From: an uncultured Actinomycetes bacterium
GTDB taxonomy: Bacteria > Actinomycetota > Thermoleophilia > Gaiellales > JAICJC01
Reading direction: 5' to 3'
Assembly: GCA_963809325.1 (NCBI GenBank)
Contig: CAWEIZ010000002.1
Coordinates: forward strand, 609,745 to 673,744
Length of the DNA stretch: 64,000 nucleotides
In this document: positions 1 through 64,000 of the stretch, in pieces
Layout of the letters: each line of letters opens with the position of its first letter
How positions within the stretch are numbered: the first letter of the stretch is position 1
Translations under genes and position numbers: made by a program
The notes under the pieces: generated by a model
Database searches by the model: none
Told to the model about the DNA's origin: nothing
Seen by the model: the letters and a program-made list of their open reading frames with translations, nothing else

Positions 1-2
1 CC

Positions 3-143
3 GTCCACGACGAGCCGCAGATGCCCTTCGGCGGTGTCAAGGACAGCGGCTGGGGCCGGTTCGGCGGGACGTTCGCGATGGACGAGTTCACCGAGCTCAA
101 GTGGGTCACGGTGCAGAGCGGCACGAGGCCGTTCCCGTTCTGA
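3..143 (+). CDS. aldehyde dehydrogenase family protein, C-terminal fragment (5' end outside window)
   Basis: Reads ...VHDEPQMPFGGVKDSGWGRFGGTFAMDEFTELKWVTVQ..., a typical ALDH C-terminus; stop TGA 141-143. Confidence 0.6.
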   Translation, partial: VHDEPQMPFGGVKDSGWGRFGGTFAMDEFTELKWVTVQSGTRPFPF

Positions 144-161
144 TGGCCCGCAGGGACGCCG

Positions 162-1017
162 ATGGCTGAGGTCGTCTCGCTCTCGGAGGCGGTGGCGGAG
201 CTCGTCCACGACGGCGACACGGTCGCCCTCGAGGGGTTCACGCACCTGATCCCGCACGCCGCCGGCCACGAGCTGATCCGCCGAGGGCGTGCGCGATCTC
301 ACCCTCGTGCGCCTCACGCCCGATGTGATCTACGACCAGATGATCGGGTCGGGGTGCGCCTCGCGGCTCATCTTCTCGTGGGGCGGCAACCCGGGCGTGG
401 GGTCGCTGCACCGGTTCCGCGACGCCGTCGAGCACGGGTGGCCGGTGCCGCTCGCGATCGAGGAGCACTCGCACGCGGGCATGGCGGCCGCCTACGCCGC
501 CGGCGCGGCCAACCTCCCCTTCGGCGTTCTGCGCGGCTACGCGGGCACCGACCTCCCCGCCCACACGGCGTCGGCGTCCTGGATCGACTGCCCGTTCACG
601 GGCGAGCGGCTGGCGGCCGTCCGGGCGCTCCGCCCGGACGTCGGCATCATCCACGCGCAGCGCGCGGACGCCGCGGGCAACGTCCAGCTCTGGGGGATCA
701 GCGGCGTCCAGAAGGAGGCGGTGCTCGCGTCGGCGCGATCGATCGTGACCGTCGAGGAGATCGTCCCCGAGCTCACGCCCATGCACGGCGCCGTCATCCT
801 GCCGGGCTGGGCGGTGACCGCGGTCGCCGTCGCGCCAGGCGGCGCGCACCCCTCCTACGCCCACGGCTACTACGACCGCGACAACGGCTTCTACCAGCGC
901 TGGGACGCGATCAGCCGGGATCGCGACCGGTTCCAGGCGTGGATCACGAGGCACGTGCTCGAGACGGCCGGCGTCGAGGAGTACCGCGCGAGCCTCGTGG
1001 AGGCGGCCACCGCATGA
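162..1017 (+). pseudogene. pcaI: CoA-transferase subunit A (glutaconate-CoA-transferase-like; probable 3-oxoadipate CoA-transferase by context), +1 frameshift near 285-289 as assembled
   Basis: N-terminus MAEVVSLSEAVAELVHDGDTVALEGFTHLIPHAAGHELIRRG lies in the frame of 162. The rest (VRDLTLVRLTPDV...HSHAGMAAAYAAGAANLPF...) lies in the frame of 289. The junction is at a GGG run. Stop overlaps the pcaJ start (ATGA). Confidence 0.65.
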
Positions 1018-1784
1018 CCGGGAACGGCTACACCTCGGCCGAGATGATGGCTGTGGCCGCCGCCCGCCGCCTCGCGGACGGCACCGTCTGCTTCGTCGGG
1101 ATCGGCCTCCCGAGCCGGGCGGCCAACCTCGCCCGCGCGACGCACGCCCCGAAGTGCGTGCTGATCTACGAGAGCGGCACGATCGGTGCCAAGCCCCGCC
1201 ACCTTCCGCTCTCGATCGGCGACGGCGAGCTGGCCGAGACCGCCGACGCGGTCGTGTCGGTCCCCGAGATCTTCGGCTACTGGCTGCAGGGCGGGCGGAT
1301 CGACGTGGGATTCCTGAGCGCCGCCCAGATCGACCGCTTCGGGAATCTCAACAGCACCGTGATCGGCGACTACTCGGCCCCGAAGGTGCGGCTGCCCGGC
1401 GGCGGCGGCGCGCCCGAGATCGCGGCGTCGTGCCGGGAGACGCTCGTGATGCTCCAGCACTCGCGGCGCGCATTCGTCGAGCGGATCGACTTCGTGACGA
1501 CGGTCGGCTACGGCGACGGGCCGGGTGCGCGCGAGCGGTACGGCCTCACCGGCCGCGGGGTGACGGCCGTGATCACCGACCTGTGCGTCCTCGAGCCCGA
1601 TCCCGCGACGTGCGAGCTCACGCTCACCGCCCTTCACCCCGGCGTGAGCGCGGACGACGTCCGCGGGGCGACCGGATGGCCGCTGCGGGTCGCCGAGCAC
1701 GTCGAGGTGGGGGCACCGCCGAGCGCAGAGGAGCTCGCGGCCCTCCGCGCCCTGAAGACGGTCGACGGAGGGAACGGAGGATGA
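1014..1784 (+). CDS. pcaJ: CoA-transferase subunit B (probable 3-oxoadipate CoA-transferase beta)
   Basis: MTGNGYTSAEMMAVAAARRLADGTVCFVGIGLPS...ESG...RFGNLNST; ATGA overlaps on both sides. Confidence 0.7.
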   Translation: MTGNGYTSAEMMAVAAARRLADGTVCFVGIGLPSRAANLARATHAPKCVLIYESGTIGAKPRHLPLSIGDGELAETADAVVSVPEIFGYWLQGGRIDVGFLSAAQIDRFGNLNSTVIGDYSAPKVRLPGGGGAPEIAASCRETLVMLQHSRRAFVERIDFVTTVGYGDGPGARERYGLTGRGVTAVITDLCVLEPDPATCELTLTALHPGVSADDVRGATGWPLRVAEHVEVGAPPSAEELAALRALKTVDGGNGG

Positions 1785-2494
1785 GCGGAGGACGGCTCAT
1801 CCGCGTCGACGACTCCGATCACGGCGGCCGCGACCCTCGCTATCTCTCCCCGGACTACCGCTCGAGCGTGAAGCGGGCTCCGGCGGGGCCGCTCGTCCTC
1901 TTGCCCGAGGCCCTCGCGGACACGACCGGGCCGGCCTTCGGCGACGGGCAGGTGTCCGAGGCCGAGGCCGACCTCACGGCGCAGCACGACGGCGAGCCGC
2001 TCGGCGAGCGCATCATCGTCACGGGCCGCGTCCTGGGATCGGACGGCAGGCCCGTCCCGGGGACCCTGGTGGAGGTCTGGCAGGCCAACTCCGCGGGCCG
2101 CTACCGGCACCAGAACGACCAGCATCCGGCGCCGCTCGACCCGAACTTCACCGGGGCGGGCCGGTGCCTCACCGATGCGGACGGCCGGTACCGGTTCGTC
2201 ACCGTGAAGCCCGGCGCCTACCCCTGGCGGAACCACCCGAACGCGTGGCGGCCGTCGCACATCCACCTCTCGGTCTTCGGCCGCGCGTTCACGGACCGGC
2301 TCGTGACGCAGATGTATTTTCCGGGCGATCCGCTGTTCGACTCCGACCCCATCTTCCAGTCCGTCCGCGATCCGGCGGCGCGCATGCGGATGGTGAGCGC
2401 GTTCGACTGGGAGACGACGATGCCCGAGTGGGCGCTCGGGTACCGGTTCGACGTCGTCCTCGGCGGCCGCCACGGCACGCCCATGGAGGAGTGA
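1781..2494 (+). CDS. pcaH: protocatechuate 3,4-dioxygenase beta subunit
   Basis: VEVWQANSAGRYRHQNDQHPAPLDPNFTGAGRCLTDADGRYRFVTVKPGAYPWRNHPNAWRPSHIHLSVFG, the hallmark intradiol dioxygenase sequence. Confidence 0.9.
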   Translation: MSGGRLIRVDDSDHGGRDPRYLSPDYRSSVKRAPAGPLVLLPEALADTTGPAFGDGQVSEAEADLTAQHDGEPLGERIIVTGRVLGSDGRPVPGTLVEVWQANSAGRYRHQNDQHPAPLDPNFTGAGRCLTDADGRYRFVTVKPGAYPWRNHPNAWRPSHIHLSVFGRAFTDRLVTQMYFPGDPLFDSDPIFQSVRDPAARMRMVSAFDWETTMPEWALGYRFDVVLGGRHGTPMEE

Positions 2495-2498
2495 GCAG

Positions 2499-2987
2499 GT
2501 GACCGACCTGACACCGTCCCAGACGGTCGGGCCGTTCTTCTCGATCGGCCTCTGCACGCGGCCGCAGCACGAGCTCGTCCCCGCGTCGGCCGAGGGCGCC
2601 CTCGCGATCTCGGGCCGCGTCCTGGACGGCGACGGAGATCCCGTGCCCGATGCCGTCGTCGAGGCCTGGGACCGCTCCGGGGCGCGGTGGGGCCGCTGCG
2701 GCACGGATCCGGACGGCGGCTACCGGCTGGTCTCGGCCCGGCCCGGGCCGGGTCTGGATGCCGAGGCGCCGCACCTTGCGCTGCTCGTCTTCGCGCGCGG
2801 GCTCCTGAAGCCGGTGCTGACGCGCATGTACCTCCCAGACGAGGAGCGGGCGAACGCCGCCGACCCGGTGCTCTCGGCGCTTGATCCCGACGAGCGCGCG
2901 ACGCTCGTCGCGCATCGGGACGGGGACGGCCTGCGGTTCGACATCCGCCTGCAGGGTGACGGGCAGACCACGTTCTTCGCCCTGTGA
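2499..2987 (+). CDS. pcaG: protocatechuate 3,4-dioxygenase alpha subunit
   Basis: MTDLTPSQTVGPFFSIGL...GRVLDGDGDPVPDAVVEAW...PHLALLVFARGLL; GTG start 5 nt after pcaH. Confidence 0.85.
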   Translation: MTDLTPSQTVGPFFSIGLCTRPQHELVPASAEGALAISGRVLDGDGDPVPDAVVEAWDRSGARWGRCGTDPDGGYRLVSARPGPGLDAEAPHLALLVFARGLLKPVLTRMYLPDEERANAADPVLSALDPDERATLVAHRDGDGLRFDIRLQGDGQTTFFAL

Positions 2988-4300
2988 GCGGCTTTCAGGC
3001 CATCCTGGTGCCCAACGACCTGCGCGACGCCGTCTCGGACGGGGCCTGGCTCGCGGCGCTGCTCGAGGCGGAACGGGCGCTCGCGAACGCGGAGGCGATC
3101 GCCGGAGCGATCCCCGCCCATGTCGCCGCCGCGATCGCCGACCGCTGCCGCCCCGAGCTCTTCGACGCAGCCGGGCTCGCCGAGGCGGGCCGTGCCGCCG
3201 CGAACCCCGTCGAGCCGCTCGTCCGCGAGCTCGTCGCGGCGGTCGGCGGGGAGGCGGCCGCCTTCGTCCACTGGGGGGCGACGAGCCAGGACATCATGGA
3301 CTCGGCCGCGATGCTCGTCTCGAAGCGGGCGCTCGGACTCGTCTGCGGCCGGCTCGACGCTGCCGCCGCCCGCTGTGCAGAGCTGGCGCACACGCACCGA
3401 TCGACGGCGATGGCCGGGCGGACGCTCCTCCAGCAGGCCGTCCCGACGACGTTCGGGCTGAAGTGCGCCGTCTGGCTGGTCGCGCTGATGGACGCCCTCG
3501 ACGGCCTCGAGCGGATCCGCCGCGACCGCCTCGCGGCCCAGCTGGGGGGTGCCGCGGGAACGCTCGCAACGCTCGGCGACGGGGGTCTCGAGGTGGCGCG
3601 CCTCTACGCGCACGAGCTCGACCTGGCCGAGGCGCAGGTGCCGTGGCACGCCGACCGGCAGCGGGTCGCCGAGCTGGGCGCCGCGCTGGCGTCGGCGGCC
3701 GGAGTCGCCGGCAAGATCGCGGGCGACATCGTGCTGCTCTCGCAGACCGAGGTGGGGGAGGTGGCCGAGGGCGCCGGCGGGGCGTCCTCGACGATGCCCC
3801 AGAAGCGAAACCCGGTCGCGTCGGTGCGGGCGATCGCCTGCGCCCGCCAGGCGCGCGGGCATGCCTCGGTCCTGCTCGCGGCCCTCGACGGCGAGCACGA
3901 GCGCGCGGCGGGGGCGTGGCAGTCGGAGTGGGCCGCGCTCTCGGGAGCGCTCGCCTGCGCCGGGGGCGCGGCGGCGAACATCGCCGAGGCGCTCGCAGGC
4001 CTTCAGGTCGACGCCGAGCGGATGCGCCAGAACCTCGACGCGGCCGGGGGGCTCGTGCTCGCCGAGCGGGTCTCGCAGCTGCTCGCTCCGAAGCTCGGCC
4101 GGGCGGAGGCGCACGAGGTCGTCGCGACCGCCGCGGCGACGGGCTCGTTCCGGTGGGCGCTGGTCGCGGACGAGCGGGTGGGGCTGGGGGCCGACGAGGT
4201 CGACGCCCTGCTCGACCCGGACGCCTACCTGGGCTCCGCCGGGGCCATGATCGACCGCGCGCTCGCCCGGCACGCGGAACGGAACGGAGGCAGAACGTGA
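2984..4300 (+). CDS. pcaB: 3-carboxy-cis,cis-muconate cycloisomerase
   Basis: Fumarate-lyase superfamily motifs (VHWGATSQDIMDSA, GASSTMPQKRNP) inside the pca cluster. Confidence 0.85.
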   Translation: MSGFQAILVPNDLRDAVSDGAWLAALLEAERALANAEAIAGAIPAHVAAAIADRCRPELFDAAGLAEAGRAAANPVEPLVRELVAAVGGEAAAFVHWGATSQDIMDSAAMLVSKRALGLVCGRLDAAAARCAELAHTHRSTAMAGRTLLQQAVPTTFGLKCAVWLVALMDALDGLERIRRDRLAAQLGGAAGTLATLGDGGLEVARLYAHELDLAEAQVPWHADRQRVAELGAALASAAGVAGKIAGDIVLLSQTEVGEVAEGAGGASSTMPQKRNPVASVRAIACARQARGHASVLLAALDGEHERAAGAWQSEWAALSGALACAGGAAANIAEALAGLQVDAERMRQNLDAAGGLVLAERVSQLLAPKLGRAEAHEVVATAAATGSFRWALVADERVGLGADEVDALLDPDAYLGSAGAMIDRALARHAERNGGRT

Positions 4301-5058
4301 GAGTGCACCATCGGATCGACGGCGCGGGGCCGCCGCTCGTGCTCGTGAACTCGCTCGGGACGGCGCTCGATCTGTGGGAGCCGCAGGTCGGGCCCCTGGC
4401 GGCTCGGTTCCGGCTCGTCCGCTACGACCAGCGCGGGCACGGGGGCACGCCTGCGCCGGAGGGGCCGTACACCATCGCGGAGCTGGCGGGCGACGCACTC
4501 GAGCTGCTCGACCGGCTCGGGCTCGAGCGGGTGTCGGTGTGCGGGCTCTCGATCGGCGGCGCGGTCGCCACGTGGATCGCCGCCAACGCGCCCGAGCGCG
4601 TGGATCGGCTCGTGATCGCATCCGCCGGCAACCGGTTCGCCACGCCCGAGATGTGGCGCGAGCGGGCGGCGGCCGTCCGCGCCGGCGGCACGGAGGCCGT
4701 GGTCGACGCGGTGCTCGACCGGTGGTTCACCCCCGCGTTCGCGGCGGCCAGGCCCGACGTGGTCGCAGCGTTCCGGACCGCGTTCTGCGCCGTCCACCGC
4801 GAGGGGTACGCCGGCTGCTGCGAGGCGCTCGAGGAGTGGGACGCGACCGCCCACCTGGGCCGGATCCGCGCGCCGGCGCTCGTGCTCTCGGGGTCGGAGG
4901 ACACGGTCGCCCCGCCCGAGAACGGGCGGGCCATGGCCGACGGCATCGCCGGGGCGCGCGTCGTCGTCCTCGAGGACTGCGCCCACCTCGCGAGCGCCGG
5001 GCAGCCGGCCGCCTTCACCCGGGCGGTGCTCGAGCACCTGGCCGGAGATGCCCGATGA
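4297..5058 (+). CDS. pcaD: 3-oxoadipate enol-lactonase (alpha/beta hydrolase)
   Basis: PPLVLVNSLGTALDLWEPQ...VCGLSIGG...SGSEDTVAPP; GTGA overlap with pcaB. Start could be GTG 4297 or 4303. Confidence 0.8.
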   Translation: MRVHHRIDGAGPPLVLVNSLGTALDLWEPQVGPLAARFRLVRYDQRGHGGTPAPEGPYTIAELAGDALELLDRLGLERVSVCGLSIGGAVATWIAANAPERVDRLVIASAGNRFATPEMWRERAAAVRAGGTEAVVDAVLDRWFTPAFAAARPDVVAAFRTAFCAVHREGYAGCCEALEEWDATAHLGRIRAPALVLSGSEDTVAPPENGRAMADGIAGARVVVLEDCAHLASAGQPAAFTRAVLEHLAGDAR

Positions 5059-5435
5059 GCGATTCGGCCCACGAGCGCGGCATGGAGGTGCGCCGCGAGG
5101 TCCTGGGCGACGAGCATGTCGACGCCGCAACCGCGCGGGCCACCGATCTCACCCGCGAGTTCCAGGAGCTCATCACCCGGTACGCCTGGGGTGAGATCTG
5201 GACGCGGCCGGGGCTCGACCGGCGCACGCGCAGCTGCATCACGATCGCTGCGATGGTGGCCCTGAACCGCGAGCACGAGCTCGAGCTGCACATCCGCGCG
5301 GGGCGGCGGAACGGCCTCGAATGGGACGAGATCAAGGAGGTGCTGCTCCAGAGCGCGATCTACTGCGGCGTCCCCGCGGCGAACGCGGCGTTCGCGGTCG
5401 CACAGCGCGTGATGGACGCCGAGGCCGGGGGCTGA
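5055..5435 (+). CDS. pcaC: 4-carboxymuconolactone decarboxylase
   Basis: GMEVRREVLGDEHVD...YAWGEIWTRPGLDRRTRSCITIAAMVALNREHELELHIRAGRRNG; ATGA overlap. Confidence 0.85.
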   Translation: MSDSAHERGMEVRREVLGDEHVDAATARATDLTREFQELITRYAWGEIWTRPGLDRRTRSCITIAAMVALNREHELELHIRAGRRNGLEWDEIKEVLLQSAIYCGVPAANAAFAVAQRVMDAEAGG

Positions 5436-6610
5436 TGCGCACACAGGTGGGGATCGTCGGCGCCGGGCCCGCCGGGCTGACCCTCGCCCAGCTCCTGCGC
5501 GCCGAGGGGATCGAGTCGGTCGTGCTCGAGTCGCGGAGCCGCGACCACGTCGAGCACCGCATCCGGGCCGGCGTTCTCGAGCAGGGCACGGTGGACACGC
5601 TGGCCGGTGCCGGCGCAGGCGAGCGGCTGGCCCGCGAGGGCATCGTCCACCACGGGATCGGCCTCCAGTTCGACGGCGAGCGGCACCGCATCCCCCTGAG
5701 CGAGCTGACCGGCCGGGCGTCGATCGTGATCTACGGCCAGACCGAGATCGTGAAGGACCTGATCCGGATCCGCCTCGACGCCGGCGAGCCGCTCCTCTTT
5801 GAGGTGGGCGGCGTCGCGGTGCACGACATCGAGACCGACCGGCCCCGGATCACGTTCGAGCACGAGGGCCGGGCGCACGAGCTGGAGTGCGATCTGGTCG
5901 CCGGCTGCGACGGCTTCCACGGCGTGTGCCGCGAGACGATCCCGGCGGGCGTCCTGCGCGGGTTCTCGCGCGAGTATCCGTACGGCTGGCTGGGGATCCT
6001 GGCGGACGTCGCGCCGTCGCACGACGAGGTGCTCTACTGCAACACCGACCGCGGGTTCGCGCTTCTCAGCCTGCGCTCGCCCGAGATCAGCCGGCTCTAC
6101 CTCCAGTGCCGGCCGGACGAGGATCTCGGCGGGTGGCCCGACGAGCGGATCTGGGACGAGCTCGAGGCACGGCTCGGGATCCCGGGCTGGACGCTCCACC
6201 GGGGGCCGATCCTCGAGAAGGGCGTCACGGGGATGCGGAGCTTCGTGGTCGAGCCGATGCGGCACGGCCGCCTGTTCCTGGCCGGCGACGCCGCCCACAT
6301 CGTCCCGCCGACCGGCGCCAAGGGCCTGAACCTCGCGATCTCGGACGTCACGCTCCTGGCCGAGGCGATCGCCGACCGGCACCGCACGGGGCGCACGACG
6401 CTGCTCGACGCCTACTCGGACGCGTGCCTGCGGAGGGTCTGGCGCGCCGAGCACTTCTCGTGGTGGATGACCTCGATGCTGCACCGGCCGCCCGATGCCG
6501 ACCCGTTCGACGTCCAGCTCCAGCGTGCGCAGCTTGGCTACGTGGTGCGGTCGGCGGCGGCGGCGAGGACGCTGGCCGAGAACTACGTCGGGCTGGCAGG
6601 CCGTCTGTGA
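5435..6610 (+). CDS. pobA: 4-hydroxybenzoate 3-monooxygenase
   Basis: MRTQVGIVGAGPAGLTLAQLL...DLVAGCDGFHGVCR...FLAGDAAHIVPPTGAKGLNLA. Confidence 0.9.
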   Translation: MRTQVGIVGAGPAGLTLAQLLRAEGIESVVLESRSRDHVEHRIRAGVLEQGTVDTLAGAGAGERLAREGIVHHGIGLQFDGERHRIPLSELTGRASIVIYGQTEIVKDLIRIRLDAGEPLLFEVGGVAVHDIETDRPRITFEHEGRAHELECDLVAGCDGFHGVCRETIPAGVLRGFSREYPYGWLGILADVAPSHDEVLYCNTDRGFALLSLRSPEISRLYLQCRPDEDLGGWPDERIWDELEARLGIPGWTLHRGPILEKGVTGMRSFVVEPMRHGRLFLAGDAAHIVPPTGAKGLNLAISDVTLLAEAIADRHRTGRTTLLDAYSDACLRRVWRAEHFSWWMTSMLHRPPDADPFDVQLQRAQLGYVVRSAAAARTLAENYVGLAGRL

Positions 6611-6665
6611 CCGGCCTCACACGGCGACCGCGACCTGCCCATGCGAGTCTGATAGCGTGGCTGCG

Positions 6666-6982
6666 ATGACGATTGACGCTCAGTCTCCGGGCGTCCCGCG
6701 GTGGTTGGTGGTTGCGGCTGAGTGCGCCTTCTTCGCGGTCATCGCGGCCGTGTCATCGTCGGTGTGTACGCGATCGCGAATCCCAACGGGATCAACTTCG
6801 GGGCACCGTGGCCCGTGGGATCCGAGATGATCGCCGCCGGCGCAGCGATCGTCCTCGGCCTTGGTATCAGGACTCGGCGACGCGCAGACCAAGCCATGCT
6901 CGGCGTCGGGATCGCGGTCGCGTTGATCGCCCTCGTCCTGCTCGCGCTCGTCGCGTTCGTCTTGAGTTTCAACTCAACCTGA
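6666..6982 (+). CDS. small hydrophobic (about 3 TM) hypothetical protein; the frame appears to switch near 6750, or the gene starts at an internal GTG such as 6722
   Basis: Third-position GC is good in the ATG-6666 frame up to about 6750 and in the frame of 6722 afterwards. Both parts are hydrophobic (WLVVAAECAFFAVIAAV / IVGVYAIA...GVGIAVALIALVLLALVAFVL). Confidence 0.3.
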
Positions 6983-7005
6983 CATCCACACACCGGGAGG
7001 CATGC

Positions 7006-7542
7006 ATGGTTCCAGAGGCTCCGATGGAGGAGGCGCCGGGTGGGAAGAAGCCGGCCGGCGAGGGATGGTTCGTGGTGAACGCCCGAGAGGCACAGTGGAT
7101 CCACAACGAGAAGTTCGGGGCCGGCGTCACGTTCGAGGGTAGTCCCGGGTTCACGCAGTACGGGATCAACATCCAGGTGATGTGGCCGGGACAGCCGAAT
7201 GGCTACTACCACGCCGAGGAGGGTCAGGAGGACTTCCTCGTGCTGAGCGGCGAGTGCCTGCTCCTGATCGAGGGCGAGGAGCGCCGGCTCAAGCCCTGGG
7301 ACTTCGTGCACTGCCCGCCCTGGACGGAGCACATCTTCGTGGGGAGCGGTGACGGGCCGTGCGTGTTCCTCGGCGTCGGCGCTCGCAACGCCGGTGACGG
7401 CCTCGTGTATCCGGTGTCCCAGCTGGCGCTACGCCATGAAGCCGGTGTGACCGAGGAGGCGACCACCGGCGAGGTGGCATATGCCGGTTCGCCCAAGACC
7501 GCTCCCGGCCCACACCCCGAAGGACTGCTCGCCGACCAGTAG
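7006..7542 (+). CDS. cupin domain protein
   Basis: GGGAGG RBS 6995-7000; QPNGYYHAEEGQEDFLVLSGECLLLIEGEERRLKPWDFVHCPPWTEHIFVG. Confidence 0.75.
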   Translation: MVPEAPMEEAPGGKKPAGEGWFVVNAREAQWIHNEKFGAGVTFEGSPGFTQYGINIQVMWPGQPNGYYHAEEGQEDFLVLSGECLLLIEGEERRLKPWDFVHCPPWTEHIFVGSGDGPCVFLGVGARNAGDGLVYPVSQLALRHEAGVTEEATTGEVAYAGSPKTAPGPHPEGLLADQ

Positions 7543-7604
7543 GGCACGGAACACGTACGGCGCGGATCCGTGACCTTGCTGGTGGCGGGGAGTACAATCT
7601 GCGT

Positions 7605-7871
7605 ATGCACCCCGTTGCCGTCCTCGTCGGTAAAGGCGCGACCCCGAAGCAGGCTTCGGCCGTGATCTGGGGCTCGGGGACGTTCGTGGCCGTGACAGCC
7701 GGCCTGTGGTTCGTGGACAAGCCGGCCGCGGTGGCCGTGCTGGTCGTCGCCGCGATCTCGGCCCCACGAGCCCTCCTTTGTCTGGTGGCTCGATGGGGCC
7801 GACCGGGTGTCGGCGCGAGCGCGATCGCTTCTGAGCTCCGTGCGTGGCCGGCGATGCACCGGCCGGCCTGA
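7605..7871 (+). CDS. hypothetical small membrane protein
   Basis: ATG ORF with high third-position GC and two hydrophobic stretches; I recognise no homology. Confidence 0.35.
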   Translation: MHPVAVLVGKGATPKQASAVIWGSGTFVAVTAGLWFVDKPAAVAVLVVAAISAPRALLCLVARWGRPGVGASAIASELRAWPAMHRPA

Positions 7872-7893
7872 TCGCACCGGGCACTCGGCGGCG

Positions 7894-8181
7894 TTACGAC
7901 ACCAGCGTGTCGACGTCGAAGGCCGTCTCCTGCGGGGGCGACGTGAATCCGCCCGGGATGCCCCGCTGCATGTTTGGCAGGAGGGTGCCGTCGCGGAACG
8001 TCTCCCAGCTCTCCTTCGAGTTGTGGACCGCCGTGATCGCCCAGCCCTCCGCGCACGGGCCTGCGGCGTGGAAGATCTGACCGTCGGGCAGGCTGCCGTC
8101 GCTCGGGTGCACCGCGGCGATCGACGCGTCGTACTGCTCCTTCGTACCGCCCGAAAACACGTGCACGATCCCGTACGCCAT
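7894..8181 (-). CDS. conserved hypothetical small protein (about 95 aa)
   Basis: GAGGAG RBS before the ATG; MAYGIVHVFSGGTKEQYDASIAAVHPSDGSLPDGQIFHAAGPCAEGWAITAVHNSKESWETFRDG. Confidence 0.6.
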   Translation of the reverse strand: MAYGIVHVFSGGTKEQYDASIAAVHPSDGSLPDGQIFHAAGPCAEGWAITAVHNSKESWETFRDGTLLPNMQRGIPGGFTSPPQETAFDVDTLVS

Positions 8182-8266
8182 GGTGGTTCTCCTCGCAGTT
8201 GGGTTGGCCCGGCTGGGCCGCATGACGGTACCACTCAGGTCGCCCTCGGGCGGCTAGGCTCTTCCA

Positions 8267-8804
8267 ATGCCAGGTGCACGCGGGCCCGTGCGCGTCTTCA
8301 TCGCGACGTCGCTGGACGGATTCATCGCGGGTCCTGGAGACGACCTGAGCTGGCTCCCGGAGGGCGGGGGCGAGGATCACGGCTACGACGACTTCATGGC
8401 CGAGATCGGCGCGGTTCTGATGGGTCGCACCACGTACGACGTGGTGCTGGGCATGGAGGGCCTGTGGCCGTTCGGCGAGACGCCGGTCTTCATCGCGACC
8501 TCGCGTCCGCTCGATCCGGTCGTGCCCACCGTGCGTGCGGTCACCGGCGAGCCCGAGCAGATGCTCGCCGCGGTGCGCGAGGTGGTCGCGGGCGGCGGTA
8601 TCTACGTCGACGGGGGTGTGCTGATCCGCCAGTTCCTTGCCGCCGGGTTGATCGACGACCTCACCGTGACCATCGTTCCCGTCGTCCTCGGCGCCGGCAC
8701 GCCGCTCTTCGCCGGCCTCCCCGAGCGGCAGGGGCCTGACGCTGATCGGATCGCAGTCGTACGGCAGCGGGCTGGTAACGCTGAAGTACCTCCCGTCGTC
8801 CTGA
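8267..8804 (+). pseudogene. dihydrofolate reductase family protein (RibD C-terminal domain), +1 frameshift at the GGGG run 8731-8734 as assembled
   Basis: VFIATSLDGFIAGPGDDLSWL...VLMGRTTYDV...GGIYVDGGVLIRQFL...VPVVLGAGTPLFAGLPERQ runs in one frame. The family-typical C-terminus LTLIGSQSYGSGLVTLKYLPSS* is in the next frame and stops at 8802-8804. Confidence 0.7.
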
Positions 8805-8838
8805 CGGCCGGCTGTGCGTGGTCTGCACGCCGCGTGGC

Positions 8839-9354
8839 TCAGTGCTGCCGGCGCTCGAACTCGAGCATGACCTTGCGGAGCAGGCCGTTCAGCTGTTTCT
8901 GCTCGCGCGAGCTCAGGGCCGCGGCGAGGAGCAGCTCCTTCTGAGCCTGCACACCGACCGCCTTCTGGACGGTCTCGCGGCCGTGGTCGGTGAGCTCGAC
9001 CACCACGCTGCGGCGGTCCTCCGGGTCGGGTAGACGCCGGATCAGATCGGCCTCCTCGAGCCGGTCGAGCCGGTTCGTCATCGCGCCGCTCGAGAGCTCC
9101 ATCCGCTTCGCCAGCCGGCCGGGCGTGCTGCGGAACGGCGGGCCTGACTGCGACAGGGCGGTGAGCGCCTTGAACTCGGCCGTGTCGAGGCCGACATCGG
9201 CCAGCGTCTCGTCGAGCATCCGGTTGATGCGCCGGTGGATGCCGCCGATACGGTCGACGATGCCCTCCACCTCGAGGTCGAGGTCGGGGAACGCGAGGTG
9301 GATCCGACCCAGGAAGCTGTCGATGTGGTCCTGCTCGTCGGGCGGCGGAGCCAT
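8839..9354 (-). CDS. MarR family transcriptional regulator
   Basis: LDTAEFKALTALSQSGPPFRSTPGRLAKRMELSSGAMTNRLDRLEEADLIRRLPDPEDRRSVVVELTDHG. Start is uncertain (ATG 9354, or an upstream TTG at 9390 inside the palindrome). Confidence 0.8.
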   Translation of the reverse strand: MAPPPDEQDHIDSFLGRIHLAFPDLDLEVEGIVDRIGGIHRRINRMLDETLADVGLDTAEFKALTALSQSGPPFRSTPGRLAKRMELSSGAMTNRLDRLEEADLIRRLPDPEDRRSVVVELTDHGRETVQKAVGVQAQKELLLAAALSSREQKQLNGLLRKVMLEFERRQH

Positions 9355-9376
9355 CTCCACGTAGTTTGACACATTT

Positions 9377-9394
9377 TCTCTTGACGTCAAGAGA
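9377..9394. promoter_or_regulatory. perfect 18-bp palindrome TCTCTTGACGTCAAGAGA in the marR divergent intergenic region (candidate MarR operator)
   Basis: Read directly from the sequence. A second inverted repeat, CTATCT-N8-AGATAG, lies at 9406-9425. Confidence 0.5.
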
Positions 9395-9438
9395 TTCGAC
9401 CGGTACTATCTCGATCTCAAGATAGTTCAGATCGAGAG

Positions 9439-9705
9439 GTGCTCATGCTCCAACCGACCGACATGAAGGCCCGACAGCTCATCGCCGCCGAGCGAATCGA
9501 GCGGCTGCGGCGCGACGCCCGGCCGTCGACTCCGCGCGTCGCGGGCCCTGTCCGGCGCCGGGCGGGTGCCTTCCTCGTGGCGTCGGGTCTCCGGCTCGCG
9601 GGGCAGTGCGTGTGGTTCGTGGCGGCAGAGCCGGCGACGGCCGGTGCGGCGTATCCTTCCTTCCTCCCGGATGGCGTCACGGACCACACCACCGTTCCGC
9701 GCTGA
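9439..9705 (+). CDS. hypothetical small Arg-rich protein divergent from marR
   Basis: GAGAGG RBS; MLQPTDMKARQLIAAERIERLRRDA...RRRAGAFLVASGLRLAG; overlaps the next gene by 35 nt. Confidence 0.3.
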   Translation: MLMLQPTDMKARQLIAAERIERLRRDARPSTPRVAGPVRRRAGAFLVASGLRLAGQCVWFVAAEPATAGAAYPSFLPDGVTDHTTVPR

Positions 9706-10795
9706 CCACGTCGGCAGTCTGCTCCGCCCGCCCAAGCTGCACAGGGCCCGGGCCGATCACGCCGAGGGTCGGATCGACGCCGACCAGCTCAGGGCAGTCG
9801 AGGACGAGGCGATCCGCGACGCCGTCCGGCTTCAGGCCGACGCCGGCCTGCGGTCGGCGACCGACGGCGAGTTCCGGCGCGCCTCCTGGCACATGGACTT
9901 CATCTACTCGCTGGGCGGAGTCGAGAAGGTGATGGACTCGACGCTCAAGGTCGAGTTCCGAAACGCGGACGGGACGATGGAGTTCACGCCGCCGTCGCTT
10001 CGGATCGGCTCCCGGGTGCGGCTCGACGAGACGATCTTCGCCGGCGCGTTCGGCTTCCTCGCCGGCCAGGTCGGCCCGGGCATCACGCCCAAGCTCACGA
10101 TCCCCTCGCCGAGCATGGTGCACTACCGCGGCGGCCGGGCGGCGATCGACGAGGCCGTCTATCCCGACATCGAGGAGTTCTGGGCCGACCTGACGGCGGC
10201 GTACGCCGAGCAGGTGCGGCGACTCGGCGGGCTGGGGTGCCGCTACCTCCAGCTCGACGACACGAGCCTCGCCTACCTGAACGACCCCCGCCAGCGCGAG
10301 CATGCGGCGGCGATCGGCGGCGACCCCGAGCACCAGCACGAGGCCTACATCCGTCACATCAACGAGGCGCTCGCCGGCCGGCCCGAGGGGATGGCCGTCA
10401 CCACCCACATGTGCCGCGGCAACTTCCGCTCGGCGTGGGCAGCCGAGGGGAGCTACGAGTTCGTCGCCGAGGCGCTCTTCACGCAGCTCGAGGTCGACGG
10501 CTTCTTCCTCGAGTACGACGACGAGCGCTCCGGGGGCTTCGAGCCGCTGCGGTTCGTGCCGCCGGGGAAGATGGTCGTGCTCGGCCTGGTGACGACCAAG
10601 CGCGGCGAGCTCGAGCAGAAGGACGCCCTGAAGCGCCGGATCGAGGAGGCGAGCCGGTACGTCGACATCGACCAGCTCTGCCTCTCGCCCCAGTGCGGGT
10701 TCGCCTCGACGGTGGAGGGAAACGCGCTCACCGTCGAGGACGAGATGGCCAAGCTGCGGCTGGTCGTCGAGACGGCGGCGGACGTCTGGGGGTAG
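9671..10795 (+). CDS. cobalamin-independent methionine synthase (MetE C-terminal-like) family protein
   Basis: PPFRADHVGSLLRPP...YLQLDDTSLAYL...THMCRGNF...LEYDDERSGGFEPL...LSPQCGFAS. Confidence 0.8.
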   Translation: MASRTTPPFRADHVGSLLRPPKLHRARADHAEGRIDADQLRAVEDEAIRDAVRLQADAGLRSATDGEFRRASWHMDFIYSLGGVEKVMDSTLKVEFRNADGTMEFTPPSLRIGSRVRLDETIFAGAFGFLAGQVGPGITPKLTIPSPSMVHYRGGRAAIDEAVYPDIEEFWADLTAAYAEQVRRLGGLGCRYLQLDDTSLAYLNDPRQREHAAAIGGDPEHQHEAYIRHINEALAGRPEGMAVTTHMCRGNFRSAWAAEGSYEFVAEALFTQLEVDGFFLEYDDERSGGFEPLRFVPPGKMVVLGLVTTKRGELEQKDALKRRIEEASRYVDIDQLCLSPQCGFASTVEGNALTVEDEMAKLRLVVETAADVWG

Positions 10796-10802
10796 CCGGG
10801 CG

Positions 10803-10843
10803 GTGAAACATTGGCATCAGGCACCGGTGTTTCAGGCCTGACC
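10803..10843. repeat. copy 1 of an intergenic repeat (GTGAAACATTGGCATCAGGCACCG plus a related tail) between convergent genes
   Basis: 24/24 nt identical to 39215-39238; contains the inverted repeat TGAAACA-N17-TGTTTCA. Confidence 0.6.
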
Positions 10844-10845
10844 GG

Positions 10846-11259
10846 CTAGAGGGCGCGCATGCTGTTGTTGCGCGGCTTCGTCTCGACCTCGGCCAGGCCC
10901 AGCTCGGCCATGAGCGGCGGCACGTACATCCCGAACCGGCCGCGCAGGCCCTTCTTGAGGCCGTACCAGCCGCCGACCGGATTGTCGGGCGAGCGGGCCC
11001 ACGCCTCGACCGTGCCCTCGGCCGCCGGCTTCTGCTCGTCGGCGGATCCGAGGGGCATCCAGTCGCCGTGCGCCTTCAGCATCGCGTGGAGGTCCTCGAT
11101 GCAGCGCAGGTGGTAGCGGAGCTCGGTCTTGCCGACGCGGCACACGAGGGCCGGCGGGTCGAGCGACTCGTCGCGGAACATCTGGTACTCCGATCCGCCG
11201 CTCGGCGTCTTCAGCACCCAGGGGCTCTCGCGCGTTCCGTCGCCCATGGCGGCGAGCAT
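10846..11259 (-). CDS. conserved hypothetical protein
   Basis: SPWVLKTPSGGSEYQMFRDE...CIEDLHAMLKAHGDWMPLGSADEQKPAAEGTVEAWARSPDNPVGGWYGLKKGLRGRFGMYVPPLMAELGLAE. Confidence 0.7.
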   Translation of the reverse strand: MLAAMGDGTRESPWVLKTPSGGSEYQMFRDESLDPPALVCRVGKTELRYHLRCIEDLHAMLKAHGDWMPLGSADEQKPAAEGTVEAWARSPDNPVGGWYGLKKGLRGRFGMYVPPLMAELGLAEVETKPRNNSMRAL

Positions 11260-11272
11260 ACCCCGGCCTTGA

Positions 11273-11482
11273 CTACACGTCGATGCCGAGCTTCCGCAGC
11301 TCGAGGATGGCGGTCTTGCGCCAGCGGGTCGTCCCCGGCGAGAACGGCAACGTGACGGGCATGCCGTTCGCCTTTCGAAGCGGCTTCCCGTCCTGCCAGA
11401 CGTGGTAGTGGCCCGGCGTCGACTCGACCTCGAGGCCGGCGGCCTCGAGCCGGCGGATGAACTCGCGGACGTCCTTTCGCAT
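11273..11482 (-). CDS. HicA/YcfA-like small protein
   Basis: MRKDVREFIRRLEAAGLEVESTPGHYHVWQDGKP...VTLPFSPG...ILELRKLGI; its start overlaps the permease stop (TGATG). Confidence 0.45.
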   Translation of the reverse strand: MRKDVREFIRRLEAAGLEVESTPGHYHVWQDGKPLRKANGMPVTLPFSPGTTRWRKTAILELRKLGIDV

Positions 11483-12278
11483 CACGTCACCAGCCTGGCC
11501 GTCATCCGCCAGATCGCCACCCGCCAGGTGATGAGCCCGAAGACCAGGAGCACGCTCCAGTGCACCAGGTCGGCCCCGATGTCGAAGCCGAACGCCGCGT
11601 GGCGCACGAGCTGGACCGTGTGGTAGAGCGGGTTCAGCTGGGCGAGGTGCTGGGCCCATTCGGGCAGGCCCGTGATCGGGAAGAACGTGCCCGCCACGAG
11701 GAAGAGCGGCGTGATCACCGCGCTGATCACGTAGCTGAAGTTGTCGATCGACTTCATCGTCGCCGCGACCGTGATCCCGAACCCGGCCCATCCGTAGCCG
11801 GCCACGAATCCGATGAACGGCACCGCGACCATCTGGGGCCGCGGATCGAGGCCGAACGCGATCGCGACCAGAAGCGGGGCGCAGCCGTACACCCCGGCGC
11901 GTATCCCGATCCAGAGCGCCTCTGCCGTCACCAGCTCCTCGGTGTCGACGGGGGCCGCCAGGATCGCGTCGTACGTCCGCTGGAAGCGGAACTTCACGAA
12001 CGTCGAGAACATCGCCGGGAACACGCTCGAGAAGAGCACCGCGGTCGCGACCGTCCCGGTGCCGACGAACTCGACGTAGTCGTATCCGCCGACGCGCGAG
12101 ACGAGCGAGCCGAACCCGAAGCCGAAGGCCAGCAGGTAGATCGTCGGCTCGACCGTCGACGAGAACGTCGCCGATCGCCAGTACGACGAGAAGTTGACGA
12201 TCTCGCGGTAGAGCACGCCCGCCAGCGCCGGCCGCTCGAGCCGGTGCAGCCGCCGTGCCCGGCGGTGCCGGCCGTCAT
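11482..12278 (-). CDS. ABC-2 type exporter permease; the N-terminus is uncertain, possibly frameshifted between 12217 and 12270
   Basis: YREIVNFSSYWRSATFSSTVEPTIYLLAFGFGFG... is a multi-TM ABC-2 sequence. The ATG at 12278 forms an ATGA overlap with the ATPase stop but is out of frame with the permease body, whose first in-frame start is GTG 12216. Confidence 0.7.
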
Positions 12279-13182
12279 TCGATGTCCTCGCCCGTCAGGA
12301 GGACGAAGACGTCCTCGAGGTTGGCGGGCCGGCGGGCGCCGTCGTGGCTGAACCCGTTCGACGTCCTCGATCCCGACCACGGCGACGCTCGTCCCGGTGC
12401 GGCGCGTCGCGCAGGCCGCCCGCGACCGCGGTCCGCTCCACCTCGGAGAGCCGGGCCGGCGGGCCGTACACCTCGAGCACCTCGCTCCCGGCGTGCTCGG
12501 CCACCAGGTCGGTCGGACGGCCCGTGACGACGGCCCGCCCCTCGGCCATGATCGTGACGGTGTCTGCCAGCCGCTCGGCCTCCTCGATGTAGTGGGTCGA
12601 CATGAGGATCGAGACGCCCTCGGTGCGGAGGCTGTCGATGAGCGCCCACAGCTCCTGGCGCACCTGGGGGTCGAGCCCGACCGTCGGCTCGTCGAGCAGG
12701 ACGAGACGCGGGCGGTGGACGAGCGCTCGTGCGATCAGCAGCCGGCGCCGCATCCCGCCGGAGAGCTCGTCGACGCGGGTGTCGCGGCGGGCGTTCAGGT
12801 TCGCGATCTCGAGCGCGCGCTCGACCGCCGGGCCGCGCTCGCCCCGGCCGAGCCGGTAGAGCCACGCGAACACGTACAGGTTCTGCTCGACCGTGAGCGT
12901 GGTGTCGAGGTTGTCGAGCTGGGGGACGACCCCGCACTCGGCCCGGGCCTGCTTCGACTCGCGCGGGAGGCTGTAGCCGAGCACCTCGAGCTCGCCCTCG
13001 TCGGCGATCGCCTGCGCCGTCAGCATCTTCATCGTCGTCGACTTCCCCGCACCGTTCGGCCCGAGCAGTCCGACGCACGTGCCCGCCGGGACGTCCAGGT
13101 CGAGGCCGTCGACGGCCGTGATGGGGCCGAACCGCTTGGTGACGCCGCGCATCCGGATCGCGATCTCGGGCTCCCGTGCCAT
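12275..13182 (-). pseudogene. ABC transporter ATP-binding protein (NodI/DrrA-like), probably two +1 frameshifts in the 3' end (near 12393-12395 and 12353-12355) as assembled
   Basis: GLLGPNGAGKSTT, LSGGMRRRLLIARAL and LLDEPTVGLD are in the frame of 13182. The family C-terminus RRPANLEDVFVLLTGEDIE* is in another frame and ends at 12275. Third-position GC passes through all three frames. Confidence 0.75.
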
Positions 13183-13209
13183 GGTCGCACGGTATCGCGG
13201 GACGACCGC

Positions 13210-14184
13210 TCAGCCCACGGCGAACGGGTTCGACCAGGCGAGGGAGCCGTCGGCCGAGACGACCTCGACCCGGCCCCACTTCCAGTACTCGGGCGGCTCG
13301 AACCGGGCGCGGGTGATCGCGCCGTCGTCGCGCCGCTCGAGCACGCGTCCGCGCCAGTTCATGGCGAGCGGCGCCGCGTTGACGCCGCAGCCGTCCCACG
13401 GCCCGGAGCGCACGGTGATCGACCGGGCCGGCGCGGACCGCACCTCGACGCCGCCGGCGTCGACCTCGATCCCGAGGATCGTCGCGCCGGACGTGGCGTA
13501 GAAGTCGCCGTCGCGCAGCGCGGCCACGACCGCCTCACGGGAGCGCTCGGCCGCGCGCACCATCGTCCACGCGAGCCGGCTGTCCTGGCCGGGGTAGTGC
13601 GAGTCGTCGGTCGCGATCCCGAGGCAGCGCCCGCCGAGGTGCAGGATGTCGTCCCAGTGGACGACCGAGAGGCCGTTTCGCTGCATGAGCTCGGAGCCGC
13701 CGTTCATGACCTCGATGCCGGAGAGCGCGGGCGCGGCCAGGTAGTCCTCGGCCCGAAGGCCGCTCCAGTAGGGATGCGCCAGGTACGCCACGCCGCCCTG
13801 GGCGACGATCCAGGCGGCGGCGTCCGCGATCGACGGGAACTCCTCGGCGGGATCGGGCAGGACGTCGATCCCGTAGGCCAGCACGTCGGCGTCGAAGTCG
13901 CCCCGTCCGTCGAGCTTGGCCGAGAGCTCGCTCGACGGGATCAGCAGGAGCTCGTCGTGGGCGTGGGTCGTGATGTGCCAGTGGTCGGTGATCGCGAGCA
14001 CGTCGAACCCGGCCCGGACGTAGTGCTCGACGAGCCCGGCGGGGGTCGCCTCGCCGTCGGAGTTCGTGGTGTGCGAGTGGAGCTGGCAGCGCAGCCACTC
14101 GCCGTCGCTGCCGAAAGGGGCGATCACGGCCGCGGACGCTACCGGGCGGGTCGGCCTGCACGCAACCGGCGCGGTTTGTACCAT
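13210..14184 (-). CDS. PHP domain (CehA/McbA-like) metallohydrolase
   Basis: LRCQLHSHTTNSDGEATP...DVLAITDHW...AYLAHPYW...GIATDDSHYPG. Confidence 0.7.
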   Translation of the reverse strand: MVQTAPVACRPTRPVASAAVIAPFGSDGEWLRCQLHSHTTNSDGEATPAGLVEHYVRAGFDVLAITDHWHITTHAHDELLLIPSSELSAKLDGRGDFDADVLAYGIDVLPDPAEEFPSIADAAAWIVAQGGVAYLAHPYWSGLRAEDYLAAPALSGIEVMNGGSELMQRNGLSVVHWDDILHLGGRCLGIATDDSHYPGQDSRLAWTMVRAAERSREAVVAALRDGDFYATSGATILGIEVDAGGVEVRSAPARSITVRSGPWDGCGVNAAPLAMNWRGRVLERRDDGAITRARFEPPEYWKWGRVEVVSADGSLAWSNPFAVG

Positions 14185-14193
14185 CTCGCAACC

Positions 14194-15860
14194 GTGGCCG
14201 CCCCCGCGTCACCCGCCGCACGCTCCTTCAGGGCGCAGCGTCGGGCTCGCTCGCCGTCTACCTGGCCGGCTGCGGCGGCAGCTCGTCGAAGCTGCCGCCC
14301 GCGTCGTCGGGAGGCGGAGTCGCCGTCTCGGGCGCCGTGCCGGGCCCACCGGTGACCGGAGGCGTCCGCGGCGGCCGGGTCGTGAACGCGTTCGACGTCG
14401 AGGGCAACGGCTACGACCCGGCCATCGCCTACACGAGCACGGGGTGGGAGGCGATCTGCGACGTCCTCTTCTCGCCGCTCTACTCCTACGACACCGACAA
14501 CTCGCCGCGGCCGAACGCCGCCGCCGCGATGCCGAAGGTGTCGGCCGACGGGCTCGTCTACACGATCCCGCTCCGCAAGGACGTGAAGTTCCACAACGGC
14601 CGGGCGGTGGTCGCCGCCGACTACAAGTACGCCTGGGAGCGGGTGCTCGACCCCAAGACCCAGAGCTGGGCGGCGAGCTACATCTACACGATCAAGGGCG
14701 CCAAGGAGCTCTACCACCGTCAGGCGCAGGAGCTCACCGGCGTCGAGGTCGTCGACGACTCGACGCTCCGGGTGACGCTCGTCCAGCCCGACATCACGTT
14801 CGTCTACGCCCTGACCCAGCCGTTCATGGCGCCGGTTCCCAAGGAGGAGGTCGACCGTCTGGGCGCCGACTTCGCAGACACCCCGGTCGGGAACGGCCCG
14901 TTCAAGGTCGGGACGTACGACTCGCAGGGCCAGCGCTACGTGTTCACCCGGTTCGACGACTACTACTGGAAGGGCCTCCCGTACCTCGACGAGGTCGAGT
15001 TCCGATGGGGGATCGACCAGAGCGTCCAGCTCCTCATGATGCAGCGCGGCGAGCTTGACCTCATGGGCTACGGCCTGAACGCCCAGAGCCTCGCCGAGAC
15101 CAGCGCGTCCGACCGGCTCAAGAAGTACCGCTTCGAGCAGCCGCTGCTCGCGTCGCGGTGGATCAACATGCACCCCCGCGTCGAGGCGTTCCGCGACGTC
15201 CGCGTCCGCCAGGCGCTCAACTGGGCGACCGATCGCGACCAGCTCGAGCGCGTGACCGGCGGCGAGGCGACCGCCTGGGGGGCGCCGTTCCCGAAGGACG
15301 TCCTGGCCGGCGCGCGCACGTTCCCGCCGTACACCCTCGACCTCGATCGCGCCCGCAGCCTCCTCTCCGAGGCGGGGTCACCGCAGGTGGCGGCGACCCT
15401 GTGGGTGAGCGACAGCCCCGAGCCCCAGGTCGGCGCGGTGCTCCAGCAGCAGTGGAAGGCCATCGGCGTCGACATCACGCTGAAGCAGGCCTCGTACGCG
15501 ACCATCAACGATCTCAGCATCAAGGGCAAGTGCGACGCGTGGGTCTCGACCTACTACGCGATCTACCCGACGGCGATCGACCTGATCAGTCAGTACTGGG
15601 AGACCGGCGGGTCGGCGAACTACACCCACTACTCGAACGCCGACGTCGACCGGCTCACCGCCCAGGCCCGCGGCACCAACGACCCGGTGGCGCGAAACGC
15701 GCTCCTGGCCCAGGTCGAGGCCCAGGTCGGCGAGGACGCGGCCGGCGTCTTCTGCGAGAACGTGAACTGGATCATGGCCCGCAACCCCGACCGCCTCAGG
15801 AACTTCCACTACTCCGGTGTCTACGGCGCTTACTACGACCGCCTCTGGGTCGCGACGTAA
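14194..15860 (+). pseudogene. ABC transporter substrate-binding protein (family 5, peptide/nickel type); the signal peptide is out of frame at the C5 run 14201-14205 as assembled
   Basis: The mature part is in the frame of 14337. That frame also reads upstream as ...VTRRTLLQGAASGSLAVYLAGCGGSSS (a Tat-like RR motif plus lipobox) but has no start codon. GTG 14194 is one base out of frame. Confidence 0.7.
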
Positions 15861-16711
15861 GGCGCCCGCGGCCACCTGGCCGCGGCGGACGTTCATCGCA
15901 GGGGTGGCGATTCTCAGCGCGAGGCGTGCTGCTGGCGGTGTTCGCGCCGCTCTTCGGCGACCCGTACGCGACGCCCGTCGACGGCCTGACTCCGACGGGG
16001 CTGCCGCTCGGAGTCCTCACCTCCGGCCACCCGCTCGGGACCGACTCGCTGGGCCGCGACATGCTCGCACGGGTCGCGTTCGGAGCCCGGGCGAGCCTCG
16101 AGATCGCGTTCATCTCGAACATCACCTCGGTCGGGCTGGGAGTGATCGTCGGCCTCGTCGCCGGCTTCTACCGCGGCTGGGTCGAGCACGCGCTCATGCG
16201 GATCGCCGACGTGTTCCTGGCCGTGCCGACGGTGATCTCGGGCCTCGCGCTCGCGAGCGTCCTCGGGACGGGCGTGATCGGCATCTCGGTCGTCGTGACG
16301 GCGCTGTACTGGGCGTGGACGGCCAGGGTCGTCTTCGGCGAGACGCTCGCGCTGCGGCGGCGCACGTTCGTCGAGGCGGCGATCGCGATGGGGGCGCCCG
16401 GCCGCACGGTGATCCGGCGCCACATCCTGCCGAACCTCGCGAGCCTGATCGCGACCATCGCGGCGTTCAACGGCGCGACCGTGGTGGCGGTCGGCGCCGG
16501 GCTCAGCTACCTCGGCGCCGGGATCCAGCCGCCGACGCCGGAGTGGGGGAACATGCTCGCCGAGGGCCAGGGGGCGATCGACTACGCACCGCACCTCCTG
16601 ATCGTGCCGCTGGCGTGCGTCGTCCTCATCGTCTTCGGCTTCGTCCTGATCGGTGAGTCGCTCTCGCGCCGCGGCGCCGTCTCGCTCCAGAGGTCATGGC
16701 TCGATATCTGA
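15817..16711 (+). pseudogene. ABC transporter permease (DppC/OppC type), +1 frameshift near 15922-15925 as assembled; start uncertain
   Basis: TM1 (WPRRTFIAGVAILSA) is in one frame. The body (VLLAVFAPLFGDPY...GTDSLGRDMLARV...) is in the next frame. Confidence 0.7.
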
Positions 16712-17620
16712 TCGTCCGCGCCGGCCTCGGCCTCGTCACGATCGCGGGCGTCGTCCTGCTCACGTTCGTGCTCCAGTTCTCGCTTCCGGGCGACCCCGCC
16801 CGCCGGATCGCGGGCCCGCGCGCGTCGCCGGAGGTGCTCGCGACCGTGCGCGCCAATCTGCACCTCGACGACTCGGTGCCGTCGCAGCTCGTCACCTACG
16901 TCGACGGATGTCGCGCAGGGCGATCTCGGCGTGTCGTACATCCGCCGCCGGCCGGTCATCGACCTGATCATGGAGCGCCTGCCGGCGACGGCCGTGCTCG
17001 CCGTCGGCGGCCTGATGGTCGAGGTGATCCTGGGCGGCGGCCTCGGGCTGTGGGACGGCCTTCGCCGCAAGCGCAGCCGCGGCCTCGCCGCCGCGAACGT
17101 GGTCCTCCTCTCGATCCCGACCTACTCGCTCGGGTTCCTGCTGCTCGTGGTCTTCGCCTACCGGCTCGACCTGCTCCCGCTGGGCGGAGGCACGAGCGCC
17201 AAGGAGCTGATTCTCCCGGCGGCGACGCTCGGCCTCTTCGGCGTCCCCTACTACGCCGCGGTCGTCTCGGAGTCGACGCGCACGGCCCTGTCCGCGTCGT
17301 ACATGCGAACGGCCGTGGCGAAGGGCCTTCCGCGGCGTGTGATCCTGCGCCGGCACGTGATCAGAAACTGCCTCTCGCCGGTGATCACGCTGGCCGGCCT
17401 CGATGTCGCGATCTACCTGTCCGGCGTCGTCTTCGTCGAGTCCGTCTTCGCATGGCCGGGCATCGGCGAGCTTCAGGAGCAGGCCTACAACGAGCTCGAC
17501 CGGCCGCTCCTCATGGGCACGGTCATCATCGCGGCGGTGGTCGTGGTCGCCTTCAACCTCGTCGCCGACGTCGTCCGCGTGCTCGTCGACCCGCGGGCCC
17601 GCGTGGAGGAGGCGGGATGA
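16696..17620 (+). pseudogene. ABC transporter permease (DppB/OppB type), +1 frameshift near 16906-16907 as assembled
   Basis: MARYLIVRAGLGLVTIAGVVLLTFVLQFSLPGDPARRIAG...LVTYVD runs in one frame. It continues as DVAQGDLGVSYIRRRPVIDLIMERLPAT... in the frame of 16931. Confidence 0.75.
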
Positions 17621-18579
17621 CGCCGCTCCTCGAGGTCGAGCGCGTCTCGGTTCACTACGGCTCGTTCGAGGCGGTGACCGAGGCGTCGATCGCCGTGGAG
17701 GAGGGGAGCACGATGGCGATCGTCGGCGAGTCGGGGTCGGGCAAGACGTCGCTCGCGCTGGCGGTCGCGCGGCTCCTGCCTCCCGGCGGTGAGATCGTCG
17801 CGGGCTCGGTGCGTGTGGACGGCGTCGACGTCACGAGCCTCACCGGAGCCGATCTGCGCCGCGCGCGCGGGCGGCTGGTCGGCTACCTCGCCCAGGATTC
17901 CATGGCGGCGCTCAACCCGGTCCTGCCGGCCGGCCTCCAGGTCGCGGAGGTGTTCGAGACGCGCGACGGCGCGCGGCGCCGTGACGCCCGCCGTCAGGCG
18001 GTCGACATCCTCGCCCAGGTCGGCATCCAGCGGGCGGCGGAGGTCGCTGCCATGTATCCGCACGAGCTCTCGGGCGGCATGCGCCAGCGGGTCATGATCG
18101 CGATGGCGCTCGCGCTGCGCTCGCGGCTCCTCATCGCCGACGAGCCGACGACCGCGCTGGACGTCACGGTGCAGGCCGAGATCCTGGCGCTGGCCGCGGC
18201 GCTCCAGGCCGAGCACGGCGTGACGTTCCTGTGGATCACCCACGACATGGGCGTCGTCGCCGAGATCGCCGGAACCGTCGCGGTCATGTACGGCGGACGC
18301 ATCGTCGAGCAGGGGCCGGCGGCCGAGGTGTTCGCGCGCCCGGCGCACCCCTACACGCAGGCGCTTCTCGAGACGGTGCGCGGCGGAGCCGAGGCGCCGC
18401 CGAAGTCGCCGTTCGCCACCATCGCGGGCGCCCCGCCGGCGGGGTTCATCCCGCCCGGCTGCCCGTTCCATCCCCGCTGCGCGCACGTCCACGAGCCGTG
18501 CGCCGATGCCGTGCCACAGGCGGTGGACGTCGGCCCCGGGCACCGGGCCGCGTGCCACCTTCTCGGAGGCGCCCGGTGA
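17617..18579 (+). CDS. ABC transporter ATP-binding protein (DppD/OppD type)
   Basis: GESGSGKTS, LSGGMRQRVMIAMAL, ADEPTTALD, and a C-terminal Cys-rich oligopeptide-ATPase tail; ATGA overlap. Confidence 0.85.
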   Translation: MTPLLEVERVSVHYGSFEAVTEASIAVEEGSTMAIVGESGSGKTSLALAVARLLPPGGEIVAGSVRVDGVDVTSLTGADLRRARGRLVGYLAQDSMAALNPVLPAGLQVAEVFETRDGARRRDARRQAVDILAQVGIQRAAEVAAMYPHELSGGMRQRVMIAMALALRSRLLIADEPTTALDVTVQAEILALAAALQAEHGVTFLWITHDMGVVAEIAGTVAVMYGGRIVEQGPAAEVFARPAHPYTQALLETVRGGAEAPPKSPFATIAGAPPAGFIPPGCPFHPRCAHVHEPCADAVPQAVDVGPGHRAACHLLGGAR

Positions 18580-19517
18580 GCGCGCCGATCGTCCAGCTCG
18601 ACCGGGTGACGAAGCGGTTCGGGCGCGTGACCGCCGTCGACGGCGTGTCGCTTTCGCTCCACGCCGGCCGGACGCTCGGCGTCGTGGGCGAGTCGGGATG
18701 CGGCAAGTCGACCACCGCCCGGCTGGTCGTGGGCCTCGAGCGGCCGAGCGACGGCGCGCTTCGCTTCAACGGCACGCCGTACGGCCGCTCCGCCCGGGCG
18801 CTTCGTTCGGCCCGCAAGGCAATCGGGATGATCTTCCAGGATCCCTACGAGTCGATCGACGGCCGGTTCACGGTCGGAGACGTCGTCGCCGAGCCGCTCG
18901 ACACGCACGGTGTCGCGCGGGGCGCACGCGCCGAGCGCATCCACGAGCTGCTCGACTCCGTCGGGATGGGCGGCATCGACCCCGGCGCCTATCCGGCCCA
19001 GTTCTCGGGCGGGCAGCGCCAGCGGATCGGCATCGCCCGCGCGCTCGCGCTCGACCCGGAGCTCGTGGTCTGCGACGAGCCGACCTCGGCGCTCGACGTC
19101 TCGGTGCAGGCCCAGATCCTGAACCTCCTGCTCGAGCTCCAGCGCGAGCGGGGCGTGGGGCTGCTCGTCATCTCGCACGACCTCCACGTGGTGCGGCGGA
19201 TGAGCGACGAGGTGGCCGTGATGTACGCCGGCATGGTGGTCGAGCAGGGGCCGGCCGAGGATGTCACGCGCTCGCCGCGGCACCCCTACACCCGGGCGCT
19301 GCTCGACGCCATCCCGGGCACGTCGCCCGCCGAGCGGCGCCTGAGCGGCCGTCCGCGCGCCGCCGAGGGGATCGCGTCGGCGGCGGTCGCAGGCTGCCCG
19401 TACTCGACCCGCTGCCCGCTCGTGACCGACATCTGCCGGGCCGAGAAGCCGGCCCTCGAGGGGGGCGAGCACGCGGTGGCGTGCCATCACGCGGACGCGG
19501 CGGCCACGGCGAAGTAG
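18576..19517 (+). CDS. ABC transporter ATP-binding protein (DppF/OppF type)
   Basis: GESGCGKST, FSGGQRQRIGIARAL, CDEPTSALD; GTGA overlap. Confidence 0.85.
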   Translation: MSAPIVQLDRVTKRFGRVTAVDGVSLSLHAGRTLGVVGESGCGKSTTARLVVGLERPSDGALRFNGTPYGRSARALRSARKAIGMIFQDPYESIDGRFTVGDVVAEPLDTHGVARGARAERIHELLDSVGMGGIDPGAYPAQFSGGQRQRIGIARALALDPELVVCDEPTSALDVSVQAQILNLLLELQRERGVGLLVISHDLHVVRRMSDEVAVMYAGMVVEQGPAEDVTRSPRHPYTRALLDAIPGTSPAERRLSGRPRAAEGIASAAVAGCPYSTRCPLVTDICRAEKPALEGGEHAVACHHADAAATAK

Positions 19518-19526
19518 TCTCCGGCC

Positions 19527-19994
19527 GTGCTCGCGCCCGGCGACCGCGTCCCCGACGTCACGCTCATCGGCAACGAACTCGAGCCGGTGCGGCTCGTCGA
19601 GTTCGCCCGCGAGGGGCCGCTCCTGCTCGCCTTCTATCTGTACGACTGGACCGGCACCTGACGAAACGAGCTTCGGCTCCTGCGTGACAGGAGCGCGGTG
19701 TTCGGAGTCGCCGGCGTCCGCATCGCCGCCGTCTCGCGCGACAGCCCGTACTCCCACAAGAAGTGGGCCGAGCAGCAGTGGCTCGACTATCCGCTCCTCT
19801 CCGACTGGACCGGCGAGGCGGTGCGCGCGTTCGGCGTCGCGCAGGACCTCGACGGCCTGGTCGACACGCCCGTGCGGAGCTGCTTCCTGATCGACGGCGA
19901 GGCCGTGATCCGGGGCGCATGGCGCTACGGCGACGACGAGGTGCCGGACGTCGAGGAGCTGGCCAGGGCCGCGGTCTCGCTGGGAAATGGGTAG
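19527..19994 (+). CDS. AhpE/Bcp-like 1-Cys peroxiredoxin with an in-frame TGA (19659-19661) at the peroxidatic Cys position; candidate selenoprotein, or a nonsense pseudogene
   Basis: One frame reads ...LLLAFYLYDWTGT[TGA]RNELRLLRDRSAVFGVAGVRIAAVSRDSPYSHKKWAEQQWLDYPLLSDW...CFLIDGEAVIRGA. From memory this aligns colinearly with M. tuberculosis AhpE (FFPLAFTGICQGELDQLRD). Confidence 0.6.
19676..19694 (+). other. SECIS-like hairpin GCUCCUG-CGUGA-CAGGAGC, starting 14 nt downstream of the in-frame UGA
   Basis: Perfect 7-bp stem, 5-nt loop with G at the second loop position. An overlapping alternative hairpin, GAGC-UUCG-GCUC, lies at 19668-19679. Confidence 0.4.
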
Positions 19995-20021
19995 TGGTGG
20001 TGCTACCCTCGGGCTCGGGCC

Positions 20022-20834
20022 ATGTCAAGCGATAACGGGAAAGTTCAGCGCGTTCCGCGGAAGGTGTACGAGAAGGAGCTCGCACGCCTCCAGCTGGAGC
20101 TGGCCCGCATGCAGTACTGGGTGCGCGACGAGGGCGTCCGCGTGGTGGTCGTCTGCGAGGGCCGCGACGCCGCCGGCAAGGGCAGCACGATCAAGCGGAT
20201 GATGGAGCGGCTCAACCCCCGCCACGCGCGCATCGCGGCGCTGCCGGCGCCGACCGACCGCGAGCAGACGCAGTGGTACTTCCAGCGGTACGCGGCGCAT
20301 CTCCCCTCGGCGGGCGAAATCGTCGTCTTCGACCGCAGCTGGTACAACCGGGCCGGGGTGGAACGGGTGCTCGGGTTCTGCACTCCGGCGCAGCACCAGC
20401 TCTTTCTGCGCCAGTGCCCGACGTTCGAGCGGATGCTGATCGAGGACGGCATCCTCCTCACGAAGTACTGGTTCTCGGTGTCGGACGAGGAGCAGCTCAA
20501 GCGCTTCCAGGAGCGGATCAAGGACGAGCGGAAGCGCTGGAAGCTCTCGCCGATGGACCTCGAGTCCCGCAGCCACTACGTCGACTACTCGCGCGCGAAG
20601 GACGAGATGTTCGTGCACACCGACCTCCCGGAGTCGCCCTGGTTCGTGGTGGAGGCCGACGACAAGCGGCGCGCCCGCCTGAACTGCATCAGCCACTTCC
20701 TGAGCCGGATCCCGTACCAGGATCGGACGCCCGAGCCGGTCGAGCTTCCCCACCGTCAGGCGGAGGACGGCTACCGGCGGCCGGATCGCGTGACGCAGCG
20801 CTACGTGCCTGACCACGTGGCCGCGCTCGACTGA
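20022..20834 (+). CDS. ppk2: polyphosphate kinase 2
   Basis: VVVVCEGRDAAGKGSTIKRMMERLNPR...FDRSWYNRAGVERV...WFSVSDEEQLKRFQERIKDERKRWKLSPMD. Confidence 0.9.
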   Translation: MSSDNGKVQRVPRKVYEKELARLQLELARMQYWVRDEGVRVVVVCEGRDAAGKGSTIKRMMERLNPRHARIAALPAPTDREQTQWYFQRYAAHLPSAGEIVVFDRSWYNRAGVERVLGFCTPAQHQLFLRQCPTFERMLIEDGILLTKYWFSVSDEEQLKRFQERIKDERKRWKLSPMDLESRSHYVDYSRAKDEMFVHTDLPESPWFVVEADDKRRARLNCISHFLSRIPYQDRTPEPVELPHRQAEDGYRRPDRVTQRYVPDHVAALD

Positions 20835-21012
20835 TCCCCGCGATCCCGAGGCGCCCTGTGCTCGGATCGCCCGGCCGGGTGATTCGCGCCCGGCGCCTGC
20901 CGGTGACTATGAGAGTGAGGTCGCTCGCACTCGGGGCGACACGCGCTCCGTTCCAGGCTCTCCAGGCACCGGCTCCGGTGCCGGCTCCAGGTATGAGACG
21001 AGGTGGTGATCG

Positions 21013-21294
21013 ATGCCAGGCCCGACCGATCTCGTGAAGGACGTCCTCGCGCGCGCCCTGATCGCCGCTGACATCAACCCGGGGTTCTCCACCCTCACCT
21101 CGATTCGCACGGTGGCGGCGGGTCTCATTCCCGACGACGCGCTGGCGCTCAGCGTCATCGGTCAGGCGCGAGAGATCGTCCAGGGGACGGCAGAGCGCCT
21201 CTACGACGAGCCGCTCCACGTCGCCGAGCAGCGCTATACCAATGCCACTCTGCGCATCCTCCAGGCCGCCGTCTGGAGAACGAGCGAGGCCTGA
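21013..21294 (+). CDS. hypothetical protein
   Basis: ATG preceded by GAGGTGG; 93 aa; I recognise no homology; sits in a region of somewhat lower GC. Confidence 0.4.
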   Translation: MPGPTDLVKDVLARALIAADINPGFSTLTSIRTVAAGLIPDDALALSVIGQAREIVQGTAERLYDEPLHVAEQRYTNATLRILQAAVWRTSEA

Positions 21295-21354
21295 CCTGGC
21301 CTGACGGGCCACAGCGGCCCCTCCGACAACGGCTCGTGGTGGGATCATCCCGGC

Positions 21355-22359
21355 ATGTCCCTGGCGCTCGCCGTGGCGTGCTCGCTCGCGTTCTCGCTGA
21401 CGAACGGGTTCCACGACGCCGCGAACGCGATCGCCACCCTGGTGGCGACGCGCGGCGCACGGCCCGGTCAGGCGGTGGCGCTCTCGGCCGTCTTCAACAT
21501 GCTCGGCGCGGTGCTCGTCGGCACGGCGGTGGCCGACACGATCGCGGGCATCGTCACCGTGCCGGCCGCGAGCGGCGTGGCGGTCATCGGCGCAGGGGTG
21601 CTGGCCGCCACGATCTGGAACGTCGTGACCTGGCGGCTCGGGCTCCCGTCGAGCTCCGGCCATGCGCTGGTCGGGGGCCTCGTGGGGGCGGCCGTCGCGA
21701 CGACGGGCCTCGACGGCATCAACTGGGGCGGGCTCGACGGCTGGCGTCCCGTCGGCGTGTTCGGCGTCCTGATCGCGCTCGCCGTGTCGCCGGTCATCGG
21801 TTTCGTGTTCGGGGCCCTGGCCGCCGGCGCCGCCCGCCTGATGCTGCGCAGGGGCACGCGCCGGCTGGCCGAGCCGGTGCGAGGTGGCGAGTGGGTCATG
21901 TCGGCGGCGCTCTCGTTCAGCCACGGAGCCAACGACGCCCAGAAGGCGATGGGGGTCACCGCGGCGCTCCTGGTCGCGGGTGGCCGCCTCGACACCCTGT
22001 CCGTCCCGCTCTGGGTCAAGGTCGCCTCGGGTGCGACGCTCACGCTCGGCACGGCGATGGGCGGGTGGAGGATCGTCCGCACGATCGGTCGGCGCATCTT
22101 CCATCTGCACCCGATCGACGGGTTCTCGAGCCAGACCGCCTCGACGGCCGTGATCCTGACGTCGTCCTTCGTTGGCGCGCCTGTTTCGACGACCCACGTC
22201 GTCGCCTCGTCGGTGGTCGGCGTCGGTGTCGGCCGGCGCCGGTGGCGCCATGTACGCTGGGCGGTGGTGCGCACGATGGGCTTCGCATGGATCGCGACGT
22301 TGCCGGTGGCCGCGGCGCTCGGCGCCGTGATCGGCCTGGTCTGGGACGGCGTGGCATGA
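21355..22359 (+). CDS. inorganic phosphate transporter, PiT family
   Basis: LTNGFHDAANAIATLVATR...SFSHGANDAQKAMG...; multi-TM. Confidence 0.9.
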   Translation: MSLALAVACSLAFSLTNGFHDAANAIATLVATRGARPGQAVALSAVFNMLGAVLVGTAVADTIAGIVTVPAASGVAVIGAGVLAATIWNVVTWRLGLPSSSGHALVGGLVGAAVATTGLDGINWGGLDGWRPVGVFGVLIALAVSPVIGFVFGALAAGAARLMLRRGTRRLAEPVRGGEWVMSAALSFSHGANDAQKAMGVTAALLVAGGRLDTLSVPLWVKVASGATLTLGTAMGGWRIVRTIGRRIFHLHPIDGFSSQTASTAVILTSSFVGAPVSTTHVVASSVVGVGVGRRRWRHVRWAVVRTMGFAWIATLPVAAALGAVIGLVWDGVA

Positions 22360-22967
22360 CCACGAAGCGGTGGTTCCTCCCACGCTCGCCCGACGTCCTG
22401 GGCGCGCTGCGCGCGCAGGCGGCCGCCACCGTCGACGGGCTCGACGCGCTCGCGGCCTGGGCCGCCGGCGAGCTTGCGGCCGCCGCCCGGGTGCGGGAGT
22501 GCGAGCACATCGCCGACGACCGCAAGCGCGACCTGCGCGCGGCGCTCTCGGAGGCGTTCTCGACTCCGCTCGAGCCGGAGGATCTGTTCCAGCTCTCGAC
22601 CGGCCTCGACCACGTGATGAACGGGGCGAAGAACATCGTCCGCGAGGCGGAGGTGATGGGGCGGGCGCCGGATCGGCCCATGGTCGAGCTGGCCGCGGCG
22701 CTCGCCGAGGGCACGCGTCACCTCTCGGACGCCTTCGCGGCGCTCGGCAACGGCGGCCTGCGCGCGACCGGTGCCGCCGACGCCGCGCTCGAGAGCCAGC
22801 GGCGCGTGGAGCGGATCTACCGGGCGGCGATGTCGGATCTTCTCGGGGTGGACGACCCGGACGAGGTCTCGGCCCGCCGCGAGCTCTACCGCCGGCTCGC
22901 GGCCGCGAGCGAGGCGCTGAAGGACGTCGCCGAGCGGGTCTGGTACTCGGTGCTCAAGGAGAGCTGA
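22356..22967 (+). CDS. DUF47 (PhoU-like) phosphate transport regulator-related protein
   Basis: ATGA overlap with the PiT gene; helical protein ...CEHIADDRKRDLRAALSEAFSTPLEPEDLFQLS...RRELYRRL...VAERVWYSVLKES. Confidence 0.75.
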   Translation: MTTKRWFLPRSPDVLGALRAQAAATVDGLDALAAWAAGELAAAARVRECEHIADDRKRDLRAALSEAFSTPLEPEDLFQLSTGLDHVMNGAKNIVREAEVMGRAPDRPMVELAAALAEGTRHLSDAFAALGNGGLRATGAADAALESQRRVERIYRAAMSDLLGVDDPDEVSARRELYRRLAAASEALKDVAERVWYSVLKES

Positions 22968-23007
22968 CGGCGGCCGAAGCTCCGGTGGCGCAAGACGCCC
23001 GGCCCCT

Positions 23008-23149
23008 GGGGTCAGACCCCGCATCGGCTGCCGTTGCTCCCGCGTGACGCTGGCGTTGCGGGCAGAGGTCGACGGCGGCCGGACGCGCGTACCGTTCGTC
23101 GCGCGCGTGTGTCAGAAGTGCCACCCCGACCGATGCGGGGTCTGACCCC
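23008..23149. repeat. 142-bp element bounded by a perfect 20-bp inverted repeat (GGGGTCAGACCCCGCATCGG / CCGATGCGGGGTCTGACCCC) between convergent genes
   Basis: Read directly: arms at 23008-23027 and 23130-23149; no ORF of note inside. Confidence 0.6.
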
Positions 23150-23157
23150 GTGCTTCG

Positions 23158-24137
<980 letters not shown>

Positions 24138-24141
<4 letters not shown>

Positions 24142-25160
24142 AGCGGCGCGCCTCCCGGCCACGGCGCGAAGAGGCAGCGCGCGGCCCGGTCGTCGCTCAC
24201 CGGGTGCATCTCGACCCGGCCGTGGACGCAGTCGGCCTGGGCGGCGTGGCAGCGCGGCGCGAAGCGGCAGCCGTCGTGCAGCGACGTGGGATCGGGCGGA
24301 ATGCCGGGGATGGCGGGCGCCAGCTCGCGCGGTCCGCCCACCGTCGGGAAGGCGCCCAGCAGGCGGCGCGTGTACGGGTGCTGCGGCTCGCCGAAGACCT
24401 CCGCGATCGACCCCGTCTCGGCGATCTCGCCGCCGTACATGATCGCCACGCGGTCGCACGTCTCGGCGAGCACCGACAGGTCGTGCGTGATCAGGATCAT
24501 CGAGAGCCCGAAGTCGGCCCGCAGCCGCTCGAGCAGCTCGAGGATCTGGGCCTGCATCATCACGTCGAGCGCGGTCGTCGGCTCGTCGCCGATGATCAGC
24601 TCGGGGTTGCAGGCGAGGGCGAGCGCGATCATCACCCGCTGGCGCATGCCGCCCGAGAACTCGTGCGGGTACTGGCGGGCCCGGGCCGGGTTGATGCCGA
24701 CGTAGCCGAAGAGCTCCTTGACGCGGGCGTCGACGGCCTTCTGATCGACGCCCGGTTCGTGCAGGCGGATCGCCGTGCCGATCTGGTCGGAGACGCGCAT
24801 CACGGGGTCGAGCGCGTTCATCGCCCCCTGGAAGACGATCGACACGGTGTTCCAGCGCAGGTCGCGCAGGCCCCGCTCGGTGCGCCGGTGGACGTGCATG
24901 ATCCCCCGCGTCGAGGCGATGTCCACCGTCCCCTCGGCGCGGTAGAGGTTCGTCGGGAGCAGGCCGAGCATGGCGAGCGCGGTCGTCGTCTTGCCGCATC
25001 CCGACTCGCCGGCCAGCCCGAGCGCCTCGCCGCGGCGGAGCTGGAACGTGACGCCGTCGATCAGGCGCACCTCCTCGCCGTCCCAAGCGCGGTAGGCGAC
25101 GGCCAGATCGCGCACGTCGAGCAGGACGTCGCTCGTGGCGGGAACGGGCTCCGCGGCCAT
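24138..25160 (-). CDS. ABC transporter ATP-binding protein (OppD/DppD type)
   Basis: GESGCGKTTT, FSGGMRQRVMIALAL, GDEPTTALD. Confidence 0.85.
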
Positions 25161-26111
25161 CTACTGGCGCTCCCGCAGGCGCGGGTTGATGATCTCCTCG
25201 ATCGCGTAGCCGACGAGGGTGAAGCCCATCACGAGGAGGCAGATGCAGAGGCCGGGCGGGATGAAGTACCACCACGCTCCGGCCGACACCGCCCCCGACT
25301 CGTTGGCGGTGTCGAGCATCGTGCCCCACGACGGGTGGGTGATGTCGCCGAGGCCGAGGAACGAGAGCGTCGACTCCGCGAGGATCGAGAGGGCGATGAT
25401 CAGCACGGTGTTGGCGAAGATCAGGGGCAGCACGTTCGGCAGGATCTGCTTCCGCAGGACCCAGAACGTCGACGCGCCGAGCGCGTGCGAGCGCTCCACG
25501 AACATCCGCTCCTTCACCGACAGCACCTGGCTTCGGATGATCCGCGACGTGCCCGCCCAGCCGGTCACGCCGATCACGAGGATCACGATCGAGAGCTTCC
25601 CGAACGGAAGGTCGCTGGCCCTCGGCCCGAGCAGCGACACGAGCACGATGGCGAGCGGCAGGAACGGGATCACCAGGAACCAGTCGTCGACGGCGGTCAG
25701 GCTGTTGTCGATCCAGCCGCCGAAGAACCCGGCCGAGATCCCGATGATCCCGCCGATCACGGCCGAGACGAGCGCTGCCGAGATGCCGACGATCATCGAG
25801 ATCCGCGTGCCGAGGATGAGCAGCGAGAGCACGTCGCGCCCGTTCTCCTCGGTGCCGAGCAGGTGGGCCGACGACGGCGCGGCGAGGATGTGCTCCGAGT
25901 AGGACGAGGACGCGGCCGGATCCTGCGGGGCGATCAGCGGGCCGAAGATCGCGATGCACGTGAAGAAGACGAGGATGAAGAGGCCGACCGTGCCGCTCTT
26001 GCTCCCGCACAGGAGGCGGATGGAATGCGCCGTCCCTGCGGCCATGCGGCCGAAGAAGCCGCGCTCGGCGGGTAGCTCGGCCCGTTCGGCGGTGGGGCTC
26101 TCGGCGCTCAC
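25161..26111 (-). CDS. ABC transporter permease (OppC/DppC type)
   Basis: GTVGLFILVFFTCIAIFGPLIAPQDP...LLGTEENGRDVLS...; GTGA overlap with the upstream permease. Confidence 0.85.
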   Translation of the reverse strand: MSAESPTAERAELPAERGFFGRMAAGTAHSIRLLCGSKSGTVGLFILVFFTCIAIFGPLIAPQDPAASSSYSEHILAAPSSAHLLGTEENGRDVLSLLILGTRISMIVGISAALVSAVIGGIIGISAGFFGGWIDNSLTAVDDWFLVIPFLPLAIVLVSLLGPRASDLPFGKLSIVILVIGVTGWAGTSRIIRSQVLSVKERMFVERSHALGASTFWVLRKQILPNVLPLIFANTVLIIALSILAESTLSFLGLGDITHPSWGTMLDTANESGAVSAGAWWYFIPPGLCICLLVMGFTLVGYAIEEIINPRLRERQ

Positions 26112-27067
26112 GACGTCCGCACCCGCGGGTCGAGGTAGGTGTAGGCGAGGTCGGCGATCAGGTTCGCGATGATCACCCCGGCCGACGCGACCAGGAAGAC
26201 CCCCTGCATGACGGGATAGTCCTTGTTCAGGATGGCGTTGTACGACAGCAGGCCCATCCCCGGCCACGAGAAGAGGGTCTCGACGACCGTCGCTCCCGAG
26301 ACCACGAACCCGAGGGTGATCGCCGAGAGCGCAACGACGGGCAGGATCGCGTTCCGGGTGGCCCGCCGGAGGACGCGATGCCTGGGGAGGCCGATCGCGC
26401 GGGCCGTCGTCACGAAGTCCTCGCCCATCACGTCGGCGAGCGACGAGCGCATGATCACGACGTACTGGCCGATGATCCCGATCGTGAGCGTGATGATCGG
26501 GAGCGTCGCGTGCTGGATGACGTTCCACGTGTAGCCGAGCGTCGAGAACGACGCACCGGGCTCCGACTTCTGGCCCGTTGGGAAGAGCCCGACCTCCACG
26601 GCGAAGAACCAGATCAGCACCATGCCTGCCCAGAAGTCGGGCATCGCATAGAAGAAGAGCGACGTCTGCACCACGCCGGTGTCGCCTGGTGAGCCGCGGT
26701 TCGCGGCGGCGTAGATGCCGAGCCACGACCCGATGAACGTGGCGAGGAGCGTCGAGATCCCGACCAGGATCAGCGTGTTCGGCAGCGCCGCCCACATCAT
26801 CGTCGAGACGGGCTGGTTGGTCTGGAAGCTCGTGCCGAAGTCGCCGTGCAGGGTGTCGTCGACGTAGATCCGAAACTGCGTCAGGTACCCCTGGTCGAGC
26901 CCGCGCTGGTGGATCAGGCGCTCGCGGCCGGCCTCGCTCAGCCGCGGGTTGCCGCGGATCAGGTCGTTCTTGGGGTTGCCGGCGATGCGGAACAGGAAGA
27001 AGTTGAAGACGAGGACGAAGACGAGCGTCCCGAGCGCGACGGCGATCTTCTTGAGGACAGGCTTCAC
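26108..27067 (-). CDS. ABC transporter permease (OppB/DppB type)
   Basis: VKPVLKKIAVALGTLVFVLVFNFFLFRIAGNP...TARAIGLPRHRVLRRATRNA...; GTGA overlap with the SBP gene. Confidence 0.85.
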   Translation of the reverse strand: MKPVLKKIAVALGTLVFVLVFNFFLFRIAGNPKNDLIRGNPRLSEAGRERLIHQRGLDQGYLTQFRIYVDDTLHGDFGTSFQTNQPVSTMMWAALPNTLILVGISTLLATFIGSWLGIYAAANRGSPGDTGVVQTSLFFYAMPDFWAGMVLIWFFAVEVGLFPTGQKSEPGASFSTLGYTWNVIQHATLPIITLTIGIIGQYVVIMRSSLADVMGEDFVTTARAIGLPRHRVLRRATRNAILPVVALSAITLGFVVSGATVVETLFSWPGMGLLSYNAILNKDYPVMQGVFLVASAGVIIANLIADLAYTYLDPRVRTS

Positions 27068-28971
27068 CTGGCCCGCGCTCCCGTCGCCCCGGGATCGGGG
27101 AGCTCGAACGGCTGGCGCTCCTCGCGCCGCCGGCGCACGTAGCCGACGGTGCCGACGAGCGCGGTCGTCCCGACCATGAACGCGATAACCCACGGCGTGC
27201 CGGCGTAGCTCGTGCTCGCCTTGGCGCCCGGCTCGATCAGCTGGAGCTGGATCCAGCTCACGCCGAACGGCTGGCCGATCGGCTGCGGCGAGGACTGGTA
27301 GTTCGTCCACGTGTCGGTCCGCGTGACCGACATGTACGGCCCGAAGTCGTAGATGATGTACGGCGAGGCGGCGAGCTCGATCCGCTCGGCCTGGTGCAGC
27401 AGATCGACCCGCTTCTTCGGATCGGGCTCCGTGAGCGCCGCCTTCGTGAGCGCGGTGTACTTCTGGTCGCACCAGAACGAGTCCGACGACGGGTTCCCGC
27501 ACGCCAGCACCTCGAAGTCGTAGTCGGGCGTCGTCAGGTCGCCGAACCACCCCCAGATGAAGGCGTCGAACGTGGGCTCGTACTTGTCGGCGTCGGCGGG
27601 AGCCTTGGAGCTGGTCGGGTTGTAGATCTTGGCGTTGAGCGCGTCCTCGGTGATGGTGTCGAGGTTGATCTTGATCCCGACGTCGGCCGCCCACGCCTTG
27701 ATCCGCAGGCCCACGTTCTGCTGCTGGGAGTCCGACGAGCGCAGGTCGAGCGTGAACTCAGCCTTCGTGCCGTCCTTCGTACAGATGCCGTCCGAGCCGA
27801 CGGGCGGGCACTTCCAGCCGCCCTGCTCGAGCACCTGATGGGCCTTCGCCGGGTCGTACGTGTAGCCGATCTCCGGGTCGCCGGCGTACGAGGTGAAGTA
27901 GCCGCGGCTCTTGTAGTACGAGGAGATGATCCCCGTCCCCGGCGTGTAGAGGCCGTTGTAGACGATCCGTGCCAGGGCGCCGCGGTCGATTGCCCAGCTG
28001 AGCGCCTGGCGGATCGCCTGGTCCTGGACGACCGTGACATTCACGTTCTTCCCGGGGCCGGTGCAGGTCGGCGACCCCTGAAGCGGGCACGAGTTCATCG
28101 CGATCTCGTCGAAGCCCGGCGCGGGCGACGCCCACATCTTGGCGTGCTGCTGCTTTCGGAGCTGGACGGCCCACGTCGTCTTGCCCGTGTTGATCGCGTC
28201 GACCTGCCCGAGCTCGAGGTCGCGCAGGGCGGCGTCGTCGTCCTGGTACTTGATGAGGAGCATGCGCTTGATGTGCCCGGGGTGCCCGTAGAAGTACGGA
28301 TTCGGCTTGAGAACGATCGTGCCCTGCGGGTCGAGCGACGTGACGGTGAACGCACCGCTTCCGACCATGGGGCAGCACGGGTTGAACTTCGTGAGGTGGG
28401 CCGGCGTGTCGGCGTGGGGGGCCCAGATGTGCTCCGGGACGATCGGGACGAACCCGGTCAGGAAGCGGGCGTCGTAGCGGGACAGCACCATCCGCACGGT
28501 CGTCGGGTTGAGCGCCGTCACGCTCTTCATGTTTTCGGTATAGGTCGAGTTGACGTTCGAGTCGGCGGCGTGCTCGTACGAGAAGACGACGTCGTCCGCG
28601 GTGAACGGCTTGCCGTCGCTCCAGCGCATTCCGGACCGCAGGTGGAACGTGTACGTGAGGCCGTCGGGCGAGATCGTGTACGACCTGGTCGGCGAGTTCA
28701 CGAGGTCGGGCCCGCCGTCCTTCAGGTTGTAGTTCAGGAGGGTGTCGTAGACCTCGGTGAAGATGAAGTACGGCGTCGCGTCGAACGACGCGAAGACGTT
28801 CGCCTGGAAGTCGACCGCGTCGGAGAACGCCATCCTCCAGTCGGTCGACTTCTCTCCGGCGGCGGCGGATTGAGGCGAGACCGCCGGGCCGGCGAGGGCA
28901 CAGACGACGAGGGCGGTCGCGAGGACCAGCATCTGCCCGATCCTCTTACCGCCGCGTGGTCTGTCAGCCAT
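27064..28971 (-). CDS. ABC transporter substrate-binding protein (family 5) with an N-terminal signal sequence and an extra C-terminal TM anchor
   Basis: MADRPRGGKRIGQMLVLATALVVCALAG...; family-5 SBP body; C-terminus ...GTPWVIAFMVGTTALVGTVGYVRRRREE... Confidence 0.8.
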   Translation of the reverse strand: MADRPRGGKRIGQMLVLATALVVCALAGPAVSPQSAAAGEKSTDWRMAFSDAVDFQANVFASFDATPYFIFTEVYDTLLNYNLKDGGPDLVNSPTRSYTISPDGLTYTFHLRSGMRWSDGKPFTADDVVFSYEHAADSNVNSTYTENMKSVTALNPTTVRMVLSRYDARFLTGFVPIVPEHIWAPHADTPAHLTKFNPCCPMVGSGAFTVTSLDPQGTIVLKPNPYFYGHPGHIKRMLLIKYQDDDAALRDLELGQVDAINTGKTTWAVQLRKQQHAKMWASPAPGFDEIAMNSCPLQGSPTCTGPGKNVNVTVVQDQAIRQALSWAIDRGALARIVYNGLYTPGTGIISSYYKSRGYFTSYAGDPEIGYTYDPAKAHQVLEQGGWKCPPVGSDGICTKDGTKAEFTLDLRSSDSQQQNVGLRIKAWAADVGIKINLDTITEDALNAKIYNPTSSKAPADADKYEPTFDAFIWGWFGDLTTPDYDFEVLACGNPSSDSFWCDQKYTALTKAALTEPDPKKRVDLLHQAERIELAASPYIIYDFGPYMSVTRTDTWTNYQSSPQPIGQPFGVSWIQLQLIEPGAKASTSYAGTPWVIAFMVGTTALVGTVGYVRRRREERQPFELPDPGATGARAR

Positions 28972-29188
28972 CCGGCCAGATTCGAGCACACTGTCCAATG
29001 CCGCGTCAAGAGAGACGTGTTCCCGTTCCTCGAAACGGGAATACCTGGAACGAGACAACCGTTAGATGTAGTGGATGGAGCCGTGGGGCTTGCGAAAGCC
29101 CCCGACGCCCGGCTCCTTCCGGGTCTGACACAACTACCCCCAGCGTCCGGGACCCGGTCGGGTTGCGCGGACGCCATGCACCAAGAGG

Positions 29189-30250
29189 ATGATGAGGATG
29201 AATGTGATGAACCACACACCGCTGCGAGATCTCCTGGAGGACGCGGAGGCCCGCGGCAGCGTGGACGCAGACGAGGTGGAGGCGGCCATCGCGGGCCTCG
29301 ACCTCACAGAGGAAGACGAGGCCGATCTCCGCCGCCAGCTCGACGATCTCGAGGTCGAGGTCGTGGCTGTGCGCGCGGCCGAGCCCGAGGTTGTCGAGGC
29401 CCCGCCGCGCTGGTACCACACGGCGGCGACCACCAACGGCCTCGATCTGTACCTGGCCGAGATCGGCCGCACCCCGCTTCTCACCAAGTCGGAGGAGCAG
29501 CGGCTGGCCCGGCTGATCGAGCAGGGTGACGAGGCCGCCAAGCGCCACATGGTGGAGGCCAACCTGCGGCTCGTCGTGTCGATCGCCAAGAAGTACCGCG
29601 GTCACGGCGTGCCGTTCGTCGACCTGATCCAGGAGGGCACGCTCGGCCTCGTGCGCGCCGTCGAGAAGTTCGAGTGGCAGCGCGACCTCAAGTTCTCGAC
29701 GTACGCCACGTGGTGGATCCGCCAGGCCGTCCAGCGGGCTGTGGCGAACCAGAGCCGGACGATCCGGGTGCCCGTCCACATCCACGACCGGATGCGCAAG
29801 GTCGACCGGGCCCGCCGCGACGCGGAGGTGCGGCTCGGCCGTGCCGCGACGATCGACGAGGTGGCCAAGCAGGCCCAGGTGGCCGTCGAGGACATCGACG
29901 CGCTCGACGAGGTGCGGACGAGCACGGTCTCGCTGCACCAGCCGGCGGCCGTCGACGGCGAGACGGAGCTCGGGGACCTGCTCCCCGATGCCGACGCCGT
30001 GCCGGTCGACGACGTGGTCGCGCTGAACCTGCGGGCGGACGCCCTCCGCTCGGCGCTCGAGCGGCTCTCACCGCGGACGCGGCGCGTCCTGGAGCTGCGC
30101 TACGGGCTCGCGGGCGGCGACCCGATGAACCTCGACGTCATCGGACGCGAGGTCGGCCTCACCCGCGAGCGGGTGCGGCAGCTCGAGGTCGAGGGTCTGG
30201 CGGAGCTGGCCCGGATGCCCGACGTCGCGAGCCTGCACCAGGCGGCGTAA
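29189..30250 (+). CDS. RNA polymerase sigma factor, RpoD/SigA-SigB family (group 1/2)
   Basis: [21 protein letters not shown]...[58 protein letters not shown]...RTIRVPVH. Several candidate ATG starts lie at 29189-29207. Confidence 0.9.
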
Positions 30251-30266
30251 CACCGTCGAACTCCAT

Positions 30267-30295
30267 GGGGCCGGGCACCTCCGGTGCCTGGCCCC
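30267..30295 (+). terminator. GC-rich hairpin after the sigma factor gene
   Basis: GGGGCCGGGCACC-TCC-GGTGCCTGGCCCC. The single non-Watson-Crick position is G.U on the plus strand. The downstream U-tract is weak. Confidence 0.45.
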
Positions 30296-30330
30296 GGTGG
30301 TATCCCGGCCGGAGTTACCCTCTCGCATTC

Positions 30331-31575
30331 ATGTCGAGATGCGAGGTGAATGACGACGAGCCTGCCCGCACGTCCGGACTCGCGCGGATGCGCGTGCGGG
30401 GCTTCCGGACAGCCCTCGACGTAACACTGCGTCCGGGGCGCGTGTGTGCGCTCGTCGGAGAGGCCAACGCCGGGAAGTCCAACCTGCTTGCCGCCATGTG
30501 GATGCTGCTCGACCCGCTCGCTCCGGCGCCACAGAGGACGGACGTGGCCGTCGGAAGCCGTGGAGGCATCACGATCGAGGGCGACCTGACCTCGGGCGGC
30601 TCCGTGCGACTGGACGCCGCTCCGCCGAAGGTGGTGCGAAGCGCTCCTGCGTCCCGCCAGGATGTCCTCTTCATGCCGGCCGAGCTTCGCTCCGGGGCCG
30701 TCGTTGCGGCGACGGCCGCAGCCGGCGGCGGAGCCGGTCGAGCCCACGCCGCGATCGCGGGGACTCTGGAGCAGGCTCTCGGGCAGTTGTCGGGTCACGC
30801 CTCGTCGGCGACAGGGGCCGTCTCGCTGGTATCCGCGCTCGAGCTGCTCCGCGCCGAGACGGTCGCCGGGATCGTGGTGCTGATCGAGGAGCCGGAGCTC
30901 TTTCTTCGCCCGCAGGCCCAGCGCTACCTCTACCGCCTGCTGCGCGAGCTGGCGACGGCGGGGAATCAGGTGGTGTACTCCACCCACGCCCCGGCGTTCC
31001 TGAACGTTGGCCGCCTCGAGGAGCTGGTGTTTGTGCATCGCGATCCGGAGCACGGCGTCCGCGTCCACCAGCCCGGCCCGTTCCCCGCGGCCTCGGACTT
31101 CCGCACGCTCTCCGAGTTCGACGCCGAGCGGAGCGAGCTCTTCCTGGCGCGGGCAGTGCTGCTCGTCGAGGGGGTCACCGAGAAGCTTGCGTTCCCGTTC
31201 GTGTTCCGCGCGTTGGGCCACGACCCCGATCGCGAGGCGATCTCGATCGTCGAGTGCGGAGGGAAGGCGAACATCCCCCTGTTCGTCCAGATCTGCCGTG
31301 CGGCTGGTGTCCCGTGCGTTGCCGTTCATGACCGCGACGCTCCGCCGGGGCGGCGCCCGATCGCCGCCGAGCGGTTCATCAACCGGCAGATCGAGGAGGC
31401 CGCGACGGCGGACCGGACGGTGGTCATGGCTCCCGACTTCGAGTCGGTCGCCGGGCTTCGCGGCAGGCGGCACAAGCCGGAACGCGCCTGGCAGCGGTTC
31501 ACGGAGGCGGAGGAGCCCGTCCCCGAACCGCTCGCCCGGGCGGCGAGGCTCGTGCTCGCGCTCGCCCGCGATTGA
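30331..31575 (+). CDS. OLD-family ATP-dependent endonuclease (P-loop ATPase + TOPRIM)
   Basis: GFRTALDV...LVGEANAGKSNLL (Walker A), VVLIEEPELFLRPQAQR (Walker B/signature region), LVEGVTEKLAFPFV...VECGGKANIP...VHDRD (TOPRIM). An alternative start is ATG 30388. Confidence 0.75.
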   Translation: MSRCEVNDDEPARTSGLARMRVRGFRTALDVTLRPGRVCALVGEANAGKSNLLAAMWMLLDPLAPAPQRTDVAVGSRGGITIEGDLTSGGSVRLDAAPPKVVRSAPASRQDVLFMPAELRSGAVVAATAAAGGGAGRAHAAIAGTLEQALGQLSGHASSATGAVSLVSALELLRAETVAGIVVLIEEPELFLRPQAQRYLYRLLRELATAGNQVVYSTHAPAFLNVGRLEELVFVHRDPEHGVRVHQPGPFPAASDFRTLSEFDAERSELFLARAVLLVEGVTEKLAFPFVFRALGHDPDREAISIVECGGKANIPLFVQICRAAGVPCVAVHDRDAPPGRRPIAAERFINRQIEEAATADRTVVMAPDFESVAGLRGRRHKPERAWQRFTEAEEPVPEPLARAARLVLALARD

Positions 31576-31623
31576 TGCTGCGCTCATCACAACCGGGGGC
31601 GTTGCGGGAAACCCGATTCCCGC

Positions 31624-31641
31624 TTCGGTGCGCATACCGAT
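31624..31641. promoter_or_regulatory. stress-island dyad, site A: TTCGGTGCGCATACCGAT, 33 nt upstream of the eRF1-like gene
   Basis: One of five related dyads (see findings). Flanked by GCGGGAA / TTCCCGC / GCGGGAA repeats at 31604-31648. Confidence 0.5.
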
Positions 31642-31674
31642 GCGGGAAGTGCGGGCAGGCGCGAGAGTCGTGAT

Positions 31675-32730
31675 ATGAGCATTGATCGCAAAACCGTTCT
31701 GGCGGTGGCCCGCATGCGAGATCCGGCCGGAGTCGTGTCGATCTACGTCGACGTCGATCCGCTCGAGGCCGCATCGGGGGCCCCAACCTGGCTCGAGGAC
31801 TTCAATGTCGAGGTTCGCCGTCTGAACTGCCAGGAGCGGCTGCACGAGCTGAGTCGCGAGATCGCGGATGTGGTGGACCCGTCGCGGCACGGCCGCGGAC
31901 GGGCGCTCTTCTTCGGCGCGACGGCCGGCGGCGCCGTTCACTCGTTTGCCGTCCAGCTGCCGCTCGAGACCTCGGTGAGGCTGGCCGAGCGTCCGCACCT
32001 GCAGCCGCTGCTCGAGGCGCTCGACGGAGCTCGCCCGGCCGGCATCGTCATCGTCTCGATGGCGGAGCTCCGCGCGATCGAGCTGGCATGGGGAGAGGCC
32101 GCCGATCTGGTTCGGCGCGAGATGACTCCGCCGCCGTCGGAATGGAACGAGCGGAAGGAGCCCAACCACCTCCACGACGAGGACCGGCTCCATATCGTCC
32201 GCACCGCTGCGCCGGTCGTCGAGAAGCTCGCCCGCAACCGCGGGTGGGATCGAGTTGTCCTGGCAGGGAACCCGCGCCTCACCCGGCCGCTCGCCGCGAG
32301 GATCACGTCACACGTGGACGCGACGGTGGTCGAGGCGGTGAGGAACGTGCTGATCGAGGACGGCGCACCGCAGGTGGCGAGCCGTCTCCGCTCGCACGTC
32401 GCCACCGCCGGCGAGCGCCGGGCCGCGGCGCTGCTCGACCTGGCCCACGACGCGGCGCTTGCCGGTGGGCGGGGCGCGATCGGCGTCGACGACGTACTCG
32501 ACGCGGTCACCGAAGGCCGAGCCGCATGGGTCGCGATCGACGGTGAGGCGGCGCTCCACACGAGCGGGGTCCGGGAGCCGGCTGGAGGCGTCCGGCTGCT
32601 GCACCGCGCCGACGTGGCGGACACCATCATCGAGCGTGCGCTCGAGACGGACGCCACGCTGACCGTGCTCTCGGGGAGCACCCATCCCGCTCTGCGGGCA
32701 GCCGGTGCGGTGGCCGTCCTTCGGTGGTGA
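31675..32730 (+). CDS. eRF1-like (baeRF1 / Vms1-like) family protein, divergent
   Basis: N-terminal pattern AGVVSIYVDVDP...GRGRALFFGA...LAERPHLQPLLEAL is typical of the actinobacterial eRF1-like family. I did not find a GGxSQ-like motif. Confidence 0.5.
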   Translation: MSIDRKTVLAVARMRDPAGVVSIYVDVDPLEAASGAPTWLEDFNVEVRRLNCQERLHELSREIADVVDPSRHGRGRALFFGATAGGAVHSFAVQLPLETSVRLAERPHLQPLLEALDGARPAGIVIVSMAELRAIELAWGEAADLVRREMTPPPSEWNERKEPNHLHDEDRLHIVRTAAPVVEKLARNRGWDRVVLAGNPRLTRPLAARITSHVDATVVEAVRNVLIEDGAPQVASRLRSHVATAGERRAAALLDLAHDAALAGGRGAIGVDDVLDAVTEGRAAWVAIDGEAALHTSGVREPAGGVRLLHRADVADTIIERALETDATLTVLSGSTHPALRAAGAVAVLRW

Positions 32731-32787
32731 CGAGGTCACCGGCCAGGGCGTGAGGCGCCGGCCTCAAGGGCTGCGAGTTCCGTACGC

Positions 32788-33546
32788 CTAGCGCACCACG
32801 AGCACGGAGCCGGCGGCCCTGTGGGCGACGGCCCCGCTGACGCTGCTGAGCGCCCGCAGCCCTCGCAGCCCGCGGCAGCCGACCACGAGAAGGTCGTCTG
32901 TCGTGGCCCGCTCGATCAGCGTCGCGGCCGGCGAGCTGTCGAGCGCATGCACCGCGTCGAGGGCCGCGCCGGTGCGCCGGCTGAGCTCGTGTGCGACTGC
33001 GAGCGCGCGCGTGGACGGCTCAGACTCGTCGACGCCGACGACGATCGTGCGAGGGAACGTCGCGATCGGCGCGGCGCGGGCGATCAGCACAGAGCAGGCC
33101 GCGTCGTGGACGAGCCGCGCCGCAACGCCGCCCAGGAGTGTCCCCGGGAGCCGACCCTGCCCGTGGCTGCCCACGGCGATCATGCCCGCCTCGAGGCGCG
33201 CAGCCTCGACTGCGAGGAGCGCCGCGGCGGGCCCGGTGCGGAGCGTCGTCGTCACCTCAATCCCGCTCGAGACGTCGTGGGCCGCCTCGGCGAGCGCCGC
33301 CCAGGCCTCTTTGCGGAGCCGGCGCTCCGGCTCGGCCATCTGCGCGGGCATGACCGACGCAACCGATTCGACGAGCCCGGCATGGATCACGCCGACGAGC
33401 TCGATTCGGGCGCCGGGCGCGGCGAGAAGCGCGGCCTGGCGGACGGCCTCAGCCGCCTCTGCGGAGCCGTCGACCCCGCAGACGATCGTCGAGAGGACAG
33501 CCGCCGCGTCAATCGTCGGTACCCGAATGGAATGAAGCTCGGCCAT
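32788..33546 (-). CDS. universal stress protein (tandem Usp domains)
   Basis: IVCGVDGSAEAAEAV...MIAVGSHGQGRLPGTLLGGVAARLVHDAACSVLIAR...IVVGVDESEPS...LLVVGCRGLRGLRALSSVSGAVAHRAAGSVLVV. Confidence 0.85.
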   Translation of the reverse strand: MAELHSIRVPTIDAAAVLSTIVCGVDGSAEAAEAVRQAALLAAPGARIELVGVIHAGLVESVASVMPAQMAEPERRLRKEAWAALAEAAHDVSSGIEVTTTLRTGPAAALLAVEAARLEAGMIAVGSHGQGRLPGTLLGGVAARLVHDAACSVLIARAAPIATFPRTIVVGVDESEPSTRALAVAHELSRRTGAALDAVHALDSSPAATLIERATTDDLLVVGCRGLRGLRALSSVSGAVAHRAAGSVLVVR

Positions 33547-33579
33547 GTCGCGAGCGTACGCGCTCGGCGCCGGCGCGGC

Positions 33580-33596
33580 ATCGGGGAATGCCCGAA
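33580..33596. promoter_or_regulatory. stress-island dyad, site D (minus-strand reading TTCGGGCATTCCCCGAT), upstream of USP ATG 33546
   Basis: Same half-sites and GATGCCG flank as site C; the spacer is 1 nt shorter. Confidence 0.4.
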
Positions 33597-33623
33597 TCGG
33601 ACAGTGGTTTTCCACGCAAAGGC

Positions 33624-33657
33624 GCGGCGGGGTGGAGAGCGCTCTCCACCCCGCCGC
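33624..33657 (-). terminator. perfect 34-bp palindrome (GCGGCGGGGTGGAGAGC|GCTCTCCACCCCGCCGC) just downstream of the amino-acid permease gene
   Basis: Read directly. On the minus strand it is followed by GCCUUUGCG. Confidence 0.55.
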
Positions 33658-33675
33658 TTCGGCGGTACGGTCGGG

Positions 33676-35143
33676 TCAGCGTCCGAGCGGAACCAGAGGC
33701 CGCTCTTCCTTGAACATCCGCACCGGCGGCGTTGCAACCGGAGGCGGTGGCTCGACCGGCGCTTCCTTCGACTGGCGCCAGCGCATGAACACGTACACCG
33801 GGATGCCTGCCATCAGGAGCAGGAACCCCTGCGCGATGTACTCCTCACCCGCTCCGTAGATCATCCAGAACGAGTACGTGAAGGCCAGGATGGCGATCGT
33901 CGCGTCGAGCGTCAGGCGCCGTCCGCTGAACCGCTCGCGATCGGTGAACATCAGCATCAGCTGGGCGGCCGCCGAGAATGCGTACGGCACGAGCGTGGTG
34001 AGCGTGGCCAGGATGATGATCTTCGTGAACGTGTCGGTGAGCGAGGACTGGTAGTTCATCGCCATGAGCCCGCTCAGGAGCACCGACGACGCCACGAGGC
34101 CCACGACCGGCGTCTTGCGCGTGCCGCTGACCTGTGCGAACGCCTTCGGGAAGAGGCCGTCCTGCGCCGCGGCCAGTGGCACACGGCCCTGGATCAGGAT
34201 CCAGCCGTTGAGGGCGCCGAACGTCGAGATCATCGCCACTGCGGCGATGAGCTTGTCGGGCGAGACGCCCAGGACCGACGAGCCGAAGATCTGGCGGGCT
34301 GCGTCGGCGAACGGGGCGTTCGAGTCCGGCCAGCGTCGCGGCCGGGATGACGCCCATGATCGCCACGGTGGCGAGCACGTACAGGCCCGTCGTGACGGTC
34401 GTCCCGAGGATGGTCGCCCGCGGCAGCGTCTTCTCGGGGTTCTTGACCTCTTCAGCCGGAACGGTGGCCGACTCGAGACCAAGGAACGCCCACAGGGTCA
34501 GCGTGGCCGCGAACGAGATCGCGTGCCAGTGGCCCGAGAGGCTGACGTGGTTCGGGTCAAACGGCGTGAAGTTCGCGCTGTGCATGTAGAAGAGCCCGAT
34601 CAGGCCGATCAGAAGCAGCGGCACGAACTTGAGAACCGTTGTGACGACCTGGATGATGCCCGACTCGCGCGCGCCCGCGATGTTCGCGAGCGTCAGCACC
34701 CAGATGACCGAAAGCCCGAGTGTGAACGCGAGCACGTTGTCTGTCCCGAGGCTGGGCCAGAACACGCTGGCATAGCTCACGAAGATCGTCGCGATGGCGG
34801 CGTTGCCGGCCCATGCCGCGATCCAGTAGCCCCAGGCGGTCCAGAAGCCTGCGAAGTCGCCGAACGCCCGCCGCGCATAGGCGTACGGCCCACCGGTCTG
34901 CGGGTAGGCCCGGCCGAGATTCGCAAAGACGAGCGCGAGCAGGATCGCGCCGGCTCCCGTGAAGATCCATGCGAGCAGCGAGATCGGCCCCGTCGACGCC
35001 AGTGATGCCGGAAGCCCGAAGACTCCCGATCCGACCATGTTTCCGATCACCAGCGCGGTTGCCATCCAGAGTCCAAGCGAACGCTTGAGCTTCGGACGGC
35101 CCGCCCCGGCCAGGTCGGAGTGGGTATCCGAGACGCTTGACAT
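33676..35143 (-). pseudogene. amino acid permease (APC superfamily), +1 frameshift near 34326 as assembled
   Basis: The N-terminal 2/3 (LGLWMATALVIGNMVGSGVFGLPASLA...VIPAATLA) is in the frame of 35143. The C-terminal 1/3 (SNAPFADAARQIFG...ALNGWILIQGRVPLAAAQDGLFP...) is in the frame of 34482. Confidence 0.75.
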
Positions 35144-35363
35144 GGCGTTCCCCTTCCATGAGTTGGGCGGATGATTCCGGCCCCACTATCCGTCCGCTCA
35201 GTGCCGCCCGCATCGGGGCCGGCGCCGCACCCGTCGCAGGGGAAGTACCACACGATTTGCGGGCGAATACGCACCCTCAATCGGCGATGTCCCGGATGCC
35301 GAAACGGCGCCCTGGGCACGACGATGAGTGGCACATCTCGGGCACCGTCCCAAGGGGGTCACC

Positions 35364-35582
35364 ATGGGCACGTCCACGCTCTTTCCGTCGAAGCCGGCAT
35401 CTCGGGTGACGCCGGGCGACACGGCTTGGCCGTCCCCGACGGAGCTCGTGTGCGGCGAGTGCGGCTACGCGGTCACCGCGCGCCGTGAGATCCCGCACTG
35501 CCCGATGTGCGGTGCTCCGGGCGCCTGGAAGGCGCCGGCGACCCGCTACCGCAGCGCACCCTCGATCCGCCGCGCCAGGTAG
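35364..35582 (+). CDS. small zinc-ribbon (CxxC...CPxC) protein
   Basis: GGGGG RBS-like run before the ATG; ...ELVCGECGYAVTARREIPHCPMCGAPGAW...; the 3' end overlaps the convergent oxidoreductase gene. Confidence 0.4.
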   Translation: MGTSTLFPSKPASRVTPGDTAWPSPTELVCGECGYAVTARREIPHCPMCGAPGAWKAPATRYRSAPSIRRAR

Positions 35583-36661
35583 GGCGCGAGGAACGGCGCG
35601 GCGATCTTGTCGGGGGGCGACCAGAACGGCTGGGTTGTCGCGACCGACGAGAGCTCTTCACCGTCTCGGATGTGGCTCGAGAGGTAGCGCGGGCCGTTTC
35701 CGGTGAGGAGCACGCTTCGGATGACCGGCCGGAACGGCTCGGGCAGGATGGCTGCTCCCGCCTCGGCCGCGATGACCTGCGCCACGGCGTCGGCCTGCTG
35801 AGCGGCGATGCCGCCCTGCTTCACCGAGTAGTTGGTGATGTCCCCAGCGGCGAAGACGTTCGTCAGGCCCTCTACGCGGCCGTACTCGTCGACCGGGATG
35901 AACCCGCCCTGCACATGCGGGACGCCGTCGAGCTCGATGGCCTGCTGTGCGGGCAGCGCCACGAACCGGTCCGCCTCGACCGTGCCGGACGGCGCCAGCG
36001 TCAGCCTGCCGTCGTCCACGCCCATCGGAATGACGCCGGCGACCAGCGTGATGCCGTGCTCGCCGAGGAGCTCTGCCACCGCCCGGCTCGCCGCCGGGCC
36101 GAGCACGCCGAGCGGCTCGTCCTCGGGCGTGACGAGCGTCAGCTCCGCCTCGTGCTTCGCCGGCCGCCGGGCGGTCATGAGAGCCAGCTCGTACATCGGA
36201 AGCGGCCACACCGTTCCGTGGGGGACGATGAACACGACCGACGCGACCTCGCCGGCATCGATCTCGTCGAGAATTCGCCGGTAGGTTTCGACGTCCGCCA
36301 GCCCCGCGAAGGTCGAGGCCCCGGGGACCGCGGAGACGAGCTTCGTCCCGCACGCGATGACGAGTGCGTCGTACTCGGCGCTCGTTCCGTCGTCGAAGAT
36401 CGCCCGGCGGCCGGCGTTGTCGACCCCGGCGAGCCCGTTGATCCGCAGCGTCGCCCCGACGTCGGCCGTGATCTCCCGGAGGTCGAGCATGTGGACGTGG
36501 CCACGCCCGAAGGGCTCCGAGACGACAAGCGGCCGGTACGCGAACGCCGGCTCAGGGGACGCCAGCTCGACCGAGACCAGGTCGGGCGCGAGTGCGCGTA
36601 GCGCGAGCGCCGTCTCGATGCCTGCGACGCCTCCGCCCGCGATGAGAACGCGGAACTGCAT
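35546..36661 (-). CDS. FAD-dependent pyridine nucleotide-disulfide oxidoreductase (SQR/NDH-2-like), paralog 1
   Basis: MQFRVLIAGGGVAGIETALAL...YDALVIACG...VFAAGDITNYSVKQGGIAAQQAD; paralogous to 59819-60943. Confidence 0.8.
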   Translation of the reverse strand: MQFRVLIAGGGVAGIETALALRALAPDLVSVELASPEPAFAYRPLVVSEPFGRGHVHMLDLREITADVGATLRINGLAGVDNAGRRAIFDDGTSAEYDALVIACGTKLVSAVPGASTFAGLADVETYRRILDEIDAGEVASVVFIVPHGTVWPLPMYELALMTARRPAKHEAELTLVTPEDEPLGVLGPAASRAVAELLGEHGITLVAGVIPMGVDDGRLTLAPSGTVEADRFVALPAQQAIELDGVPHVQGGFIPVDEYGRVEGLTNVFAAGDITNYSVKQGGIAAQQADAVAQVIAAEAGAAILPEPFRPVIRSVLLTGNGPRYLSSHIRDGEELSSVATTQPFWSPPDKIAAPFLAPYLARRIEGALR

Positions 36662-36750
36662 GCGCCGAAGGATCCGCTTTCGGCCGTCCGAATGCATCCG
36701 TGCAGACCCCGGGTTCCATTTCGGGAAAGCCGCAAACGGCCGTCGCCGGA

Positions 36751-36768
36751 TTCGGTGCCGGCACCGAT
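36751..36768. promoter_or_regulatory. stress-island dyad, site B: TTCGGTGCCGGCACCGAT, between the divergent oxidoreductase and hsp20 genes
   Basis: The inner 14 nt, CGGTGCCGGCACCG, is a perfect palindrome; followed by GCGGGAAG as in site A. Confidence 0.5.
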
Positions 36769-36818
36769 GCGGGAAGGGCGTCTGCGGTCAGAATTCAAGC
36801 TGGAGAGGAGGTGACGCC

Positions 36819-37247
36819 ATGACGACCATGACGACATGGGATCCCTTCCGGCAGATGGAGCGGTTCGAGCAGGAGCTGGGGAAGTTCTTCGCCCGCCCGA
36901 ACACTCCGACCGGGACATGGATGCCCGCAGTCGACGTCGAGCAGACTCCGACGGAGCTCGTCTTCACGTTCGACCTTCCGGGCATCTCGCCTGACGATGT
37001 CAGCATCGAGCTGCACGATCGCACGCTGACGGTCTCGGGCTCGCGCGAGGAGAAGCGCGACGAGACGCACGAGGGCTATCACACGCACGAGCGCGTGTTC
37101 GGCCAGTTCGGTCGCAGCTTCTCGCTGCCGTATGCTGTCAAGCCGGACGAGATCAAGGCTGAGTTCGCCAAGGGCGAGCTGGGCATTCACGTGCCACGTC
37201 CAGCCGAGGCGCAGCCTCAGCGGATCGAGATCGCCGCGAAGGAGTAG
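36819..37247 (+). CDS. Hsp20/alpha-crystallin family small heat-shock protein
   Basis: GGAGAGGAGG RBS; WDPFRQMERFEQEL...WMPAVDVEQTPTELVFTFDLPGISPDDVSIELHDRTLTVSGSREE...FGRSFSLP...AEFAKGELGIHVPR. Confidence 0.9.
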   Translation: MTTMTTWDPFRQMERFEQELGKFFARPNTPTGTWMPAVDVEQTPTELVFTFDLPGISPDDVSIELHDRTLTVSGSREEKRDETHEGYHTHERVFGQFGRSFSLPYAVKPDEIKAEFAKGELGIHVPRPAEAQPQRIEIAAKE

Positions 37248-37258
37248 TCCCTCACCGT

Positions 37259-37297
37259 GCGGCCGGCCGCCCAGGCGGGTGCCCGGGCGGCCGGCGC
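37259..37297. terminator. GC-rich hairpin between convergent hsp20 and the 37316-37942 gene
   Basis: About 13 bp of G/C pairing with one bulge (GCGGCCGGCCGCCC...GGGCGGCCGGCGC). Confidence 0.35.
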
Positions 37298-37315
37298 CGT
37301 TCTCTCTCGGACCGG

Positions 37316-37942
37316 CTACTGGAGCAGGCGAGGCGCCGTCAGGATCTCGGTCATCCGAGTCGCCTGGGGGAAGTGCTCGGGCGACTCCGCGATCTCGCGG
37401 AGCTGTGACGCCGCCCCCGGCCCTGTGAACACGAAGATGACCTCGGTGTCGCCGAGGAACACCTCGGGGTGCTCGAAGCTCTCGCCGGGAAGGCCCAGCG
37501 GGTGATCGTGTGCGAGCGCGCGCTCGAGATCGGCGCGCTTTCCAGGACGGATCTCCGCGAGGATCGCGACCCGGTCGTTGATGACCGGTCCCTGGGCGCC
37601 GTCCAGCGGGCGGACGTCCTCGCGTACCGAGGCAATGGCGTTCTGCAGCTGGTGCGCGGCTCCCCAGCCGCCGAGCAGGAGCTCGACGACGACTTCGCCG
37701 TCGGGGCCGCCGACCGCCACCGCGGGGGACGGACGCCACCGGTTCAGCCCGACGCCGGTGATCTGGTCCGCAGGCATCCGCAGCGTCCGCCGCAGGCCTC
37801 CGGGCGGCGTGCCCTCGAGCACGAAGTCGTGGCCGTCGACGCGCGCACGCCCGAGGTGGCGCCTGTGGTTCTCGTCCGTCCACGCGACCGCGTACTCCAC
37901 GACGGCCGTGTGACCCAGCGGCTTCATTGAATGTTCGGCCAT
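37316..37942 (-). CDS. hypothetical protein; the C-terminal half is related to the 56984-57289 protein
   Basis: The start MAEHSMKPLG is preferred over 38011 because site E lies upstream of it. The C-terminal pattern VAILAEIRPGKRADLERAL...FEHPEVFLGDTEVIFVFTG resembles ILYVAQIDPARREELLETF...LERHTVFIGPRHVAFLFEG. Confidence 0.55.
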   Translation of the reverse strand: MAEHSMKPLGHTAVVEYAVAWTDENHRRHLGRARVDGHDFVLEGTPPGGLRRTLRMPADQITGVGLNRWRPSPAVAVGGPDGEVVVELLLGGWGAAHQLQNAIASVREDVRPLDGAQGPVINDRVAILAEIRPGKRADLERALAHDHPLGLPGESFEHPEVFLGDTEVIFVFTGPGAASQLREIAESPEHFPQATRMTEILTAPRLLQ

Positions 37943-37998
37943 GCTCAGAGGATCGTCCGCTGCGCGCGAAAGTGCGTCGGGGTCGACACGGAATCGGC

Positions 37999-38015
37999 TT
38001 CGGGAAAACACCGAA
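37999..38015. promoter_or_regulatory. stress-island dyad, site E: TTCGGGAAAACACCGAA, in the divergent region 37943-38070
   Basis: Perfect TTCGG-N7-CCGAA; the minus-strand reading is TTCGGTGTTTTCCCGAA. Confidence 0.4.
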
Positions 38016-38070
38016 CCCGCGGTGGCCGGCGGGAGGCTAGGATCGGCGACCGACTGCGAGGGGGTGCCAG

Positions 38071-39060
38071 ATGGCGAACGTCCGGATCGGTGTCATGAGC
38101 GCGGCGAACATCGGCCGCAAGGTCGTCATCCCGGCGATCCTCCGCGCCGAGAACGCCGAGCTCGTCGCGCTCGCGAGCTCGGGCGACGCCGGAGCGGCGT
38201 TCCTGCGCGAGACCGAGCTCGACCTTCGCCTCCACGGCTCCTACGACGAGCTCCTCGCCGACCCGGGGGTGGACGCCGTCTACATCCCGCTCCCGAACCA
38301 CCTCCACAACGAGTGGTCGAAGCGGGCGGCCGACGCCGGCAAGCACGTGCTGTGCGAGAAGCCGGCCGCGCTCGATGCGGCCGAGACGGCCGACATGATC
38401 GAGCATTGCGTCGCCCGCGGCGTCGTGTGGATGGAGGCCTTCATGTACCGCTTCCACCCGCAGTGGGAGGCGGTGCGGCGGCTGCTCGGCGAGGGCGCGG
38501 TCGGCGAGCTGCGGACCGTGCGCGCCGTCTTCACGTTCACCGTGCGCGACCCCGCCAACATCCGCCGCCGGCCCGAGTACGGCGGCGGGTCGCTCTACGA
38601 CGTCGGCTCCTACTGCGTGAACGTCTCGCGGTGGATCTTCGGCCGGCCGCCCACGGCCGTCACCGGGATCTCGCACGTGAGCCCGGAGGGCGTCGACGAA
38701 GACTTCCTCGGCGTCCTCGACTTCGGCTCGGGCCAGGCGGCCCAGTTCGTGAGCAGCCTCTCGCAGCCGTACCGCCATGAGGTGCAACTCCTCGGGACCG
38801 AGGGCACGATCACGGTTCCGCAGGCATTCGTGCTGCGAAGCGACGACGTCGCAGTGGAGTGCACCGACGCCGACGGGCAGACTCGCTCGGTGGCGGTCGC
38901 AGGGGACGACGAGTACCGGCTCGAGGTCGAGGACTTCGCCCGGTGCGTCCTCGAAGGGTCACAGCCGCAGGTCGTCTCGCACGAGGACACGCTCTGGAAC
39001 ATGCGGACGATCGACGCGCTCTACGCCTCGGCCCGCGAGGGCCGCGCCGTCCGCCTCTAG
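38071..39060 (+). CDS. Gfo/Idh/MocA family oxidoreductase
   Basis: VRIGVMSAANIGRKVVIPAI...DAVYIPLPNHLHNEWSKRAADAGKHVLCEKP. Confidence 0.85.
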   Translation: MANVRIGVMSAANIGRKVVIPAILRAENAELVALASSGDAGAAFLRETELDLRLHGSYDELLADPGVDAVYIPLPNHLHNEWSKRAADAGKHVLCEKPAALDAAETADMIEHCVARGVVWMEAFMYRFHPQWEAVRRLLGEGAVGELRTVRAVFTFTVRDPANIRRRPEYGGGSLYDVGSYCVNVSRWIFGRPPTAVTGISHVSPEGVDEDFLGVLDFGSGQAAQFVSSLSQPYRHEVQLLGTEGTITVPQAFVLRSDDVAVECTDADGQTRSVAVAGDDEYRLEVEDFARCVLEGSQPQVVSHEDTLWNMRTIDALYASAREGRAVRL

Positions 39061-39187
39061 GCATCGCGGGGGAACCCAGGGTTCCCCCGCGGGCCCCCTC
39101 CATAACGGGTGGCGACCGTTGCCGCGCGGCGGCGAAGAGCGCGGTCTTCGCCGCCGCCACGACCGCCGCGGGCGATGAAACGGCCAT

Positions 39188-39238
39188 GCCTGATGCCAAT
39201 GTTTCAGCCTCGCCGTGAAACATTGGCATCAGGCACCG
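39188..39238. repeat. copy 2 of the intergenic repeat, here as a 19-bp perfect inverted repeat (GCCTGATGCCAATGTTTCA-N9-TGAAACATTGGCATCAGGC) between convergent genes
   Basis: Read directly; the right arm plus flank is identical over 24 nt to 10803-10826. Confidence 0.65.
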
Positions 39239-39270
39239 CTGTTGCAGCCGACCCCGTGGTTCGCCGGGTG

Positions 39271-40389
39271 CTACGCCTCCAGCGGCAGTCCCACCCAGCC
39301 GCGCTCGTGGTGGGAGCGCTCGACGGCGTTGATGACCTCCTGCACCCAGGCGGCGTCGGCGAATCCGCCCTCGTTCTCCCTGCCCGCCAGGATCTCGTCG
39401 ACGAAGTTCGCGGTGAGGTTCGAGTAGTAGAGCGTCGGCCAGTCCTCGTGGACAGATCCGCCCGGCGGGTAGAGCCGCTCGGGGACCTCGACCGGCTCGA
39501 ACTCGACGGCATCGGGCTTCGCCGACCGGAGCGTCTCGGCGACGCCGTGCTCCTCGACCAGGCGGGCGATCAGCGCGCCCTCGCTGCCGTACACGCGCAC
39601 CTCGATGCCGGGATAGTTCCCGACGGTGACGAAGCTCGACTGCACCGAGCAGATCGCGCCGCTTGCGAACTCGCCGATGAAGATGTCGCCGTCGTCGATG
39701 TTGGCCCGGGTCATGAGGCCGGTCTCGCGGATGACCCGCTCGGGCACGAAGTTGCGAAGGACGCCGACGACCGCGGTCAGGTCGGACGCCATGAACCAGT
39801 GGCCGAGGTCGATCACCGGCGCGCCGTAGCCCTCGAGCGACGAGACGACGATGCGGTCGGCCTCGGGGTCGGGCGCCACCTGCCGGAGCGGCGTCTGGGG
39901 GTCGATCCACTGCGAGTTCTGCTCGTAGGCGTTGTAGATGTACGGCGTGCCGACGAAGCCCTCGTTGATGAGCTCCTTCATGTACCGCACGGCCGGGCTG
40001 TAGCGGAACGTGAACCCGACCTTCGTGCCGAGCCCCTTCGACGCCGCCAGGTCGCGTGCGCGCAGGGTGTCGCGGTAGTCGTGCGCCACCGGCTTCTCGC
40101 AGAGCACGTGCTTGCCCGCCTCGAGCGCCGCCATGGTGAGCGTGAAGTGCTCCTCGTCGCCCGTCACGACGTCGATGACGTCGATGTCGTCGCGCTCGAT
40201 CACGCGCCGGTGGTCGGAGACGGCCTCGCCGACACCGAACCTGTCCGCCGCCGTCCGGGCCAGGTCGGGATCGGAGTCGCACACTGCGACCACGCGGCAG
40301 CGCTCGTCGCGCGTCCATCCGGGCAGGTGGGCCCAGTTCGCCCACCTCCCGCACCCGATCACGCCGATCCGTAGCTCTGCTCCGGCCAT
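39271..40389 (-). CDS. Gfo/Idh/MocA family oxidoreductase
   Basis: GGGAGGA RBS; LRIGVIGCGRWANWAHLPGW...GKHVLCEKPVAH. Confidence 0.85.
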   Translation of the reverse strand: MAGAELRIGVIGCGRWANWAHLPGWTRDERCRVVAVCDSDPDLARTAADRFGVGEAVSDHRRVIERDDIDVIDVVTGDEEHFTLTMAALEAGKHVLCEKPVAHDYRDTLRARDLAASKGLGTKVGFTFRYSPAVRYMKELINEGFVGTPYIYNAYEQNSQWIDPQTPLRQVAPDPEADRIVVSSLEGYGAPVIDLGHWFMASDLTAVVGVLRNFVPERVIRETGLMTRANIDDGDIFIGEFASGAICSVQSSFVTVGNYPGIEVRVYGSEGALIARLVEEHGVAETLRSAKPDAVEFEPVEVPERLYPPGGSVHEDWPTLYYSNLTANFVDEILAGRENEGGFADAAWVQEVINAVERSHHERGWVGLPLEA

Positions 40390-41397
40390 GCATCCTCCCT
40401 TCGGGTCTCTTCGTGGCGCCAGCACCGGGCCGTGTGACCGTCGGCGCCGGCGGATAGCAGCTCGGTCTCCCATGCCCGGCACTGGTCGAGCGCGAGCGGG
40501 CAGCGCGGCGCGAACCGGCACCCGTCCGGCACGTCGACGAGCGCCGGCGGGGCCCCGCCGATCGAGCGCAGGTAGCGGCTCTGGGAGTTCACGTCCGGCA
40601 GTGAGCGCAGGAGCGAGATCGTGTACGGATGGCTGGGCTCGCCGAGGAGCGTGGCGGTGTCGGCCAGCTCGACGATCTCGCCGGCGTACATCACCGCGAC
40701 CCGGTCGCACATCTCGCCGATCACGCCCAGGTCGTGGCTGACCAGGATCATGCTCATCCCGAAGTCACGCTGGAGCTCGAGCAGGAGGCTCAGGATCTGG
40801 TCCTGGATCAGGACGTCGAGGGCGGTGGTCGGCTCGTCGGCGAGCAGCACCTTCGGGCGGCCGGCGATCGCCATCGCGATCAGGACGCGCTGGCGCATAC
40901 CGCCTGAGAACTGGTGTGGGTAGTCGCGCATCCGCCGCTCCGGGACGGGGATCCCGACGCGCTCCAGGAGCTCGACTGCCCGCGTCCGCCGCTCGCGCCC
41001 GGAGAGGCGCTCGTGGGCGCCGACCGCCTCCTCGACCTGGGCCCCCACGCGCATGACCGGGTTGAGCGCGCTCATCGGGTCCTGGAACACCATCGAGAGG
41101 TGCGCGCCGCGCATCCGCTGGAGCTCGGTCGCCGAGAGCGTGAGCAGGTTGCGGTCGCCGTACCCGGCGAGGCGCACGTTCCCCGTCGAGCGGGCGGGGG
41201 GAGACGGCATGAGCCCGGCGATCGTCCGGCACGTGACGCTCTTGCCGCAGCCGCTCTCGCCGACGAGCCCGAGGATCTCGCCGCTCGCCGACGGCGAACG
41301 ACACGCCGTCGACCGCGCGGACGACGCCGGCGTCGGTCGCGATGTACGTGCGCAGGTCCTCGACCTCGAGCACGGGCGGCGCCGAGGGGTCAGTCAC
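40359..41397 (-). pseudogene. ABC transporter ATP-binding protein (DppD/OppD type), +1 frameshift near 41281-41284 as assembled
   Basis: MTDPSAPPVLEVEDLRTYIATDAGVVRAVDGVSFAVGE runs in one frame. GEILGLVGESGCGKSVTCRTIAGLMPSPP...FSGGMRQRVLIAMAI...ADEPTTALD follows in the next frame. Confidence 0.75.
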
Positions 41398-42268
41398 CGG
41401 GCCTGAGGATGTCCGCGAGGCCGTCGCCGATCAGGCTGAACCCGACGCCGACGAGGATGATCGCAATGCCCGGGAAGGTCGAGAGCCACCACGCGGTCAG
41501 GAGGTAGTTCTGGCCGTCCGAGATCATGACGCCCCACTCCGGCGACGGCGGCTGTGCCCCGAGGCCCAGGAAGCCGAGCGACGATCCCAGCACGATGTTC
41601 CCGACAGCGTCGACCATCGCGAAGATGATCACGTAGGAGACGACGTTGGGCAGGATGTGGCGGAGCACCACACGCCGGTTCCTGTAGCCCAGCGCTCGGG
41701 CGGCCAGCGTGTACTCCTGGCGCTTGGCGACCAGGGTGTGGCCGCGGGTGATGCGGGCGTAGCTGATCCAGCTCGTGAGCCAGATGGCGACGAACATGTT
41801 GAAGATGCTCGGCCCGAGCATGGCCACGATCGCGATCACGAGCACGAAGAACGGGAACGCGAAGAAGAGGTCGACGATGCGCATGATGACCGTGTCGACC
41901 CAGCCGCCGGAGTACCCGGACGTCAAGCCGATCACGGTGCCGACCACCGCGGTCACGGACGTCGCTCCGAACGCAATCAGGAGGTCGATGCGGCCGCCGT
42001 ACAGGATCCGGGAGAAGATGTCCCGCCCGAACGAGTCGGTGCCGAGCACGTGGCCCGGCGAGAGCGGGTGCAGGAGCGGGTGCAGCGGGTCGATGGCATC
42101 GGGCTTGTAGCTCGTGATGAGCGGCGCGGCCAGCGAGGCCACGATCATCGTGCCCAGGATGACGAGGCCCGCCGCCAGCGTGACCCGGCCCCGGCCGAAC
42201 CGGCGCGTGCGGGAGCGCCGCTCCAGCGACTCGAGCAGCATCCCCGATGTTCCGAAGGCCGTGCTCAT
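41390..42268 (-). CDS. ABC transporter permease (DppC type)
   Basis: VTLAAGLVILGTMIVASLAAPLIT...VLGTDSFGRDIFSR...; ATGA overlap upstream. Confidence 0.85.
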   Translation of the reverse strand: MSTAFGTSGMLLESLERRSRTRRFGRGRVTLAAGLVILGTMIVASLAAPLITSYKPDAIDPLHPLLHPLSPGHVLGTDSFGRDIFSRILYGGRIDLLIAFGATSVTAVVGTVIGLTSGYSGGWVDTVIMRIVDLFFAFPFFVLVIAIVAMLGPSIFNMFVAIWLTSWISYARITRGHTLVAKRQEYTLAARALGYRNRRVVLRHILPNVVSYVIIFAMVDAVGNIVLGSSLGFLGLGAQPPSPEWGVMISDGQNYLLTAWWLSTFPGIAIILVGVGFSLIGDGLADILRPGD

Positions 42269-43209
42269 TCGTAGGTCACCCGCGGATCGAGTGCCGCGTG
42301 GACGACGTCGGTCAGCAGGTTCACGACGACGACGGTGAATGCGAGCACGAGCGTCGTCCCCTGCACGACCGGGTAATCGCGCGACGAGACCGAGTCGACG
42401 AGGAGCTGGCCGAGGCCGGGGATCGAGAACACGTTCTCGACGAGAACCGTGCTCCCGATCAGGAAGGCGAGGTTGATGCCGAACACGACAACGATGGCGA
42501 CGATCGCGTTTCGCACGACGTGACGTAGGAGGACCGTCGTCCGCGAGATGCCCTTGATCCGGGCGGTGTCGACGAAGTCCATCCGGAGCGTCGAGAGCAT
42601 GCTGGCCCGCAGCGTGCGGGTGAGGATGGTCGAGAACGCGAGCGCGATCGTGAGCGCCGGCAGGAACAGGTGCCACAGGTGGTCGGTCAAGCCGTTCCCG
42701 TAGCCCGAGACGGGGAAGAGCTGGAGCTTCAGGGCGAAGACGAGCAGCAGGATGATCCCGAACCAGAACGGCGGCATCGCGAACGTGATGAGCGTCCCGA
42801 CCCGAGTCGCCTGGTCGAAGATGCCGCCCCGCCTGAGCGCCGAGATGATGCCCATCGGGATCGAGATCAGCGCCGCCAGCACGCCCGCGTAGGCGATCAG
42901 GAACATCGTGGCCGGGAGGCGCTCGGCGATCAGCGACCGCGCGGACTGGTTGTAGTAGACCGAGTCGCCCAGATCGCCGTGGACGAGCCGGTCCATGAAG
43001 ATCTTGTACTGCTGCCAGAGCGGCTGGTCGAGGCCGAGCTTGTGGTGGATCTCGGCCGCCGCCTTGGGCGTGTAGTGCTGGCCCAGGATCTGGCGGGCCG
43101 GGTCACCCGGGACCAGGTGCAGCAGGAAGAACACCAGGATGGTGATCCCGAGCACCACAGGGATGAGCTGGAGCACCCTGCGGCCGAGGAACCCGAACCG
43201 CCCGGTCAC
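42265..43209 (-). CDS. ABC transporter permease (DppB type)
   Basis: FLGRRVLQLIPVVLGITILVFFLLHLVPGDPA...DTARIKGISRTTVLLRHVVRNA. Confidence 0.85.
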   Translation of the reverse strand: MTGRFGFLGRRVLQLIPVVLGITILVFFLLHLVPGDPARQILGQHYTPKAAAEIHHKLGLDQPLWQQYKIFMDRLVHGDLGDSVYYNQSARSLIAERLPATMFLIAYAGVLAALISIPMGIISALRRGGIFDQATRVGTLITFAMPPFWFGIILLLVFALKLQLFPVSGYGNGLTDHLWHLFLPALTIALAFSTILTRTLRASMLSTLRMDFVDTARIKGISRTTVLLRHVVRNAIVAIVVVFGINLAFLIGSTVLVENVFSIPGLGQLLVDSVSSRDYPVVQGTTLVLAFTVVVVNLLTDVVHAALDPRVTYE

Positions 43210-43233
43210 GTCCCTCTCCCTTCTGGCGCGAGC

Positions 43234-44835
43234 TTAGTGCTGGTCGACGGTGAGCGTCTCCAGCGACAGATTGTAATTCCCGAGCGGCGTGGCGTGGAAG
43301 CCGTGCACCCACTTGCCCGCCGCGTACCGGTAGGGGCTGTAGTCGAGGATGAGGTACGGCGTCTGGTCGTAGACGATCTGCTGGATCTGCTCGTACATCT
43401 GCCGGCGCTTGTCCGGGTCGAGCTCGCCCCGTGCCTGGTGGACGAGCTTGGTCGCCGTCGGGTCGCCCCAGTAGGAGCTGAACGCGTTCGCACCGCCGTT
43501 GGGATCGACGCCGAACGTGGTCACCTCGTCGGGATCGATGATGTCGTTCGTCCAGTAGCGCTGACCCATCTGCGAGTTCCCGCCGTCCTCCTTGCCGTAT
43601 GCGGTCAGAAGCTCGTAGGTCTTGATGTCGACGTCGATGCCGATCTTGGCGAGGTCCGACTTGATGACCACCGCCGTTGCGTTACCGGCAACGTCATTTG
43701 CCACTTCGATAAGAAACGTCTTGAACCCGTTGGGGTAACCCGACTGCGACAGGATCTCCTTCGCCTTCGCCGGATCGTATGGATACGGCTTCAGCGAGTC
43801 GTTCCAGAACTGCATCTTGTACGGCATGAACGATGACCCCGGCGTCGCATGGCCGGAGTACGCAAGCTTCACAATTGCGTTGCGGTCGATCGCATAGTTC
43901 AACGCCTCGCGCACCTTCGGATCCTTGAACGGCGCGAAGTGCTCGTCGAGCTGGATGAAGTCGACGCGTGTCGACGGGAAGAGATACGTCTGGAGATCGG
44001 GATTCGCGCTCAGCTCGTTGATGAGGTTCCCGGGCGGGTTCTCGATGATGTCCGCGTTCTTGTTCTGAAGCAGGAGCACGCGCGAGTTGTCGTTGGGCAC
44101 GATCATGATCTTGAGCGTCGAGAACTGGGGCTTCGGGCCGGCCCAGTGAGGGTTCACCTTGAACGTGAGATCGCTGCCCTTGTTCCACTGCGTGAGCATC
44201 CACTCGCCGCTTCCGATCGGGTGCTGGAAGAAGTCCTTGGCGCCCTGCTGCTTCACGAGCTGCTCGGGAATCACGGCATAGGCGTACATGGCGAGGTCGG
44301 CCAGGAGCGGCGCGTGCGGCCGGGACAGGGTGATGACGACCGTCTTCGGGTCGGGCGCCTCGACCGACTTCACGGCCTCGAGCAGGAACCCCCAGCCGCC
44401 GTCGTAGTGGATGGAGCGCTCGATCGAGTAGCGCACGTCCTCGGCCGTGACCGGGGTCCCGTCGGAGAACTGGTGGTCGCCGAGGTGGAAGGTGTACGTG
44501 AGCCCGTCATCCGAGATGTCCCACGACGTGGCCAGCTGCGGGATGACGTCGGTGCCGTTCGCGTTCGGCTGGAGGAGCCGCTGGTAGATGTTCTGGGTCA
44601 TCCAGATGCTCTCGTTGACCGAGTTCGCGGCCGGGTCGAGCGTGTCGACGTTCACCGCGTTGGCGATCACGAGCGTGTCGCTCTTGGCCGTGCTCCCTCC
44701 GGCGCCGGTCGATCCACCGCCTCCGCCGCAGCCGGCGGCGAGCACAACCGTCGCGAGGGCCGCGAGCACGGCTGCACGCCGTGCGCGCCACGCGCGGTGG
44801 GGGCTGATCGTCGGCGTGTCCGGGAGGTCGGCCAT
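43234..44835 (-). CDS. ABC transporter substrate-binding lipoprotein (family 5)
   Basis: ...AAVLAALATVVLAAGCGGGGG lipobox; family-5 SBP body. The start is ATG 44835 or 44850. Confidence 0.8.
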   Translation of the reverse strand: MADLPDTPTISPHRAWRARRAAVLAALATVVLAAGCGGGGGSTGAGGSTAKSDTLVIANAVNVDTLDPAANSVNESIWMTQNIYQRLLQPNANGTDVIPQLATSWDISDDGLTYTFHLGDHQFSDGTPVTAEDVRYSIERSIHYDGGWGFLLEAVKSVEAPDPKTVVITLSRPHAPLLADLAMYAYAVIPEQLVKQQGAKDFFQHPIGSGEWMLTQWNKGSDLTFKVNPHWAGPKPQFSTLKIMIVPNDNSRVLLLQNKNADIIENPPGNLINELSANPDLQTYLFPSTRVDFIQLDEHFAPFKDPKVREALNYAIDRNAIVKLAYSGHATPGSSFMPYKMQFWNDSLKPYPYDPAKAKEILSQSGYPNGFKTFLIEVANDVAGNATAVVIKSDLAKIGIDVDIKTYELLTAYGKEDGGNSQMGQRYWTNDIIDPDEVTTFGVDPNGGANAFSSYWGDPTATKLVHQARGELDPDKRRQMYEQIQQIVYDQTPYLILDYSPYRYAAGKWVHGFHATPLGNYNLSLETLTVDQH

Positions 44836-45077
44836 GGTGGATCCTTTCATGCGAGCGACCAAAGGTATGCTTGTGCCGGAAAGATGTACGAATGCACCGA
44901 AGAAATCCTTATGCTTCTTGGGTGTAACCGTTCTTCGGTGTCGACTCATACGAATCCGTCCCGCGACGCGGCCGAGTGTATGAGCGGCGGGTCGGAGGTG
45001 TCAAGGGTTCGGGACGCCGTTATGCTTGCGCCGCGCACGAGGGGAACCGCGAACGAGAGGACGGTGGGGAAGGCCGC

Positions 45078-45845
45078 TTGGCGCGTTTCGACGGGATGAC
45101 TGCGGCCGTGACCGGCGGCGCCAACGGCATCGGCCGCGCCGTCGCGGCGGGCTTCCTGGCCGAGGGCGCGAACGTGGTCGTGGTCGACCTGGTCGAGCCG
45201 CCGGAGACTTTGCGAGGCCCGCGCTTCGAGGCGATCGTCGGCGATGTGGCCGACGAGCGGGTCGCCGAGCGGACGGTCGGGACGGCGCTCGGCCGCTTCG
45301 GCGATCTCGACGTCCTGGTGAACGACGCGGCGGCCTACCCCGACGCGGCGCTCGTCGACATGGAGCCCGGCGACTGGCGGCGGGTGTTCGACGTCAACGT
45401 GACCGGCGTCTACCTGATGTGCCGGGCGTTCGCGCGCCACCGGATCGCCGCCGGCGGAGGCGGCCGCATCGTCAGCATCTCGTCGGGCTCGGCGCGCAGC
45501 CCCCGGCCCGAGGGCGCCGCCTACGCCGCGTCGAAGGCGGCGGTCGAGACGCTCTCGAAGACGCTCGCGCTCGAGCTCGGGCCGCACGGCGTGAACGTGA
45601 ACGTCGTCGCTCCCGGCTACATCGACGTCCGCGGGTGGAGCGACGCCTTTCCGAACCGGGCCACCGACGAGCTGCGGGCGTCGCTCGTCCGCTCGATCCC
45701 GCTCGGCCGCGCCGGCGAGCCCACCGACATCGCCGAAGCGGTGCTCTTCCTCTGCTCCGACGCGGCGGCGCACGTGTCCGGCGCGGTGCTCGACGTCGAC
45801 GGAGGCTCGCTCGCCGGCCGCTACGCCCTCTCCGAAGGATCCTGA
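45078..45845 (+). CDS. SDR family oxidoreductase
   Basis: AAVTGGANGIGRAVA...NDAA...SSGSA...YAASKAAVETLSK. The start is uncertain (TTG 45078 or ATG 45096). Confidence 0.8.
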   Translation: MARFDGMTAAVTGGANGIGRAVAAGFLAEGANVVVVDLVEPPETLRGPRFEAIVGDVADERVAERTVGTALGRFGDLDVLVNDAAAYPDAALVDMEPGDWRRVFDVNVTGVYLMCRAFARHRIAAGGGGRIVSISSGSARSPRPEGAAYAASKAAVETLSKTLALELGPHGVNVNVVAPGYIDVRGWSDAFPNRATDELRASLVRSIPLGRAGEPTDIAEAVLFLCSDAAAHVSGAVLDVDGGSLAGRYALSEGS

Positions 45846-45846
45846 C

Positions 45847-46881
45847 GTGGGCGGCGTCCGGGTGGTGATCACGAGCCCGCTCTCGCCCGAGAACGTGGCG
45901 GTGATCGCCGCCGCCGACCCGCGCCTCGACGTGGTCTACGAGCAGGATCTCATCCCCGCGCCCGAGTACCCCTCGGCGCATCCTCTGCCCGAGATCGCCG
46001 ACGAGCGGGCCGAGCGGCGGTGGATCGAGCTCCTCGAGAGCGCGGAGATCCTGTTCGACTTCGGCCCGCTCGCCCTCGCCGACCGGCTCGTGGAGTGGCC
46101 GCGACTGCGCTGGATCCAGGCCACGAGCGCCGGGGTCGGCCAGCTCGCGCGGCGGATCGGGCTGACCGAGCGGCGCGACGTCGTGGTCACGACGGCGAGC
46201 GGCGTCCACGCCCGCCCGCTGGCGGAGTTCGCGGTGCTCGCGATGCTGATGTTCGGCAAGGACGTCCTGCGCTACCAGGCCGACCAGCGCGCCCACGTCT
46301 GGCGCCGTCACGCCGGTGAGGAGGTCGCCGGCAAGGTGGTGGCCGTCGTCGGAGCGGGGCGGATCGGCCGCGAGGCGTCCCGGCTCCTGCGCGCCCTCGA
46401 CGCCCACGTCATCGGGGTCGTGCGCACGATCGCGGATCGCAGCCCGGCCGACGTCCACGCCGACGAGATCGCGGCGATCGACGACCTCGACGCCATCCTG
46501 CCGCGCCTGGACGCGGTCGTCCTGGCGACGCCCCACACGCCCGAGACCGACGGGCTGCTCGACGCCCGCCGCATCGGGCTTCTGCCCGAACGGGCGATCG
46601 TGGTGAACATCGCCCGCGGGGACGTCGTCGACGAGGCGGCGCTCGCCGGCGCGCTCGCGGCCGGCCGGCTGCGCGGCGCCGCGCTCGACGTGTTCACGAC
46701 CGAGCCGCCGCCCGAGTCGAGCCCGTTCTGGGACCTGCCGAACGTGCTCGTGAGCCCTCACTCGGCCAGCACGGTCGCCGACGAGAACGACCGGATCGTC
46801 GAGATCTTCTGTGAGAACCTGCACGCGTACCTGGCCGGCCGGCCGCTCCGCAACGTGCTCGACCCCGACCTGCTCTACTGA
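45847..46881 (+). CDS. D-isomer-specific 2-hydroxyacid dehydrogenase family protein
   Basis: VAVVGAGRIGREASRLL...VVNIARGDVVDEAAL...ALDVFTTEP...PNVLVSPHSA. Confidence 0.85.
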   Translation: MGGVRVVITSPLSPENVAVIAAADPRLDVVYEQDLIPAPEYPSAHPLPEIADERAERRWIELLESAEILFDFGPLALADRLVEWPRLRWIQATSAGVGQLARRIGLTERRDVVVTTASGVHARPLAEFAVLAMLMFGKDVLRYQADQRAHVWRRHAGEEVAGKVVAVVGAGRIGREASRLLRALDAHVIGVVRTIADRSPADVHADEIAAIDDLDAILPRLDAVVLATPHTPETDGLLDARRIGLLPERAIVVNIARGDVVDEAALAGALAAGRLRGAALDVFTTEPPPESSPFWDLPNVLVSPHSASTVADENDRIVEIFCENLHAYLAGRPLRNVLDPDLLY

Positions 46882-46883
46882 CC

Positions 46884-47747
46884 GTGACCGCCTCCGCCGC
46901 ACCTCGCACGAACAGCGACCGGCTCGTGACGCTGGGCATCGGCGCGCGGGTGAGCCATCCGACGGGCGACGCGTGGAGCGTCGACTCCTACGGCCGGCCG
47001 ATCATCCTGCCGGGGATGGCCGGGGTCTGTTACAACGTCCGCGTCGGGAGCCCGGTCTTCACCTGGGCGGCGGATCACCTCGAGGCCGCGGTGTCGGCAG
47101 GCGGCGCGGGCCCTCCGCCGGATGCCGCCCTCCAGTTCCTGGCGTGCGTCGGGAACCCGGTCCGTGTGCTCACGGGGCCGGCGGCAGGCGGGACGGGGAC
47201 GGTCGTCGGCAAGCACGCCTTCGTGCTCATCGACTTCCCGCAGCAGACGCTCGACCTGCTCGGCCCCGGCGACCGGCTCCTCGTCCGCGCCCGCGGGCAG
47301 GGCCTGCGCCTGCTCGACTTCCCCGACGTGGCGCTGCGAAGCTGCAGCCCGGAGCTGCTCGACGCGCTCCCCGTGCGGGTCCGTGACGGCGCCCTCGAGA
47401 TCGCGGTCGCCGCCGAGATCCCGGCGTTCCTGATGGGGGCCGGCATCGGGATGAGCTCCGAGTGGGCGAACTGCGACGTGATGCTGACCCGGCCCGACTC
47501 GGTGGCCGACCTCGGATACGAGGGCCTGCGGATCGGCGACGTCGTCGCCATGACCGACCAGGATCACCGGTACGGGCGCGGGTCGCTCTCGGGGTCGTGT
47601 GCGATCGGCATCGTCGCCCACGGGATCGGCGTCATCCCCGGCCACGGAACGGGCGTCATCACGATCATGTCCGGGCCGCGCGACCGGTTCGCGCTCGAAG
47701 CCGATCGCAGCGCGAACGTCGGCACCAGCCTGGGGCTCCCGGCATGA
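46884..47747 (+). CDS. conserved hypothetical protein (possibly DUF4438 family), tandem paralog 1
   Basis: GVCYNVRVGSP...ACVGNPVRVLTGPAAGGTGTVVGKH...LGPGDRLLVRARGQG; paralogous to the next gene. Confidence 0.65.
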   Translation: MTASAAPRTNSDRLVTLGIGARVSHPTGDAWSVDSYGRPIILPGMAGVCYNVRVGSPVFTWAADHLEAAVSAGGAGPPPDAALQFLACVGNPVRVLTGPAAGGTGTVVGKHAFVLIDFPQQTLDLLGPGDRLLVRARGQGLRLLDFPDVALRSCSPELLDALPVRVRDGALEIAVAAEIPAFLMGAGIGMSSEWANCDVMLTRPDSVADLGYEGLRIGDVVAMTDQDHRYGRGSLSGSCAIGIVAHGIGVIPGHGTGVITIMSGPRDRFALEADRSANVGTSLGLPA

Positions 47748-48619
47748 GCGCCGCCCGCGCCAACCTCGAGGAGCTGGTCGTGACGGCGGTCGTCGGCGAC
47801 GTGACGACGCCGGTGATGGGCGAGAACCCGTACGAGATCGGCGCCGACGGGACGCCGTTCGTCCCGGTCGGCGCGGGGGGGATCTGTTACAACGTCAAGG
47901 TGGGGATGGCGGCGATGGGGTGGGCGGCCGACCAGGTCGAGCCGGGCGTCAGCATGGCCAACGCCGACCCGGCGGCAAACGACGCCCTCGCGGTCTTCGC
48001 CTGTGTCGGAAATCCGGTCGCCGTGCGCACCGGCGCGGCGGCGGGGGCGGCCGGCACCGTGATCGGAAAGCACGAGTCGTTCCGGGCCTACAAGCACGTC
48101 CTCGTCCACGTCGGCGACGACGTCCTGGAGCAGATCGCGCCCGGCGACGAGCTGCTCGTGCGCGCGTGCGGCCGCGGCATGGCGGTGGCCGACGCGCCGG
48201 GCGTCGCCTGCCACAGCCTCGGGCCCGAGCTCTGGCGCGCGTGGGGCGCGACAGCCGCGGGCGGCCGGCTTCAGGTCGGAGTCACGCGCATCCTGCCGCC
48301 GGAGGTCGTCGGGATGGGCAGCGGCCGGGTCGCCGCCGCCACGTCGTTCGCCCTCCAGACGAAGGACGACGGCATCGTGCGCGAGCACGGCCTGGCCGGC
48401 CTGCGCCTGGGAGATCTCGTCGCCGTCCGCGACTGGGACGCCACGCACTACACCGGCTACCGCGACGGCGGCGTCACGGTCGGCGTCGTCGCGAGCGGCG
48501 ACAGCCCGCTGGCCGGCAACGGCCCGGCGGTCACGGTGCTGCTCTCGGCCGGCGACGGGTCGCTCGAGCCAGAGCTCGCGCCGGATGCGAACCTGGCCGC
48601 GATGCTCGGGCTCGGGTGA
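47744..48619 (+). CDS. conserved hypothetical protein (possibly DUF4438 family), tandem paralog 2
   Basis: GICYNVKVGMA...ACVGNPVAVRTGAAAGAAGTVIGKH...IAPGDELLVRACGRG; ATGA overlap. Confidence 0.65.
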   Translation: MSAARANLEELVVTAVVGDVTTPVMGENPYEIGADGTPFVPVGAGGICYNVKVGMAAMGWAADQVEPGVSMANADPAANDALAVFACVGNPVAVRTGAAAGAAGTVIGKHESFRAYKHVLVHVGDDVLEQIAPGDELLVRACGRGMAVADAPGVACHSLGPELWRAWGATAAGGRLQVGVTRILPPEVVGMGSGRVAAATSFALQTKDDGIVREHGLAGLRLGDLVAVRDWDATHYTGYRDGGVTVGVVASGDSPLAGNGPAVTVLLSAGDGSLEPELAPDANLAAMLGLG

Positions 48620-49641
48620 CCGGGGTGGCCGAGCCCGCCCCGGCGCTCCTCGAGACCCGCCACGTCTCGAAGCACTACGCGGCGGGGTCGGACCTCGTGC
48701 GCACCCTGGCCCGGCGGCCGCCGGACCTCCTGCGCGCCGTCGACGACGTGTCCATCCGCATCGCGCGCGGCGAGACGCTGGGGCTGGTGGGCGAGAGCGG
48801 CTCGGGGAAGAGCACGCTCGGGCGGCTCGTGCTCCAGCTGGAGCCGCCGACGTCGGGTGACATCCTCTACGACGGCCAGAGCGTCCTGGGGCGCCGGGCG
48901 CGCGAGACGCGGGAGCTGCGAAGGCGGATCCAGGTCGTGTTCCAGGATCCCTACTCCTCGCTCAATCCGACGATGACCGTGCGCCAGACGCTCGAGGAGG
49001 TGCTGAAGGTCCACCGGCTCGCGCCGCGCAACGCCCGGCGGGACCGGGTCGAGGAGCTGCTCGACACCGTCGGCCTCGCGCCGGGGTCGGCCGACCGCAA
49101 GCCGCACCAGTTCAGCGGCGGCCAGCGGCAGCGGATCGGGATCGCCCGCGCGCTCGCGGTCGAGCCGGAGTTCATCGTGGCCGACGAGGCTGTCTCGGCG
49201 CTCGACGTGTCGGTGCAGGCCCAGGTGCTGAACCTCATGGTCCGGCTCCAGGAGCAGCTCGGGCTGACGTACCTCTTCATCGCGCACAACCTCGCCGTGA
49301 TGCGCCACATCAGCCGCAACGTCGCCGTGATGTACCTGGGCCGGATCGTGGAGCACTCCCCGACGGCGGAGCTCTTCCGCGAGCCGCTGCACCCCTACAC
49401 GCAGGCCCTGATGAAGGCTGCTCCGTCGCCGGTTGCCCACCGCAAGAGCATCCAGCCGGCGCTGACGGGCGACATGCCGAACCCGATCTCGCCGCCGACG
49501 GGGTGCCACTTCCATCCCCGCTGCCCCCACGCGATGGACGTGTGCCGGGCGACGTCCCCGGCGACCCGGCTCGTCGCCGGGAACCGCGCGGTGGCGTGCC
49601 ACCTCTACCCGGAAGTCGAGCCGGCCGTGACAGGCACCTGA
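48616..49641 (+). CDS. ABC transporter ATP-binding protein (DppF/OppF type)
   Basis: GESGSGKSTLG, FSGGQRQRIGIARAL, ADEAVSALD; GTGA overlap. Confidence 0.85.
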   Translation: MTGVAEPAPALLETRHVSKHYAAGSDLVRTLARRPPDLLRAVDDVSIRIARGETLGLVGESGSGKSTLGRLVLQLEPPTSGDILYDGQSVLGRRARETRELRRRIQVVFQDPYSSLNPTMTVRQTLEEVLKVHRLAPRNARRDRVEELLDTVGLAPGSADRKPHQFSGGQRQRIGIARALAVEPEFIVADEAVSALDVSVQAQVLNLMVRLQEQLGLTYLFIAHNLAVMRHISRNVAVMYLGRIVEHSPTAELFREPLHPYTQALMKAAPSPVAHRKSIQPALTGDMPNPISPPTGCHFHPRCPHAMDVCRATSPATRLVAGNRAVACHLYPEVEPAVTGT

Positions 49642-49684
49642 CCAGCGGTGGAACACCGCCGCGGCCGTATCATCTCAAGCGGCG

Positions 49685-50338
49685 ATGGAGACCCGGGCCA
49701 CCCAGCGGCATTCCGCCGAGGCACCGTTTCGGAGCCTGAGCGAGCGCGCCTACCAGCACATCCGGGGCGAGATCCTGTGCGGCCGCCTGCCGGTCGGGAC
49801 GGTGGTGGGCGAGTCGGCGCTGGCCGAGGAGCTCGGAATCTCGAAGACCCCCGTGCGGCAGGCGCTCCAGCTGCTGCGCGGCGAGGGCCTGCTCCAGGTC
49901 GGTGCCCGCCGGCAGCTGGTCGTGCGCGGCTTCAGCCCGGAGCACCGGCGCGAGATCGTCGACGTGCGCCAGGCGCTCGAGGCGCTCGCGGTGCGGGGCG
50001 CGGCCGAGCGGATGACGCTCGACGACGTCGACCACCTGCGCCTGCTCCTGATCCGCCAGAAGCGGGCGGCGGATGCCGAGCGGGAGGACGACTTCATCGA
50101 GCTCGACGAGGAGTTCCATCTGCGGATCGCGGCCGGGGCCGGCATGCCGGTCGTGGAGCGCCTGCTGCGCCAGCTGCGCGGCTTCGTGCGTGTGATGCAC
50201 ATCGGGACGACGCGGCGGCGCGGCTACCTGGGGCACGTCCTCGCCGAGCACACGGCGATCGTCGATGCGCTCGAGGAGCGCGATGCGGCCCGGGCGGCCG
50301 AGGCGCTCCAGGAGCACCTGGACCGATCGGACTACTGA
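49685..50338 (+). CDS. GntR family transcriptional regulator (FCD domain)
   Basis: ERAYQHIRGEILCGRLPVGTVVGESALAEELGISKTPVRQALQLLRGEGLL plus a helical C-terminal domain. Confidence 0.85.
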   Translation: METRATQRHSAEAPFRSLSERAYQHIRGEILCGRLPVGTVVGESALAEELGISKTPVRQALQLLRGEGLLQVGARRQLVVRGFSPEHRREIVDVRQALEALAVRGAAERMTLDDVDHLRLLLIRQKRAADAEREDDFIELDEEFHLRIAAGAGMPVVERLLRQLRGFVRVMHIGTTRRRGYLGHVLAEHTAIVDALEERDAARAAEALQEHLDRSDY

Positions 50339-50383
50339 GCGGCCTTCGCCGCTGCGCGCCACCGCGACTTCGGGAGGATCACG

Positions 50384-50845
50384 ATGACACGGCAGAACCT
50401 CTTCTCCGGCGTATGGGACGGAGACGACCAGGCTGGAACACGGCGCCGGGTGTTCTGGCGGCCGGACGACGCTCGGATGGGGGCGACGCTGTACGAGCTC
50501 GCCCCCGGCACGCCGGAGGACCGCATGCACATGCACTACGGAGCCGAGGAGATGTTCTTCGTCCTGAGCGGCCGCCCCGTGCTCCGGGGCCGGCACGGCA
50601 AGGAGACGCTCTCCCCCGGCGACGTCGTCTTCTGCCCGGAGGGACGGGTCGGGCTGCACACGTTCAGCAATCCGACCGACGAGCCCGCTGAGCTCCTGGC
50701 GATCAGCGCCGGAAGCTTCCCCGACGTCGTCGCCTATCCCGAGGACGGATACGCGTGGGTGGCAACCCGCGATCCCGATCCCGAGCTCCTGGCGAAGGGA
50801 GGCGATCCCGGCATCATCGCCCGGTTCGAGATCCCGGTCGAGTAG
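50384..50845 (+). CDS. cupin domain protein
   Basis: MHMHYGAEEMFFVLSGRPVLRGRHGKETLSPGDVVFCPEGRVGLHTFSN. Confidence 0.7.
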   Translation: MTRQNLFSGVWDGDDQAGTRRRVFWRPDDARMGATLYELAPGTPEDRMHMHYGAEEMFFVLSGRPVLRGRHGKETLSPGDVVFCPEGRVGLHTFSNPTDEPAELLAISAGSFPDVVAYPEDGYAWVATRDPDPELLAKGGDPGIIARFEIPVE

Positions 50846-50967
50846 CCACCTCGGGCTTTCCACAGGCCGCGATCAGGCCCGGCCCCGATGCCTGCGCGGG
50901 GCGGGCGCGGCGATACTGAGGTCGGTGAGAGTCCTCTCACCTCGAGAGGTCACACTGAGAGCCAGAG

Positions 50968-51651
50968 ATGAACATCCTCGTCGTCGAGGACGAAGCCCTG
51001 ATCACGGACTTCCTGCGCCGTGGGCTCGAGGCTGAAGGGTACGCCGTCGACACCGCGGCGCGGGGCGAGGACGCCCTCGGCTGCCTGCGTGAGCGTCCGC
51101 CGGACCTCGTGATCCTCGACGTGATGCTGCCCGGGATGGACGGGTTCGAGGTCCTCGGCGCGATCCGCGCGAGCGACGCCGACCTGCCCGTCATCATGCT
51201 GACGGCCCGCGGCGAGGTCGCCGACCGCGTGCGCGGCCTCGACCTCGGTGCCACCGATTACCTCGGAAAGCCGTTCGCGTTCGCCGAGCTCTTGGCGCGC
51301 ATCCGGGCCCGGACCCGGCGGCCCGCGCAGAACGGCACGCCGGCGTCCTCGCTCTCGGTCGGGCCGGTGACGCTCGACCTCCTGGCCCGCGAGGCGGACT
51401 TCGACGGCCGCCGTGTCGAGCTCTCGGCGCGCGAGTTCGCGCTCCTCGCGTACCTCATGCGGCATCCGGGCCAGGTGCTGTCGCGGCAGCAGATCCTGAA
51501 CGGCGTCTGGGGGTACACGTTCGACCCGCGCTCCAACCTGGTCGACGTCTACGTCGGGTACCTGCGCCGCAAGCTGACCACGAACGGCTGCTCGCCGATC
51601 GAGACCGTGCGCGGCATGGGCTACAGGATGGCGCGCGAGAGGACTGCGTGA
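50968..51651 (+). CDS. OmpR-family response regulator
   Basis: MNILVVEDEALI...DLVILDVMLPGMDGFEVL...LELSAREFALLAYLMRHPGQVLSRQQIL...VRGMGYRM. Confidence 0.9.
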   Translation: MNILVVEDEALITDFLRRGLEAEGYAVDTAARGEDALGCLRERPPDLVILDVMLPGMDGFEVLGAIRASDADLPVIMLTARGEVADRVRGLDLGATDYLGKPFAFAELLARIRARTRRPAQNGTPASSLSVGPVTLDLLAREADFDGRRVELSAREFALLAYLMRHPGQVLSRQQILNGVWGYTFDPRSNLVDVYVGYLRRKLTTNGCSPIETVRGMGYRMARERTA

Positions 51652-53111
51652 GGGGCCGGCTCGCGATCCGGACCCGGCTCGCGATCGTGAGCGCGACGCT
51701 GGCGGTCGGCGTGCTCGCGGCGGGCCTCCTCACCGTCTACCTGATCGACCGCCGCCAGGTCGACCAGTCGCTTGCGGCCTCTGCGCGGCGAGCCGCCGCC
51801 GATCTGGCGGATTCGGCCCTGCGCGGGACGCCGCAGCCGGCTCCGACGGGCGACGGGACGGGCGACGGGACGGACGACGCCGCCAAGCAGCTGCGGCCTG
51901 AGTCCCCCGAGAAGCTCGTCACGGCCTATCTCCGCGCGCGGGGCGGCTCCGGCCAGCTTCTCGCCAGCGTGACGGCGAGCGGCCACAAACGTGCGAACAG
52001 CCATCGGGCCCGGCGGCTGTGTCAGCGGAATGACGTCGCTTCCGGAGACGCGAAGCGCGTGGAGATCCGCGGGCACGAGTACGTCGTGGCGGCGGTCGCC
52101 CGGGACGGCTCCCGGTTTCTCGCCGCCGTCCCGGCAGCTGACGCCGACGCGGGGGTCCGCACGCTGCTCGATGCCATGCTCGTGGTGTGCCTGGTGGGGC
52201 TCATCCCCGCCACCGGGGCGGCGTGGCTCGTGACCAGGCGTGCGCTCGCCCCGCTCTCACGGATCGCCCAGCGCGCGTCGCGCGTCACCGGCGGCGACCT
52301 CTCGGTGCGGATGGGCCCGGTCCCGTCGCGCGACGAGATCGCCGACGTCGCCGACGCGATCGACGCGATGCTCGACCGGCTCGAGGGCGCCTTCGTGGCC
52401 CAGCGGCGCTTCGTCCACGACGCCTCTCACGAGCTGCGGACGCCGCTCACGATCGCCCGCGGCCACCTCGAGACCGCACTCGCCGGCGGCCGCGACCCGG
52501 CCGGGCTCGAGGCGGCGGCGCAGGTCGCGATCTCGGAGCTCGACCGGATGGCCCGGCTGGTCGAGAGCCTGCTCCGGCTGGCGCGCACAGGCGCGGACGG
52601 CCCGCAGGCGCGCGACCTCGTCGACGTCGGCGAGCTCGCCGAGCGGGTCGTTGCGCGCTCGCGGGTGCTCGGCGACCGCGCCTGGAATGTCGCCGCCGTG
52701 GAGGGAGCCATGGTGGAGGGCGACTCCGACGCGCTCGATCAGGTGCTCCTGAACCTGATCTCGAACGCCGTGCGGCACACGGCCGCCGGCCAGGCCATCG
52801 ACGTGTCCGTCGAGGCGGGGCCCGACACCGTCACGGTGGAGGTGGCGGACTCGGGCGAGGGGATCGACCCCACCCTCCTGCCGACGCTCTTCGACCGGTT
52901 CACCAGGGCGGATGCCGCGCGCGGCCGCGACACCGGCGGCACCGGCCTCGGGCTTGCGATCTGCCGGGCGATCGTCGAGGCCCACGGCGGGACTATCTCG
53001 GCCGCAAGCGCCCCGGGACGCGGCGCGACGTTCACCGTCGAGCTGCCGCGGATGCCCGTGGCCGGCCGGGCCGCGGGCATGAGAACCGTCTCACCCCCGG
53101 CTCACGCCTAG
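51648..53111 (+). CDS. sensor histidine kinase (HAMP + HisKA + HATPase)
   Basis: FVHDASHELRTPLT (H-box), LISNAVRHT, DSGEGI, GGTGLGLAICRAIVEAHGG; GTGA overlap with the response regulator. Confidence 0.9.
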   Translation: MRGRLAIRTRLAIVSATLAVGVLAAGLLTVYLIDRRQVDQSLAASARRAAADLADSALRGTPQPAPTGDGTGDGTDDAAKQLRPESPEKLVTAYLRARGGSGQLLASVTASGHKRANSHRARRLCQRNDVASGDAKRVEIRGHEYVVAAVARDGSRFLAAVPAADADAGVRTLLDAMLVVCLVGLIPATGAAWLVTRRALAPLSRIAQRASRVTGGDLSVRMGPVPSRDEIADVADAIDAMLDRLEGAFVAQRRFVHDASHELRTPLTIARGHLETALAGGRDPAGLEAAAQVAISELDRMARLVESLLRLARTGADGPQARDLVDVGELAERVVARSRVLGDRAWNVAAVEGAMVEGDSDALDQVLLNLISNAVRHTAAGQAIDVSVEAGPDTVTVEVADSGEGIDPTLLPTLFDRFTRADAARGRDTGGTGLGLAICRAIVEAHGGTISAASAPGRGATFTVELPRMPVAGRAAGMRTVSPPAHA

Positions 53112-53183
53112 CTCACTCCCGCTTCCTACGGTGGGAGACGACGCCGCACGACCGCGGCGCCCCCGACCGTAGGAGGATCGTTT

Positions 53184-53552
53184 GTGACCGTCCACCCGTC
53201 AGTTGCCTTCGCGGCCTTCGCCGCCGGGCTTGTCGTCGGCGGCGGCGCCTATGCAGCGAGCCACGACCTGGGGCTCGGCGACGGCCTGGCCGCCTCCGCC
53301 GACGCTCGGGCGCGGCTCGGTCAGGACATGCCGGTCGGCCGCCACGGCCGCCGCGTGCGCCTCCTGGCATGGCACGCCCCGCGCGTGCCCCACCTGAAGC
53401 CGCCGCCCCCGCGCGCGCCTGTCTTCCAGGTCACGTCGGCACCGGCGGTCTCGTCCGCGCCGGTGACGACACCGGTCACCAGCACGAGCCCGGCTCCGCC
53501 GGTGACCCGAACGAGCCCCACGGGCGGAGACGATGGAGGAGAGGATGACTAG
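53184..53552 (+). CDS. hypothetical secreted/membrane Pro/Thr/Ser-rich protein
   Basis: GGAGGA RBS before GTG; N-terminal hydrophobic segment VAFAAFAAGLVVGGGAYAA. Confidence 0.45.
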   Translation: MTVHPSVAFAAFAAGLVVGGGAYAASHDLGLGDGLAASADARARLGQDMPVGRHGRRVRLLAWHAPRVPHLKPPPPRAPVFQVTSAPAVSSAPVTTPVTSTSPAPPVTRTSPTGGDDGGEDD

Positions 53553-53922
53553 CACCGGACTTCGGATCTATACGACCGTCATCGCACTCATTTGCGGTGG
53601 CGCTGTGGCCTGGTCGATCCATCAGGCGTCCCTGGCCTCGTCGTGGCAGGCCGACGCTCGCTCGTGGCACACGGTCGCCCAGCGCACCGTCGCCCACGAC
53701 CGCGTGACGACGAGGCAGATGCACCACCTGGTCGTCCGGTACAACACGCTCGTCGTCCGCACCCGGCGCTCCGAGCAGAAGCTGCTCGCAAGCATGCGGC
53801 GGGCGCAGACGGCCGGCACTGCGCTGCCGTCGGCGTCCTCGTTCGCGAGCGTGACAGCTCCGGCGTCGTCCTCGGCCCCGGTCGCTACGGCCTCCGCCCC
53901 TCCGACCACGCACACGAGCTGA
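53533..53922 (+). CDS. hypothetical membrane-anchored protein
   Basis: N-terminal TM (IYTTVIALICGGAVAWSI) and a Ser/Ala/Thr-rich tail. The start is 53533 or 53545. Confidence 0.45.
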   Translation: MEERMTSTGLRIYTTVIALICGGAVAWSIHQASLASSWQADARSWHTVAQRTVAHDRVTTRQMHHLVVRYNTLVVRTRRSEQKLLASMRRAQTAGTALPSASSFASVTAPASSSAPVATASAPPTTHTS

Positions 53923-54824
53923 TGCAGACGGCCGCCAATATCGCGACGACTGCCGCCTGGGAGTGGCCGGCCACCGGCACCACCTGGCGCATCCATCACA
54001 CGGGCGGCGTCGACTCCGGCCTCGCCGCGACGATCGCGCAGGCGGTCGAGCGCGACGAGGCCCGCTGGTCGCGCTTCCGGCCCGAGAGCGAGGTCGCGCG
54101 TGTGAACGCGTCGGCGGGCCGGCCGGTTCCCGTCTCGTCCGCGACGCTCGACGTGGTCGAGGCGTGCGTCTACTGGATCCGGTCGACGGGCGGCGTCTTC
54201 CAGCCGCTCGTGGGCGGTGCGCTGGTCGCCTGGGGCTACCGCCGCAGCCTGGCCGACCGCAAGGCCTACGCCGAGTCGAGCCCGGACCCGCGCCGGCTGG
54301 AGGGCCGCCCCCAGGTCGATCGTGTCCGGCGGACGGTGCAGATTCCGGCCGGGACGAGGCTCGACCTCGGAGGGATCGCAAAGAGCTGGATGGCGTGCCG
54401 GGCCGCCGCACTCGTACGCGGCCGGTGTGACGACCCCTCGATCCTCGTCGACGCGGGCGGCGATCTCGTCGCGGCGCGCGGCCGGCACCTGGTGGCGGTC
54501 GAGGACCCTCGCGATCACGACGCCCCGCCGATCGCGCGGGTGTGGGTCGGCGAGGGACAGGGGATCGCCACGTCCGGCTTCGGCCGGCGCAGGTGGCAGA
54601 ACGGCGACGGCCGCCCCGCCCACCACCTGATCGATCCCGAGACCGGTGCGCCCGGACCGAGGACGCACGCCACCGTGGTCTCGGACGATCCGGTGGCCGC
54701 GGACGTCCTGGCGAAGCTCCTCACGCTCCGGCCGGGGCGGATCGCCGCGCTGGAGGAGGCCGCCATGGTCCTGAGCGACGGCGCCCTCCGGACGACCGCC
54801 GCCTGGACGGAGGTGGCGGAGTGA
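53922..54824 (+). CDS. FAD:protein FMN transferase (ApbE family)
   Basis: ...WSRFRPESEVARVN...LDLGGIAKSWM...ATSGFGRRRW...HHLIDPETGAP; TGATG overlap. Confidence 0.8.
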   Translation: MQTAANIATTAAWEWPATGTTWRIHHTGGVDSGLAATIAQAVERDEARWSRFRPESEVARVNASAGRPVPVSSATLDVVEACVYWIRSTGGVFQPLVGGALVAWGYRRSLADRKAYAESSPDPRRLEGRPQVDRVRRTVQIPAGTRLDLGGIAKSWMACRAAALVRGRCDDPSILVDAGGDLVAARGRHLVAVEDPRDHDAPPIARVWVGEGQGIATSGFGRRRWQNGDGRPAHHLIDPETGAPGPRTHATVVSDDPVAADVLAKLLTLRPGRIAALEEAAMVLSDGALRTTAAWTEVAE

Positions 54825-55399
54825 TCCTCTGGGACGTCGCGCGGGCGAGCGCATTCGTGGCCTTCGCCTGCTACACGCTGGTCGTCGCCTGGGGCATTGC
54901 GCTGAGCGCGCGCGTCTGGCGCCCGCCGGCTCCCCATATGGCCTATCACCGGTTCCTGGCCTCGCTCGGGCTGGTCGCGGTCGGGATCCACATCGGCGCG
55001 CTGATGCTCGACCGCTACGCCCGCGTGACGGTTCGGTCGCTCGTCGGGCTCGACCCGCGGCCGGGCGTCGTCGTCGGTGCCGCCGCGCTCTGGCTCGTGC
55101 TCGCGCTGCCGCTGTCGTTCAAGCTGAAGCAGGCGCGGTGGATGAGCCAGCGGGCGTGGCGCTCGCTGCACTACTTCGGCTACTCGGTCTGGGCGCTCTC
55201 GCTGGTGCACGGCATCGCGGCCGGGACCGACTCGCGATCGGTCTTCGCGCTTGGAATCTACGGCGCGTCGGCCGCCATCGTCGGCGGAGCGGCGTGGTAC
55301 CGGTGGCTCGAGCGCCCGGCACCGGCCCCCGGGCGCGCGCCGGCGCGCGACCGGCTGCCCGCCCGGGCGGCCCTCGAGATCGAGGGGAGCGAGCCGTGA
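54821..55399 (+). CDS. ferric reductase-like transmembrane domain protein
   Basis: Multi-TM protein with conserved His residues (YHRFLASLGLVAVGIHIGA..., SLHYFGYSVWALSLVHGI); GTGA overlap. Confidence 0.65.
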   Translation: MILWDVARASAFVAFACYTLVVAWGIALSARVWRPPAPHMAYHRFLASLGLVAVGIHIGALMLDRYARVTVRSLVGLDPRPGVVVGAAALWLVLALPLSFKLKQARWMSQRAWRSLHYFGYSVWALSLVHGIAAGTDSRSVFALGIYGASAAIVGGAAWYRWLERPAPAPGRAPARDRLPARAALEIEGSEP

Positions 55400-56514
55400 G
55401 CGCGGCCCGCTCGGTGACGGTGGTCGGAAACGGCGTCGCCGGCTACGCGTGCGCGCGCCGCCTGGCCGAGTCCGGCGTCGCGGTGACGCTGATCGGCCCC
55501 GGCCTGCCCTGCGATCGCCCCCCGCTCTCGAAGCGCGCGCTCGTGCGCCGGGCGGCGCCGTATCTGGCGACGGCCGACGGCCTCGCCGCGGCCGGAATCC
55601 GCCATCTCGACGGTTGGGCCGTCGAGCTCGACCTTCCGCGCCGGCGGCTCGGCGTGCAGTGCACGGCGCGGGGTGAGATCCACGAGCATGCCTTCGAGGA
55701 GCTCGTGTGGGCGACCGGCCTGCGCCTGACGCGTCCCCCGATCCCCGGAATCGGGGTGGCCCACCAGAACGCCGACCCGGCGGGGCTCGAGGAGCTTCTT
55801 CCCCGCCTCGAGCGGCCGGGTCGGCGGGTGGCGGTCATCGGAGCCGGGCTCATCGGCACCGAGACCGCCGCCACGTTGTCGGCGGCCCATCGCGTCACGC
55901 TGGTCGAACGGGGCGATCTGCCGTTGAGCCGGCTTCACAGCGCCGTCGGAGCCGAGGCCAAGCGGGTGCTTGCCGCGCTCGGCGTCGCGTTCGCCGGGGG
56001 CTGCAGCCTCGAGCGCATCGTTCCCATCCCCGGCGGCTCGCAGCTCATCCAGACGTCGACCCACGGGCGGATCGCGGCCGACGTCGTGATCGTCGCGGCC
56101 GGGGTCACCTCGACGCTGCCGCCTGCGCTCGGCGCCGGGCCCACCGTCGATACCGACGAGCGGCTCGCGGTCGAGGGTCTCGACGGCGTCTGGGCGTGCG
56201 GCGACACCGCCGCCTTCCCGCACCCGCGGTTCGGCCGCATCGCGATCCCGCATTGGGACAATGCCCGCGCCGGCGGCGACCACGTCGCGCGCGCGATCCT
56301 GGGGTCGCGCGCGCCGTTCGAGCGGGACCCGTACTGGTTCTCGGACATCGGCCCGCTGCGTGTGCAGCAGGTCGGGTTCGAGCCCGCCGTGTGCGAATGG
56401 TCGGTGCGCGACGGGCTTCACGTCGGTTGCGCGGACGACGGCCGGGCCGCGTGCGTCCTGCTTCTGAACTCCCCCCAACGATTGAACGATGCCCGCCGCC
56501 TGCTGGCGGCCTGA
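55396..56514 (+). CDS. NAD(P)/FAD-dependent oxidoreductase (ferredoxin reductase-like)
   Basis: VTVVGNGVAGYACARRL...VAVIGAGLIGTETAATL...VWACGDTAAF; GTGA overlap. Confidence 0.8.
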   Translation: MSAARSVTVVGNGVAGYACARRLAESGVAVTLIGPGLPCDRPPLSKRALVRRAAPYLATADGLAAAGIRHLDGWAVELDLPRRRLGVQCTARGEIHEHAFEELVWATGLRLTRPPIPGIGVAHQNADPAGLEELLPRLERPGRRVAVIGAGLIGTETAATLSAAHRVTLVERGDLPLSRLHSAVGAEAKRVLAALGVAFAGGCSLERIVPIPGGSQLIQTSTHGRIAADVVIVAAGVTSTLPPALGAGPTVDTDERLAVEGLDGVWACGDTAAFPHPRFGRIAIPHWDNARAGGDHVARAILGSRAPFERDPYWFSDIGPLRVQQVGFEPAVCEWSVRDGLHVGCADDGRAACVLLLNSPQRLNDARRLLAA

Positions 56515-56538
56515 CCAACCCCGAGAGGAGACGACCCG

Positions 56539-56733
56539 ATGGACACCCAGCTCATCATCGACCCGGACACGTGCGTCGGATACGGGGAGTGCGTCGCCGA
56601 GGACGCGTCCGCCGTCGAGCTCGACGAGAACGGCTGCGCGCGGGCTCTCGTGCCGCTGCTTGCCCGCGACCGGGCGGAGCGGCTCTGCTCCGCGTGCCCG
56701 GTCGGCGCCATCACGCTCAGGTCTGCGGCCTAG
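56539..56733 (+). CDS. small ferredoxin
   Basis: MDTQLIIDPDTCVGYGECVAEDASAVELDENGCA...CSACPVGAITL. Confidence 0.8.
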   Translation: MDTQLIIDPDTCVGYGECVAEDASAVELDENGCARALVPLLARDRAERLCSACPVGAITLRSAA

Positions 56734-56739
56734 AGTAGA

Positions 56740-56999
56740 GATGAGTGACCGATAACTCCCGCGCGCGTGGACGCCCGCCGCTTCGGAACGGCGAACCGGG
56801 GAGAGGCTGTGGCTGCGAACCGTCGCATCGCGGCGTCCTCGGTCGCCCCGATATTTCAATCAATATCGCCCGCCGGCGTCTGCGTCATCGCAGACGCCTT
56901 CCGAACCCTGTCAAGCCGTGCCGGCTTGACAGGTCCTGCGTCCTTGCGCTACTCGGTTCTCGCCACCCAGAACATCACGGGAGTTATCGATCACTCATC
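56740..56999 (-). ncRNA. candidate structured RNA, copy 1 (260 nt; 22-bp closing stem, conserved core, two extra hairpin insertions)
   Basis: Closing stem 56740-56761 / 56978-56999. Its only mismatch is C.A on the plus strand, which is G.U on the minus strand. Core blocks are near-identical to 63590-63794. No conserved ORF. Confidence 0.4.
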
Positions 57000-57289
57000 C
57001 CCCGCCGCCAATCGAACACGGCGGTGAGCGCCTCGGGCGCCTTGACCGCGCCGGCCAGCTCGATCACCTGGAGCTGCAGGTCGTGGTCGTCCGCCAGGCG
57101 GCGCACGACGGCATCCGGATCCAGGCCCTCGAACAGGAAGGCGACGTGCCTGGGGCCGATGAACACCGTGTGCCGCTCGAGCTCGGTCGCCGCGATGTCG
57201 TAGGGCGGCTCCCCGGAGAACGTCTCGAGGAGCTCCTCGCGGCGGGCGGGGTCGATCTGGGCGACGTAGAGGATCTCTGTTCCGGCCAT
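56984..57289 (-). CDS. hypothetical small protein, last gene of the USP-ATPase unit
   Basis: MAGTEILYVAQIDPARREELLETFSGEPPYD...HTVFIGPRHVAFLFEG...; the stop codon lies inside the closing stem of the element above. Confidence 0.6.
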   Translation of the reverse strand: MAGTEILYVAQIDPARREELLETFSGEPPYDIAATELERHTVFIGPRHVAFLFEGLDPDAVVRRLADDHDLQLQVIELAGAVKAPEALTAVFDWRRGMSDR

Positions 57290-57333
57290 CCGTGGTCGAG
57301 GATAGCGCGACGGGGCCGTCGTGCGGAAGGTGG

Positions 57334-59193
57334 TCACGAGCGACCGCCACCCAGGGCCCGGAGCGCGTTCAGGATCACGGCGACGTCGATGACCTCCTGG
57401 AACACCGCGCCCGACACCGGCGGCAGGTATCCGGCGGCGGCGAACGCCATGCCCACGATGCTGAGCCCCAGGCCGGCGATGACGCTCTGGCGGGCGATCC
57501 GGATCGATCGCCGGCCGATGCTCACCGCGCGGGCGACGCGATCGATGCGGTCGACCGCGATCACCGCGTCCGCGGCCTCCGACGCGATGGTGGCGCCGGC
57601 CGCGCCGAGCGCGATGCCGACGTCGGCGAGCGCCAGGGCCGGCGCGTCGTTGATCCCGTCGCCGACCATCACGATCGGGCTCAGGTCATCGCGAGCGGCG
57701 AGCGAGCGGACGAGCTCCAGCTTGTCCTGAGGCGACTGCCTGGCGTAGATCCGGTCGACGCCCGCCGCGCGGCCGATGGCCTCTGCCGTGGTCTCGACGT
57801 CTCCCGTGGCGAGGGCCACGTACCGGACACCCGATCTGCGCAGGTCGGCCACGAGCCCCCCGGCATCCTCGCGCAACCGGTCCGACATCACGATCACGGC
57901 GACGACGCGACCGTCGGCCGCCACGGTGACGCGCGCCTCGCCGTCCGCGGCCGCGCCCTCGTCGGCCAGAGCCTCGGGCTGGGCCGCGTGCGCCGCCACG
58001 AACGCTGCGCTTCCGACAGCGACCGGCCGTCCGTCGACGTCGCCCGCGATGCCCTGTCCCGCGTCCTCCCGCACACCGCTCGGCATGCTGAGCCGGAGTC
58101 CGCGATCCGACGCCTCCCGCACGAGCGCTGCGGCCATGGCGTGCGAGGAGAACTGGTCGAGCGACGCCGCAATCCGCAGCGCCTCGCTCGCAGGGATGCC
58201 GTCCGCGGTCAGGATCCGGTCGACCTGAGCCGTTCCCAGCGTCAGCGTCCCGGTCTTGTCGAAGAGCACGGTGCGCGCGCGGCCCAGCGCCTCGATGACG
58301 GCACCGCCCTTCACGATCACGCCCTCCCGCGCCGCCCGGGACACGCCCGAGATGAACGCGATCGGCGCGGCCAGGATGAGCGGGCACGGCGTCGCAACCA
58401 CCAGCACCGCGACGGCCCGTCGTGGGCTCCCGCTGACCGCCCACGCCGAGCCGGCCACCACGATCGTCACCGGCAGGAACACGGCTGCGTAGCGGTCGGC
58501 CATCCGGACGAAGGGCGCCTGACTGCCTTCGGCGTCGCGCACGAGCCGCACCAGGGCGGCGTACGTGCTGCCCGACGCCGGCGTCGTGGCCTCGAGCTCG
58601 AAGGCCTCGCCGGCATTCGTGCAGCCGCCGCGCGCCGTCGCACCGGTGTGCAGCGTGCGCGGCAACGGCTCGCCGGTCAGCGCCGAGTCGTCGACGATGG
58701 CCTCGGCGCTCTGGACGATGCCGTCTGTGGGGATCACCTCGCCGGCCCGGACGAGCAGACGGTCTCCGACCCGCACCTCGTCGACCCCGATCCGCTCGAC
58801 AGCATCGCCCGTGATCCGGTTCGCCCACTTGGGCGCTCGGTCGACCAGGAGCGTCAGCTCCCGGCGGGCCCGCCCCTGCGCGAAGAGCTCGAGTGCGTTC
58901 CCCCCGGCGAGCATCAGCGCGATCACGGCCCCCGCCAGGTACTCGCCGATCGCCAGCGCGCCCGCCATGGCCAGGAGCGCGATCGCATCCACGCCGACGT
59001 CACCGTGAAGCAGCGACCTCCCGACCGAGATCGAAAGCGGGATCAAGAGGGCGAGCGTCGACGCCGCCCAGATGGTGCTCGCGGCGGCGTGCGCTCCCGC
59101 GAGATCGAGCACCCCTCCTGCAACCAGGCTGACGGTGGCCGCGCCCGGCAGGAGGAGGCGTGTCTCCATGGCCGTGCGCGGCAGACCGGGCAT
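57334..59193 (-). CDS. heavy-metal-type (P1B) P-type ATPase, with no N-terminal metal-binding domain and TM motif PCP
   Basis: DKTGTLT, VMVGDGINDAPALA, ATPCPLILAAP, TGEPLP. The start is 59193 or 59169. Confidence 0.85.
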   Translation of the reverse strand: MPGLPRTAMETRLLLPGAATVSLVAGGVLDLAGAHAAASTIWAASTLALLIPLSISVGRSLLHGDVGVDAIALLAMAGALAIGEYLAGAVIALMLAGGNALELFAQGRARRELTLLVDRAPKWANRITGDAVERIGVDEVRVGDRLLVRAGEVIPTDGIVQSAEAIVDDSALTGEPLPRTLHTGATARGGCTNAGEAFELEATTPASGSTYAALVRLVRDAEGSQAPFVRMADRYAAVFLPVTIVVAGSAWAVSGSPRRAVAVLVVATPCPLILAAPIAFISGVSRAAREGVIVKGGAVIEALGRARTVLFDKTGTLTLGTAQVDRILTADGIPASEALRIAASLDQFSSHAMAAALVREASDRGLRLSMPSGVREDAGQGIAGDVDGRPVAVGSAAFVAAHAAQPEALADEGAAADGEARVTVAADGRVVAVIVMSDRLREDAGGLVADLRRSGVRYVALATGDVETTAEAIGRAAGVDRIYARQSPQDKLELVRSLAARDDLSPIVMVGDGINDAPALALADVGIALGAAGATIASEAADAVIAVDRIDRVARAVSIGRRSIRIARQSVIAGLGLSIVGMAFAAAGYLPPVSGAVFQEVIDVAVILNALRALGGGRS

Positions 59194-59205
59194 CGGGCGT
59201 TGCGG

Positions 59206-59643
59206 TCAGGCTTCGATCGCCGACGACTCTGCGGCCTCGACCCCGTGTCCCGTGTAGCCACCGGGGACGACGAGCACCGGGCACGTGGCGATCGGCAGCA
59301 GGCGCTGCGTTGTGCTTCCCAGCACTGCGCCGGCGAACGGCCCGCGGCCGCGGCTGGCGATCACGATCAGCTCGGCCTCGGCTTCCCGAGCGACTTCGGC
59401 GATCATCTGCGCCTCGTCGCCGAACAGCGAGTCGCGGACGATGATGGAGGTCTCGATGCCGGACCGGGAGAGGTGCTCAACGTGAGCGTGGAGCGTGTCC
59501 TCGATCGCGGTTTCGAGCGCGTGCGTGCGGGCGTGCGCAACCACGATCCGGGCGCCTTCCCGGCGCGCGTACGCCTCGGCGACGGGGATCGCCCGATTGG
59601 AGCCTTCCGATCCATCGAGTGCGAGAACGATTGTGGTGTACAT
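59206..59643 (-). CDS. universal stress protein
   Basis: MYTTIVLALDGSEGS...LIVIASRGRGPFAGAVLGSTTQRLLPIATCPVLVV. Confidence 0.9.
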   Translation of the reverse strand: MYTTIVLALDGSEGSNRAIPVAEAYARREGARIVVAHARTHALETAIEDTLHAHVEHLSRSGIETSIIVRDSLFGDEAQMIAEVAREAEAELIVIASRGRGPFAGAVLGSTTQRLLPIATCPVLVVPGGYTGHGVEAAESSAIEA

Positions 59644-59696
59644 GGCAACACCTCCGTGTCGTTCTCACCATGGTTGCGTGTGGACCTCCGGGCGGC

Positions 59697-59714
59697 ATCG
59701 GGGCGGGTACCGAA
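59697..59714. promoter_or_regulatory. stress-island dyad, site C (minus-strand reading TTCGGTACCCGCCCCGAT), between the divergent USP and oxidoreductase genes
   Basis: Same spacing as sites A and B; followed by GCCGC. Confidence 0.45.
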
Positions 59715-59818
59715 CTCGTGTGCGGGGTTCCCGTATGGCAGGTCATGGCGGCCACCGATGGCCGTCCGGCCGGTCGGCGCTAGCCTTGAGCCGTCAGAGA
59801 GTCCAGCGGAGGTGCGTG

Positions 59819-60943
59819 ATGAGCGGCCTGCGGCGGCTTCGCGTCGTGATTGCCGGAGGAGGGGTGGCGGCGCTTGAGACGGCGCTCGCCCTGCGCACGC
59901 TGGCGCCCGAGCTGACGGAGATCACGCTCGTCGCGCCGACCGACCGGTTCAGGTTCCGGGCAGCGGCGGTCGGCGAGCCGTTCGGCCGCGCCGAGGTGCA
60001 CCGGTTCGACCTGGGGTCGATCGCGCGCGACATCGGCGTCACGCTGCGGCATGGTGCGCTCACGGCCGTCGATGCCGAGAACAGAACGGCGACCCTGGGC
60101 GGCGACGAGAGGATCGAGTACGACGCCGTCGTCATCGCGTGCGGGGCCCAGGCGAGCCCGGTGGTGCCCGGAGCGCTCGTCTTCGGCGGCCCGGAGGACG
60201 TCGAGGGTCTGCGCAGGCTCGTCGCCGAGATCGACGCCGGCGAGGTCCACGCGGTGGCGTTCGCGATCCCGGCGAGCATCGGCTGGACGCTGCCCGCATA
60301 CGAGCTCGCGCTCCTGACGGCGCACCGGGCCGACCCCCGGGTGTCGATCTCGATCGTGACCCCTGAGGAGGAACCGCTGGCCGCCTTCGGCGGCGAGGCC
60401 AGCGCGGAGGTGCGCCGGCTGCTCGAGGCGAACGGCGTTGCGCTCCACCTGCGCCAGACACCGGCCGAGTTCACGGCCGGCGTCCTGCGCACGCAGCCCG
60501 GCGACGAGATCCAGGTCGAGCGCGTGGTCGCCCTGCCGCGGCTCGTGGGCGTCCCGATCGAGGGCGTCCCCGCCACGCGAGATGGGCTGCTGCGCACCGA
60601 CGAATTCGGACGCGTCGACAACCTGACCGACGTCTACGCCGCGGGCGACATCACCGCGTTTCCGGTCAAGCAGGGTGGCATCGCCGCCGAGCAGGCCGAC
60701 GCCGTCGCCGAGATGCTGGCATCAGAGGCGGGGATCGACATCACGCCCACACCGTTTCAGCCCGTCCTGCGGGGCGTGCTCATGACGGGCGAGGAGGACC
60801 GCTTCCTGCGCGCCGACCTGGGGGGCGGGCGCGGGGACACGGCCGAGGCGGAGGCACGGGCGCTGTGGTGGCCGCCGGCGAAGGTCTCGGGCCGCTACCT
60901 GGCGCCGTATCTGGCCGGCATCGAGGCCGCTACCACGACTTGA
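59819..60943 (+). CDS. FAD-dependent pyridine nucleotide-disulfide oxidoreductase (SQR/NDH-2-like), paralog 2
   Basis: GCGGAGG RBS; LRVVIAGGGVAALETALAL...YDAVVIACG...VYAAGDITAFPVKQGGIAAEQAD. Confidence 0.8.
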   Translation: MSGLRRLRVVIAGGGVAALETALALRTLAPELTEITLVAPTDRFRFRAAAVGEPFGRAEVHRFDLGSIARDIGVTLRHGALTAVDAENRTATLGGDERIEYDAVVIACGAQASPVVPGALVFGGPEDVEGLRRLVAEIDAGEVHAVAFAIPASIGWTLPAYELALLTAHRADPRVSISIVTPEEEPLAAFGGEASAEVRRLLEANGVALHLRQTPAEFTAGVLRTQPGDEIQVERVVALPRLVGVPIEGVPATRDGLLRTDEFGRVDNLTDVYAAGDITAFPVKQGGIAAEQADAVAEMLASEAGIDITPTPFQPVLRGVLMTGEEDRFLRADLGGGRGDTAEAEARALWWPPAKVSGRYLAPYLAGIEAATTT

Positions 60944-63572
60944 GCCGTTCCTGGGGCACGGCGTGCGCCACCCGGACGCGTGCGTCCACGGCGACGCAGT
61001 CGTCCGCGAGCGCGATCACGGGGTTCAGGTCGAGCTCGGCCACGTGTGGGAAGTCCTCCGCGAGCGCGGCGAGCCGGACGACGAGGTCGACGAGCGCGCC
61101 CGTGTCGGCCGGCGGGCGACCGCGGAAGCCGCCCACCAGCTCGCCCGCCTTCCCCGACGTGACGAGCTCGCCGGCGTCGATGTCGGTGAGCGGGAGCGTT
61201 GCGAACGCCGTGCCCCCGATCAGCTCGGCCATCGTCCCGCCGGGGCCGAAGGCCACCACGGGGCCGAACACCGGGTCCTGCACGACGCCGGCCAGGAGCT
61301 CGATCCCGCCCGAGACCATCGGCTGGAGCACGGCCGGATACCCGATCCGGTCGAGGGCGGCGTCGAGCGCGGCCAGGTCGCGGACTCCGAGGATCACGCC
61401 GCCGCTGTCGATCTTGTGGACGCCCGCCTCGCCGAGCTTCACGACGAGCGGGTAGCCCAGCGCATGTGCGGCCTCGAGCGCCTCGGGCCGGTTCGTCACC
61501 GTGCGCTGGGCGACGCACGGCACGCCGTAGGCGGTGAGGAGGCGGCGGGCGGCGTCGGCGCCAAGCCAGGCGTCGGGTGAGGCCTCGAGCGCTGATTCGA
61601 TCACCGCGTGGGCCGCGGCCCGGTCGACGACGGGCTCGTGGACGCGCCCCTGCGGCCGGCGCAGCCACTCGGCCCGCTCGGCGGCCCGCGCGAGCGCGCC
61701 GGCGGCGGCCTCCGGGTAGCGGTAGCACGGCACCGATCCGCTGTGAGTCGCGCTGCCGGGGGTGACCGCCAGCACGGGCTTCCGCGGTTGCTCGCGGTCG
61801 CACGCAGCGGCGATGGCGCGAACGACGTCCTCGGGCATTGCGAGCGCCGTGGGCGCCGCGAGCACGACGAGCGAGTCGACGTCGGCGTCGGCGAGGAGCA
61901 GCGGCACGACGGCCGCGTAGGTCTCGGCCGTCGCCGAGGCGATCATGTCGACCGGGTTGGTGACGGTCGCCTCGTCCGGCAGGAGCGCGGCGAGGTGCTC
62001 GCGCGTGTGCTCGTTGAGCGGCGCAAGCTCGAAGCCGAGCTCGGCGCAGGCGTCGGCGCACAGGATCGCCAGCCCGCCTGCGTTCGACAGGATCGCGACC
62101 CGCCTGCCGTGGGGCAGCGGCTGGGTCGCGACAAGCTGGAGGACGTCGCACAGCTCCTGCAGGGTGTGCGCGCGGATCACGCCGGCCTGTTCGAACAGCG
62201 CCTCCACCGCCCGGTCGGAACCGGCCAGCGCGGCAGTGTGTGACATCGCGGCCCGCTCGCCCATCGTCGTCGACCCGCTCTTCAGCGCCAGGACCGGCTT
62301 CTGCCTGGCGACCCGGTTGGCGATGCGCGCGAAGCGGCGGGGGTTCCCGACCGACTCCAGGTAGAGCGCGATCGCGGCAGTGTTGTCGTCGTCCTCCCAG
62401 TACTCGAGCAGGTCGTTGGACGACACGTCCGCCTTGTTGCCGATCGATACGAACGCGGACATGCCGAGGCCGCGCTGGGAGGCCTCGTCGATCACCGCGA
62501 GGCCGACGGCGCCGCTCTGCGACGAGATGGCCACGTTCCCCGGCTCGAACTGGCGGCGCGAGAACGTCGCGTTCATCTTCGTCGCCGCGGCGAAGACGCC
62601 CAGGCAGTTCGGCCCGACCATGCGCGCACCGTGCGAGCGGACGAGTGACAGCAGGTCGGCCTCGGCCTTCGCGCCGGCCGGCCCGGTCTCGGCGAACCCC
62701 GCCGAGATCACGCACACCGCCTTCGTGCCGGCGGCGAGCGCCTCGGCGACCGCTCCCTGGACGGCGCCCGACGGCACCGCGATGACCGCCAGGTCGATGG
62801 GCACCGGCAGCTCCGCGACCGAGGCGTGCGCGGGGTGCCCGGCAACGGGCTCGCCGGAGCGGTTGACCGGGAAGACCGATCCGGTGTAGCCGGCCTCGAC
62901 GATGTTCCGGAAGACGGCGCCTCCGATCGACCCCTCGCGCGCGGACGCGCCGACCACGGCGACCGAGTCCGGCTCGAGCACGGGCCGCAGCGACGGCCCG
63001 ACCGCGGTGTGGTCGCGAAAGTCCACTGCCTCGAAGTAGCGCTCGTCGAACCGGATCGGGAAGTCGACCCGGATCTCCTCGCCGTCGTCGCTGCGGGTGA
63101 CCTCGAACCCCGAGTCCTCGAAGACCCGCAGCATCGCCCGGTTCTCGGGCAGCACCTCGGCGACGAAGCGCTCGATCCCGATCTTGCCCGCCTCGTCCGC
63201 GATCTGCTCGAGCAGCCGGGTGGCGATCCCGTCGGCCTGGCGGTCGTCGGCCACGACGAACGAGACCTCCGCCAGCCGCGGGTCGCGGAGGCGGACGAAG
63301 CTCGCCAGGCCGATCACCCGGGCGCTCTCGTCGGCGCCGACGGCGGTGGCGAGGAGCACGCCCTCGCTCGTCCAGTCCGGGTCGAGGAAGCTCGCGACCA
63401 TCGCGTCGTCGACGCGCCTGGCGGCGTGGAACCGCAGACGCATGCTCGTCGGCGAGAGCTCCGTCAGGAACCGCCGCACGGCGTCGGCGTCGTCGTCGGA
63501 AGGCGGGCGCAGGCGGAGCGTGCGCCCGCCTCGCAGGATGACGTCGTGAACGCGTTGCCCGGTGGCGCTCAT
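60930..63572 (-). CDS. bifunctional GNAT acetyltransferase / ADP-forming acyl-CoA synthetase-like protein (Pat-like, GNAT N-terminal)
   Basis: N-terminal GNAT domain (VADDRQADGIATRLLEQIADEAGKIGIERFVAEVLPENRAMLRVFEDSGF). It is followed by CoA-binding/succinyl-CoA-ligase-like and ATP-grasp regions (VAVVGAS...GPNCLG...SQSGA...VVKL...). GGAAGG RBS. Confidence 0.85.
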   Translation of the reverse strand: MSATGQRVHDVILRGGRTLRLRPPSDDDADAVRRFLTELSPTSMRLRFHAARRVDDAMVASFLDPDWTSEGVLLATAVGADESARVIGLASFVRLRDPRLAEVSFVVADDRQADGIATRLLEQIADEAGKIGIERFVAEVLPENRAMLRVFEDSGFEVTRSDDGEEIRVDFPIRFDERYFEAVDFRDHTAVGPSLRPVLEPDSVAVVGASAREGSIGGAVFRNIVEAGYTGSVFPVNRSGEPVAGHPAHASVAELPVPIDLAVIAVPSGAVQGAVAEALAAGTKAVCVISAGFAETGPAGAKAEADLLSLVRSHGARMVGPNCLGVFAAATKMNATFSRRQFEPGNVAISSQSGAVGLAVIDEASQRGLGMSAFVSIGNKADVSSNDLLEYWEDDDNTAAIALYLESVGNPRRFARIANRVARQKPVLALKSGSTTMGERAAMSHTAALAGSDRAVEALFEQAGVIRAHTLQELCDVLQLVATQPLPHGRRVAILSNAGGLAILCADACAELGFELAPLNEHTREHLAALLPDEATVTNPVDMIASATAETYAAVVPLLLADADVDSLVVLAAPTALAMPEDVVRAIAAACDREQPRKPVLAVTPGSATHSGSVPCYRYPEAAAGALARAAERAEWLRRPQGRVHEPVVDRAAAHAVIESALEASPDAWLGADAARRLLTAYGVPCVAQRTVTNRPEALEAAHALGYPLVVKLGEAGVHKIDSGGVILGVRDLAALDAALDRIGYPAVLQPMVSGGIELLAGVVQDPVFGPVVAFGPGGTMAELIGGTAFATLPLTDIDAGELVTSGKAGELVGGFRGRPPADTGALVDLVVRLAALAEDFPHVAELDLNPVIALADDCVAVDARVRVAHAVPQERLKSW

Positions 63573-63589
63573 CAAGACCTTCCGTAATC

Positions 63590-63794
63590 TAGATGGTTGA
63601 TTCCCAATTCGCGCGCGCCTGGACGTCCGATTTGTGGCGTGGACCGCCAAGCGTGGCGGGGCTGCGGCTGCGAACCGTCGCATCGCGGCGTCCTCGGTCG
63701 CGCCGATATTCACCAATATCGGCGCTCCCTGCGTCCTTGCGCTGCTCGGTTCTCGCCGCCCAGGACATCACGTGAATTGGGAATCAACCATCTA
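63590..63794 (-). ncRNA. candidate structured RNA, copy 2 (205 nt; perfect 21-bp closing stem), between the USP stop codon and the Pat-like gene RBS
   Basis: Closing stem 63590-63610 / 63774-63794. Core blocks match copy 1. On the minus strand its 5' end is the USP stop UAG and its 3' end lies 17 nt before ATG 63572. Confidence 0.4.
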
Positions 63795-64000
63795 GGCCGG
63801 ACCCGGCCGAATCACCAGGACCGAGCATCCTGCGCGGTGTGCGGCGCGCTCGCTCACGCTCCCGAGCGCATGGACCCCTCTCAACCCGCGGCTCCCGAGC
63901 ACGAGGAGATCCGCGTCCACATCCGAGAACGCGTCGACGGGATCGCGCGTGTCGTCGGTCAGGAGGAAGCCGCCCGAGTCGATGACGATCGACCGCACCG
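63792..64000 (-). CDS. universal stress protein, C-terminal part (5' end outside window)
   Basis: ...DADLLVLGSRGLRGVHALGSVSERAAHRAGCSVLVIRP*. Confidence 0.75.
   Translation of the reverse strand, partial: VRSIVIDSGGFLLTDDTRDPVDAFSDVDADLLVLGSRGLRGVHALGSVSERAAHRAGCSVLVIRPGPA

What the first reader, a model, noticed from the sequence alone, without database searches (positions are those of the whole stretch)
19527..19994. AhpE-like peroxiredoxin with an in-frame UGA exactly at the peroxidatic cysteine, followed by a SECIS-like hairpin (candidate selenoprotein)
One continuous frame from GTG 19527 to TAG 19992-19994 encodes a 155-residue AhpC/TSA-fold protein. Its only interruption is TGA at 19659-19661. 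The local sequence FYLYDWTGT-[UGA]-RNELRLLRD aligns without a gap to the active site of M. tuberculosis AhpE as I remember it (FFPLAFTGI-C-QGELDQLRD). The stop codon therefore replaces the catalytic Cys, and both flanks stay in frame.

Fourteen nt downstream there is a perfect 7-bp hairpin with a 5-nt loop, GCUCCUG-CGUGA-CAGGAGC, at 19676-19694. Its position and loop (a G in the first two loop bases) fit what is described for bacterial SECIS elements. Sec-for-Cys peroxiredoxins are known in a few bacteria.

The other lesions in this window are indels, not substitutions. That argues somewhat against a trivial TGC-to-TGA error.
Basis: partly seen in the sequence, partly recalled or inferred. Interest (0 to 1): 0.8.

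Follow-up and report, generated by a model that had tools for sequence, protein, structure and literature searches.

The report
Selenocysteine peroxiredoxin of soil Gaiellales
This gene encodes a peroxide-destroying enzyme whose catalytic cysteine is replaced by a UGA codon followed by a conserved RNA hairpin in about 70 related soil-bacterial sequences, so it is almost certainly a real selenocysteine enzyme that databases currently list as a truncated fragment.

Summary
GTG 19527 to TAG 19994 is one AhpC/TSA peroxiredoxin frame. Its only interruption is TGA 19659-61, which aligns to the peroxidatic Cys of solved Bcp/PrxQ and AhpE structures. A 7-bp/5-nt hairpin follows at 19676-94.

Comparative data decide the case. 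In 65 Gaiellales/Thermoleophilia genome loci plus the window, this codon is TGA in 60 and TGC in 6, never TAA or TAG. Eleven further independent assemblies also have TGA. Every TGA gene keeps the hairpin (mean -12.3 kcal/mol). Four of its 7 pairs show compensatory changes, and its synonymous sites are frozen, including rare CGT and AGG Arg codons. The Cys genes lack the hairpin (-3.4 kcal/mol). TGA is otherwise the main stop codon.

Sequencing error, pseudogene and codon reassignment are excluded. The best reading is a SECIS-directed selenocysteine peroxiredoxin.

One gap remains. No selA, selB, selC or selD lies in the window or the Prx loci. I found them only at lineage level, in Gaiellaceae and Solirubrobacterales MAGs, not in the same genome.

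Sec-peroxiredoxins are already known, and this one is 27-34% identical to them. It is a new member of a known kind, and gene callers mis-annotate it everywhere.

The parts
19527..19994 (+). Complete selenoprotein CDS: a 155-codon peroxiredoxin of Bcp/PrxQ-AhpE type, from GTG start to TAG stop, read through the UGA at codon 45.
   Evidence: Single frame. Pfam AhpC-TSA at E 2.3e-26 over residues 4-129. All 60 TGA-type homologues have an open upstream frame of at least 36 codons, nearly all with a start codon about 41-44 codons before the TGA (range 33-52, one outlier), and most run about 107-114 codons after it.
19659..19661 (+). UGA codon read as selenocysteine (inferred), at the peroxidatic position.
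   Evidence: Aligns to Cp of 2cx3, 2ywn and AhpE 1xxu. TGA in 60 and TGC in 6 of 66 homologous genes, never TAA or TAG. TGA in 11 further assemblies.
19676..19694 (+). SECIS-like upper stem-loop. Arms at 19676-19682 and 19688-19694 (7 bp); apical loop CGUGA at 19683-19687. The stem starts 14 nt after the UGA and the loop 21 nt after it.
   Evidence: RNAalifold consensus, with 4 of 7 pairs showing compensatory changes. Pairing falls from 83% to 31-44% when the register is slid. Synonymous sites are frozen over codons +6 to +11. Mean dG is -12.3 kcal/mol in 60 Sec genes against -3.4 in 7 Cys genes. Loops: CGUGA 48, CGGGA 9, CGUGC 2, CGUGG 1.
19650..19652 (+). Active-site Thr42, the T of the TxxU motif.
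   Evidence: This position is Thr or Ser in every homologue (W[T/S]xT[U/C]). It corresponds to the T/SxxU/C criterion used for Sec-Prx in PMC1794560.
19875..19877 (+). Catalytic Arg117, in the VRSCFLID motif.
   Evidence: Invariant column R117 in alignment A1. Aligns to the conserved Prx Arg (KRAVFIV / KRSVFVI) in the PDB alignments.
19881..19883 (+). Cys119, a candidate resolving Cys (speculative).
   Evidence: Nearly invariant in the window's clade but Ala in Gaiellaceae-type members. No Cys at Cp+5, where PrxQ has its resolving Cys.
19698..19994 (+). The 98-aa fragment that gene callers annotate in place of the full gene. This is an annotation artefact, not a separate gene.
   Evidence: ORF list. 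Nearly all database homologues at 70% identity or more are 89-109-aa C-terminal fragments. The N-terminal 37-44-aa piece is called as a separate ORF.

Best explanation
The gene encodes a selenocysteine-containing peroxiredoxin.

Proposed mechanism: during translation, the hairpin 14 nt downstream of UGA-45 acts as a bacterial SECIS element. It recruits SelB carrying GTP and Sec-tRNA(Sec) to the ribosome, so that UGA is decoded as selenocysteine instead of terminating.

The product is a 155-residue enzyme with a Bcp/PrxQ-AhpE-type fold. Its selenolate sits in the first turn of helix alpha-2, next to Thr42 and Arg117. It attacks hydroperoxides to form a selenenic acid, which is then recycled by a thiol reductant. 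That reductant could be thioredoxin, or a mycoredoxin/mycothiol-type system as for AhpE.

Shown here:
- the conserved UGA at the catalytic position;
- the Sec/Cys homologue pair;
- the conserved, covarying hairpin that is specific to the UGA forms;
- purifying selection on both halves of the protein;
- the Prx fold and active-site residues;
- that TGA is an ordinary stop codon elsewhere in this genome;
- that Sec machinery exists in the lineage.

Inferred only:
- that SelB binds this hairpin;
- that selenium is actually incorporated;
- that this particular genome carries selABCD;
- the identity of the reductant.

A crude tree suggests the Sec form is ancestral in the family and the Cys paralogues are derived.
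For: 1. Position. The TGA aligns without a gap to the peroxidatic Cys of solved Bcp/PrxQ and AhpE structures. Full-length homologues read FYLYDWTDT-C-RNQLR.

2. Conservation of the codon. It is TGA in 60 and TGC in 6 of 66 genes, from distinct species genomes and down to 47% protein identity. It is TGA in 11 more independent assemblies. It is never TAA or TAG.

3. The hairpin.
- It is present in all 60 TGA genes.
- 4 of 7 pairs carry compensatory double changes: L028 CUUCUG/CAGAAG, L052 CGCCUG/CAGGCG, and L064 and L062.
- The slid-register control drops paired cells from 83% to 31-44%.
- Further pair types exceeded 500 of 500 shuffles.

4. RNA-level selection. Leu7 is CTG in 100% of sequences, Arg8 is CGT in 85% and Arg10 is AGG in 97%. 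By contrast, the invariant residues S25, R26 and P29 have third-position entropy of 1.1-1.5 bits.

5. Contrast with Cys genes. They encode the same L-R-D-R residues but as CTG CGC GAC CGC, with no hairpin: -3.4 against -12.3 kcal/mol. One Cys form retains half of the element.

6. TGA is the normal stop codon in 23 of 33 window genes and 342 of 580 locus genes.

7. Upstream frames are open in 60 of 60 genes, nearly all with a start codon at a homologous position.

8. An AlphaFold model of the Cys paralogue (pLDDT 92.4) puts the residue in the first turn of a helix. Its fold matches Bcp4 at TM 0.89 and AhpE at about 0.86.

9. Machinery in the lineage. A SelA 89% identical to a soil sel-operon SelA is named [Gaiellaceae bacterium] by NCBI, and it lies near a SelB with PF25461 and PF09107. 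Related soil sel loci carry tRNA-Sec and selD. Solirubrobacterales also have selA, selB and selD.

10. Sec-peroxiredoxins with T/SxxU are an established family (PMC1794560, PMC5029168).
Against: - No selA, selB, selD or tRNA-Sec lies in the 64-kb window or in 1.1 Mb of Prx-flanking DNA.
- Same-genome co-occurrence could not be shown.
- No second selenoprotein gene was found in the held DNA.
- SelD in these lineages is the Cys type, so the hairpin cannot be compared with another SECIS from the same SelB system.
- No Rfam family matches.
- bSECISearch itself was not run. The distance and loop rules I applied are from memory of Zhang & Gladyshev 2005.
- The hairpin is conserved more in sequence than in structure, so there are few covariation events.
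- Part of the conservation is protein-level, because LRxLRD is also conserved in Cys forms and in AhpE.
- There is no biochemical evidence.
Confidence: 0.87

Rival explanations
1. The UGA is recoded, but not as selenocysteine. The hairpin would stimulate near-cognate readthrough, inserting Trp, Cys or Arg, and the genomes need not have Sec machinery.
For: Same-genome selABCD was not demonstrated. The hairpin is conserved unusually strongly in sequence. No other selenoprotein was seen in the held DNA.
Against: Trp or Arg at the catalytic position would inactivate a peroxiredoxin. Cys could simply be encoded as TGC, as it is in the paralogues. The element matches bacterial SECIS placement, and its loop G is invariant. 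The lineage does have selA, selB and tRNA-Sec. A Sec/Cys pair at a redox-active Cys is the standard signature of a selenoprotein (PMC1794560).
Confidence: 0.06
2. Translation really terminates at the UGA. The locus would yield a 44-residue peptide plus a separately initiated C-terminal protein of about 90-100 residues (a split peroxiredoxin), or only the fragment that gene callers predict.
For: Gene callers find start codons downstream and annotate fragments of 89-109 aa.
Against: The called internal starts are not conserved: MFGVAGV, MRIFGISRD and MRLLRDRS start at different positions. The break falls exactly on the catalytic residue, so neither piece would have an active site. This model does not explain why the codon is always TGA, or why a hairpin specific to the TGA forms is maintained. 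The fold needs both halves.
Confidence: 0.04
3. Pseudogene, or a sequencing or assembly error (TGC misread as TGA).
For: The window comes from an uncultured-organism assembly.
Against: The same TGA occurs in 60 species-level genomes. It also occurs in MEGAHIT, nanopore and Logan assemblies from unrelated studies, across 89 blocks of the collection. Both halves are under purifying selection, with low amino-acid entropy and higher third-position entropy. Upstream frames are open in 60 of 60 genes.
Confidence: 0.01
4. UGA is reassigned genome-wide in this lineage, for example to Trp or Gly.
For: None beyond the in-frame TGA itself.
Against: TGA terminates 23 of 33 high-confidence genes in the window and 342 of 580 in the loci. 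A scan for in-frame TGAs flanked by coding signal found only this gene.
Confidence: 0.01

Closest known systems
Sec-containing bacterial peroxiredoxins (the 'Prx' selenoprotein family of Zhang, Gladyshev and co-workers: 12 sequences in 2006, PMC1794560; 91 in 78 organisms in 2016, PMC5029168)
   Same: AhpC/TSA fold, Sec replacing the peroxidatic Cys in a T/SxxU motif, a SECIS hairpin just downstream of the UGA, and coexisting Cys homologues.
   Different: Only 27-34% identical to the 12 published sequences, which is no closer than to ordinary Cys peroxiredoxins. The published examples are mostly from anaerobic Deltaproteobacteria and Clostridia, whereas this clade is from soil Gaiellales (Actinomycetota). 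The canonical active-site Pro is Leu here.
PrxU of Eubacterium acidaminophilum (NCBIfam NF040737, peroxi_PrxU)
   Same: A Sec-containing, thioredoxin-dependent peroxiredoxin.
   Different: Scores 44 bits against a family cutoff of 270. PrxU is a protein of about 230 residues in a different Prx subfamily.
M. tuberculosis AhpE (PDB 1xxu, 1xvw), a 1-Cys, mycoredoxin-dependent peroxiredoxin
   Same: Actinobacterial and about 153 aa. The active-site alignment is gapless (FFPLAFTGIC against FYLYDWTGTU), the LRD motif follows, and there is no Cys at the PrxQ resolving position. Fold TM is about 0.86 with rmsd 1.9 A.
   Different: About 28% identity. AhpE uses Cys and has the canonical Pro. The reductant here is unknown. 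The window's clade has an additional conserved Cys119.
Archaeal Bcp/PrxQ (A. pernix 2cx3, S. solfataricus Bcp4 3hjp, S. tokodaii 2ywn)
   Same: Best sequence hits (E 3.5e-18 to 2.1e-15) and best structural match (TM 0.89, rmsd 1.5 A).
   Different: These are Cys enzymes with no recoding. A. pernix and S. tokodaii Bcp have a resolving Cys at Cp+5, which is absent here.
E. coli fdhF-type bacterial SECIS
   Same: A stem-loop in the coding sequence just 3' of the UGA, with a G-containing apical loop (GU at loop positions 2-3 in 51 of 60 sequences). It is presumably read by SelB.
   Different: The spacer is 14 nt rather than the 11 nt I recall for fdhF. No conserved bulged U or lower stem was detected. 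Binding to the short Thermoleophilia SelB (493-568 aa) is untested.

Membership tests
Peroxiredoxin (AhpC/TSA, PF00578) | Match to the family profile above the curated threshold | tested here: met
   92.6 bits against a cutoff of 26, E 2.3e-26, covering profile positions 1-122 of 124.
Peroxiredoxin (AhpC/TSA, PF00578) | Active-site motif PxxxTxxC with the peroxidatic residue, plus the conserved Arg | tested here: inconclusive
   Thr42, U45 (Cys in the paralogues) and Arg117 are present and conserved. The canonical Pro is Leu across the family (FYLYDWTxT[U/C]); only L055 has Pro.
Peroxiredoxin (AhpC/TSA, PF00578) | Thioredoxin-like fold with the peroxidatic residue in the first turn of helix alpha-2 | tested here: met
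   Model of the 64%-identical Cys paralogue P0002: pLDDT 92.4, with C47 at the start of helix 45-56. TM 0.89 to Bcp4 and about 0.86 to AhpE. The window protein itself could not be submitted.
AhpE subfamily of peroxiredoxins | Closer to AhpE than to other Prx subfamilies | tested here: not met
   Archaeal Bcp/PrxQ score better by sequence (3.5e-18 against 8.8e-13). The best NCBIfam hit is thiol peroxidase Bcp PRK09437, but far below its cutoff. The fold is about equally similar to both.
AhpE subfamily of peroxiredoxins | 1-Cys mechanism with a mycoredoxin/mycothiol reductant | not testable with these tools
   There is no Cys at Cp+5. Cys119 is conserved only in part of the family. The reductant needs biochemistry.
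Bacterial selenoprotein (SelB/SECIS-dependent UGA decoding) | In-frame UGA conserved among orthologues, with Cys-containing homologues aligned at the same position | tested here: met
   60 TGA and 6 TGC among 66 genes, plus 11 more TGA. Full-length Cys homologues.
Bacterial selenoprotein (SelB/SECIS-dependent UGA decoding) | Stem-loop immediately downstream of the UGA, with G in the apical loop, at SECIS-compatible distance | tested here: met
   A 7-bp stem starting 14 nt after the UGA, with the loop 21 nt after it. The loop is C-G-[U/G]-G-N with G2 and G4 invariant. The numerical rule (16-37 nt, G in the first two loop bases) is from memory of bSECISearch; the program itself was not run.
Bacterial selenoprotein (SelB/SECIS-dependent UGA decoding) | The structure is maintained by selection (covariation, presence only in Sec forms) | tested here: met
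   4 of 7 pairs show compensatory changes. Register and shuffle controls support the pairing. Synonymous sites are frozen over the hairpin. The hairpin is absent or decayed in 7 Cys genes.
Bacterial selenoprotein (SelB/SECIS-dependent UGA decoding) | selA, selB, selC (tRNA-Sec) and selD in the same genome | not testable with these tools
   These genes are absent from the window and 65 flanking loci. The probes were validated on 80 genuine sel operons. Lineage-level presence is shown for Gaiellaceae and Solirubrobacterales MAGs. No same-genome link was obtained.
Bacterial selenoprotein (SelB/SECIS-dependent UGA decoding) | Selenium actually incorporated at the UGA position | not testable with these tools
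   Requires 75Se labelling or mass spectrometry.
PrxU (NCBIfam NF040737) | Score above the equivalog cutoff | tested here: not met
   44.1 bits against a cutoff of 270.

The most novel reading that the evidence does not exclude
The 19-nt element is nearly invariant in sequence, not only in structure, across an order-level radiation in which the protein has diverged to 47% identity. The SelB proteins of this class are unusually short. The most novel reading not excluded is that this is a lineage-specific recoding signal with sequence-specific recognition. It might serve a second role, such as selenium-responsive control of termination against readthrough. Alternatively, it might work in some carrier genomes without the canonical selABCD set.
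Probability: 0.08. Interest if true: 0.7.

Novelty: new member of a known kind. Interest (0 to 1): 0.5.

Why it matters
- **Ecology.** Gaiellales and Thermoleophilia are among the most abundant uncultured soil Actinomycetota. This result shows that a whole clade of them has kept a selenocysteine antioxidant enzyme since early in the order's history. The best-known Sec-peroxiredoxins, by contrast, come mainly from anaerobes. It therefore links soil selenium availability to oxidative-stress defence in a dominant soil lineage.

- **Annotation.** In every assembly I examined, the gene is annotated as a 37-44-aa ORF plus an 89-109-aa 'peroxiredoxin' fragment. Some database clusters of these fragments have more than 100 member sequences. 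A family model that allows U at codon 45 would correct hundreds of entries.

- **Evolution.** The Sec/Cys paralogue pairs within single genomes, and a Cys gene with a half-decayed SECIS, give a clean natural system for studying Sec-to-Cys conversion.

Tried and rejected
- **Lower-stem extension.** The single-sequence MFE extends the hairpin downwards. Pairs 15-17/38-40 are broken in most sequences, so I dropped the extension.

- **Rfam.** No hit at gathering threshold for the whole window. At E up to 10 around the site there were only chance hits, mir-2235 and veev_FSE.

- **Sec machinery in the held DNA.** ARAGORN found no tRNA-Sec. tblastn with E. coli SelA, SelB and SelD written from memory found nothing. 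The probes were later validated on real sel operons.

- **Other selenoprotein genes.** A scan for in-frame TGAs flanked by coding signal found only adjacent same-frame genes.

- **Taxonomic assignment by tetranucleotide distance.** I tried this to pick out Gaiellales sel operons among metagenome contigs. It fails: known Solirubrobacterales loci are just as close.

- **Same-genome linkage.** I tried matching contig lengths, GenBank WGS prefixes and ENA assembly IDs. None matched.

- **Exact-sequence cluster look-up of candidate SelA proteins.** It returned no taxon names.

- **Comparison with a second SECIS.** SelD in these operons is the Cys type, so none is available.

- **Source record of the window.** Look-up through its PPK2 protein found no exact match on record.

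Full report
**Observation**

- GTG 19527 to TAG 19992-19994 is one frame of 155 sense codons.
- Its only interruption is TGA 19659-19661 (codon 45), in the context FYLYDWTGT*RNELRLLRDR.
- Fourteen nucleotides later lies GCUCCUG-CGUGA-CAGGAGC (19676-19694).
- With Cys substituted for the stop, the protein matches Pfam AhpC-TSA at E 2.3e-26.
- In HMMER alignments to solved structures, the stop falls on the peroxidatic Cys of A. pernix Bcp (2cx3), S. tokodaii PrxQ (2ywn) and M. tuberculosis AhpE (1xxu).

Taken alone, the hairpin is not remarkable for a 71% GC sequence: z = -1.31 against shuffles. The case therefore rests on comparison with relatives.

**Comparative evidence for the codon**

A protein search showed that nearly all close relatives (70-97% identity) in public databases are 89-109-aa fragments covering only the part after the stop. 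The full-length relatives are 48-64% identical and carry Cys (FYLYDWTDTCRNQLR).

A scan of one genome per species returned 65 loci. All are from Gaiellales, Gaiellaceae, Thermoleophilia or 'uncultured Actinomycetes' MAGs. Across these loci and the window:
- The codon is TGA in 60 genes and TGC in 6, and never TAA or TAG.
- All 60 TGA genes have an open upstream frame, nearly all with a start codon about 41-44 codons before the TGA. Most continue for about 107-114 codons after it.
- The same TGA is present in 11 further assemblies made with different technologies in unrelated studies. One such fragment is indexed in 89 blocks of the collection.

TGA is the ordinary, dominant stop codon of these genomes: 23 of 33 window genes and 342 of 580 locus genes. 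Sequencing error, pseudogenisation and genome-wide reassignment are therefore excluded.

**Comparative evidence for the hairpin**

Every TGA gene carries the 7-bp stem and 5-nt loop at the same distance from the stop.
- *Covariation.* RNAalifold recovers exactly this stem, and 4 of 7 pairs show compensatory double changes. Examples are L028 CUUCUG/CAGAAG, L052 CGCCUG/CAGGCG and L064 GGCCCUG/CAGGGCC. G-U wobble variants also occur.
- *Controls.* Sliding the 3' partners by 1-3 columns drops pairing from 83% to 31-44%. The number of extra pair types exceeds all 500 shuffles.
- *Lower stem.* The extension seen in the single-sequence fold is not conserved.
- *Codon choice.* Leu7 is CTG in 100% of sequences. 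Arg8 is CGT in 85% and Arg10 is AGG in 97%, both unusual codons for a genome with GC3 above 90%. Equally invariant residues elsewhere vary freely at the third position, with 1.1-1.5 bits of entropy.
- *Cys genes.* They encode the same L-R-D-R residues but as CTG CGC GAC CGC, which cannot pair. Mean stability is -3.4 kcal/mol, against -12.3 for the 60 Sec-type genes, and the two ranges do not overlap.
- *A remnant.* One Cys form (P0048/L193) keeps the 5' arm and loop but has lost the 3' arm. This is the 'remnant SECIS' pattern described for Sec-to-Cys conversions in PMC1794560.
- *Loop.* It is CGUGA in 48 sequences, CGGGA in 9, CGUGC in 2 and CGUGG in 1. G2 and G4 are invariant.

**What the protein is**

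An AlphaFold model of the 64%-identical Cys paralogue is confident (pLDDT 92.4) and places the Cys/Sec position in the first turn of a helix. The fold matches S. solfataricus Bcp4 (TM 0.89, rmsd 1.5 A) and AhpE (TM about 0.86, rmsd 1.9 A).

Thr42 and Arg117 of the Prx catalytic set are conserved. The canonical Pro is Leu throughout the family. There is no Cys at the PrxQ resolving position (Cp+5). Cys119 is conserved only in part of the family.

'AhpE-like' is therefore a fair description of size, fold and probable 1-Cys chemistry. By sequence, however, the family sits between archaeal Bcp/PrxQ and AhpE.

**Evolution**

In a crude neighbour-joining tree rooted with archaeal Bcp, the Cys genes form one clade nested inside the Sec genes, and the deepest branches (Gaiellaceae-type, L054-L065) are all Sec. 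Four MAGs carry both a Sec and a Cys paralogue, and one complete chromosome carries two Sec paralogues. A second group of Cys forms lies near the Gaiellaceae-type branch. The tree has no support values, so 'Sec ancestral, Cys derived' is only a tentative reading.

**Sec machinery**

This is the weakest point.
- *Negative result.* The window and the 65 flanks (1.1 Mb) contain no tRNA-Sec, no selA, selB or selD, and no second in-frame-TGA gene.
- *Probe validation.* I fished high-GC selA genes from metagenomes using the PLP-lysine motif. All 80 loci returned were genuine sel loci: each carries a SelA 37-56% identical to the E. coli probe. Most also have selB, 19 have tRNA-Sec and several have selD. 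This validates the probes, so the negative result above is real.
- *Solirubrobacterales.* The candidate L134 belongs to a cluster that NCBI names Solirubrobacterales. In MAGs from this cluster, selA, selB and selD lie together.
- *Gaiellaceae.* The medoid of a dense soil cluster is 89% identical to 'L-seryl-tRNA(Sec) selenium transferase [Gaiellaceae bacterium]'. That protein is encoded near a SelB in three GenBank MAGs.

The Sec-decoding trait therefore exists in the same family and order as the Prx carriers. I could not place it in the same genome, however.

**Comparison with what is known**

Selenocysteine peroxiredoxins with a T/SxxU site are an established bacterial selenoprotein family: 12 sequences in 2006 and 91 in 78 organisms by 2016. 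PrxU has its own NCBIfam model.

The window protein is only 27-34% identical to the 12 published sequences taken from the paper's supplement. It scores far below the PrxU cutoff. No curated family claims it. Full-text searches found nothing on selenoproteins in Gaiellales or Thermoleophilia, and nothing on a Sec-AhpE.

**Verdict**

This is a SECIS-bearing selenocysteine peroxiredoxin gene.
- *What is new.* It belongs to a previously undescribed subfamily that is old and widespread in soil Gaiellales, and it is systematically mis-annotated as a truncated protein.
- *How novel.* It is a new member of a known kind, not a new mechanism.
- *Confidence.* About 0.87. The remaining doubt is the undemonstrated same-genome Sec machinery and the lack of any biochemical evidence.

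Noticed in passing
window 19635-19661, and all loci L001-L065: The canonical active-site Pro of the peroxiredoxin PxxxTxxC motif is Leu throughout this family (FYLYDWTxT[U/C]). Only L055 has Pro (FYPFDWTDT*). The residue two before the active site is Gly or Ser in Sec forms but Asp in Cys forms (TGTU/TSTU against TDTC), again with L055 as the exception.
   Followed up: partly
L193 283-330 (JGI Ga0395770_0190142): The Cys-type homologue P0048 retains the 5' arm and loop of the SECIS (CTCCTG-CGTGA) but has lost the 3' arm (CGTGGC in place of CAGGAG). This is a half-decayed SECIS, consistent with a recent Sec-to-Cys conversion.
   Followed up: yes
L025 and L055 (both on OY969804.1); L001 and L002 (both CAWHWC01); pairs L032/L034, L041/L035, L043/L042, L047/L053: Single genomes carry two Sec paralogues, or one Sec and one Cys paralogue, of this peroxiredoxin. 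One MAG has two near-identical loci on different contigs, which could be a paralogue or strain heterogeneity.
   Followed up: partly
L187 5281-6762, L189 9353-10993, L191 4998-6704: SelB in Thermoleophilia MAGs is short (493-568 aa) and hits only PF25461 and the third winged-helix domain PF09107. In Gaiellaceae MAGs, selA and selB are separated by a methyltransferase, an acetyltransferase and a DUF402 gene. SelD in these operons is the Cys type (HGAGCGCK).
   Followed up: partly
window 13992-19517 and 20022-22359: The peroxiredoxin sits 9 nt after a peptide ABC transporter operon (SBP_bac_5, permease, ATPase with oligo_HPY). It is followed by polyphosphate kinase 2 and a PHO4 phosphate transporter. 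This context is not conserved in more distant carriers (L194-L204). ORFs in 16.7-18.6 kb occupy several overlapping frames, and I did not resolve them.
   Followed up: partly
L049 7802-7873: ARAGORN reports a 'tRNA-???' with a two-base anticodon (tt), next to a tRNA-Glu on the opposite strand.
   Followed up: no
P0338: A SelA 91% identical to the Gaiellaceae-type query is labelled 'Myxococcota bacterium' in NCBI and sits on a 2-kb contig. This is probably a mis-binned contig.
   Followed up: no
window 19881-19883: Cys119, two residues after the catalytic Arg in VRSCFLID, is nearly invariant in the window's clade but is Ala in Gaiellaceae-type members. It could be a clade-specific resolving Cys. 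I did not measure its distance to the active site.
   Followed up: no

Follow-up and report, generated by a model that had tools for sequence, protein, structure and literature searches.

The window analysed here (the whole stretch of 64,000 nt, 71% GC) comes from an uncultured Gaiellales (Thermoleophilia) soil actinobacterium. A preliminary description had presented its stress genes as an "island". The gene content given there was largely borne out by Pfam, NCBIfam and PDB searches, but the stress genes form two modules about 12 kb apart, broken at 38071-50338 by catabolic and transport genes (those for sugar/peptide ABC transporters and dehydrogenases, and a GntR regulator). Module 1 and its neighbour consist of the following:

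29189-30250: group-2-like sigma factor, a conserved neighbour of module 1
31675-32730, plus strand: predicted Balon-family (bacterial aeRF1-like) ribosome hibernation factor, Pfam baeRF_family10
32788-33546, minus strand: tandem-domain USP (Pfam Usp, E 5e-32, in 3 stretches)
33676-35143, minus strand: basic amino acid/polyamine antiporter (arginine/agmatine- or arginine/ornithine-like)
35364-35582, plus strand: 72-aa CxxC...CxxC zinc-ribbon/rubredoxin-like ORF, kept in relatives (gene calls in L006 and a JGI contig)
35546-36661, minus strand: Oxr1, distant SQR-like FAD flavoprotein (Pyr_redox_2)
36819-37247, plus strand: Hsp20/alpha-crystallin small heat-shock protein (Pfam HSP20, E 2e-20)
37316-37927, minus strand: 203-aa protein whose C-terminal half shares an uncurated small-protein family with the 101-aa protein below

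The features after the break, with module 2, are the following:

50968-56733, plus strand: operon of OmpR-type response regulator, HAMP histidine kinase, two small ORFs, ApbE flavin transferase, 192-aa membrane protein, ferredoxin reductase and Fer4_15 ferredoxin
56539-56733, plus strand: the small Fer4_15 ferredoxin, last gene of this OmpR-type two-component/ApbE operon
56731-57002, minus strand: structured repeat, copy 1, with a 60-nt insertion; overlaps the stop codon of the 101-aa gene
56984-57289, minus strand: 101-aa protein of an uncurated family
57334-59193, minus strand: P1B (heavy-metal) P-type ATPase without N-terminal metal-binding domain, ATPCP in the membrane motif
59206-59643, minus strand: single-domain USP, 13 nt upstream of the ATPase (Pfam Usp, E 4e-24)
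59819-60943, plus strand: Oxr2, a paralog of Oxr1
60930-63575, minus strand: N-terminal GNAT fused to an ADP-forming acyl-CoA ligase (type II GNAT architecture)
63585-63803, minus strand: structured repeat, copy 2, inserted between a USP gene and the GNAT-ligase gene
63792-64000, minus strand: 3' end of a tandem USP of 273 aa that runs off the window end

Four USP genes had been counted in the window, where there are only three USP ORFs; the one linked to the ATPase had been counted twice. The protein at 31675-32730 had been called eRF1-like. Its baeRF homology is upheld (PF18854 baeRF_family10, E 2.5e-13, 51 bits against a cut-off of 27.1), and this family membership, shared with Balon, Rv2629 and MSMEG_1130, refines the prediction to a Balon-family ribosome hibernation factor. 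It matches the NCBIfam MSMEG_1130-family hibernation factor at E 5e-38 and the Rv2629 family at E 1e-4, in both cases under the equivalog cut-off (131 bits against 480 for the former). Balon genes have been reported beside Hsp20, alternative sigma factors and hypoxia genes (PMC10901736). Sister species have no Balon-family gene at the corresponding position, so the gene joined the island within this lineage. The antiporter gene is frameshifted by a 1-nt insertion at 34324 and is intact, at 488 aa, in conspecific contigs. The zinc-ribbon ORF has a weak RUBY_RBDX match (E 0.004). An OLD-family nuclease, joined in one strain by a Lon-like gene, makes up a variable defence-like islet beside module 1.

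Both flavoproteins match Pyr_redox_2 and, as the preliminary description had it, are paralogs each diverging from a stress gene (Oxr1/Hsp20 and USP/Oxr2). An identification as sulfide:quinone oxidoreductase was rejected, since the catalytic cysteine pair is not present and the match to a solved SQR (3hyv) is distant, at E 3e-11. Oxr1 has one cysteine, which is not conserved, and lacks the second GxGxxG motif; the 11 Oxr homologs compared have no invariant cysteine. The majority of Oxr homologs carry fused CBS domains, and this uncharacterised, cysteine-less SQR-like family comprises more than 7,000 proteins.

The ATPase is co-oriented directly behind its USP, as had been described, with a 13-nt gap. 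A CtpF-like P2 Ca-ATPase is ruled out, since the P1B model TIGR01525 passes its cut-off (482 bits) and the P2 models, at 69-100 bits, fall far under theirs; the closest PDB entries are CopA, ZntA and CoaT. The small ferredoxin is present, but belongs to the separate OmpR-type two-component/ApbE operon and to a class other than FdxA. The 192-aa membrane protein of this operon is weakly MsrQ-like, and the operon is found again beside such islands in relatives.

The kinship between the 101-aa protein and the C-terminal half of the 203-aa protein held up (pairwise E 3e-7), and a profile search places both architectures in one small family with about 290 cluster representatives. A Pfam scan of 48 members found no family, and CBS fusions in only 2. 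Modelled by AlphaFold on a shallow alignment, the 101-aa protein reaches a pLDDT of 61. Foldseek returned nothing for the model at E <= 0.001, with weak, consistent matches to dimeric alpha+beta-barrel proteins (ABM, TcmI, LsrG), and on this model we tentatively assign a ferredoxin-like alpha+beta fold.

The GNAT-ligase, previously called Pat-like, is indeed a GNAT fused to an NDP-forming acyl-CoA synthetase, but it differs from the USP-acetylating mycobacterial Pat, which is of the cAMP type. Acetyltransf_3/1 (residues 20-158) is followed by CoA_binding_2, Succ_CoA_lig, Ligase_CoA_2 and ATP-grasp_5. This is the type II domain order, GNAT then synthetase (PMC8556138), and it is shared with PatA of Streptomyces lividans, a type II GNAT acetyltransferase. 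The GNAT domain matches the mycobacterial Pat GNAT (NF058543) at E 8e-17, and the synthetase part is closer to true ADP-forming CoA ligases (8wzu, E 1e-117) than to protein acetyltransferases of solved structure (9it0, E 6e-80). Pat enzymes reportedly lack the SHT(G/A) histidine. Here it is retained in the stretch MSHTAALAG, which aligns with MSHTGALMG of the 4-hydroxybutyrate-CoA ligase 8wzu and SSHTGSLAG of 2csu. We take this histidine to be the catalytic one. The idea that the synthetase-like domain is inactive through loss of the histidine, a Pat trait, was therefore dropped, and the ADP-forming acyl-CoA ligase is possibly active, judging from the motif. The placement of a USP immediately upstream of the Pat-like gene recurs, with a USP within two genes in 12 of the 19 Pat genes of related loci.

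The two copies of the structured element had been listed among the island features. They are present, 83-88% identical and a 60-nt indel apart, and represent a repeat of about 215 nt with strong covariation and at least 120 metagenome copies. Two related loci (L030, L051) have a gap of only 14-17 nt at the position of copy 2. Rfam gave no match at the repeat, either with the whole window at the gathering threshold or with 56600-63900 at E up to 5. The flanking genes are diverse (207 genes in 152 clusters, in both orientations), so we rejected the repeat as an island feature. Since it is dispersed and not specific to the island, its two copies are no evidence for co-regulation. Its termini read GATGRTTGA...TCAAYCATC. 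Conceivably it is not an ordinary MITE but a mobile structured RNA of a new class.

Neighbourhood beyond the window and conserved linkage

Contig L090, from the same species, is 99.6% identical to 49207-64000 (14.8 kb) and continues past the window end. In order, it encodes USP273, USP107, USP156, a GAF-GAF-HisKA_3-HATPase kinase, a GerE response regulator and arginine deiminase; two USPs are thus added to the three in the window, for a total of five. Relatives add ornithine carbamoyltransferase and carbamate kinase to the arginine deiminase operon.

The kinase gene (L090:2201-4024) lies about 1.6 kb past the window end, and its orthologs in L025 and L030 have the same GAF, GAF, HisKA_3 and HATPase_c set. 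The first GAF domain matches DosT (2vzw) at E 2e-42 and DevS at E 4e-37, and its HPPMRTFLGVPV and FGNLYLTEK stretches are conserved with the DosT/DevS heme domains. The kinase is, by this similarity, of predicted DosS/DosT type with a putative heme GAF. Directly after it comes a 209-aa Response_reg + GerE protein. Over the whole protein, VraR, NarL and DesR score above DevR. For the DNA-binding domain FixJ is best (1x3u, E 2e-10) and is the closest solved structure, with a common RTVExHRA helix; DevR reaches only E 2e-5. In an ungapped alignment the regulator has Glu opposite DevR K182, the core DNA-binding lysine of DevR according to PMC5999986. Given these scores and the replaced lysine, we rejected the regulator as a DevR ortholog. 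The preliminary description had seen no NarL-type DosR homolog. None lies within the window, because the window ends before the kinase and regulator genes, but the search for a regulator that it had proposed finds this kinase and a NarL/FixJ-type regulator just past the end, in L090.

Linkage of the modules is conserved in relatives, which answers the synteny check that had been proposed. It is kept in species only 76-79% identical, where L011 and L030, and likewise L012 and L051, share contigs. A JGI contig of a relative (gene calls only, without DNA) has both modules nearly adjacent, without the ABC and two-component insert, and L084 has the identical gene set in changed order. Within 10 kb of 80 Oxr homologs we counted 36 NarL-type response regulators, 32 GAF kinases, 35 USPs, 23 GNAT-ligases and 17 P-type ATPases. 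Metagenome contigs bearing the Hsp20 were too short for gene context.

Palindromes in the island promoters

The dyad motif said to be shared by the two divergent regions is there: TCGGTGCCGGCACCGA at 36752-36767 is perfectly palindromic, and 59698-59713 carries a copy with 3 mismatches. It belongs to m1, a 20-bp palindrome of about CATCGGnGCCGGCnCCGATG with half-site spacing CGG-N8-CCG. Exact enumeration of 5-mer palindromes recovered ATCGG-N8-CCGAT and led to m2, a 15-bp palindrome TGCGG-N5-CCGCA with half-site spacing CGG-N5-CCG. Another candidate operator, GGGGAACC-N3-GGTTCCCC, was discarded, as it sits after gene 3' ends (e.g. 39069) and is a terminator-like hairpin. Putative operators in the window are as follows:

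31600-31642: bipartite, before the Balon-family gene; m2 core 31603-31617 TGCGGGAAACCCGAT, m1 31623-31642 CTTCGGTGCGCATACCGATG, 22.5 bp between centres (PWM scans)
35211-35230: m1 site CATCGGGGCCGGCGCCGCAC between the permease gene and the zinc-ribbon ORF; orthologous sites in L010-L014
36717-36769: bipartite, divergent Oxr1/Hsp20 region; m2 core 36720-36734 TTCGGGAAAGCCGCA, m1 36750-36769 including TCGGTGCCGGCACCGA, centres 32.5 bp apart; orthologous pair in L013 and L014
37975-37994: weaker m1 site upstream of the 203-aa gene
50871-50890: m1 site GATCAGGCCCGGCCCCGATG ahead of the operon with the OmpR-type response regulator; L030 and L064 have orthologous sites
59696-59760: symmetric m1-m2-m1, divergent USP/Oxr2 region; m1 59696-59715, m2 core 59721-59735 TGCGGGGTTCCCGTA, m1' 59741-59760, 22.5 bp on each side

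The last of these stands out as a phylogenetic footprint in a five-species alignment. The m1 motif occupies at least 7 promoter sites in the window and its extension. In the loci of 11 close relatives, where 16.7% of the DNA is intergenic, 28 hits score 14 bits or more and 26 of them lie between genes (p 2e-18, orthologous sites and thus not independent). The hits fall at orthologous positions. The m1 PWM was not enriched in 66 more distant loci, so that m1 as modelled is specific to the close clade. The m2 motif is found across Thermoleophilia. A PWM built from other species' sites has its best matches in the window at four island promoters, and loci without seed sites gave 64 hits, of which 53 lie between genes (p 4e-28, again counting orthologous sites, which are not independent), most of them directly before Oxr genes or between USP156 and the GAF kinase.

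The distance between m1 and m2 centres is fixed. Of the 21 pairs in the close clade, 15 are separated by 22.5 bp and three by 32.5/33.5 bp; pairs in distant loci show 22.5 or 21.5 bp and no other value. The operators lie about 45-90 bp upstream of start codons. Clear upstream m1 and/or m2 sites are found for all USPs except the USP273/USP107 pair, for Hsp20 and for the Balon-family gene, and the USP156/kinase intergenic region carries both. In this genome no motif belongs to the GNAT-ligase gene, the ferredoxin gene or the 12-kb catabolic block itself. One m1 site at arginine deiminase stops about 10 nt short of the called start codon; from there it would serve for repression, unless that start was wrongly called. 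Scanning both divergent intergenic regions for a sigma-70 consensus and for terminators gave no match, and the lack of the former is compatible with activator-dependent promoters. Neither m1 nor m2 resembles the OsdR box (AGGGCCGATCGGCCCT) or the DevR box, which we take to be TTSGGGACTWWAGTCCCSAA.

A proposed low-oxygen regulon and its alternatives

We think it probable that the region holds most of a low-oxygen/dormancy-type stress regulon of this Gaiellales bacterium, a variant of the DosRST type. Co-regulation is suggested because both the cis-elements and the synteny are conserved; the motif-binding protein, the signal and the sense of control (activation or repression) we infer as follows. 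The DosS/DosT-type heme-GAF kinase would sense O2, NO or CO and would phosphorylate the adjacent NarL/FixJ-type response regulator. This regulator would bind the bipartite m1+m2 operator, probably as cooperating dimers, with m1 and m2 held two or three helical turns apart. Its proposed targets would be the five USPs, Hsp20, the Balon-type factor, the two SQR-like flavoproteins, the USP/P1B-ATPase/small-protein operon, the basic-amino-acid antiporter with the arginine deiminase pathway (ATP from arginine), and the second two-component system with its ApbE/ferredoxin module. The GNAT/ADP-forming acyl-CoA ligase would be a probable target (ATP from acyl-CoA and/or protein acetylation).

The likeness to the DosR regulon of Mycobacterium tuberculosis, already put forward from the window, is strengthened by the kinase, regulator and USPs beyond it. 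Shared with DosRST (DevRS/DosT) are a tandem-GAF heme-type HisKA_3 kinase adjoining a NarL/LuxR-family regulator and USP genes; a USP-rich target set with an alpha-crystallin Hsp20, a Balon-family factor (Rv2629 there), a P-type ATPase and a Pyr_redox_2 flavoprotein (presumably Rv1812c in the DosR regulon); and palindromes of about 20 bp near the promoter. Binding sites are arranged in tandem in M. tuberculosis as well, about two helical turns apart. The supposition that the island is differently wired also agrees with the data. The motif sequences are not Dev or OsdR boxes, and the regulator lacks DevR orthology and contact residues, with Glu at the K182 position and a FixJ-like recognition helix. 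The ATPase is P1B, whereas CtpF is of P2 type, and the ferredoxin, a single-cluster Fer4_15 protein, belongs to another operon. Nitroreductase, triacylglycerol synthase and nitrate genes of DosRST were not seen here, and arginine deiminase fermentation, the antiporter, the GNAT/ADP-forming CoA ligase and the new small-protein family are extra.

Two further systems are comparable. OsdKR of Streptomyces coelicolor (SCO0167-SCO0219) is a DosR-like two-component system in a USP-rich island with a palindromic operator, the OsdR box, which was found by comparative genomics and resembles the DevR box (PMC5069765). Its island has nitrate reductase, nitroreductase and pyruvate phosphate dikinase, and so differs from ours in gene content. 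Rhizobial FixLJ likewise leads from a heme-based O2 sensor kinase (heme is predicted here) to a FixJ/NarL-family regulator, but FixL senses via heme-PAS rather than GAF and the targets are fixK and nifA. A literature search for a FixJ box consensus found no paper.

More tentatively, and with rather more doubt than confidence, we suggest that Thermoleophilia might have a lineage-wide dormancy circuit of their own. In it a DosS/T-type heme kinase would act, via a regulator whose recognition helix is FixJ-like, on a bipartite operator of two different palindromes 22.5/32.5 bp apart, and the core of the circuit would be cysteine-less SQR-like flavoproteins (often CBS-fused), USPs, the GNAT-ligase and the ~100-aa family, not the mycobacterial set.

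The strongest alternative, which we consider unlikely, is that the island is co-regulated but its motifs are read by other or additional regulators, with the heme kinase pathway controlling part of the set. Such a reader could be the OmpR-type system, the sigma factor next to module 1 or a regulator encoded elsewhere; m1 and m2 might, for example, each have a factor of their own. Two palindromes of unlike half-site spacing (CGG-N8-CCG and CGG-N5-CCG) are unusual for one regulator, and a second transcription factor may be involved. The clade restriction of m1 beside the widespread m2, the presence of m1 without m2 at the permease, 203-aa, OmpR-type response regulator and arginine deiminase promoters, and the conserved position of the sigma factor gene (29189-30250) beside module 1 point the same way. 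Against this, the quantised 22.5/32.5 bp phasing suggests one cooperative complex, m1 and m2 are both in the USP156/kinase gap as expected under autoregulation, and the GAF kinase/response regulator pair is the sole regulator consistently linked across the 80 loci.

Chance clustering of stress genes, with the dyads as GC-rich chance palindromes or structural repeats of no regulatory role, is very improbable. USP and Hsp20 genes are common in actinobacteria, and the bare TCGG-N8-CCGA pattern also occurs within coding sequence in this 71% GC DNA, but the linkage persists over species and differing gene orders, the motifs are strongly intergenic at orthologous positions with exact m1-m2 spacing, and the perfect 16-mer and its 3-mismatch copies number 7 against a shuffle mean of 1.9, above every shuffle. 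An assembly artefact or recent mobile island, with paralogs and repeats stemming from mis-assembly, recent duplication or transfer, might be suspected from the defence-like islet and from a source resembling a long-read MAG with occasional single-base indels, but can practically be dismissed: Oxr1 and Oxr2 are only 48% identical in protein and are both linked in other species, the repeat copies have diverged as given above, the arrangement recurs in four independent assemblies and base composition is even across the region.

Gaiellales and other Thermoleophilia are soil actinobacteria that are abundant but for the most part uncultured, and to our knowledge work on DosR-type dormancy control has dealt almost exclusively with mycobacteria and Streptomyces. 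A by-product of this analysis is an abundant structured RNA repeat without an Rfam family. The locus brings forward three uncharacterised companions, namely the SQR-like flavoprotein family, a ~100-aa family without a Pfam model and the GNAT/ADP-forming ligase fusion. It gives a testable model of the proposed regulon, with a sensor, a regulator, two cis-elements of fixed geometry and a target set, which would join ribosome hibernation, chaperones, USPs, arginine fermentation and acyl-CoA-linked ATP synthesis or protein acetylation.

Gene content and protein families

The region has a G+C content of 71% and is present in four independent metagenome assemblies at approximately 99.4-99.6% identity; its nearest homologs and related loci come from uncultured Gaiellales/Thermoleophilia soil MAGs. 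Genes were called from third-position GC bias and cross-checked against the gene calls of near-identical public contigs. The resulting list is essentially that of the preliminary description, except that four USPs had been counted: the USP described there as linked to the ATPase is the gene at 59206-59643 itself, and a six-frame phmmer search found three USP ORFs and one Hsp20 in the whole window.

Genes of the island and its surroundings (window coordinates)
29189-30250, Group-2-like sigma factor
30265-31575, OLD-family nuclease (AAA + TOPRIM), flanked by the sigma-factor and Balon genes
31675-32730, baeRF_family10 protein (Balon gene)
32788-33546, tandem USP
33676-35143, basic-amino-acid/polyamine antiporter
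35364-35582, 72-aa zinc-ribbon ORF
35546-36661, Oxr1 (SQR-like FAD flavoprotein)
36819-37247, Hsp20
37316-37927, 203-aa hypothetical protein (hyp203)
38071-50338, Gfo/Idh/MocA dehydrogenases, peptide-type ABC transporter, SDR, 2-hydroxyacid dehydrogenase, two DUF4438 proteins, GntR
50450-50845, cupin
50968-53111, OmpR-type two-component system (TCS)
53922-56733, ApbE, 192-aa membrane protein, ferredoxin reductase, Fer4_15 ferredoxin
56984-57289, 101-aa hypothetical protein
57334-59193, P-type ATPase
59206-59643, USP
59819-60943, Oxr2 (paralog of Oxr1)
60930-63575, GNAT + NDP-forming acyl-CoA synthetase (GNAT-ligase)
63792 onward, another USP, 3' end only

Homology searches bore out the eRF1-like assignment. 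This baeRF_family10 protein matches the NCBIfam MSMEG_1130 family of ribosome hibernation factors (E 5e-38) and, weakly, the Rv2629 family, and belongs to the Balon family. The ATPase is indeed P-type, but its likeness to the ctpF product of the DosR regulon did not hold: a CtpF-type P2 pump is ruled out by the match to TIGR01525 (482 bits) and by the structures matched (CopA, ZntA, and CoaT), which identify it as a P1B heavy-metal pump.

The Oxr proteins resemble SQR only distantly (3hyv, E 3e-11). The cysteines of SQR are absent from them, and the one cysteine that they contain is not conserved. Their family comprises more than 7,000 proteins, the majority fused to CBS domains; members are labelled sulfide:quinone oxidoreductase in source databases, and this label is probably wrong. 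As proposed, the 101-aa protein is related to hyp203 through the latter's C-terminal half (37316-37660); both belong to one small, uncurated family with about 290 cluster representatives among 1.84 billion proteins. Its members are stand-alone proteins of about 100 aa or the C-terminal half of proteins of about 200-225 aa, occasionally CBS-fused, and recur beside SQR-like flavoproteins. No Pfam model matches the family, and modeling tentatively suggests a ferredoxin-like fold of the dimeric alpha+beta-barrel type.

In the "Pat-like" protein the domains follow the type II GNAT order (PMC8556138). For its ligase part the closer match is a genuine ADP-forming CoA ligase (8wzu, E 1e-117), ahead of the solved protein acetyltransferases (E 6e-80). 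The SHT(G/A) histidine that active ADP-forming CoA ligases carry is also retained (MSHTAALAG aligned with MSHTGALMG). Since this histidine is missing in type I/II Pat enzymes according to their published description, the capacity to form ATP from acyl-CoA may persist in this protein.

Several other features of the region were noted. The antiporter carries a 1-nt insertion at 34324 that causes a frameshift, and the gene is intact in conspecific contigs; the insertion reflects either an error of the (long-read) assembly or a pseudogene specific to the strain. The OLD-family nuclease, a defence-type rather than a stress gene, lies at a spot that varies between strains, with a Lon-like gene (LonC_helical/AAA_32) additionally inserted beside it in one conspecific strain (L007:16311-18614), making this a small strain-variable defence-like islet. 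The catabolic cluster that holds the SDR and 2-hydroxyacid dehydrogenase genes, a GntR/FCD regulator, and the peptide-type ABC transporter also includes two DUF4438 paralogs in tandem (46884-48619). Two small ORFs of 122 and 129 aa lie at 53112-53921, after the kinase gene of the OmpR system and before ApbE; they have no Pfam family and are also called as genes on conspecific contigs.

Linkage in relatives and a dispersed repeat

The genes fall into module 1, from Balon to hyp203, and module 2, with the ATPase, USP, Oxr2, and GNAT-ligase. At loci L011/L030 and L012/L051, from species with 76-79% identity in Oxr, a single contig still carries both modules, separated by 20-30 kb; on a JGI contig that lacks the ABC transporter and OmpR-TCS block the separation is approximately 3.5 kb. 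At locus L084 the same genes are contiguous in another order (arginine deiminase, permease, GNAT-ligase, two USPs, ATPase, Oxr, response regulator, kinase, USP). Within 10 kb of 80 Oxr homologs across Thermoleophilia, single-sequence phmmer, which gives lower bounds, found at least 36 NarL-type response regulators, 32 GAF kinases, 35 USPs, 23 GNAT-ligases, and 17 P-type ATPases. The adjacency of a USP to the Pat-like gene recurs as well, with a USP at most two genes away in 12 of 19 cases. Hsp20 is missing from the corresponding position in L010-L012, and Balon and OLD are missing from theirs in sister species, so island membership changes over time. The module of ApbE, MsrQ-like membrane protein, ferredoxin reductase, and ferredoxin adjoins hypoxia islands in several relatives.

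The two copies of a structured element noted earlier are present, 83-88% identical over their common parts:
56731-57002, minus strand, copy with a 60-nt insertion
63585-63803, minus strand, copy between the USP and GNAT-ligase genes

The element is about 215 nt long and is not a feature of the island. A core-pattern scan found it in at least 120 soil metagenome contigs (L093-L212), and nhmmer detected at least 122, with 96 of the matches listed being nearly full-length. An island-specific regulatory role was rejected on its flanks, which among the matches listed comprise 207 genes in 152 clusters, in both orientations. Copies frequently abut a gene end, often overlapping the stop codon, and usually end as cTA|GATGRTTGA...TCAAYCATC|TAg. 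An alignment of 80 copies gave 53 consensus pairs, 31 with compensatory changes, and covariation is rich in the closing stem (about 18 predicted pairs) and an internal hairpin; one closing-stem pair is AU in 31, CG in 17, UA in 15, and GC in 7 copies, and one hairpin pair is AU in 35, CG in 31, and GC in 13. Conserved G.U wobbles (UG in 67/80 and 72/80 copies) would be A.C mismatches on the opposite strand, which identifies the window's minus strand as the sense strand. No Rfam family matches. The repeat is discrete, dispersed, and structured; it is MITE-like or else belongs to a new class of RNA. A copy also lies between USP and GNAT-ligase at L025:13745-13960, and none does in L030 and L051; related copies in relatives' islands lie elsewhere, after Oxr2 (L051:11072-11288, L064:10781-11001). 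In the window's genome, one copy landed between these two genes.

A kinase and regulator beyond the window

The statement that no NarL-type DosR homolog is visible is correct for the window, where phmmer in all six frames found neither a GAF kinase nor a GerE-type regulator, but a NarL-family regulator lies just past its edge. The conspecific contig L090 matches 49207-64000 at 99.6% identity and runs on. There the USP cut off by the window end proves to be a tandem USP of 273 aa, followed by USP107 and USP156 (named by length). Divergent from these, a GAF-GAF-HisKA_3-HATPase kinase is encoded next to a regulator of 209 aa (Response_reg + GerE), and arginine deiminase comes after them; relatives additionally have ornithine carbamoyltransferase and carbamate kinase.

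The first GAF of the kinase matches the heme domain of DosT (E 2e-42) and also that of DevS. Its HPPMRTFLGVPV and FGNLYLTEK stretches, which contain the proximal His and distal Tyr, are conserved. The regulator is assigned by sequence to the NarL family and lacks any DevR-specific likeness: VraR and NarL outscore DevR over the whole protein, and FixJ is the best match to the DNA-binding domain. It has Glu at the position aligned with K182, the core DNA-binding lysine of DevR (PMC5999986).

Palindromes and proposed control

The dyad of the preliminary description (m1) is real. The perfect palindrome TCGGTGCCGGCACCGA at 36752-36767 and copies with at most 3 mismatches are commoner than in any shuffle. 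A symmetrised 20-bp matrix gave the following sites:
31623, upstream of Balon
35211, permease/zinc-ribbon pair
36750, Oxr1/Hsp20
37975, hyp203 (weaker)
50871, OmpR response regulator
59696 and 59741, USP/Oxr2
upstream of arginine deiminase, two sites 43 bp apart
USP156/kinase (weak)

Intergenic DNA makes up 16.7% of 11 close-relative loci yet contains 26 of their 28 hits scoring 14 bits or more, and hits fall at orthologous promoters. In a five-species alignment of the USP/Oxr2 region the boxes are conserved blocks amid diverged sequence. The matrix showed no enrichment in more distant loci.

Palindrome enumeration in loci with a slightly different regulator recognition helix yielded a second element, TGCGG-N5-CCGCA with an A/T-rich spacer (m2). 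With a matrix built from other species' sites only, the best window hits are four island promoters: 36717, 65691 (USP156/kinase, a virtual position in the L090 extension), 31600, and 59718. In loci without seed sites, 53/64 hits are intergenic (p 4e-28), most of them immediately 5' of Oxr genes or in the region separating USP156 from the kinase. The m1-m2 spacing is quantised. Centres are 22.5 bp apart at Balon, on either side of m2 at USP/Oxr2, and at USP156/kinase, and 32.5 bp apart at Oxr1/Hsp20; 15 of 21 pairs in the close clade are at exactly 22.5 bp, and m1-like hits near m2 in distant loci occur at 22.5 or 21.5 bp only. The intergenic m2 hits and this spacing argue for a bipartite putative operator conserved class-wide.

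As had been proposed, the motif differs from that of DosR: neither m1 nor m2 is similar to the OsdR box (AGGGCCGATCGGCCCT) or to the Dev box, both of which share a GG-N8-CC geometry with m1. Separately, GGGGAACC-N3-GGTTCCCC hairpins recur directly 3' of genes here (39069-39087; virtual 68309, L090) and in relatives, and look like terminator hairpins without a T-tract.

The m1/m2 sites are located some 45-90 bp before the start codons, and a scan of both divergent intergenic regions found no sigma-70 consensus promoter, a pattern that fits activator-dependent promoters. The main rival to a single regulator is a two-regulator model, since half-site spacing is unequal between the m1 and m2 palindromes. 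We propose control by the heme-GAF kinase and NarL/FixJ-type regulator because this pair is the sole regulator consistently linked to the gene set, and both motifs are present upstream of the pair itself.

The preliminary description is largely correct once the corrections above are made, and its interpretation is partly supported. The locus is a DosRST-like hypoxia/dormancy island, and its regulator had escaped notice because the window ends short of it. The DosT/DevS-like GAF kinase and NarL-family regulator agree with the DosR-regulon-like interpretation, but the regulator is not DevR-like and the ATPase is not CtpF-type. The island differs from DosRST in its cis-elements and in the DNA-contact residues of its regulator, in keeping with the suggestion that it is differently wired. 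A literature search of the searchable library found no paper tying Thermoleophilia or Gaiellales to DosR-type systems. Under the proposed control by this kinase and regulator, low O2, or NO or CO, would activate the kinase, and the phosphorylated regulator would bind cooperatively to m2 plus m1. This would switch on hibernation (Balon), protection (USPs and Hsp20), redox and metal functions (Oxr and the P1B-ATPase), and an oxygen-independent ATP supply through the arginine antiporter plus the arginine deiminase pathway, with a possible contribution from the ADP-forming ligase.

What the first reader, a model, noticed from the sequence alone, without database searches (positions are those of the whole stretch)
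31604..59714. Conserved dyad TTCGG-N7/8-CCGA(T/A) in five promoter regions of stress genes (candidate regulon operator)
Related dyads occur at five sites:
- A, 31624-31641: TTCGGTGCGCATACCGAT|GCGGG, 33 nt before the eRF1-like gene.
- B, 36751-36768: TTCGGTGCCGGCACCGAT|GCGGG, between the divergent FAD oxidoreductase and hsp20.
- C, 59697-59714: minus-strand reading TTCGGTACCCGCCCCGAT|GCCGC, between the divergent USP-ATPase operon and the paralogous FAD oxidoreductase.
- D, 33580-33596: minus-strand reading TTCGGGCATTCCCCGAT|GCCGC, before a tandem-USP gene.
- E, 37999-38015: TTCGGGAAAACACCGAA, between the 37316-37942 gene and a Gfo/Idh/MocA oxidoreductase.

A, B and C share identical spacing. 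D and E are 1 nt shorter. A to D also share the GATGC(G/C)G extension, and A to D have a (G)GGAA(A/C) box 10-22 nt upstream.

By a rough base-composition estimate, the minimal pattern is expected about once per 64 kb by chance. Here there are five hits, all intergenic and all next to stress-type genes.

The motif differs from the mycobacterial DosR box, the HspR HAIR element and HrcA CIRCE as I remember them.
Basis: seen in the sequence. Interest (0 to 1): 0.7.

Follow-up and report, generated by a model that had tools for sequence, protein, structure and literature searches.

The report
Hypoxia/dormancy regulon operator in actinobacterial promoters
The repeated dyad is real: it is a conserved 18-bp operator next to a weak -35 element in about ten promoters of a dormancy-type gene cluster of an uncultured Gaiellales-like actinobacterium, most likely bound by a neighbouring oxygen-sensing two-component regulator, so it is a new variant of the mycobacterial DosR system.

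Summary
All five sites exist as described. TTCGG-N7/8-CCGAW gives 7 matches (6 loci) against 0.82 expected. I collected 24 sites from the window and metagenomic relatives. The motif is WTCSGKG-N4-CMCSGAW and is only partly symmetric. In 23 of 24 sites it sits 20-22 nt upstream of a NANNNT -10 hexamer. Several genes are leaderless, with the ATG 6 nt after the hexamer. This puts the dyad centre at about -42.5. The "GGGAA box" is a second conserved element, TGCGGRRAAVCCCG, lying 19-21 or 30 nt upstream of the dyad.

The window holds about ten such promoters: a Balon/Rv2629-like hibernation factor, universal stress protein (USP) genes, Hsp20, two Pyr_redox_2 genes, an amino-acid permease and a USP-P-type ATPase operon. 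Relatives add narK-narGHJI and the arginine deiminase operon. Site E is probably the upstream box; the canonical site there is 37976-37993(-).

A relative 89% identical in DNA shows that a DevS/DosT-type heme-GAF kinase and a NarL/FixJ-family regulator lie a few kb beyond the window's right end. A palindromic copy of the motif sits in their own promoter region. The regulator's DNA-binding domain is FixJ-like, not DosR-like. No classical DosR box is present. Nothing here is tested experimentally.

The parts
31624..31641 (+). Site A dyad TTCGGTGCGCATACCGAT, promoter of the Balon/Rv2629-like baeRF gene (31675-32730)
   Evidence: Orthologous sites occur in L002, L003, L004, L005, L007 and L008. 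The NCBIfam hit to the ribosome hibernation factor families is below the curated cut-off.
31603..31616 (+). Upstream box TGCGGGAAACCCGA of promoter A (consensus TGCGGRRAAVCCCG)
   Evidence: The box is conserved 19-21 nt (A, C and D types) or 30 nt (B type) before the dyad.
31663..31668 (+). -10-like hexamer GAGAGT, 21 nt after the dyad and 6 nt before ATG 31675 (leaderless)
   Evidence: Orthologues have GACAGT, GAAAGT, GAGAGT or GAGACT at the same place.
33580..33597 (-). Site D (18-nt register ATTCGGGCATTCCCCGAT), promoter of the tandem-USP gene (32788-33546,-). The -10 TACGCT is at 33553-33558 and the ATG at 33546 is leaderless. The box is at 33604-33617.
   Evidence: Orthologues are L002 TTCCGGGCGATCCCCGAT, L006 TTCGGGGCGATCCCCGAT and L005 TTCCGGCCATTCCCCGAT.
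35212..35229 (-). Site F TGCGGCGCCGGCCCCGAT (weak left arm), promoter of the amino-acid permease (ATG 35143). The -10 GATAGT is at 35185-35190.
   Evidence: The right arm and the GATAGT hexamer are conserved in L002 and L005.
35280..35297 (+). Site ATCGGCGATGTCCCGGAT, promoter of the 72-aa rubredoxin-like zinc-ribbon gene (35364-35582). The -10 GACGAT is at 35320-35325.
   Evidence: This is a weaker assignment, with 22-nt spacing.
36696..36713 (-). Site CCCGGGGTCTGCACGGAT (CGGAT variant of the right arm), promoter of Pyr_redox_2 #1 (35546-36661,-). The -10 GATCCT is at 36669-36674.
   Evidence: Orthologues in L002 and L005 read CCCGGAT, then 21 nt, GATGCT, 6 nt and ATG.
36751..36768 (+). Site B dyad TTCGGTGCCGGCACCGAT, promoter of hsp20 (36819-37247). 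The box is at 36720-36736 and the -10 CAGAAT at 36789-36794.
   Evidence: L005 has TTCGGTGAAGACACCGAT and L002 has TTCCGTGCCTTCACCGAT: the arms are kept and the spacer changes.
37976..37993 (-). Site E' TTCCGTGTCGACCCCGAC, the canonical promoter site of the conserved unknown gene 37316-37942(-). The -10 GATCCT is at 37949-37954 and the ATG at 37942 is leaderless.
   Evidence: The L002 orthologue reads TTCCGTGCCGGCCCCGAC, then 21 nt, GATCCT, 6 nt and ATG.
37999..38015 (.). It is probably the upstream-box element (TTCGGGAAAAC). It may also serve the Gfo/Idh/MocA gene (ATG 38071; TAGGAT 38038-38043, 22 nt downstream).
   Evidence: It is identical in L005. In L002, which lacks the Gfo gene, only TTCGGAAAAAC survives.
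59697..59714 (-). Site C dyad TTCGGTACCCGCCCCGAT, promoter of the USP (59206-59643,-) plus P-type ATPase (57334-59193,-) operon. The box is at 59721-59735 and the -10 AACCAT at 59670-59675.
   Evidence: Orthologues are in L134 (identical dyad, GACCAT), L137 (TTCCGTACACCCCCCGAT) and L138 (TTCGGTGACCACGCCGAT).
59742..59759 (+). Site GTCATGGCGGCCACCGAT (weak left arm), promoter of Pyr_redox_2 #2 (59819-60943). The -10 TAGCCT is at 59781-59786.
   Evidence: Orthologues are in L134, L137 (TTTGGTGGTGTCACCGAT, then TAGCGT) and L138.
50872..50889 (+). Possible site G ATCAGGCCCGGCCCCGAT, upstream of the OmpR-type regulator and kinase (50968-53111). The -10 GATACT is at 50912-50917.
   Evidence: It is conserved in the close relative L134 but not in L002, so it is uncertain.
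29189..30250 (+). Group-1/2-type sigma factor gene, syntenic with the cluster. It is a candidate partner sigma and is not itself preceded by the motif.
63792..63999 (-). 3' end of a USP gene. By synteny it leads, beyond the window, to two more USP genes and then the DevS-like kinase and the NarL/FixJ-type regulator.
   Evidence: blastn shows collinearity with L134.

Best explanation
The dyad is the operator of a hypoxia/dormancy-type regulon.

The inferred promoter layout runs from upstream to downstream as follows:
- an upstream box, TGCGGRRAAVCCCG, centred near -66 or -76;
- the 18-bp imperfect palindrome WTCSGKG-N4-CMCSGAW, spanning about -51 to -34 with its centre at -42.5;
- a weak -35 hexamer ATGCSG, whose first two bases (AT) are the last two of the dyad;
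- a 17±1 bp spacer;
- a NANNNT -10 hexamer;
- often a leaderless start codon 6 nt later.

A dimeric activator bound at -42.5 would recruit RNA polymerase carrying a primary-type sigma, possibly the group-2-like sigma encoded in the cluster. This is how DosR works at hspX.

The most likely activator is the NarL/FixJ-family response regulator encoded a few kb beyond the window's right end. It sits next to a DevS/DosT-type heme-GAF sensor kinase. An orphan PAS-GAF kinase next to narK may feed into it as well. The regulator would also control its own operon.

What is shown: the sites, their conservation, their fixed phasing, the gene content, the synteny with the two-component system, and the FixJ-like DNA-binding domain.

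What is inferred: the transcription start sites, that the site activates rather than represses, and which protein binds it.
For: **Site statistics and positions**
- TTCGG-N7/8-CCGAW gives 7 matches against 0.82 expected. Five of the six loci are intergenic.
- In 23 of 24 sites a NANNNT hexamer lies 20-22 nt after the dyad. The background chance is 0.058 per site.
- In the baeRF, USP, unknown-gene and Pyr_redox promoters the ATG/GTG start codon follows the hexamer by 6-7 nt. The N-termini of these proteins are conserved.

**Footprinting**
- The arms, the box and the -10 are conserved across L002-L008 and L134-L138, while spacers and flanks diverge.
- No sigma-70-consensus promoter is found in any of these intergenic regions. 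This fits dependence on an activator.

**Gene content**
- The gene set matches the DosR regulon: Hsp20, USPs, a P-type ATPase, Pyr_redox_2 and a Balon/Rv2629-like hibernation factor (PMC10901736).
- Relatives add narK-narGHJI-USP-pfkB and the arginine deiminase operon.

**The candidate regulator**
- L134 is collinear with the window at about 89-91% identity. Just beyond the window's end it carries three USP genes, a GAF-GAF-HisKA_3 kinase and a regulator with receiver and GerE domains.
- The same layout is found in L137, which is on the same contig as L002, and in L138.
- The kinase's first GAF domain matches DosT (1.5e-40) and DevS (about 1e-36).
- The intergenic region between the two-component system and the USP genes holds a palindromic site. 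In L137 it is ATCGGGGCGCCCGCCGAT. It is phased to a -10 hexamer on both strands.
- The regulator is 88-96% identical across the three lineages, and its helix-turn-helix is invariant.
- The best solved match to its DNA-binding domain is FixJ (8e-12). DevR scores only about 1e-5.

**Fit to known systems**
- The FixJ site at fixK, TAAGTAATTTCCCTTA, reads as TAAG-N8-CTTA. FixJ sites are described as 18-bp imperfect palindromes (PMC4999443). This is the same 4-8-4 geometry as TCGG-N8-CCGA.
- FixJ SELEX class GTAGTTTCCC has the reverse complement GGGAAACTAC, which shares GGGAAAC with the upstream box.
- The DosR box at hspX is centred at -43.5 next to a suboptimal -35 (PMC13486717).
Against: - There are no expression, transcription-start or binding data.
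- The -10 and start-site assignments rest on sequence pattern and start-codon position only.
- The regulator is not in the window. It is linked only by synteny with a relative 89% identical in DNA and by co-localisation.
- The promoter-proximal arm (CCGAT/CGGAT) is much better conserved than the distal arm. The distal arm is weak or absent in sites F, Pyr1, Pyr2 and G. Part of that conservation could reflect contacts with sigma or the -35 element rather than with a dimeric regulator. Part is also ascertainment, because several sites were found by searching for the right arm.
- On the kinase side of the autoregulatory site the spacing to the -10 is 19 nt, not 20-22.
- The looser half-site model is only weakly enriched in the window.
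- FixJ's own motif is poorly defined in the literature. The 4-8-4 match was made by inspection.
Confidence: 0.62

Rival explanations
1. The site is a real operator at about -42 but is bound by a different regulator, for example a Crp/Fnr-type protein, the OmpR-type regulator at 50968-51651, or an unknown protein. On this view the neighbouring NarL/FixJ-type regulator is only a regulon member.
For: - nar and arginine deiminase operons are classic FNR/ANR targets (general knowledge).
- The OmpR-type regulator and kinase are syntenic with the cluster.
- The regulator was assigned by co-localisation only.
Against: - No Crp/Fnr gene lies in the window or in the cluster loci.
- OmpR-family proteins normally bind direct repeats with 10-11 bp periodicity, whereas the best sites are 6-4-6 palindromes.
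- GTG-N4-CAC does not fit CRP (N8) or FNR (TTGAT-N4-ATCAA).
- The two-component system sits at the centre of the cluster in three lineages, with a palindromic site in its own promoter region.
Confidence: 0.17
2. The same dyad is a repressor operator. The bound protein occludes the -35 region, and the genes are derepressed under stress.
For: - The site overlaps the -35 region.
- Unphosphorylated FixJ has been reported to repress nif promoters in R. palustris (PMC13327599).
Against: - The phasing is rigid (20-22 nt to the -10) across at least 10 unrelated promoter families. This is typical of activators that must touch RNA polymerase, and repressors do not need it.
- The promoters lack a consensus -35.
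- DosR and FixJ act as activators from the same positions.
Confidence: 0.1
3. CCGATGC is the -35 element of a dedicated alternative sigma factor, for example the sigma encoded at 29189-30250, and there is no separate DNA-binding regulator.
For: - The spacing to the -10 is fixed.
- The right arm plus GC is the best-conserved block.
- The sigma gene is syntenic with the cluster in the window, L002 and L005.
Against: - The sigma's region 2.4 ([12 protein letters not shown]) and region 4.2 (TRERVRQLE) match primary sigmas. It should therefore read TANNNT and TTGACA-like elements.
- Strong conservation continues at -51..-45 and at -72..-58, beyond the reach of a sigma factor.
- Palindromic copies serve divergent promoters on both strands.
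- The arm can read CGGAT as well as CCGAT, symmetrically with the S at position 4 of the left arm.
Confidence: 0.08
4. The dyads are transcribed hairpins (an attenuator, a terminator or a REP-like repeat) rather than protein-binding DNA.
For: Site A can form an extended hairpin, TTCCCGC..GCGGGAA, around the dyad.
Against: - There is no compensatory change. Pair 4-15 is C·C in 13 of 24 sites and pair 1-18 is T·T in 17 of 24.
- The extended A stem is absent from orthologues.
- No T-tract and no terminator-like site is found.
- No Rfam family matches.
- At several sites only 33 nt remain before a leaderless start codon.
Confidence: 0.02

Closest known systems
DosR/DevR-DevS/DosT dormancy regulon of Mycobacterium tuberculosis (Dev box TTSGGGACTWWAGTCCCSAA), and OsdR/OsdK of Streptomyces (AGGGCCGATCGGCCCT)
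   Same: - The sensor is a heme-GAF kinase (GAF-A matches DosT/DevS at 1e-36 to 1e-40), and there is also an orphan second kinase next to USP-pfkB, as with dosT-Rv2028c-pfkB.
- The regulator belongs to the NarL family.
- The target genes correspond: Hsp20 to hspX, USPs, a P-type ATPase to ctpF, Pyr_redox_2 to Rv1812c, the Balon-like factor to Rv2629, plus narK and pfkB. The Mtb gene names are from memory.
- A palindromic box centred about -43 abuts a poor -35 (PMC13486717).
- The regulator appears to control itself from beside USP genes.
- The outer arms TTCGG/CCGAA are the same.
   Different: - The arms are 2 bp closer (18 bp against 20 bp).
- The core GGGAC-N4-GTCCC is absent (1 match against 6 expected).
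- Position 4 may be C.
- The regulator's DNA-binding domain is only distantly DevR-like (about 1e-5). The position aligned with DosR's core DNA-binding lysine K182 is Glu (K182 role from PMC5999986).
- No NCBIfam equivalog is reached.
FixL-FixJ oxygen-sensing system of rhizobia (FixJ sites at fixK and nifA)
   Same: - The best solved match to the regulator's DNA-binding domain is FixJ (8e-12). The recognition helix is RTVEAHRA, against RTVEVHRA or RTIEVYRA in FixJ.
- FixJ sites are 18-bp imperfect palindromes. TAAGTAATTTCCCTTA reads as TAAG-N8-CTTA, the same geometry as TCGG-N8-CCGA.
- A second class of FixJ site contains GGGAAAC, like the upstream box.
- FixJ footprints at fixK cover -69..-44 and -57..-31 (PMC4999443). 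This resembles the box-plus-dyad layout.
   Different: - The sensor is a GAF-heme kinase, not a PAS-heme FixL.
- The arm sequences are GC-rich (TCGG rather than TAAG).
- The regulon is a large dormancy-type gene set rather than a short cascade through fixK and nifA.
- The host is an actinobacterium.
- Over its full length the regulator matches VraR and NarL better than FixJ.
Class II (about -41.5) activator-dependent promoters, e.g. FNR/ANR at nar and arcDABC
   Same: - The site overlaps the -35 region and the phasing is fixed.
- The -35 is poor.
- The anaerobic targets are the same: nitrate reductase and arginine deiminase.
   Different: - The motif does not fit TTGAT-N4-ATCAA.
- No Crp/Fnr gene was found in the loci examined.

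Membership tests
DosR/DevR regulon (Dev box) | A 20-bp palindromic box with the GGGAC-N4-GTCCC core (the OsdR variant is GGGCC-N4-GGCCC) | tested here: not met
   GGGNC-N4-GNCCC occurs once in the window, inside a gene, against 6.0 expected. The sites here are 18 bp, TTCSG-N8-CSGAT.
DosR/DevR regulon (Dev box) | A heme-binding GAF sensor kinase of the DevS/DosT type | tested here: met
   The L134 kinase has GAF-GAF-HisKA_3-HATPase architecture. Its GAF-A domain matches DosT 2vzw at 1.5e-40 and DevS at about 1e-36. It lies outside the window and is linked by 89% identical synteny.
DosR/DevR regulon (Dev box) | The regulator is a DosR orthologue with the K179/K182/N183 DNA-contact residues | tested here: not met
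   DevR ranks sixth among full-length solved matches. For the DNA-binding domain alone it scores about 1e-5, against 8e-12 for FixJ. The ungapped alignment puts R, E and A at the positions of K179, K182 and N183. K182's role is taken from PMC5999986; the other two are from memory.
DosR/DevR regulon (Dev box) | Regulon content: hspX-type Hsp20, USPs, ctpF-type ATPase, narK, pfkB, Rv2629-type factor | tested here: met
   Pfam and NCBIfam hits support the gene identities. Relatives carry narK-narG, USP and pfkB. Each of these genes is preceded by the motif, except pfkB, which has no site of its own but lies downstream of the site-bearing narK promoter in L130.
DosR/DevR regulon (Dev box) | A proximal box centred about -43.5 next to a suboptimal -35 | tested here: inconclusive
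   The centre is inferred at -42.5 to -43.5 from the -10 hexamers and leaderless starts. No consensus promoter was found. Transcription start sites are not mapped.
FixJ-type response regulator and FixJ box | A FixJ-like helix-turn-helix (recognition helix RT[VI]E.[HY]RA) | tested here: met
   The top solved match is 5xso FixJ at 8e-12, with the alignment shown. The helix is invariant in three lineages.
FixJ-type response regulator and FixJ box | An 18-bp imperfect palindrome (TAAG-N8-CTTA) and a second class of site containing TTTCCC | tested here: inconclusive
   The geometry (4-8-4) and GGGAAAC match by inspection against the sequences quoted in PMC4999443. The arm bases differ, and there are no binding data.
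FixJ-type response regulator and FixJ box | A partner kinase of the FixL type (PAS-heme) | tested here: not met
   The adjacent kinase is GAF-GAF. NCBIfam FixJ scores 90.7 bits against a cut-off of 255.
Alternative-sigma promoter | A sigma factor with divergent -35/-10 recognition residues | tested here: not met
   Regions 2.4 and 4.2 of the cluster sigma match primary sigmas.
Structured RNA / REP element | Compensatory base-pair changes, or a match to an Rfam family | tested here: not met
   The pair counts show no compensation. Rfam gathering thresholds gave 0 hits.

The most novel reading that the evidence does not exclude
An uncultured Gaiellales-type lineage kept the DosR-style dormancy module: the DevS/DosT heme-GAF sensors and nearly the same target genes, including a Balon-type ribosome hibernation factor. 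It runs this module through a regulator with a FixJ-type DNA-binding domain and a new 18-bp operator plus an upstream GGGAAAC box. That would be a case of regulator and operator replacement under a conserved sensor and regulon.
Probability: 0.4. Interest if true: 0.55.

Novelty: new variant of a known kind. Interest (0 to 1): 0.45.

Why it matters
- It would define the cis-element, and a testable candidate regulator, for the hypoxia/dormancy response of Gaiellales-like soil actinobacteria, which are uncultured.
- It would allow the regulon to be predicted from metagenome-assembled genomes. The predicted members are ribosome hibernation, USPs, Hsp20, nitrate respiration and arginine fermentation.
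- It gives a natural comparison for how the DosR-type circuit evolves: the sensor and targets stay the same while the operator spacing and the DNA-binding domain change.
- It is not a new principle of regulation.

Tried and rejected
- **Rfam at gathering thresholds on the whole window:** no hit.
- **Classical DosR/OsdR box scan:** depleted, not enriched.
- **Dedicated sigma hypothesis:** I took it seriously because the right arm plus GC is the best-conserved block and a sigma gene is syntenic. I rejected it as the main explanation after seeing primary-type recognition residues and conservation reaching -72.
- **Metagenome-wide scan for TTCSGTGNNNNCACCGATGCS:** Almost all hits were chance matches, from sequence of very mixed GC content and apparently mostly coding. 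Only 20 of 120 had a -10-like hexamer, and none of the 8 best candidates whose downstream ORF I read had stress genes or a convincing upstream box.
- **Adjacent regulator for the orphan PAS-GAF kinase next to narK:** there is none. The search did confirm the narK site in L130.
- **Regulators inside the window:** only MarR, GntR and an OmpR-type regulator with its kinase; no LuxR or Crp type.
- **The conserved unknown 208-aa protein, the 72-aa zinc-ribbon protein and the 117-aa ORF:** no informative family hit. I did not pursue them as regulators.
- **Direct-repeat (OmpR/PhoB-like) reading of the motif:** considered and dropped. The implied period is 12 bp, and the best sites are 6-4-6 palindromes.
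- **Look-up of the window's own ATPase, to extend past the window end:** failed. A 90% cluster member provided the extension instead.

Full report
**Observation**

The five sites are in the sequence exactly as described. TTCGG-N7/8-CCGAW gives 7 matches, which are 6 loci because the palindromic site E is counted twice. The expectation from dinucleotide-preserving shuffles is 0.82, and none of 100 shuffles reached 7. The sixth locus (46573-46590) lies inside a 2-hydroxyacid dehydrogenase gene and is the expected chance hit. The other five are intergenic. The window has 70-75% G+C.

**Genes next to the sites**

- A Pfam baeRF_family10 protein (31675-32730). It also hits NCBIfam's MSMEG_1130-family and Rv2629-family ribosome hibernation factor models, below their cut-offs. 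This is the Balon family (PMC10901736).
- A tandem universal stress protein (USP) gene.
- An amino-acid permease.
- Two paralogous Pyr_redox_2 oxidoreductases.
- Hsp20.
- A conserved gene of unknown function.
- A Gfo/Idh/MocA oxidoreductase.
- A USP plus E1-E2 ATPase operon.
- A group-1/2-type sigma factor (29189-30250), 1.4 kb upstream of site A.

**Anatomy**

I aligned the sites on the right arm. Every one is followed, 20-22 nt later, by a hexamer of the form NANNNT:

| Site | Hexamer |
|---|---|
| A | GAGAGT |
| B | CAGAAT |
| C | AACCAT |
| D | TACGCT |
| E (plus strand) | TAGGAT |

Across the 24 sites collected from the window and its relatives, 23 have such a hexamer. The background chance is 0.058 per site.

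In the baeRF, USP, unknown-gene and Pyr_redox promoters the start codon follows the hexamer by 6-7 nt, and the encoded N-termini are conserved. These are therefore leaderless genes. If the A of the ATG is +1, the hexamer occupies -12..-7, the T of CCGAT is at -34, and the dyad spans -51..-34 with its centre at -42.5.

It reads as a weak -35 hexamer ATGCSG (T at -34, G at -33) with a 17±1 bp spacer.

A consensus sigma-70 scan finds no canonical promoter in any of these intergenic regions, and no terminator-like site.

The same architecture occurs upstream of these genes:
- the permease (35212-35229,-);
- the 72-aa zinc-ribbon gene (35280-35297,+);
- Pyr_redox_2 #1 (36696-36713,-; right arm CGGAT);
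- the unknown gene (37976-37993,-; TTCCGTGTCGACCCCGAC, then 21 nt, GATCCT, 6 nt, ATG);
- Pyr_redox_2 #2 (59742-59759,+);
- possibly the OmpR-type regulator operon (50872-50889,+).

Each divergent intergenic region therefore holds two back-to-back sites, one for each direction.

In L002, which lacks the Gfo gene, only that half survives.

**Comparative evidence**

The baeRF protein has homologues only in metagenomes. I fetched their contigs (L001-L005) and four MAG loci labelled "uncultured Actinomycetes" (L006-L009).

In relatives whose baeRF is 38-70% identical, the orthologous promoters keep four things: the upstream box, the arms, the -35-like TGC and the -10 hexamer. Spacers and flanks change.

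| Promoter | Sites in different lineages |
|---|---|
| hsp20 | TTCGGTGCCGGCACCGAT / TTCGGTGAAGACACCGAT / TTCCGTGCCTTCACCGAT |
| baeRF | TTCGGTGCGCATACCGAT / TTCCGTGAGCGTCCCGAT / TTCCGTGCGCGTCCCGAT / TTCCGTGCCCGTACCGAT |

The Stackebrandtia locus, whose baeRF is 24% identical, has no such motif.

The information profile shows strong positions at T1, T2, C3, G5, G7, C12 and 14-20, and in the box at -22..-9. Positions 14-20 are partly ascertained, because several sites were found by searching for the right arm.

Symmetry is partial. Pairs 2-17, 3-16 and 5-14 hold in 20-24 of 24 sites. Pair 4-15 is C·C in 13 sites and pair 1-18 is T·T in 17. Nothing is compensated. Together with the lack of any Rfam hit, this rules out an RNA hairpin.

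The box lies 19-21 or 30 nt before the dyad. The two spacings differ by one helical turn.

**Regulon content in relatives**

The motif also precedes the following:
- an MFS (narK-like) gene followed by narGHJI-USP-pfkB, next to an orphan PAS-GAF-HisKA_3 kinase (L004 and L130);
- a RimK-like gene divergent from baeRF;
- an alcohol dehydrogenase gene (L004);
- the arginine deiminase / ornithine carbamoyltransferase / carbamate kinase operon, with a perfect ATCGG-N8-CCGAT, in three lineages.

This is a hypoxia/dormancy gene set very like the M. tuberculosis DosR regulon. The Mtb gene names I use for comparison are from memory.

**Which protein binds**

The window encodes no LuxR- or Crp-type regulator. 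The cluster sigma has primary-type residues in regions 2.4 and 4.2. It should therefore read TANNNT and TTGACA-like elements, so CCGATGC is unlikely to be a private -35 element.

The decisive lead came from L134. This contig is collinear with window 46505-63999 at about 89-91% nucleotide identity. Just beyond the window's right end it carries three USP genes. Divergent from them are a GAF-GAF-HisKA_3 kinase and a 209-aa regulator with receiver and GerE domains, followed by the arginine deiminase operon. The same layout occurs in L137, which is on the same 592-kb contig as L002, and in L138.

- **Kinase.** Its first GAF domain matches the heme domains of DosT (1.5e-40) and DevS (about 1e-36). 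Homologues 88% identical are labelled Gaiellales. This, is my basis for the taxonomic guess.
- **Autoregulatory site.** The short region between the two-component system and the USP genes holds a palindromic copy of the motif. It reads ATCGGGGCGCCCGCCGAT in L137 and ATCCGCGGGCGCCCGGAT in L134. Toward the USP genes it is phased 21 nt from AACACT. Toward the kinase's leaderless GTG it is phased 19 nt from TATTCT.
- **Half-site model.** These copies show that the half-site is WTCSGKG, with position 4 free in both arms. This explains the CGGAT variants.
- **Conservation.** The regulator is 88-96% identical across the three lineages, with an invariant helix-turn-helix.
- **Family.** Over its full length it resembles VraR, NarL and DesR more than DevR, and it reaches no NCBIfam equivalog. 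Its DNA-binding domain is most like FixJ (8e-12, against about 1e-5 for DevR).
- **Recognition helix.** It reads RTVEAHRA, against RTVEVHRA or RTIEVYRA in FixJ. The residue aligned with DosR K182 is Glu. K182 is called the core DNA-binding lysine in PMC5999986.

**Comparison with known operators**

- The DosR consensus is TTSGGGACTWWAGTCCCSAA (quoted in PMC2275270). The OsdR consensus is AGGGCCGATCGGCCCT (PMC5069765). Both share GGGNC-N4-GNCCC, which is absent here.
- The outer arms TTCGG/CCGAA are the same as in the DosR consensus but set 2 bp closer together.
- The DosR box at hspX is centred at -43.5 next to a suboptimal -35, and DosR contacts sigma region 4 and the alpha subunit (PMC13486717). 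That is the same geometry as inferred here.
- FixJ's fixK site TAAGTAATTTCCCTTA reads as TAAG-N8-CTTA, and FixJ sites are described as 18-bp imperfect palindromes. A SELEX class, GTAGTTTCCC, has the reverse complement GGGAAACTAC.
- FixJ protects -69..-44 and -57..-31 at fixK (PMC4999443).
- The 4-8-4 geometry, the GGGAAAC box and the two-site layout all parallel what is seen here. These parallels were made by inspection and are leads, not proof.

**Verdict**

The best explanation has confidence 0.62. It is a class-II-type activator site for a FixJ-like NarL-family regulator driven by DevS/DosT-type heme kinases, controlling a DosR-like dormancy regulon in a Gaiellales-like actinobacterium.

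The rivals are a different binding protein, repression rather than activation, a dedicated sigma factor, and an RNA structure, in decreasing order of likelihood. No paper in the searchable library links Gaiellales to DosR.

I rate it a new variant of a known kind, of moderate interest.

Noticed in passing
window 39187-39206(+), 39216-39235(-), 10804-10823(-): An exact 20-nt repeat, TGCCTGATGCCAATGTTTCA, occurs three times against 0 expected. Two copies form a 20-bp-stem hairpin with a 9-nt loop between convergent genes. The third lies between two other convergent genes. It could be a REP-like element, a terminator or an operator.
   Followed up: partly
window 33676-35143 (-): The amino-acid permease is split into two overlapping ORFs in the window. 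It is intact (488-489 aa) in the near-identical contig L001 and in L002 and L005. This is a frameshift: either an assembly error or a pseudogene. A similar split affects the RimK-like gene in L002.
   Followed up: partly
window ~30300-31575 (+): An OLD-family ATPase/TOPRIM gene (a defence-type nuclease) sits between the sigma factor gene and the Balon-like gene. In L005 those two genes are adjacent. L002 and L006 carry a RimK-like ATP-grasp gene there instead, and L004 a degenerate remnant of it upstream of the Balon-like gene, so this is a variable insertion point.
   Followed up: partly
window 31675-32730 (+): The 'eRF1-like' gene belongs to the Balon / Rv2629 / MSMEG_1130 ribosome hibernation factor superfamily. 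Its NCBIfam hits are below the curated cut-offs, so it may represent a separate subfamily. It is leaderless and heads the cluster.
   Followed up: partly
window 50926-50941 (+); also L002 and L134: A conserved inverted repeat, GTGAGAGTCCTCTCAC, lies in the leader of the OmpR-type regulator and kinase operon. It is probably that system's own operator.
   Followed up: no
L004 8512-10731; L130, L131, L132, L133: An orphan PAS-PAS-GAF-HisKA_3 kinase always follows an AlkZ-like gene. It is followed either by narK-narGHJI-USP-pfkB or directly by USP-pfkB. This mirrors the dosT-Rv2028c-pfkB arrangement of M. tuberculosis (recalled from memory).
   Followed up: partly
L134 1-1262(-), L137 12542-15791, L138 15310-18550: The arginine deiminase, ornithine carbamoyltransferase and carbamate kinase operon lies immediately downstream of the regulator and has a perfect ATCGG-N8-CCGAT site. 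The regulon's amino-acid permease (window 33676-35143) may be the matching arginine/ornithine transporter.
   Followed up: partly
window 35364-35582 (+): A 72-aa protein with a rubredoxin-like CxxC...CPxC zinc ribbon is conserved in L001, L002 and L005. It is transcribed divergently from the permease. Its function is unknown.
   Followed up: no
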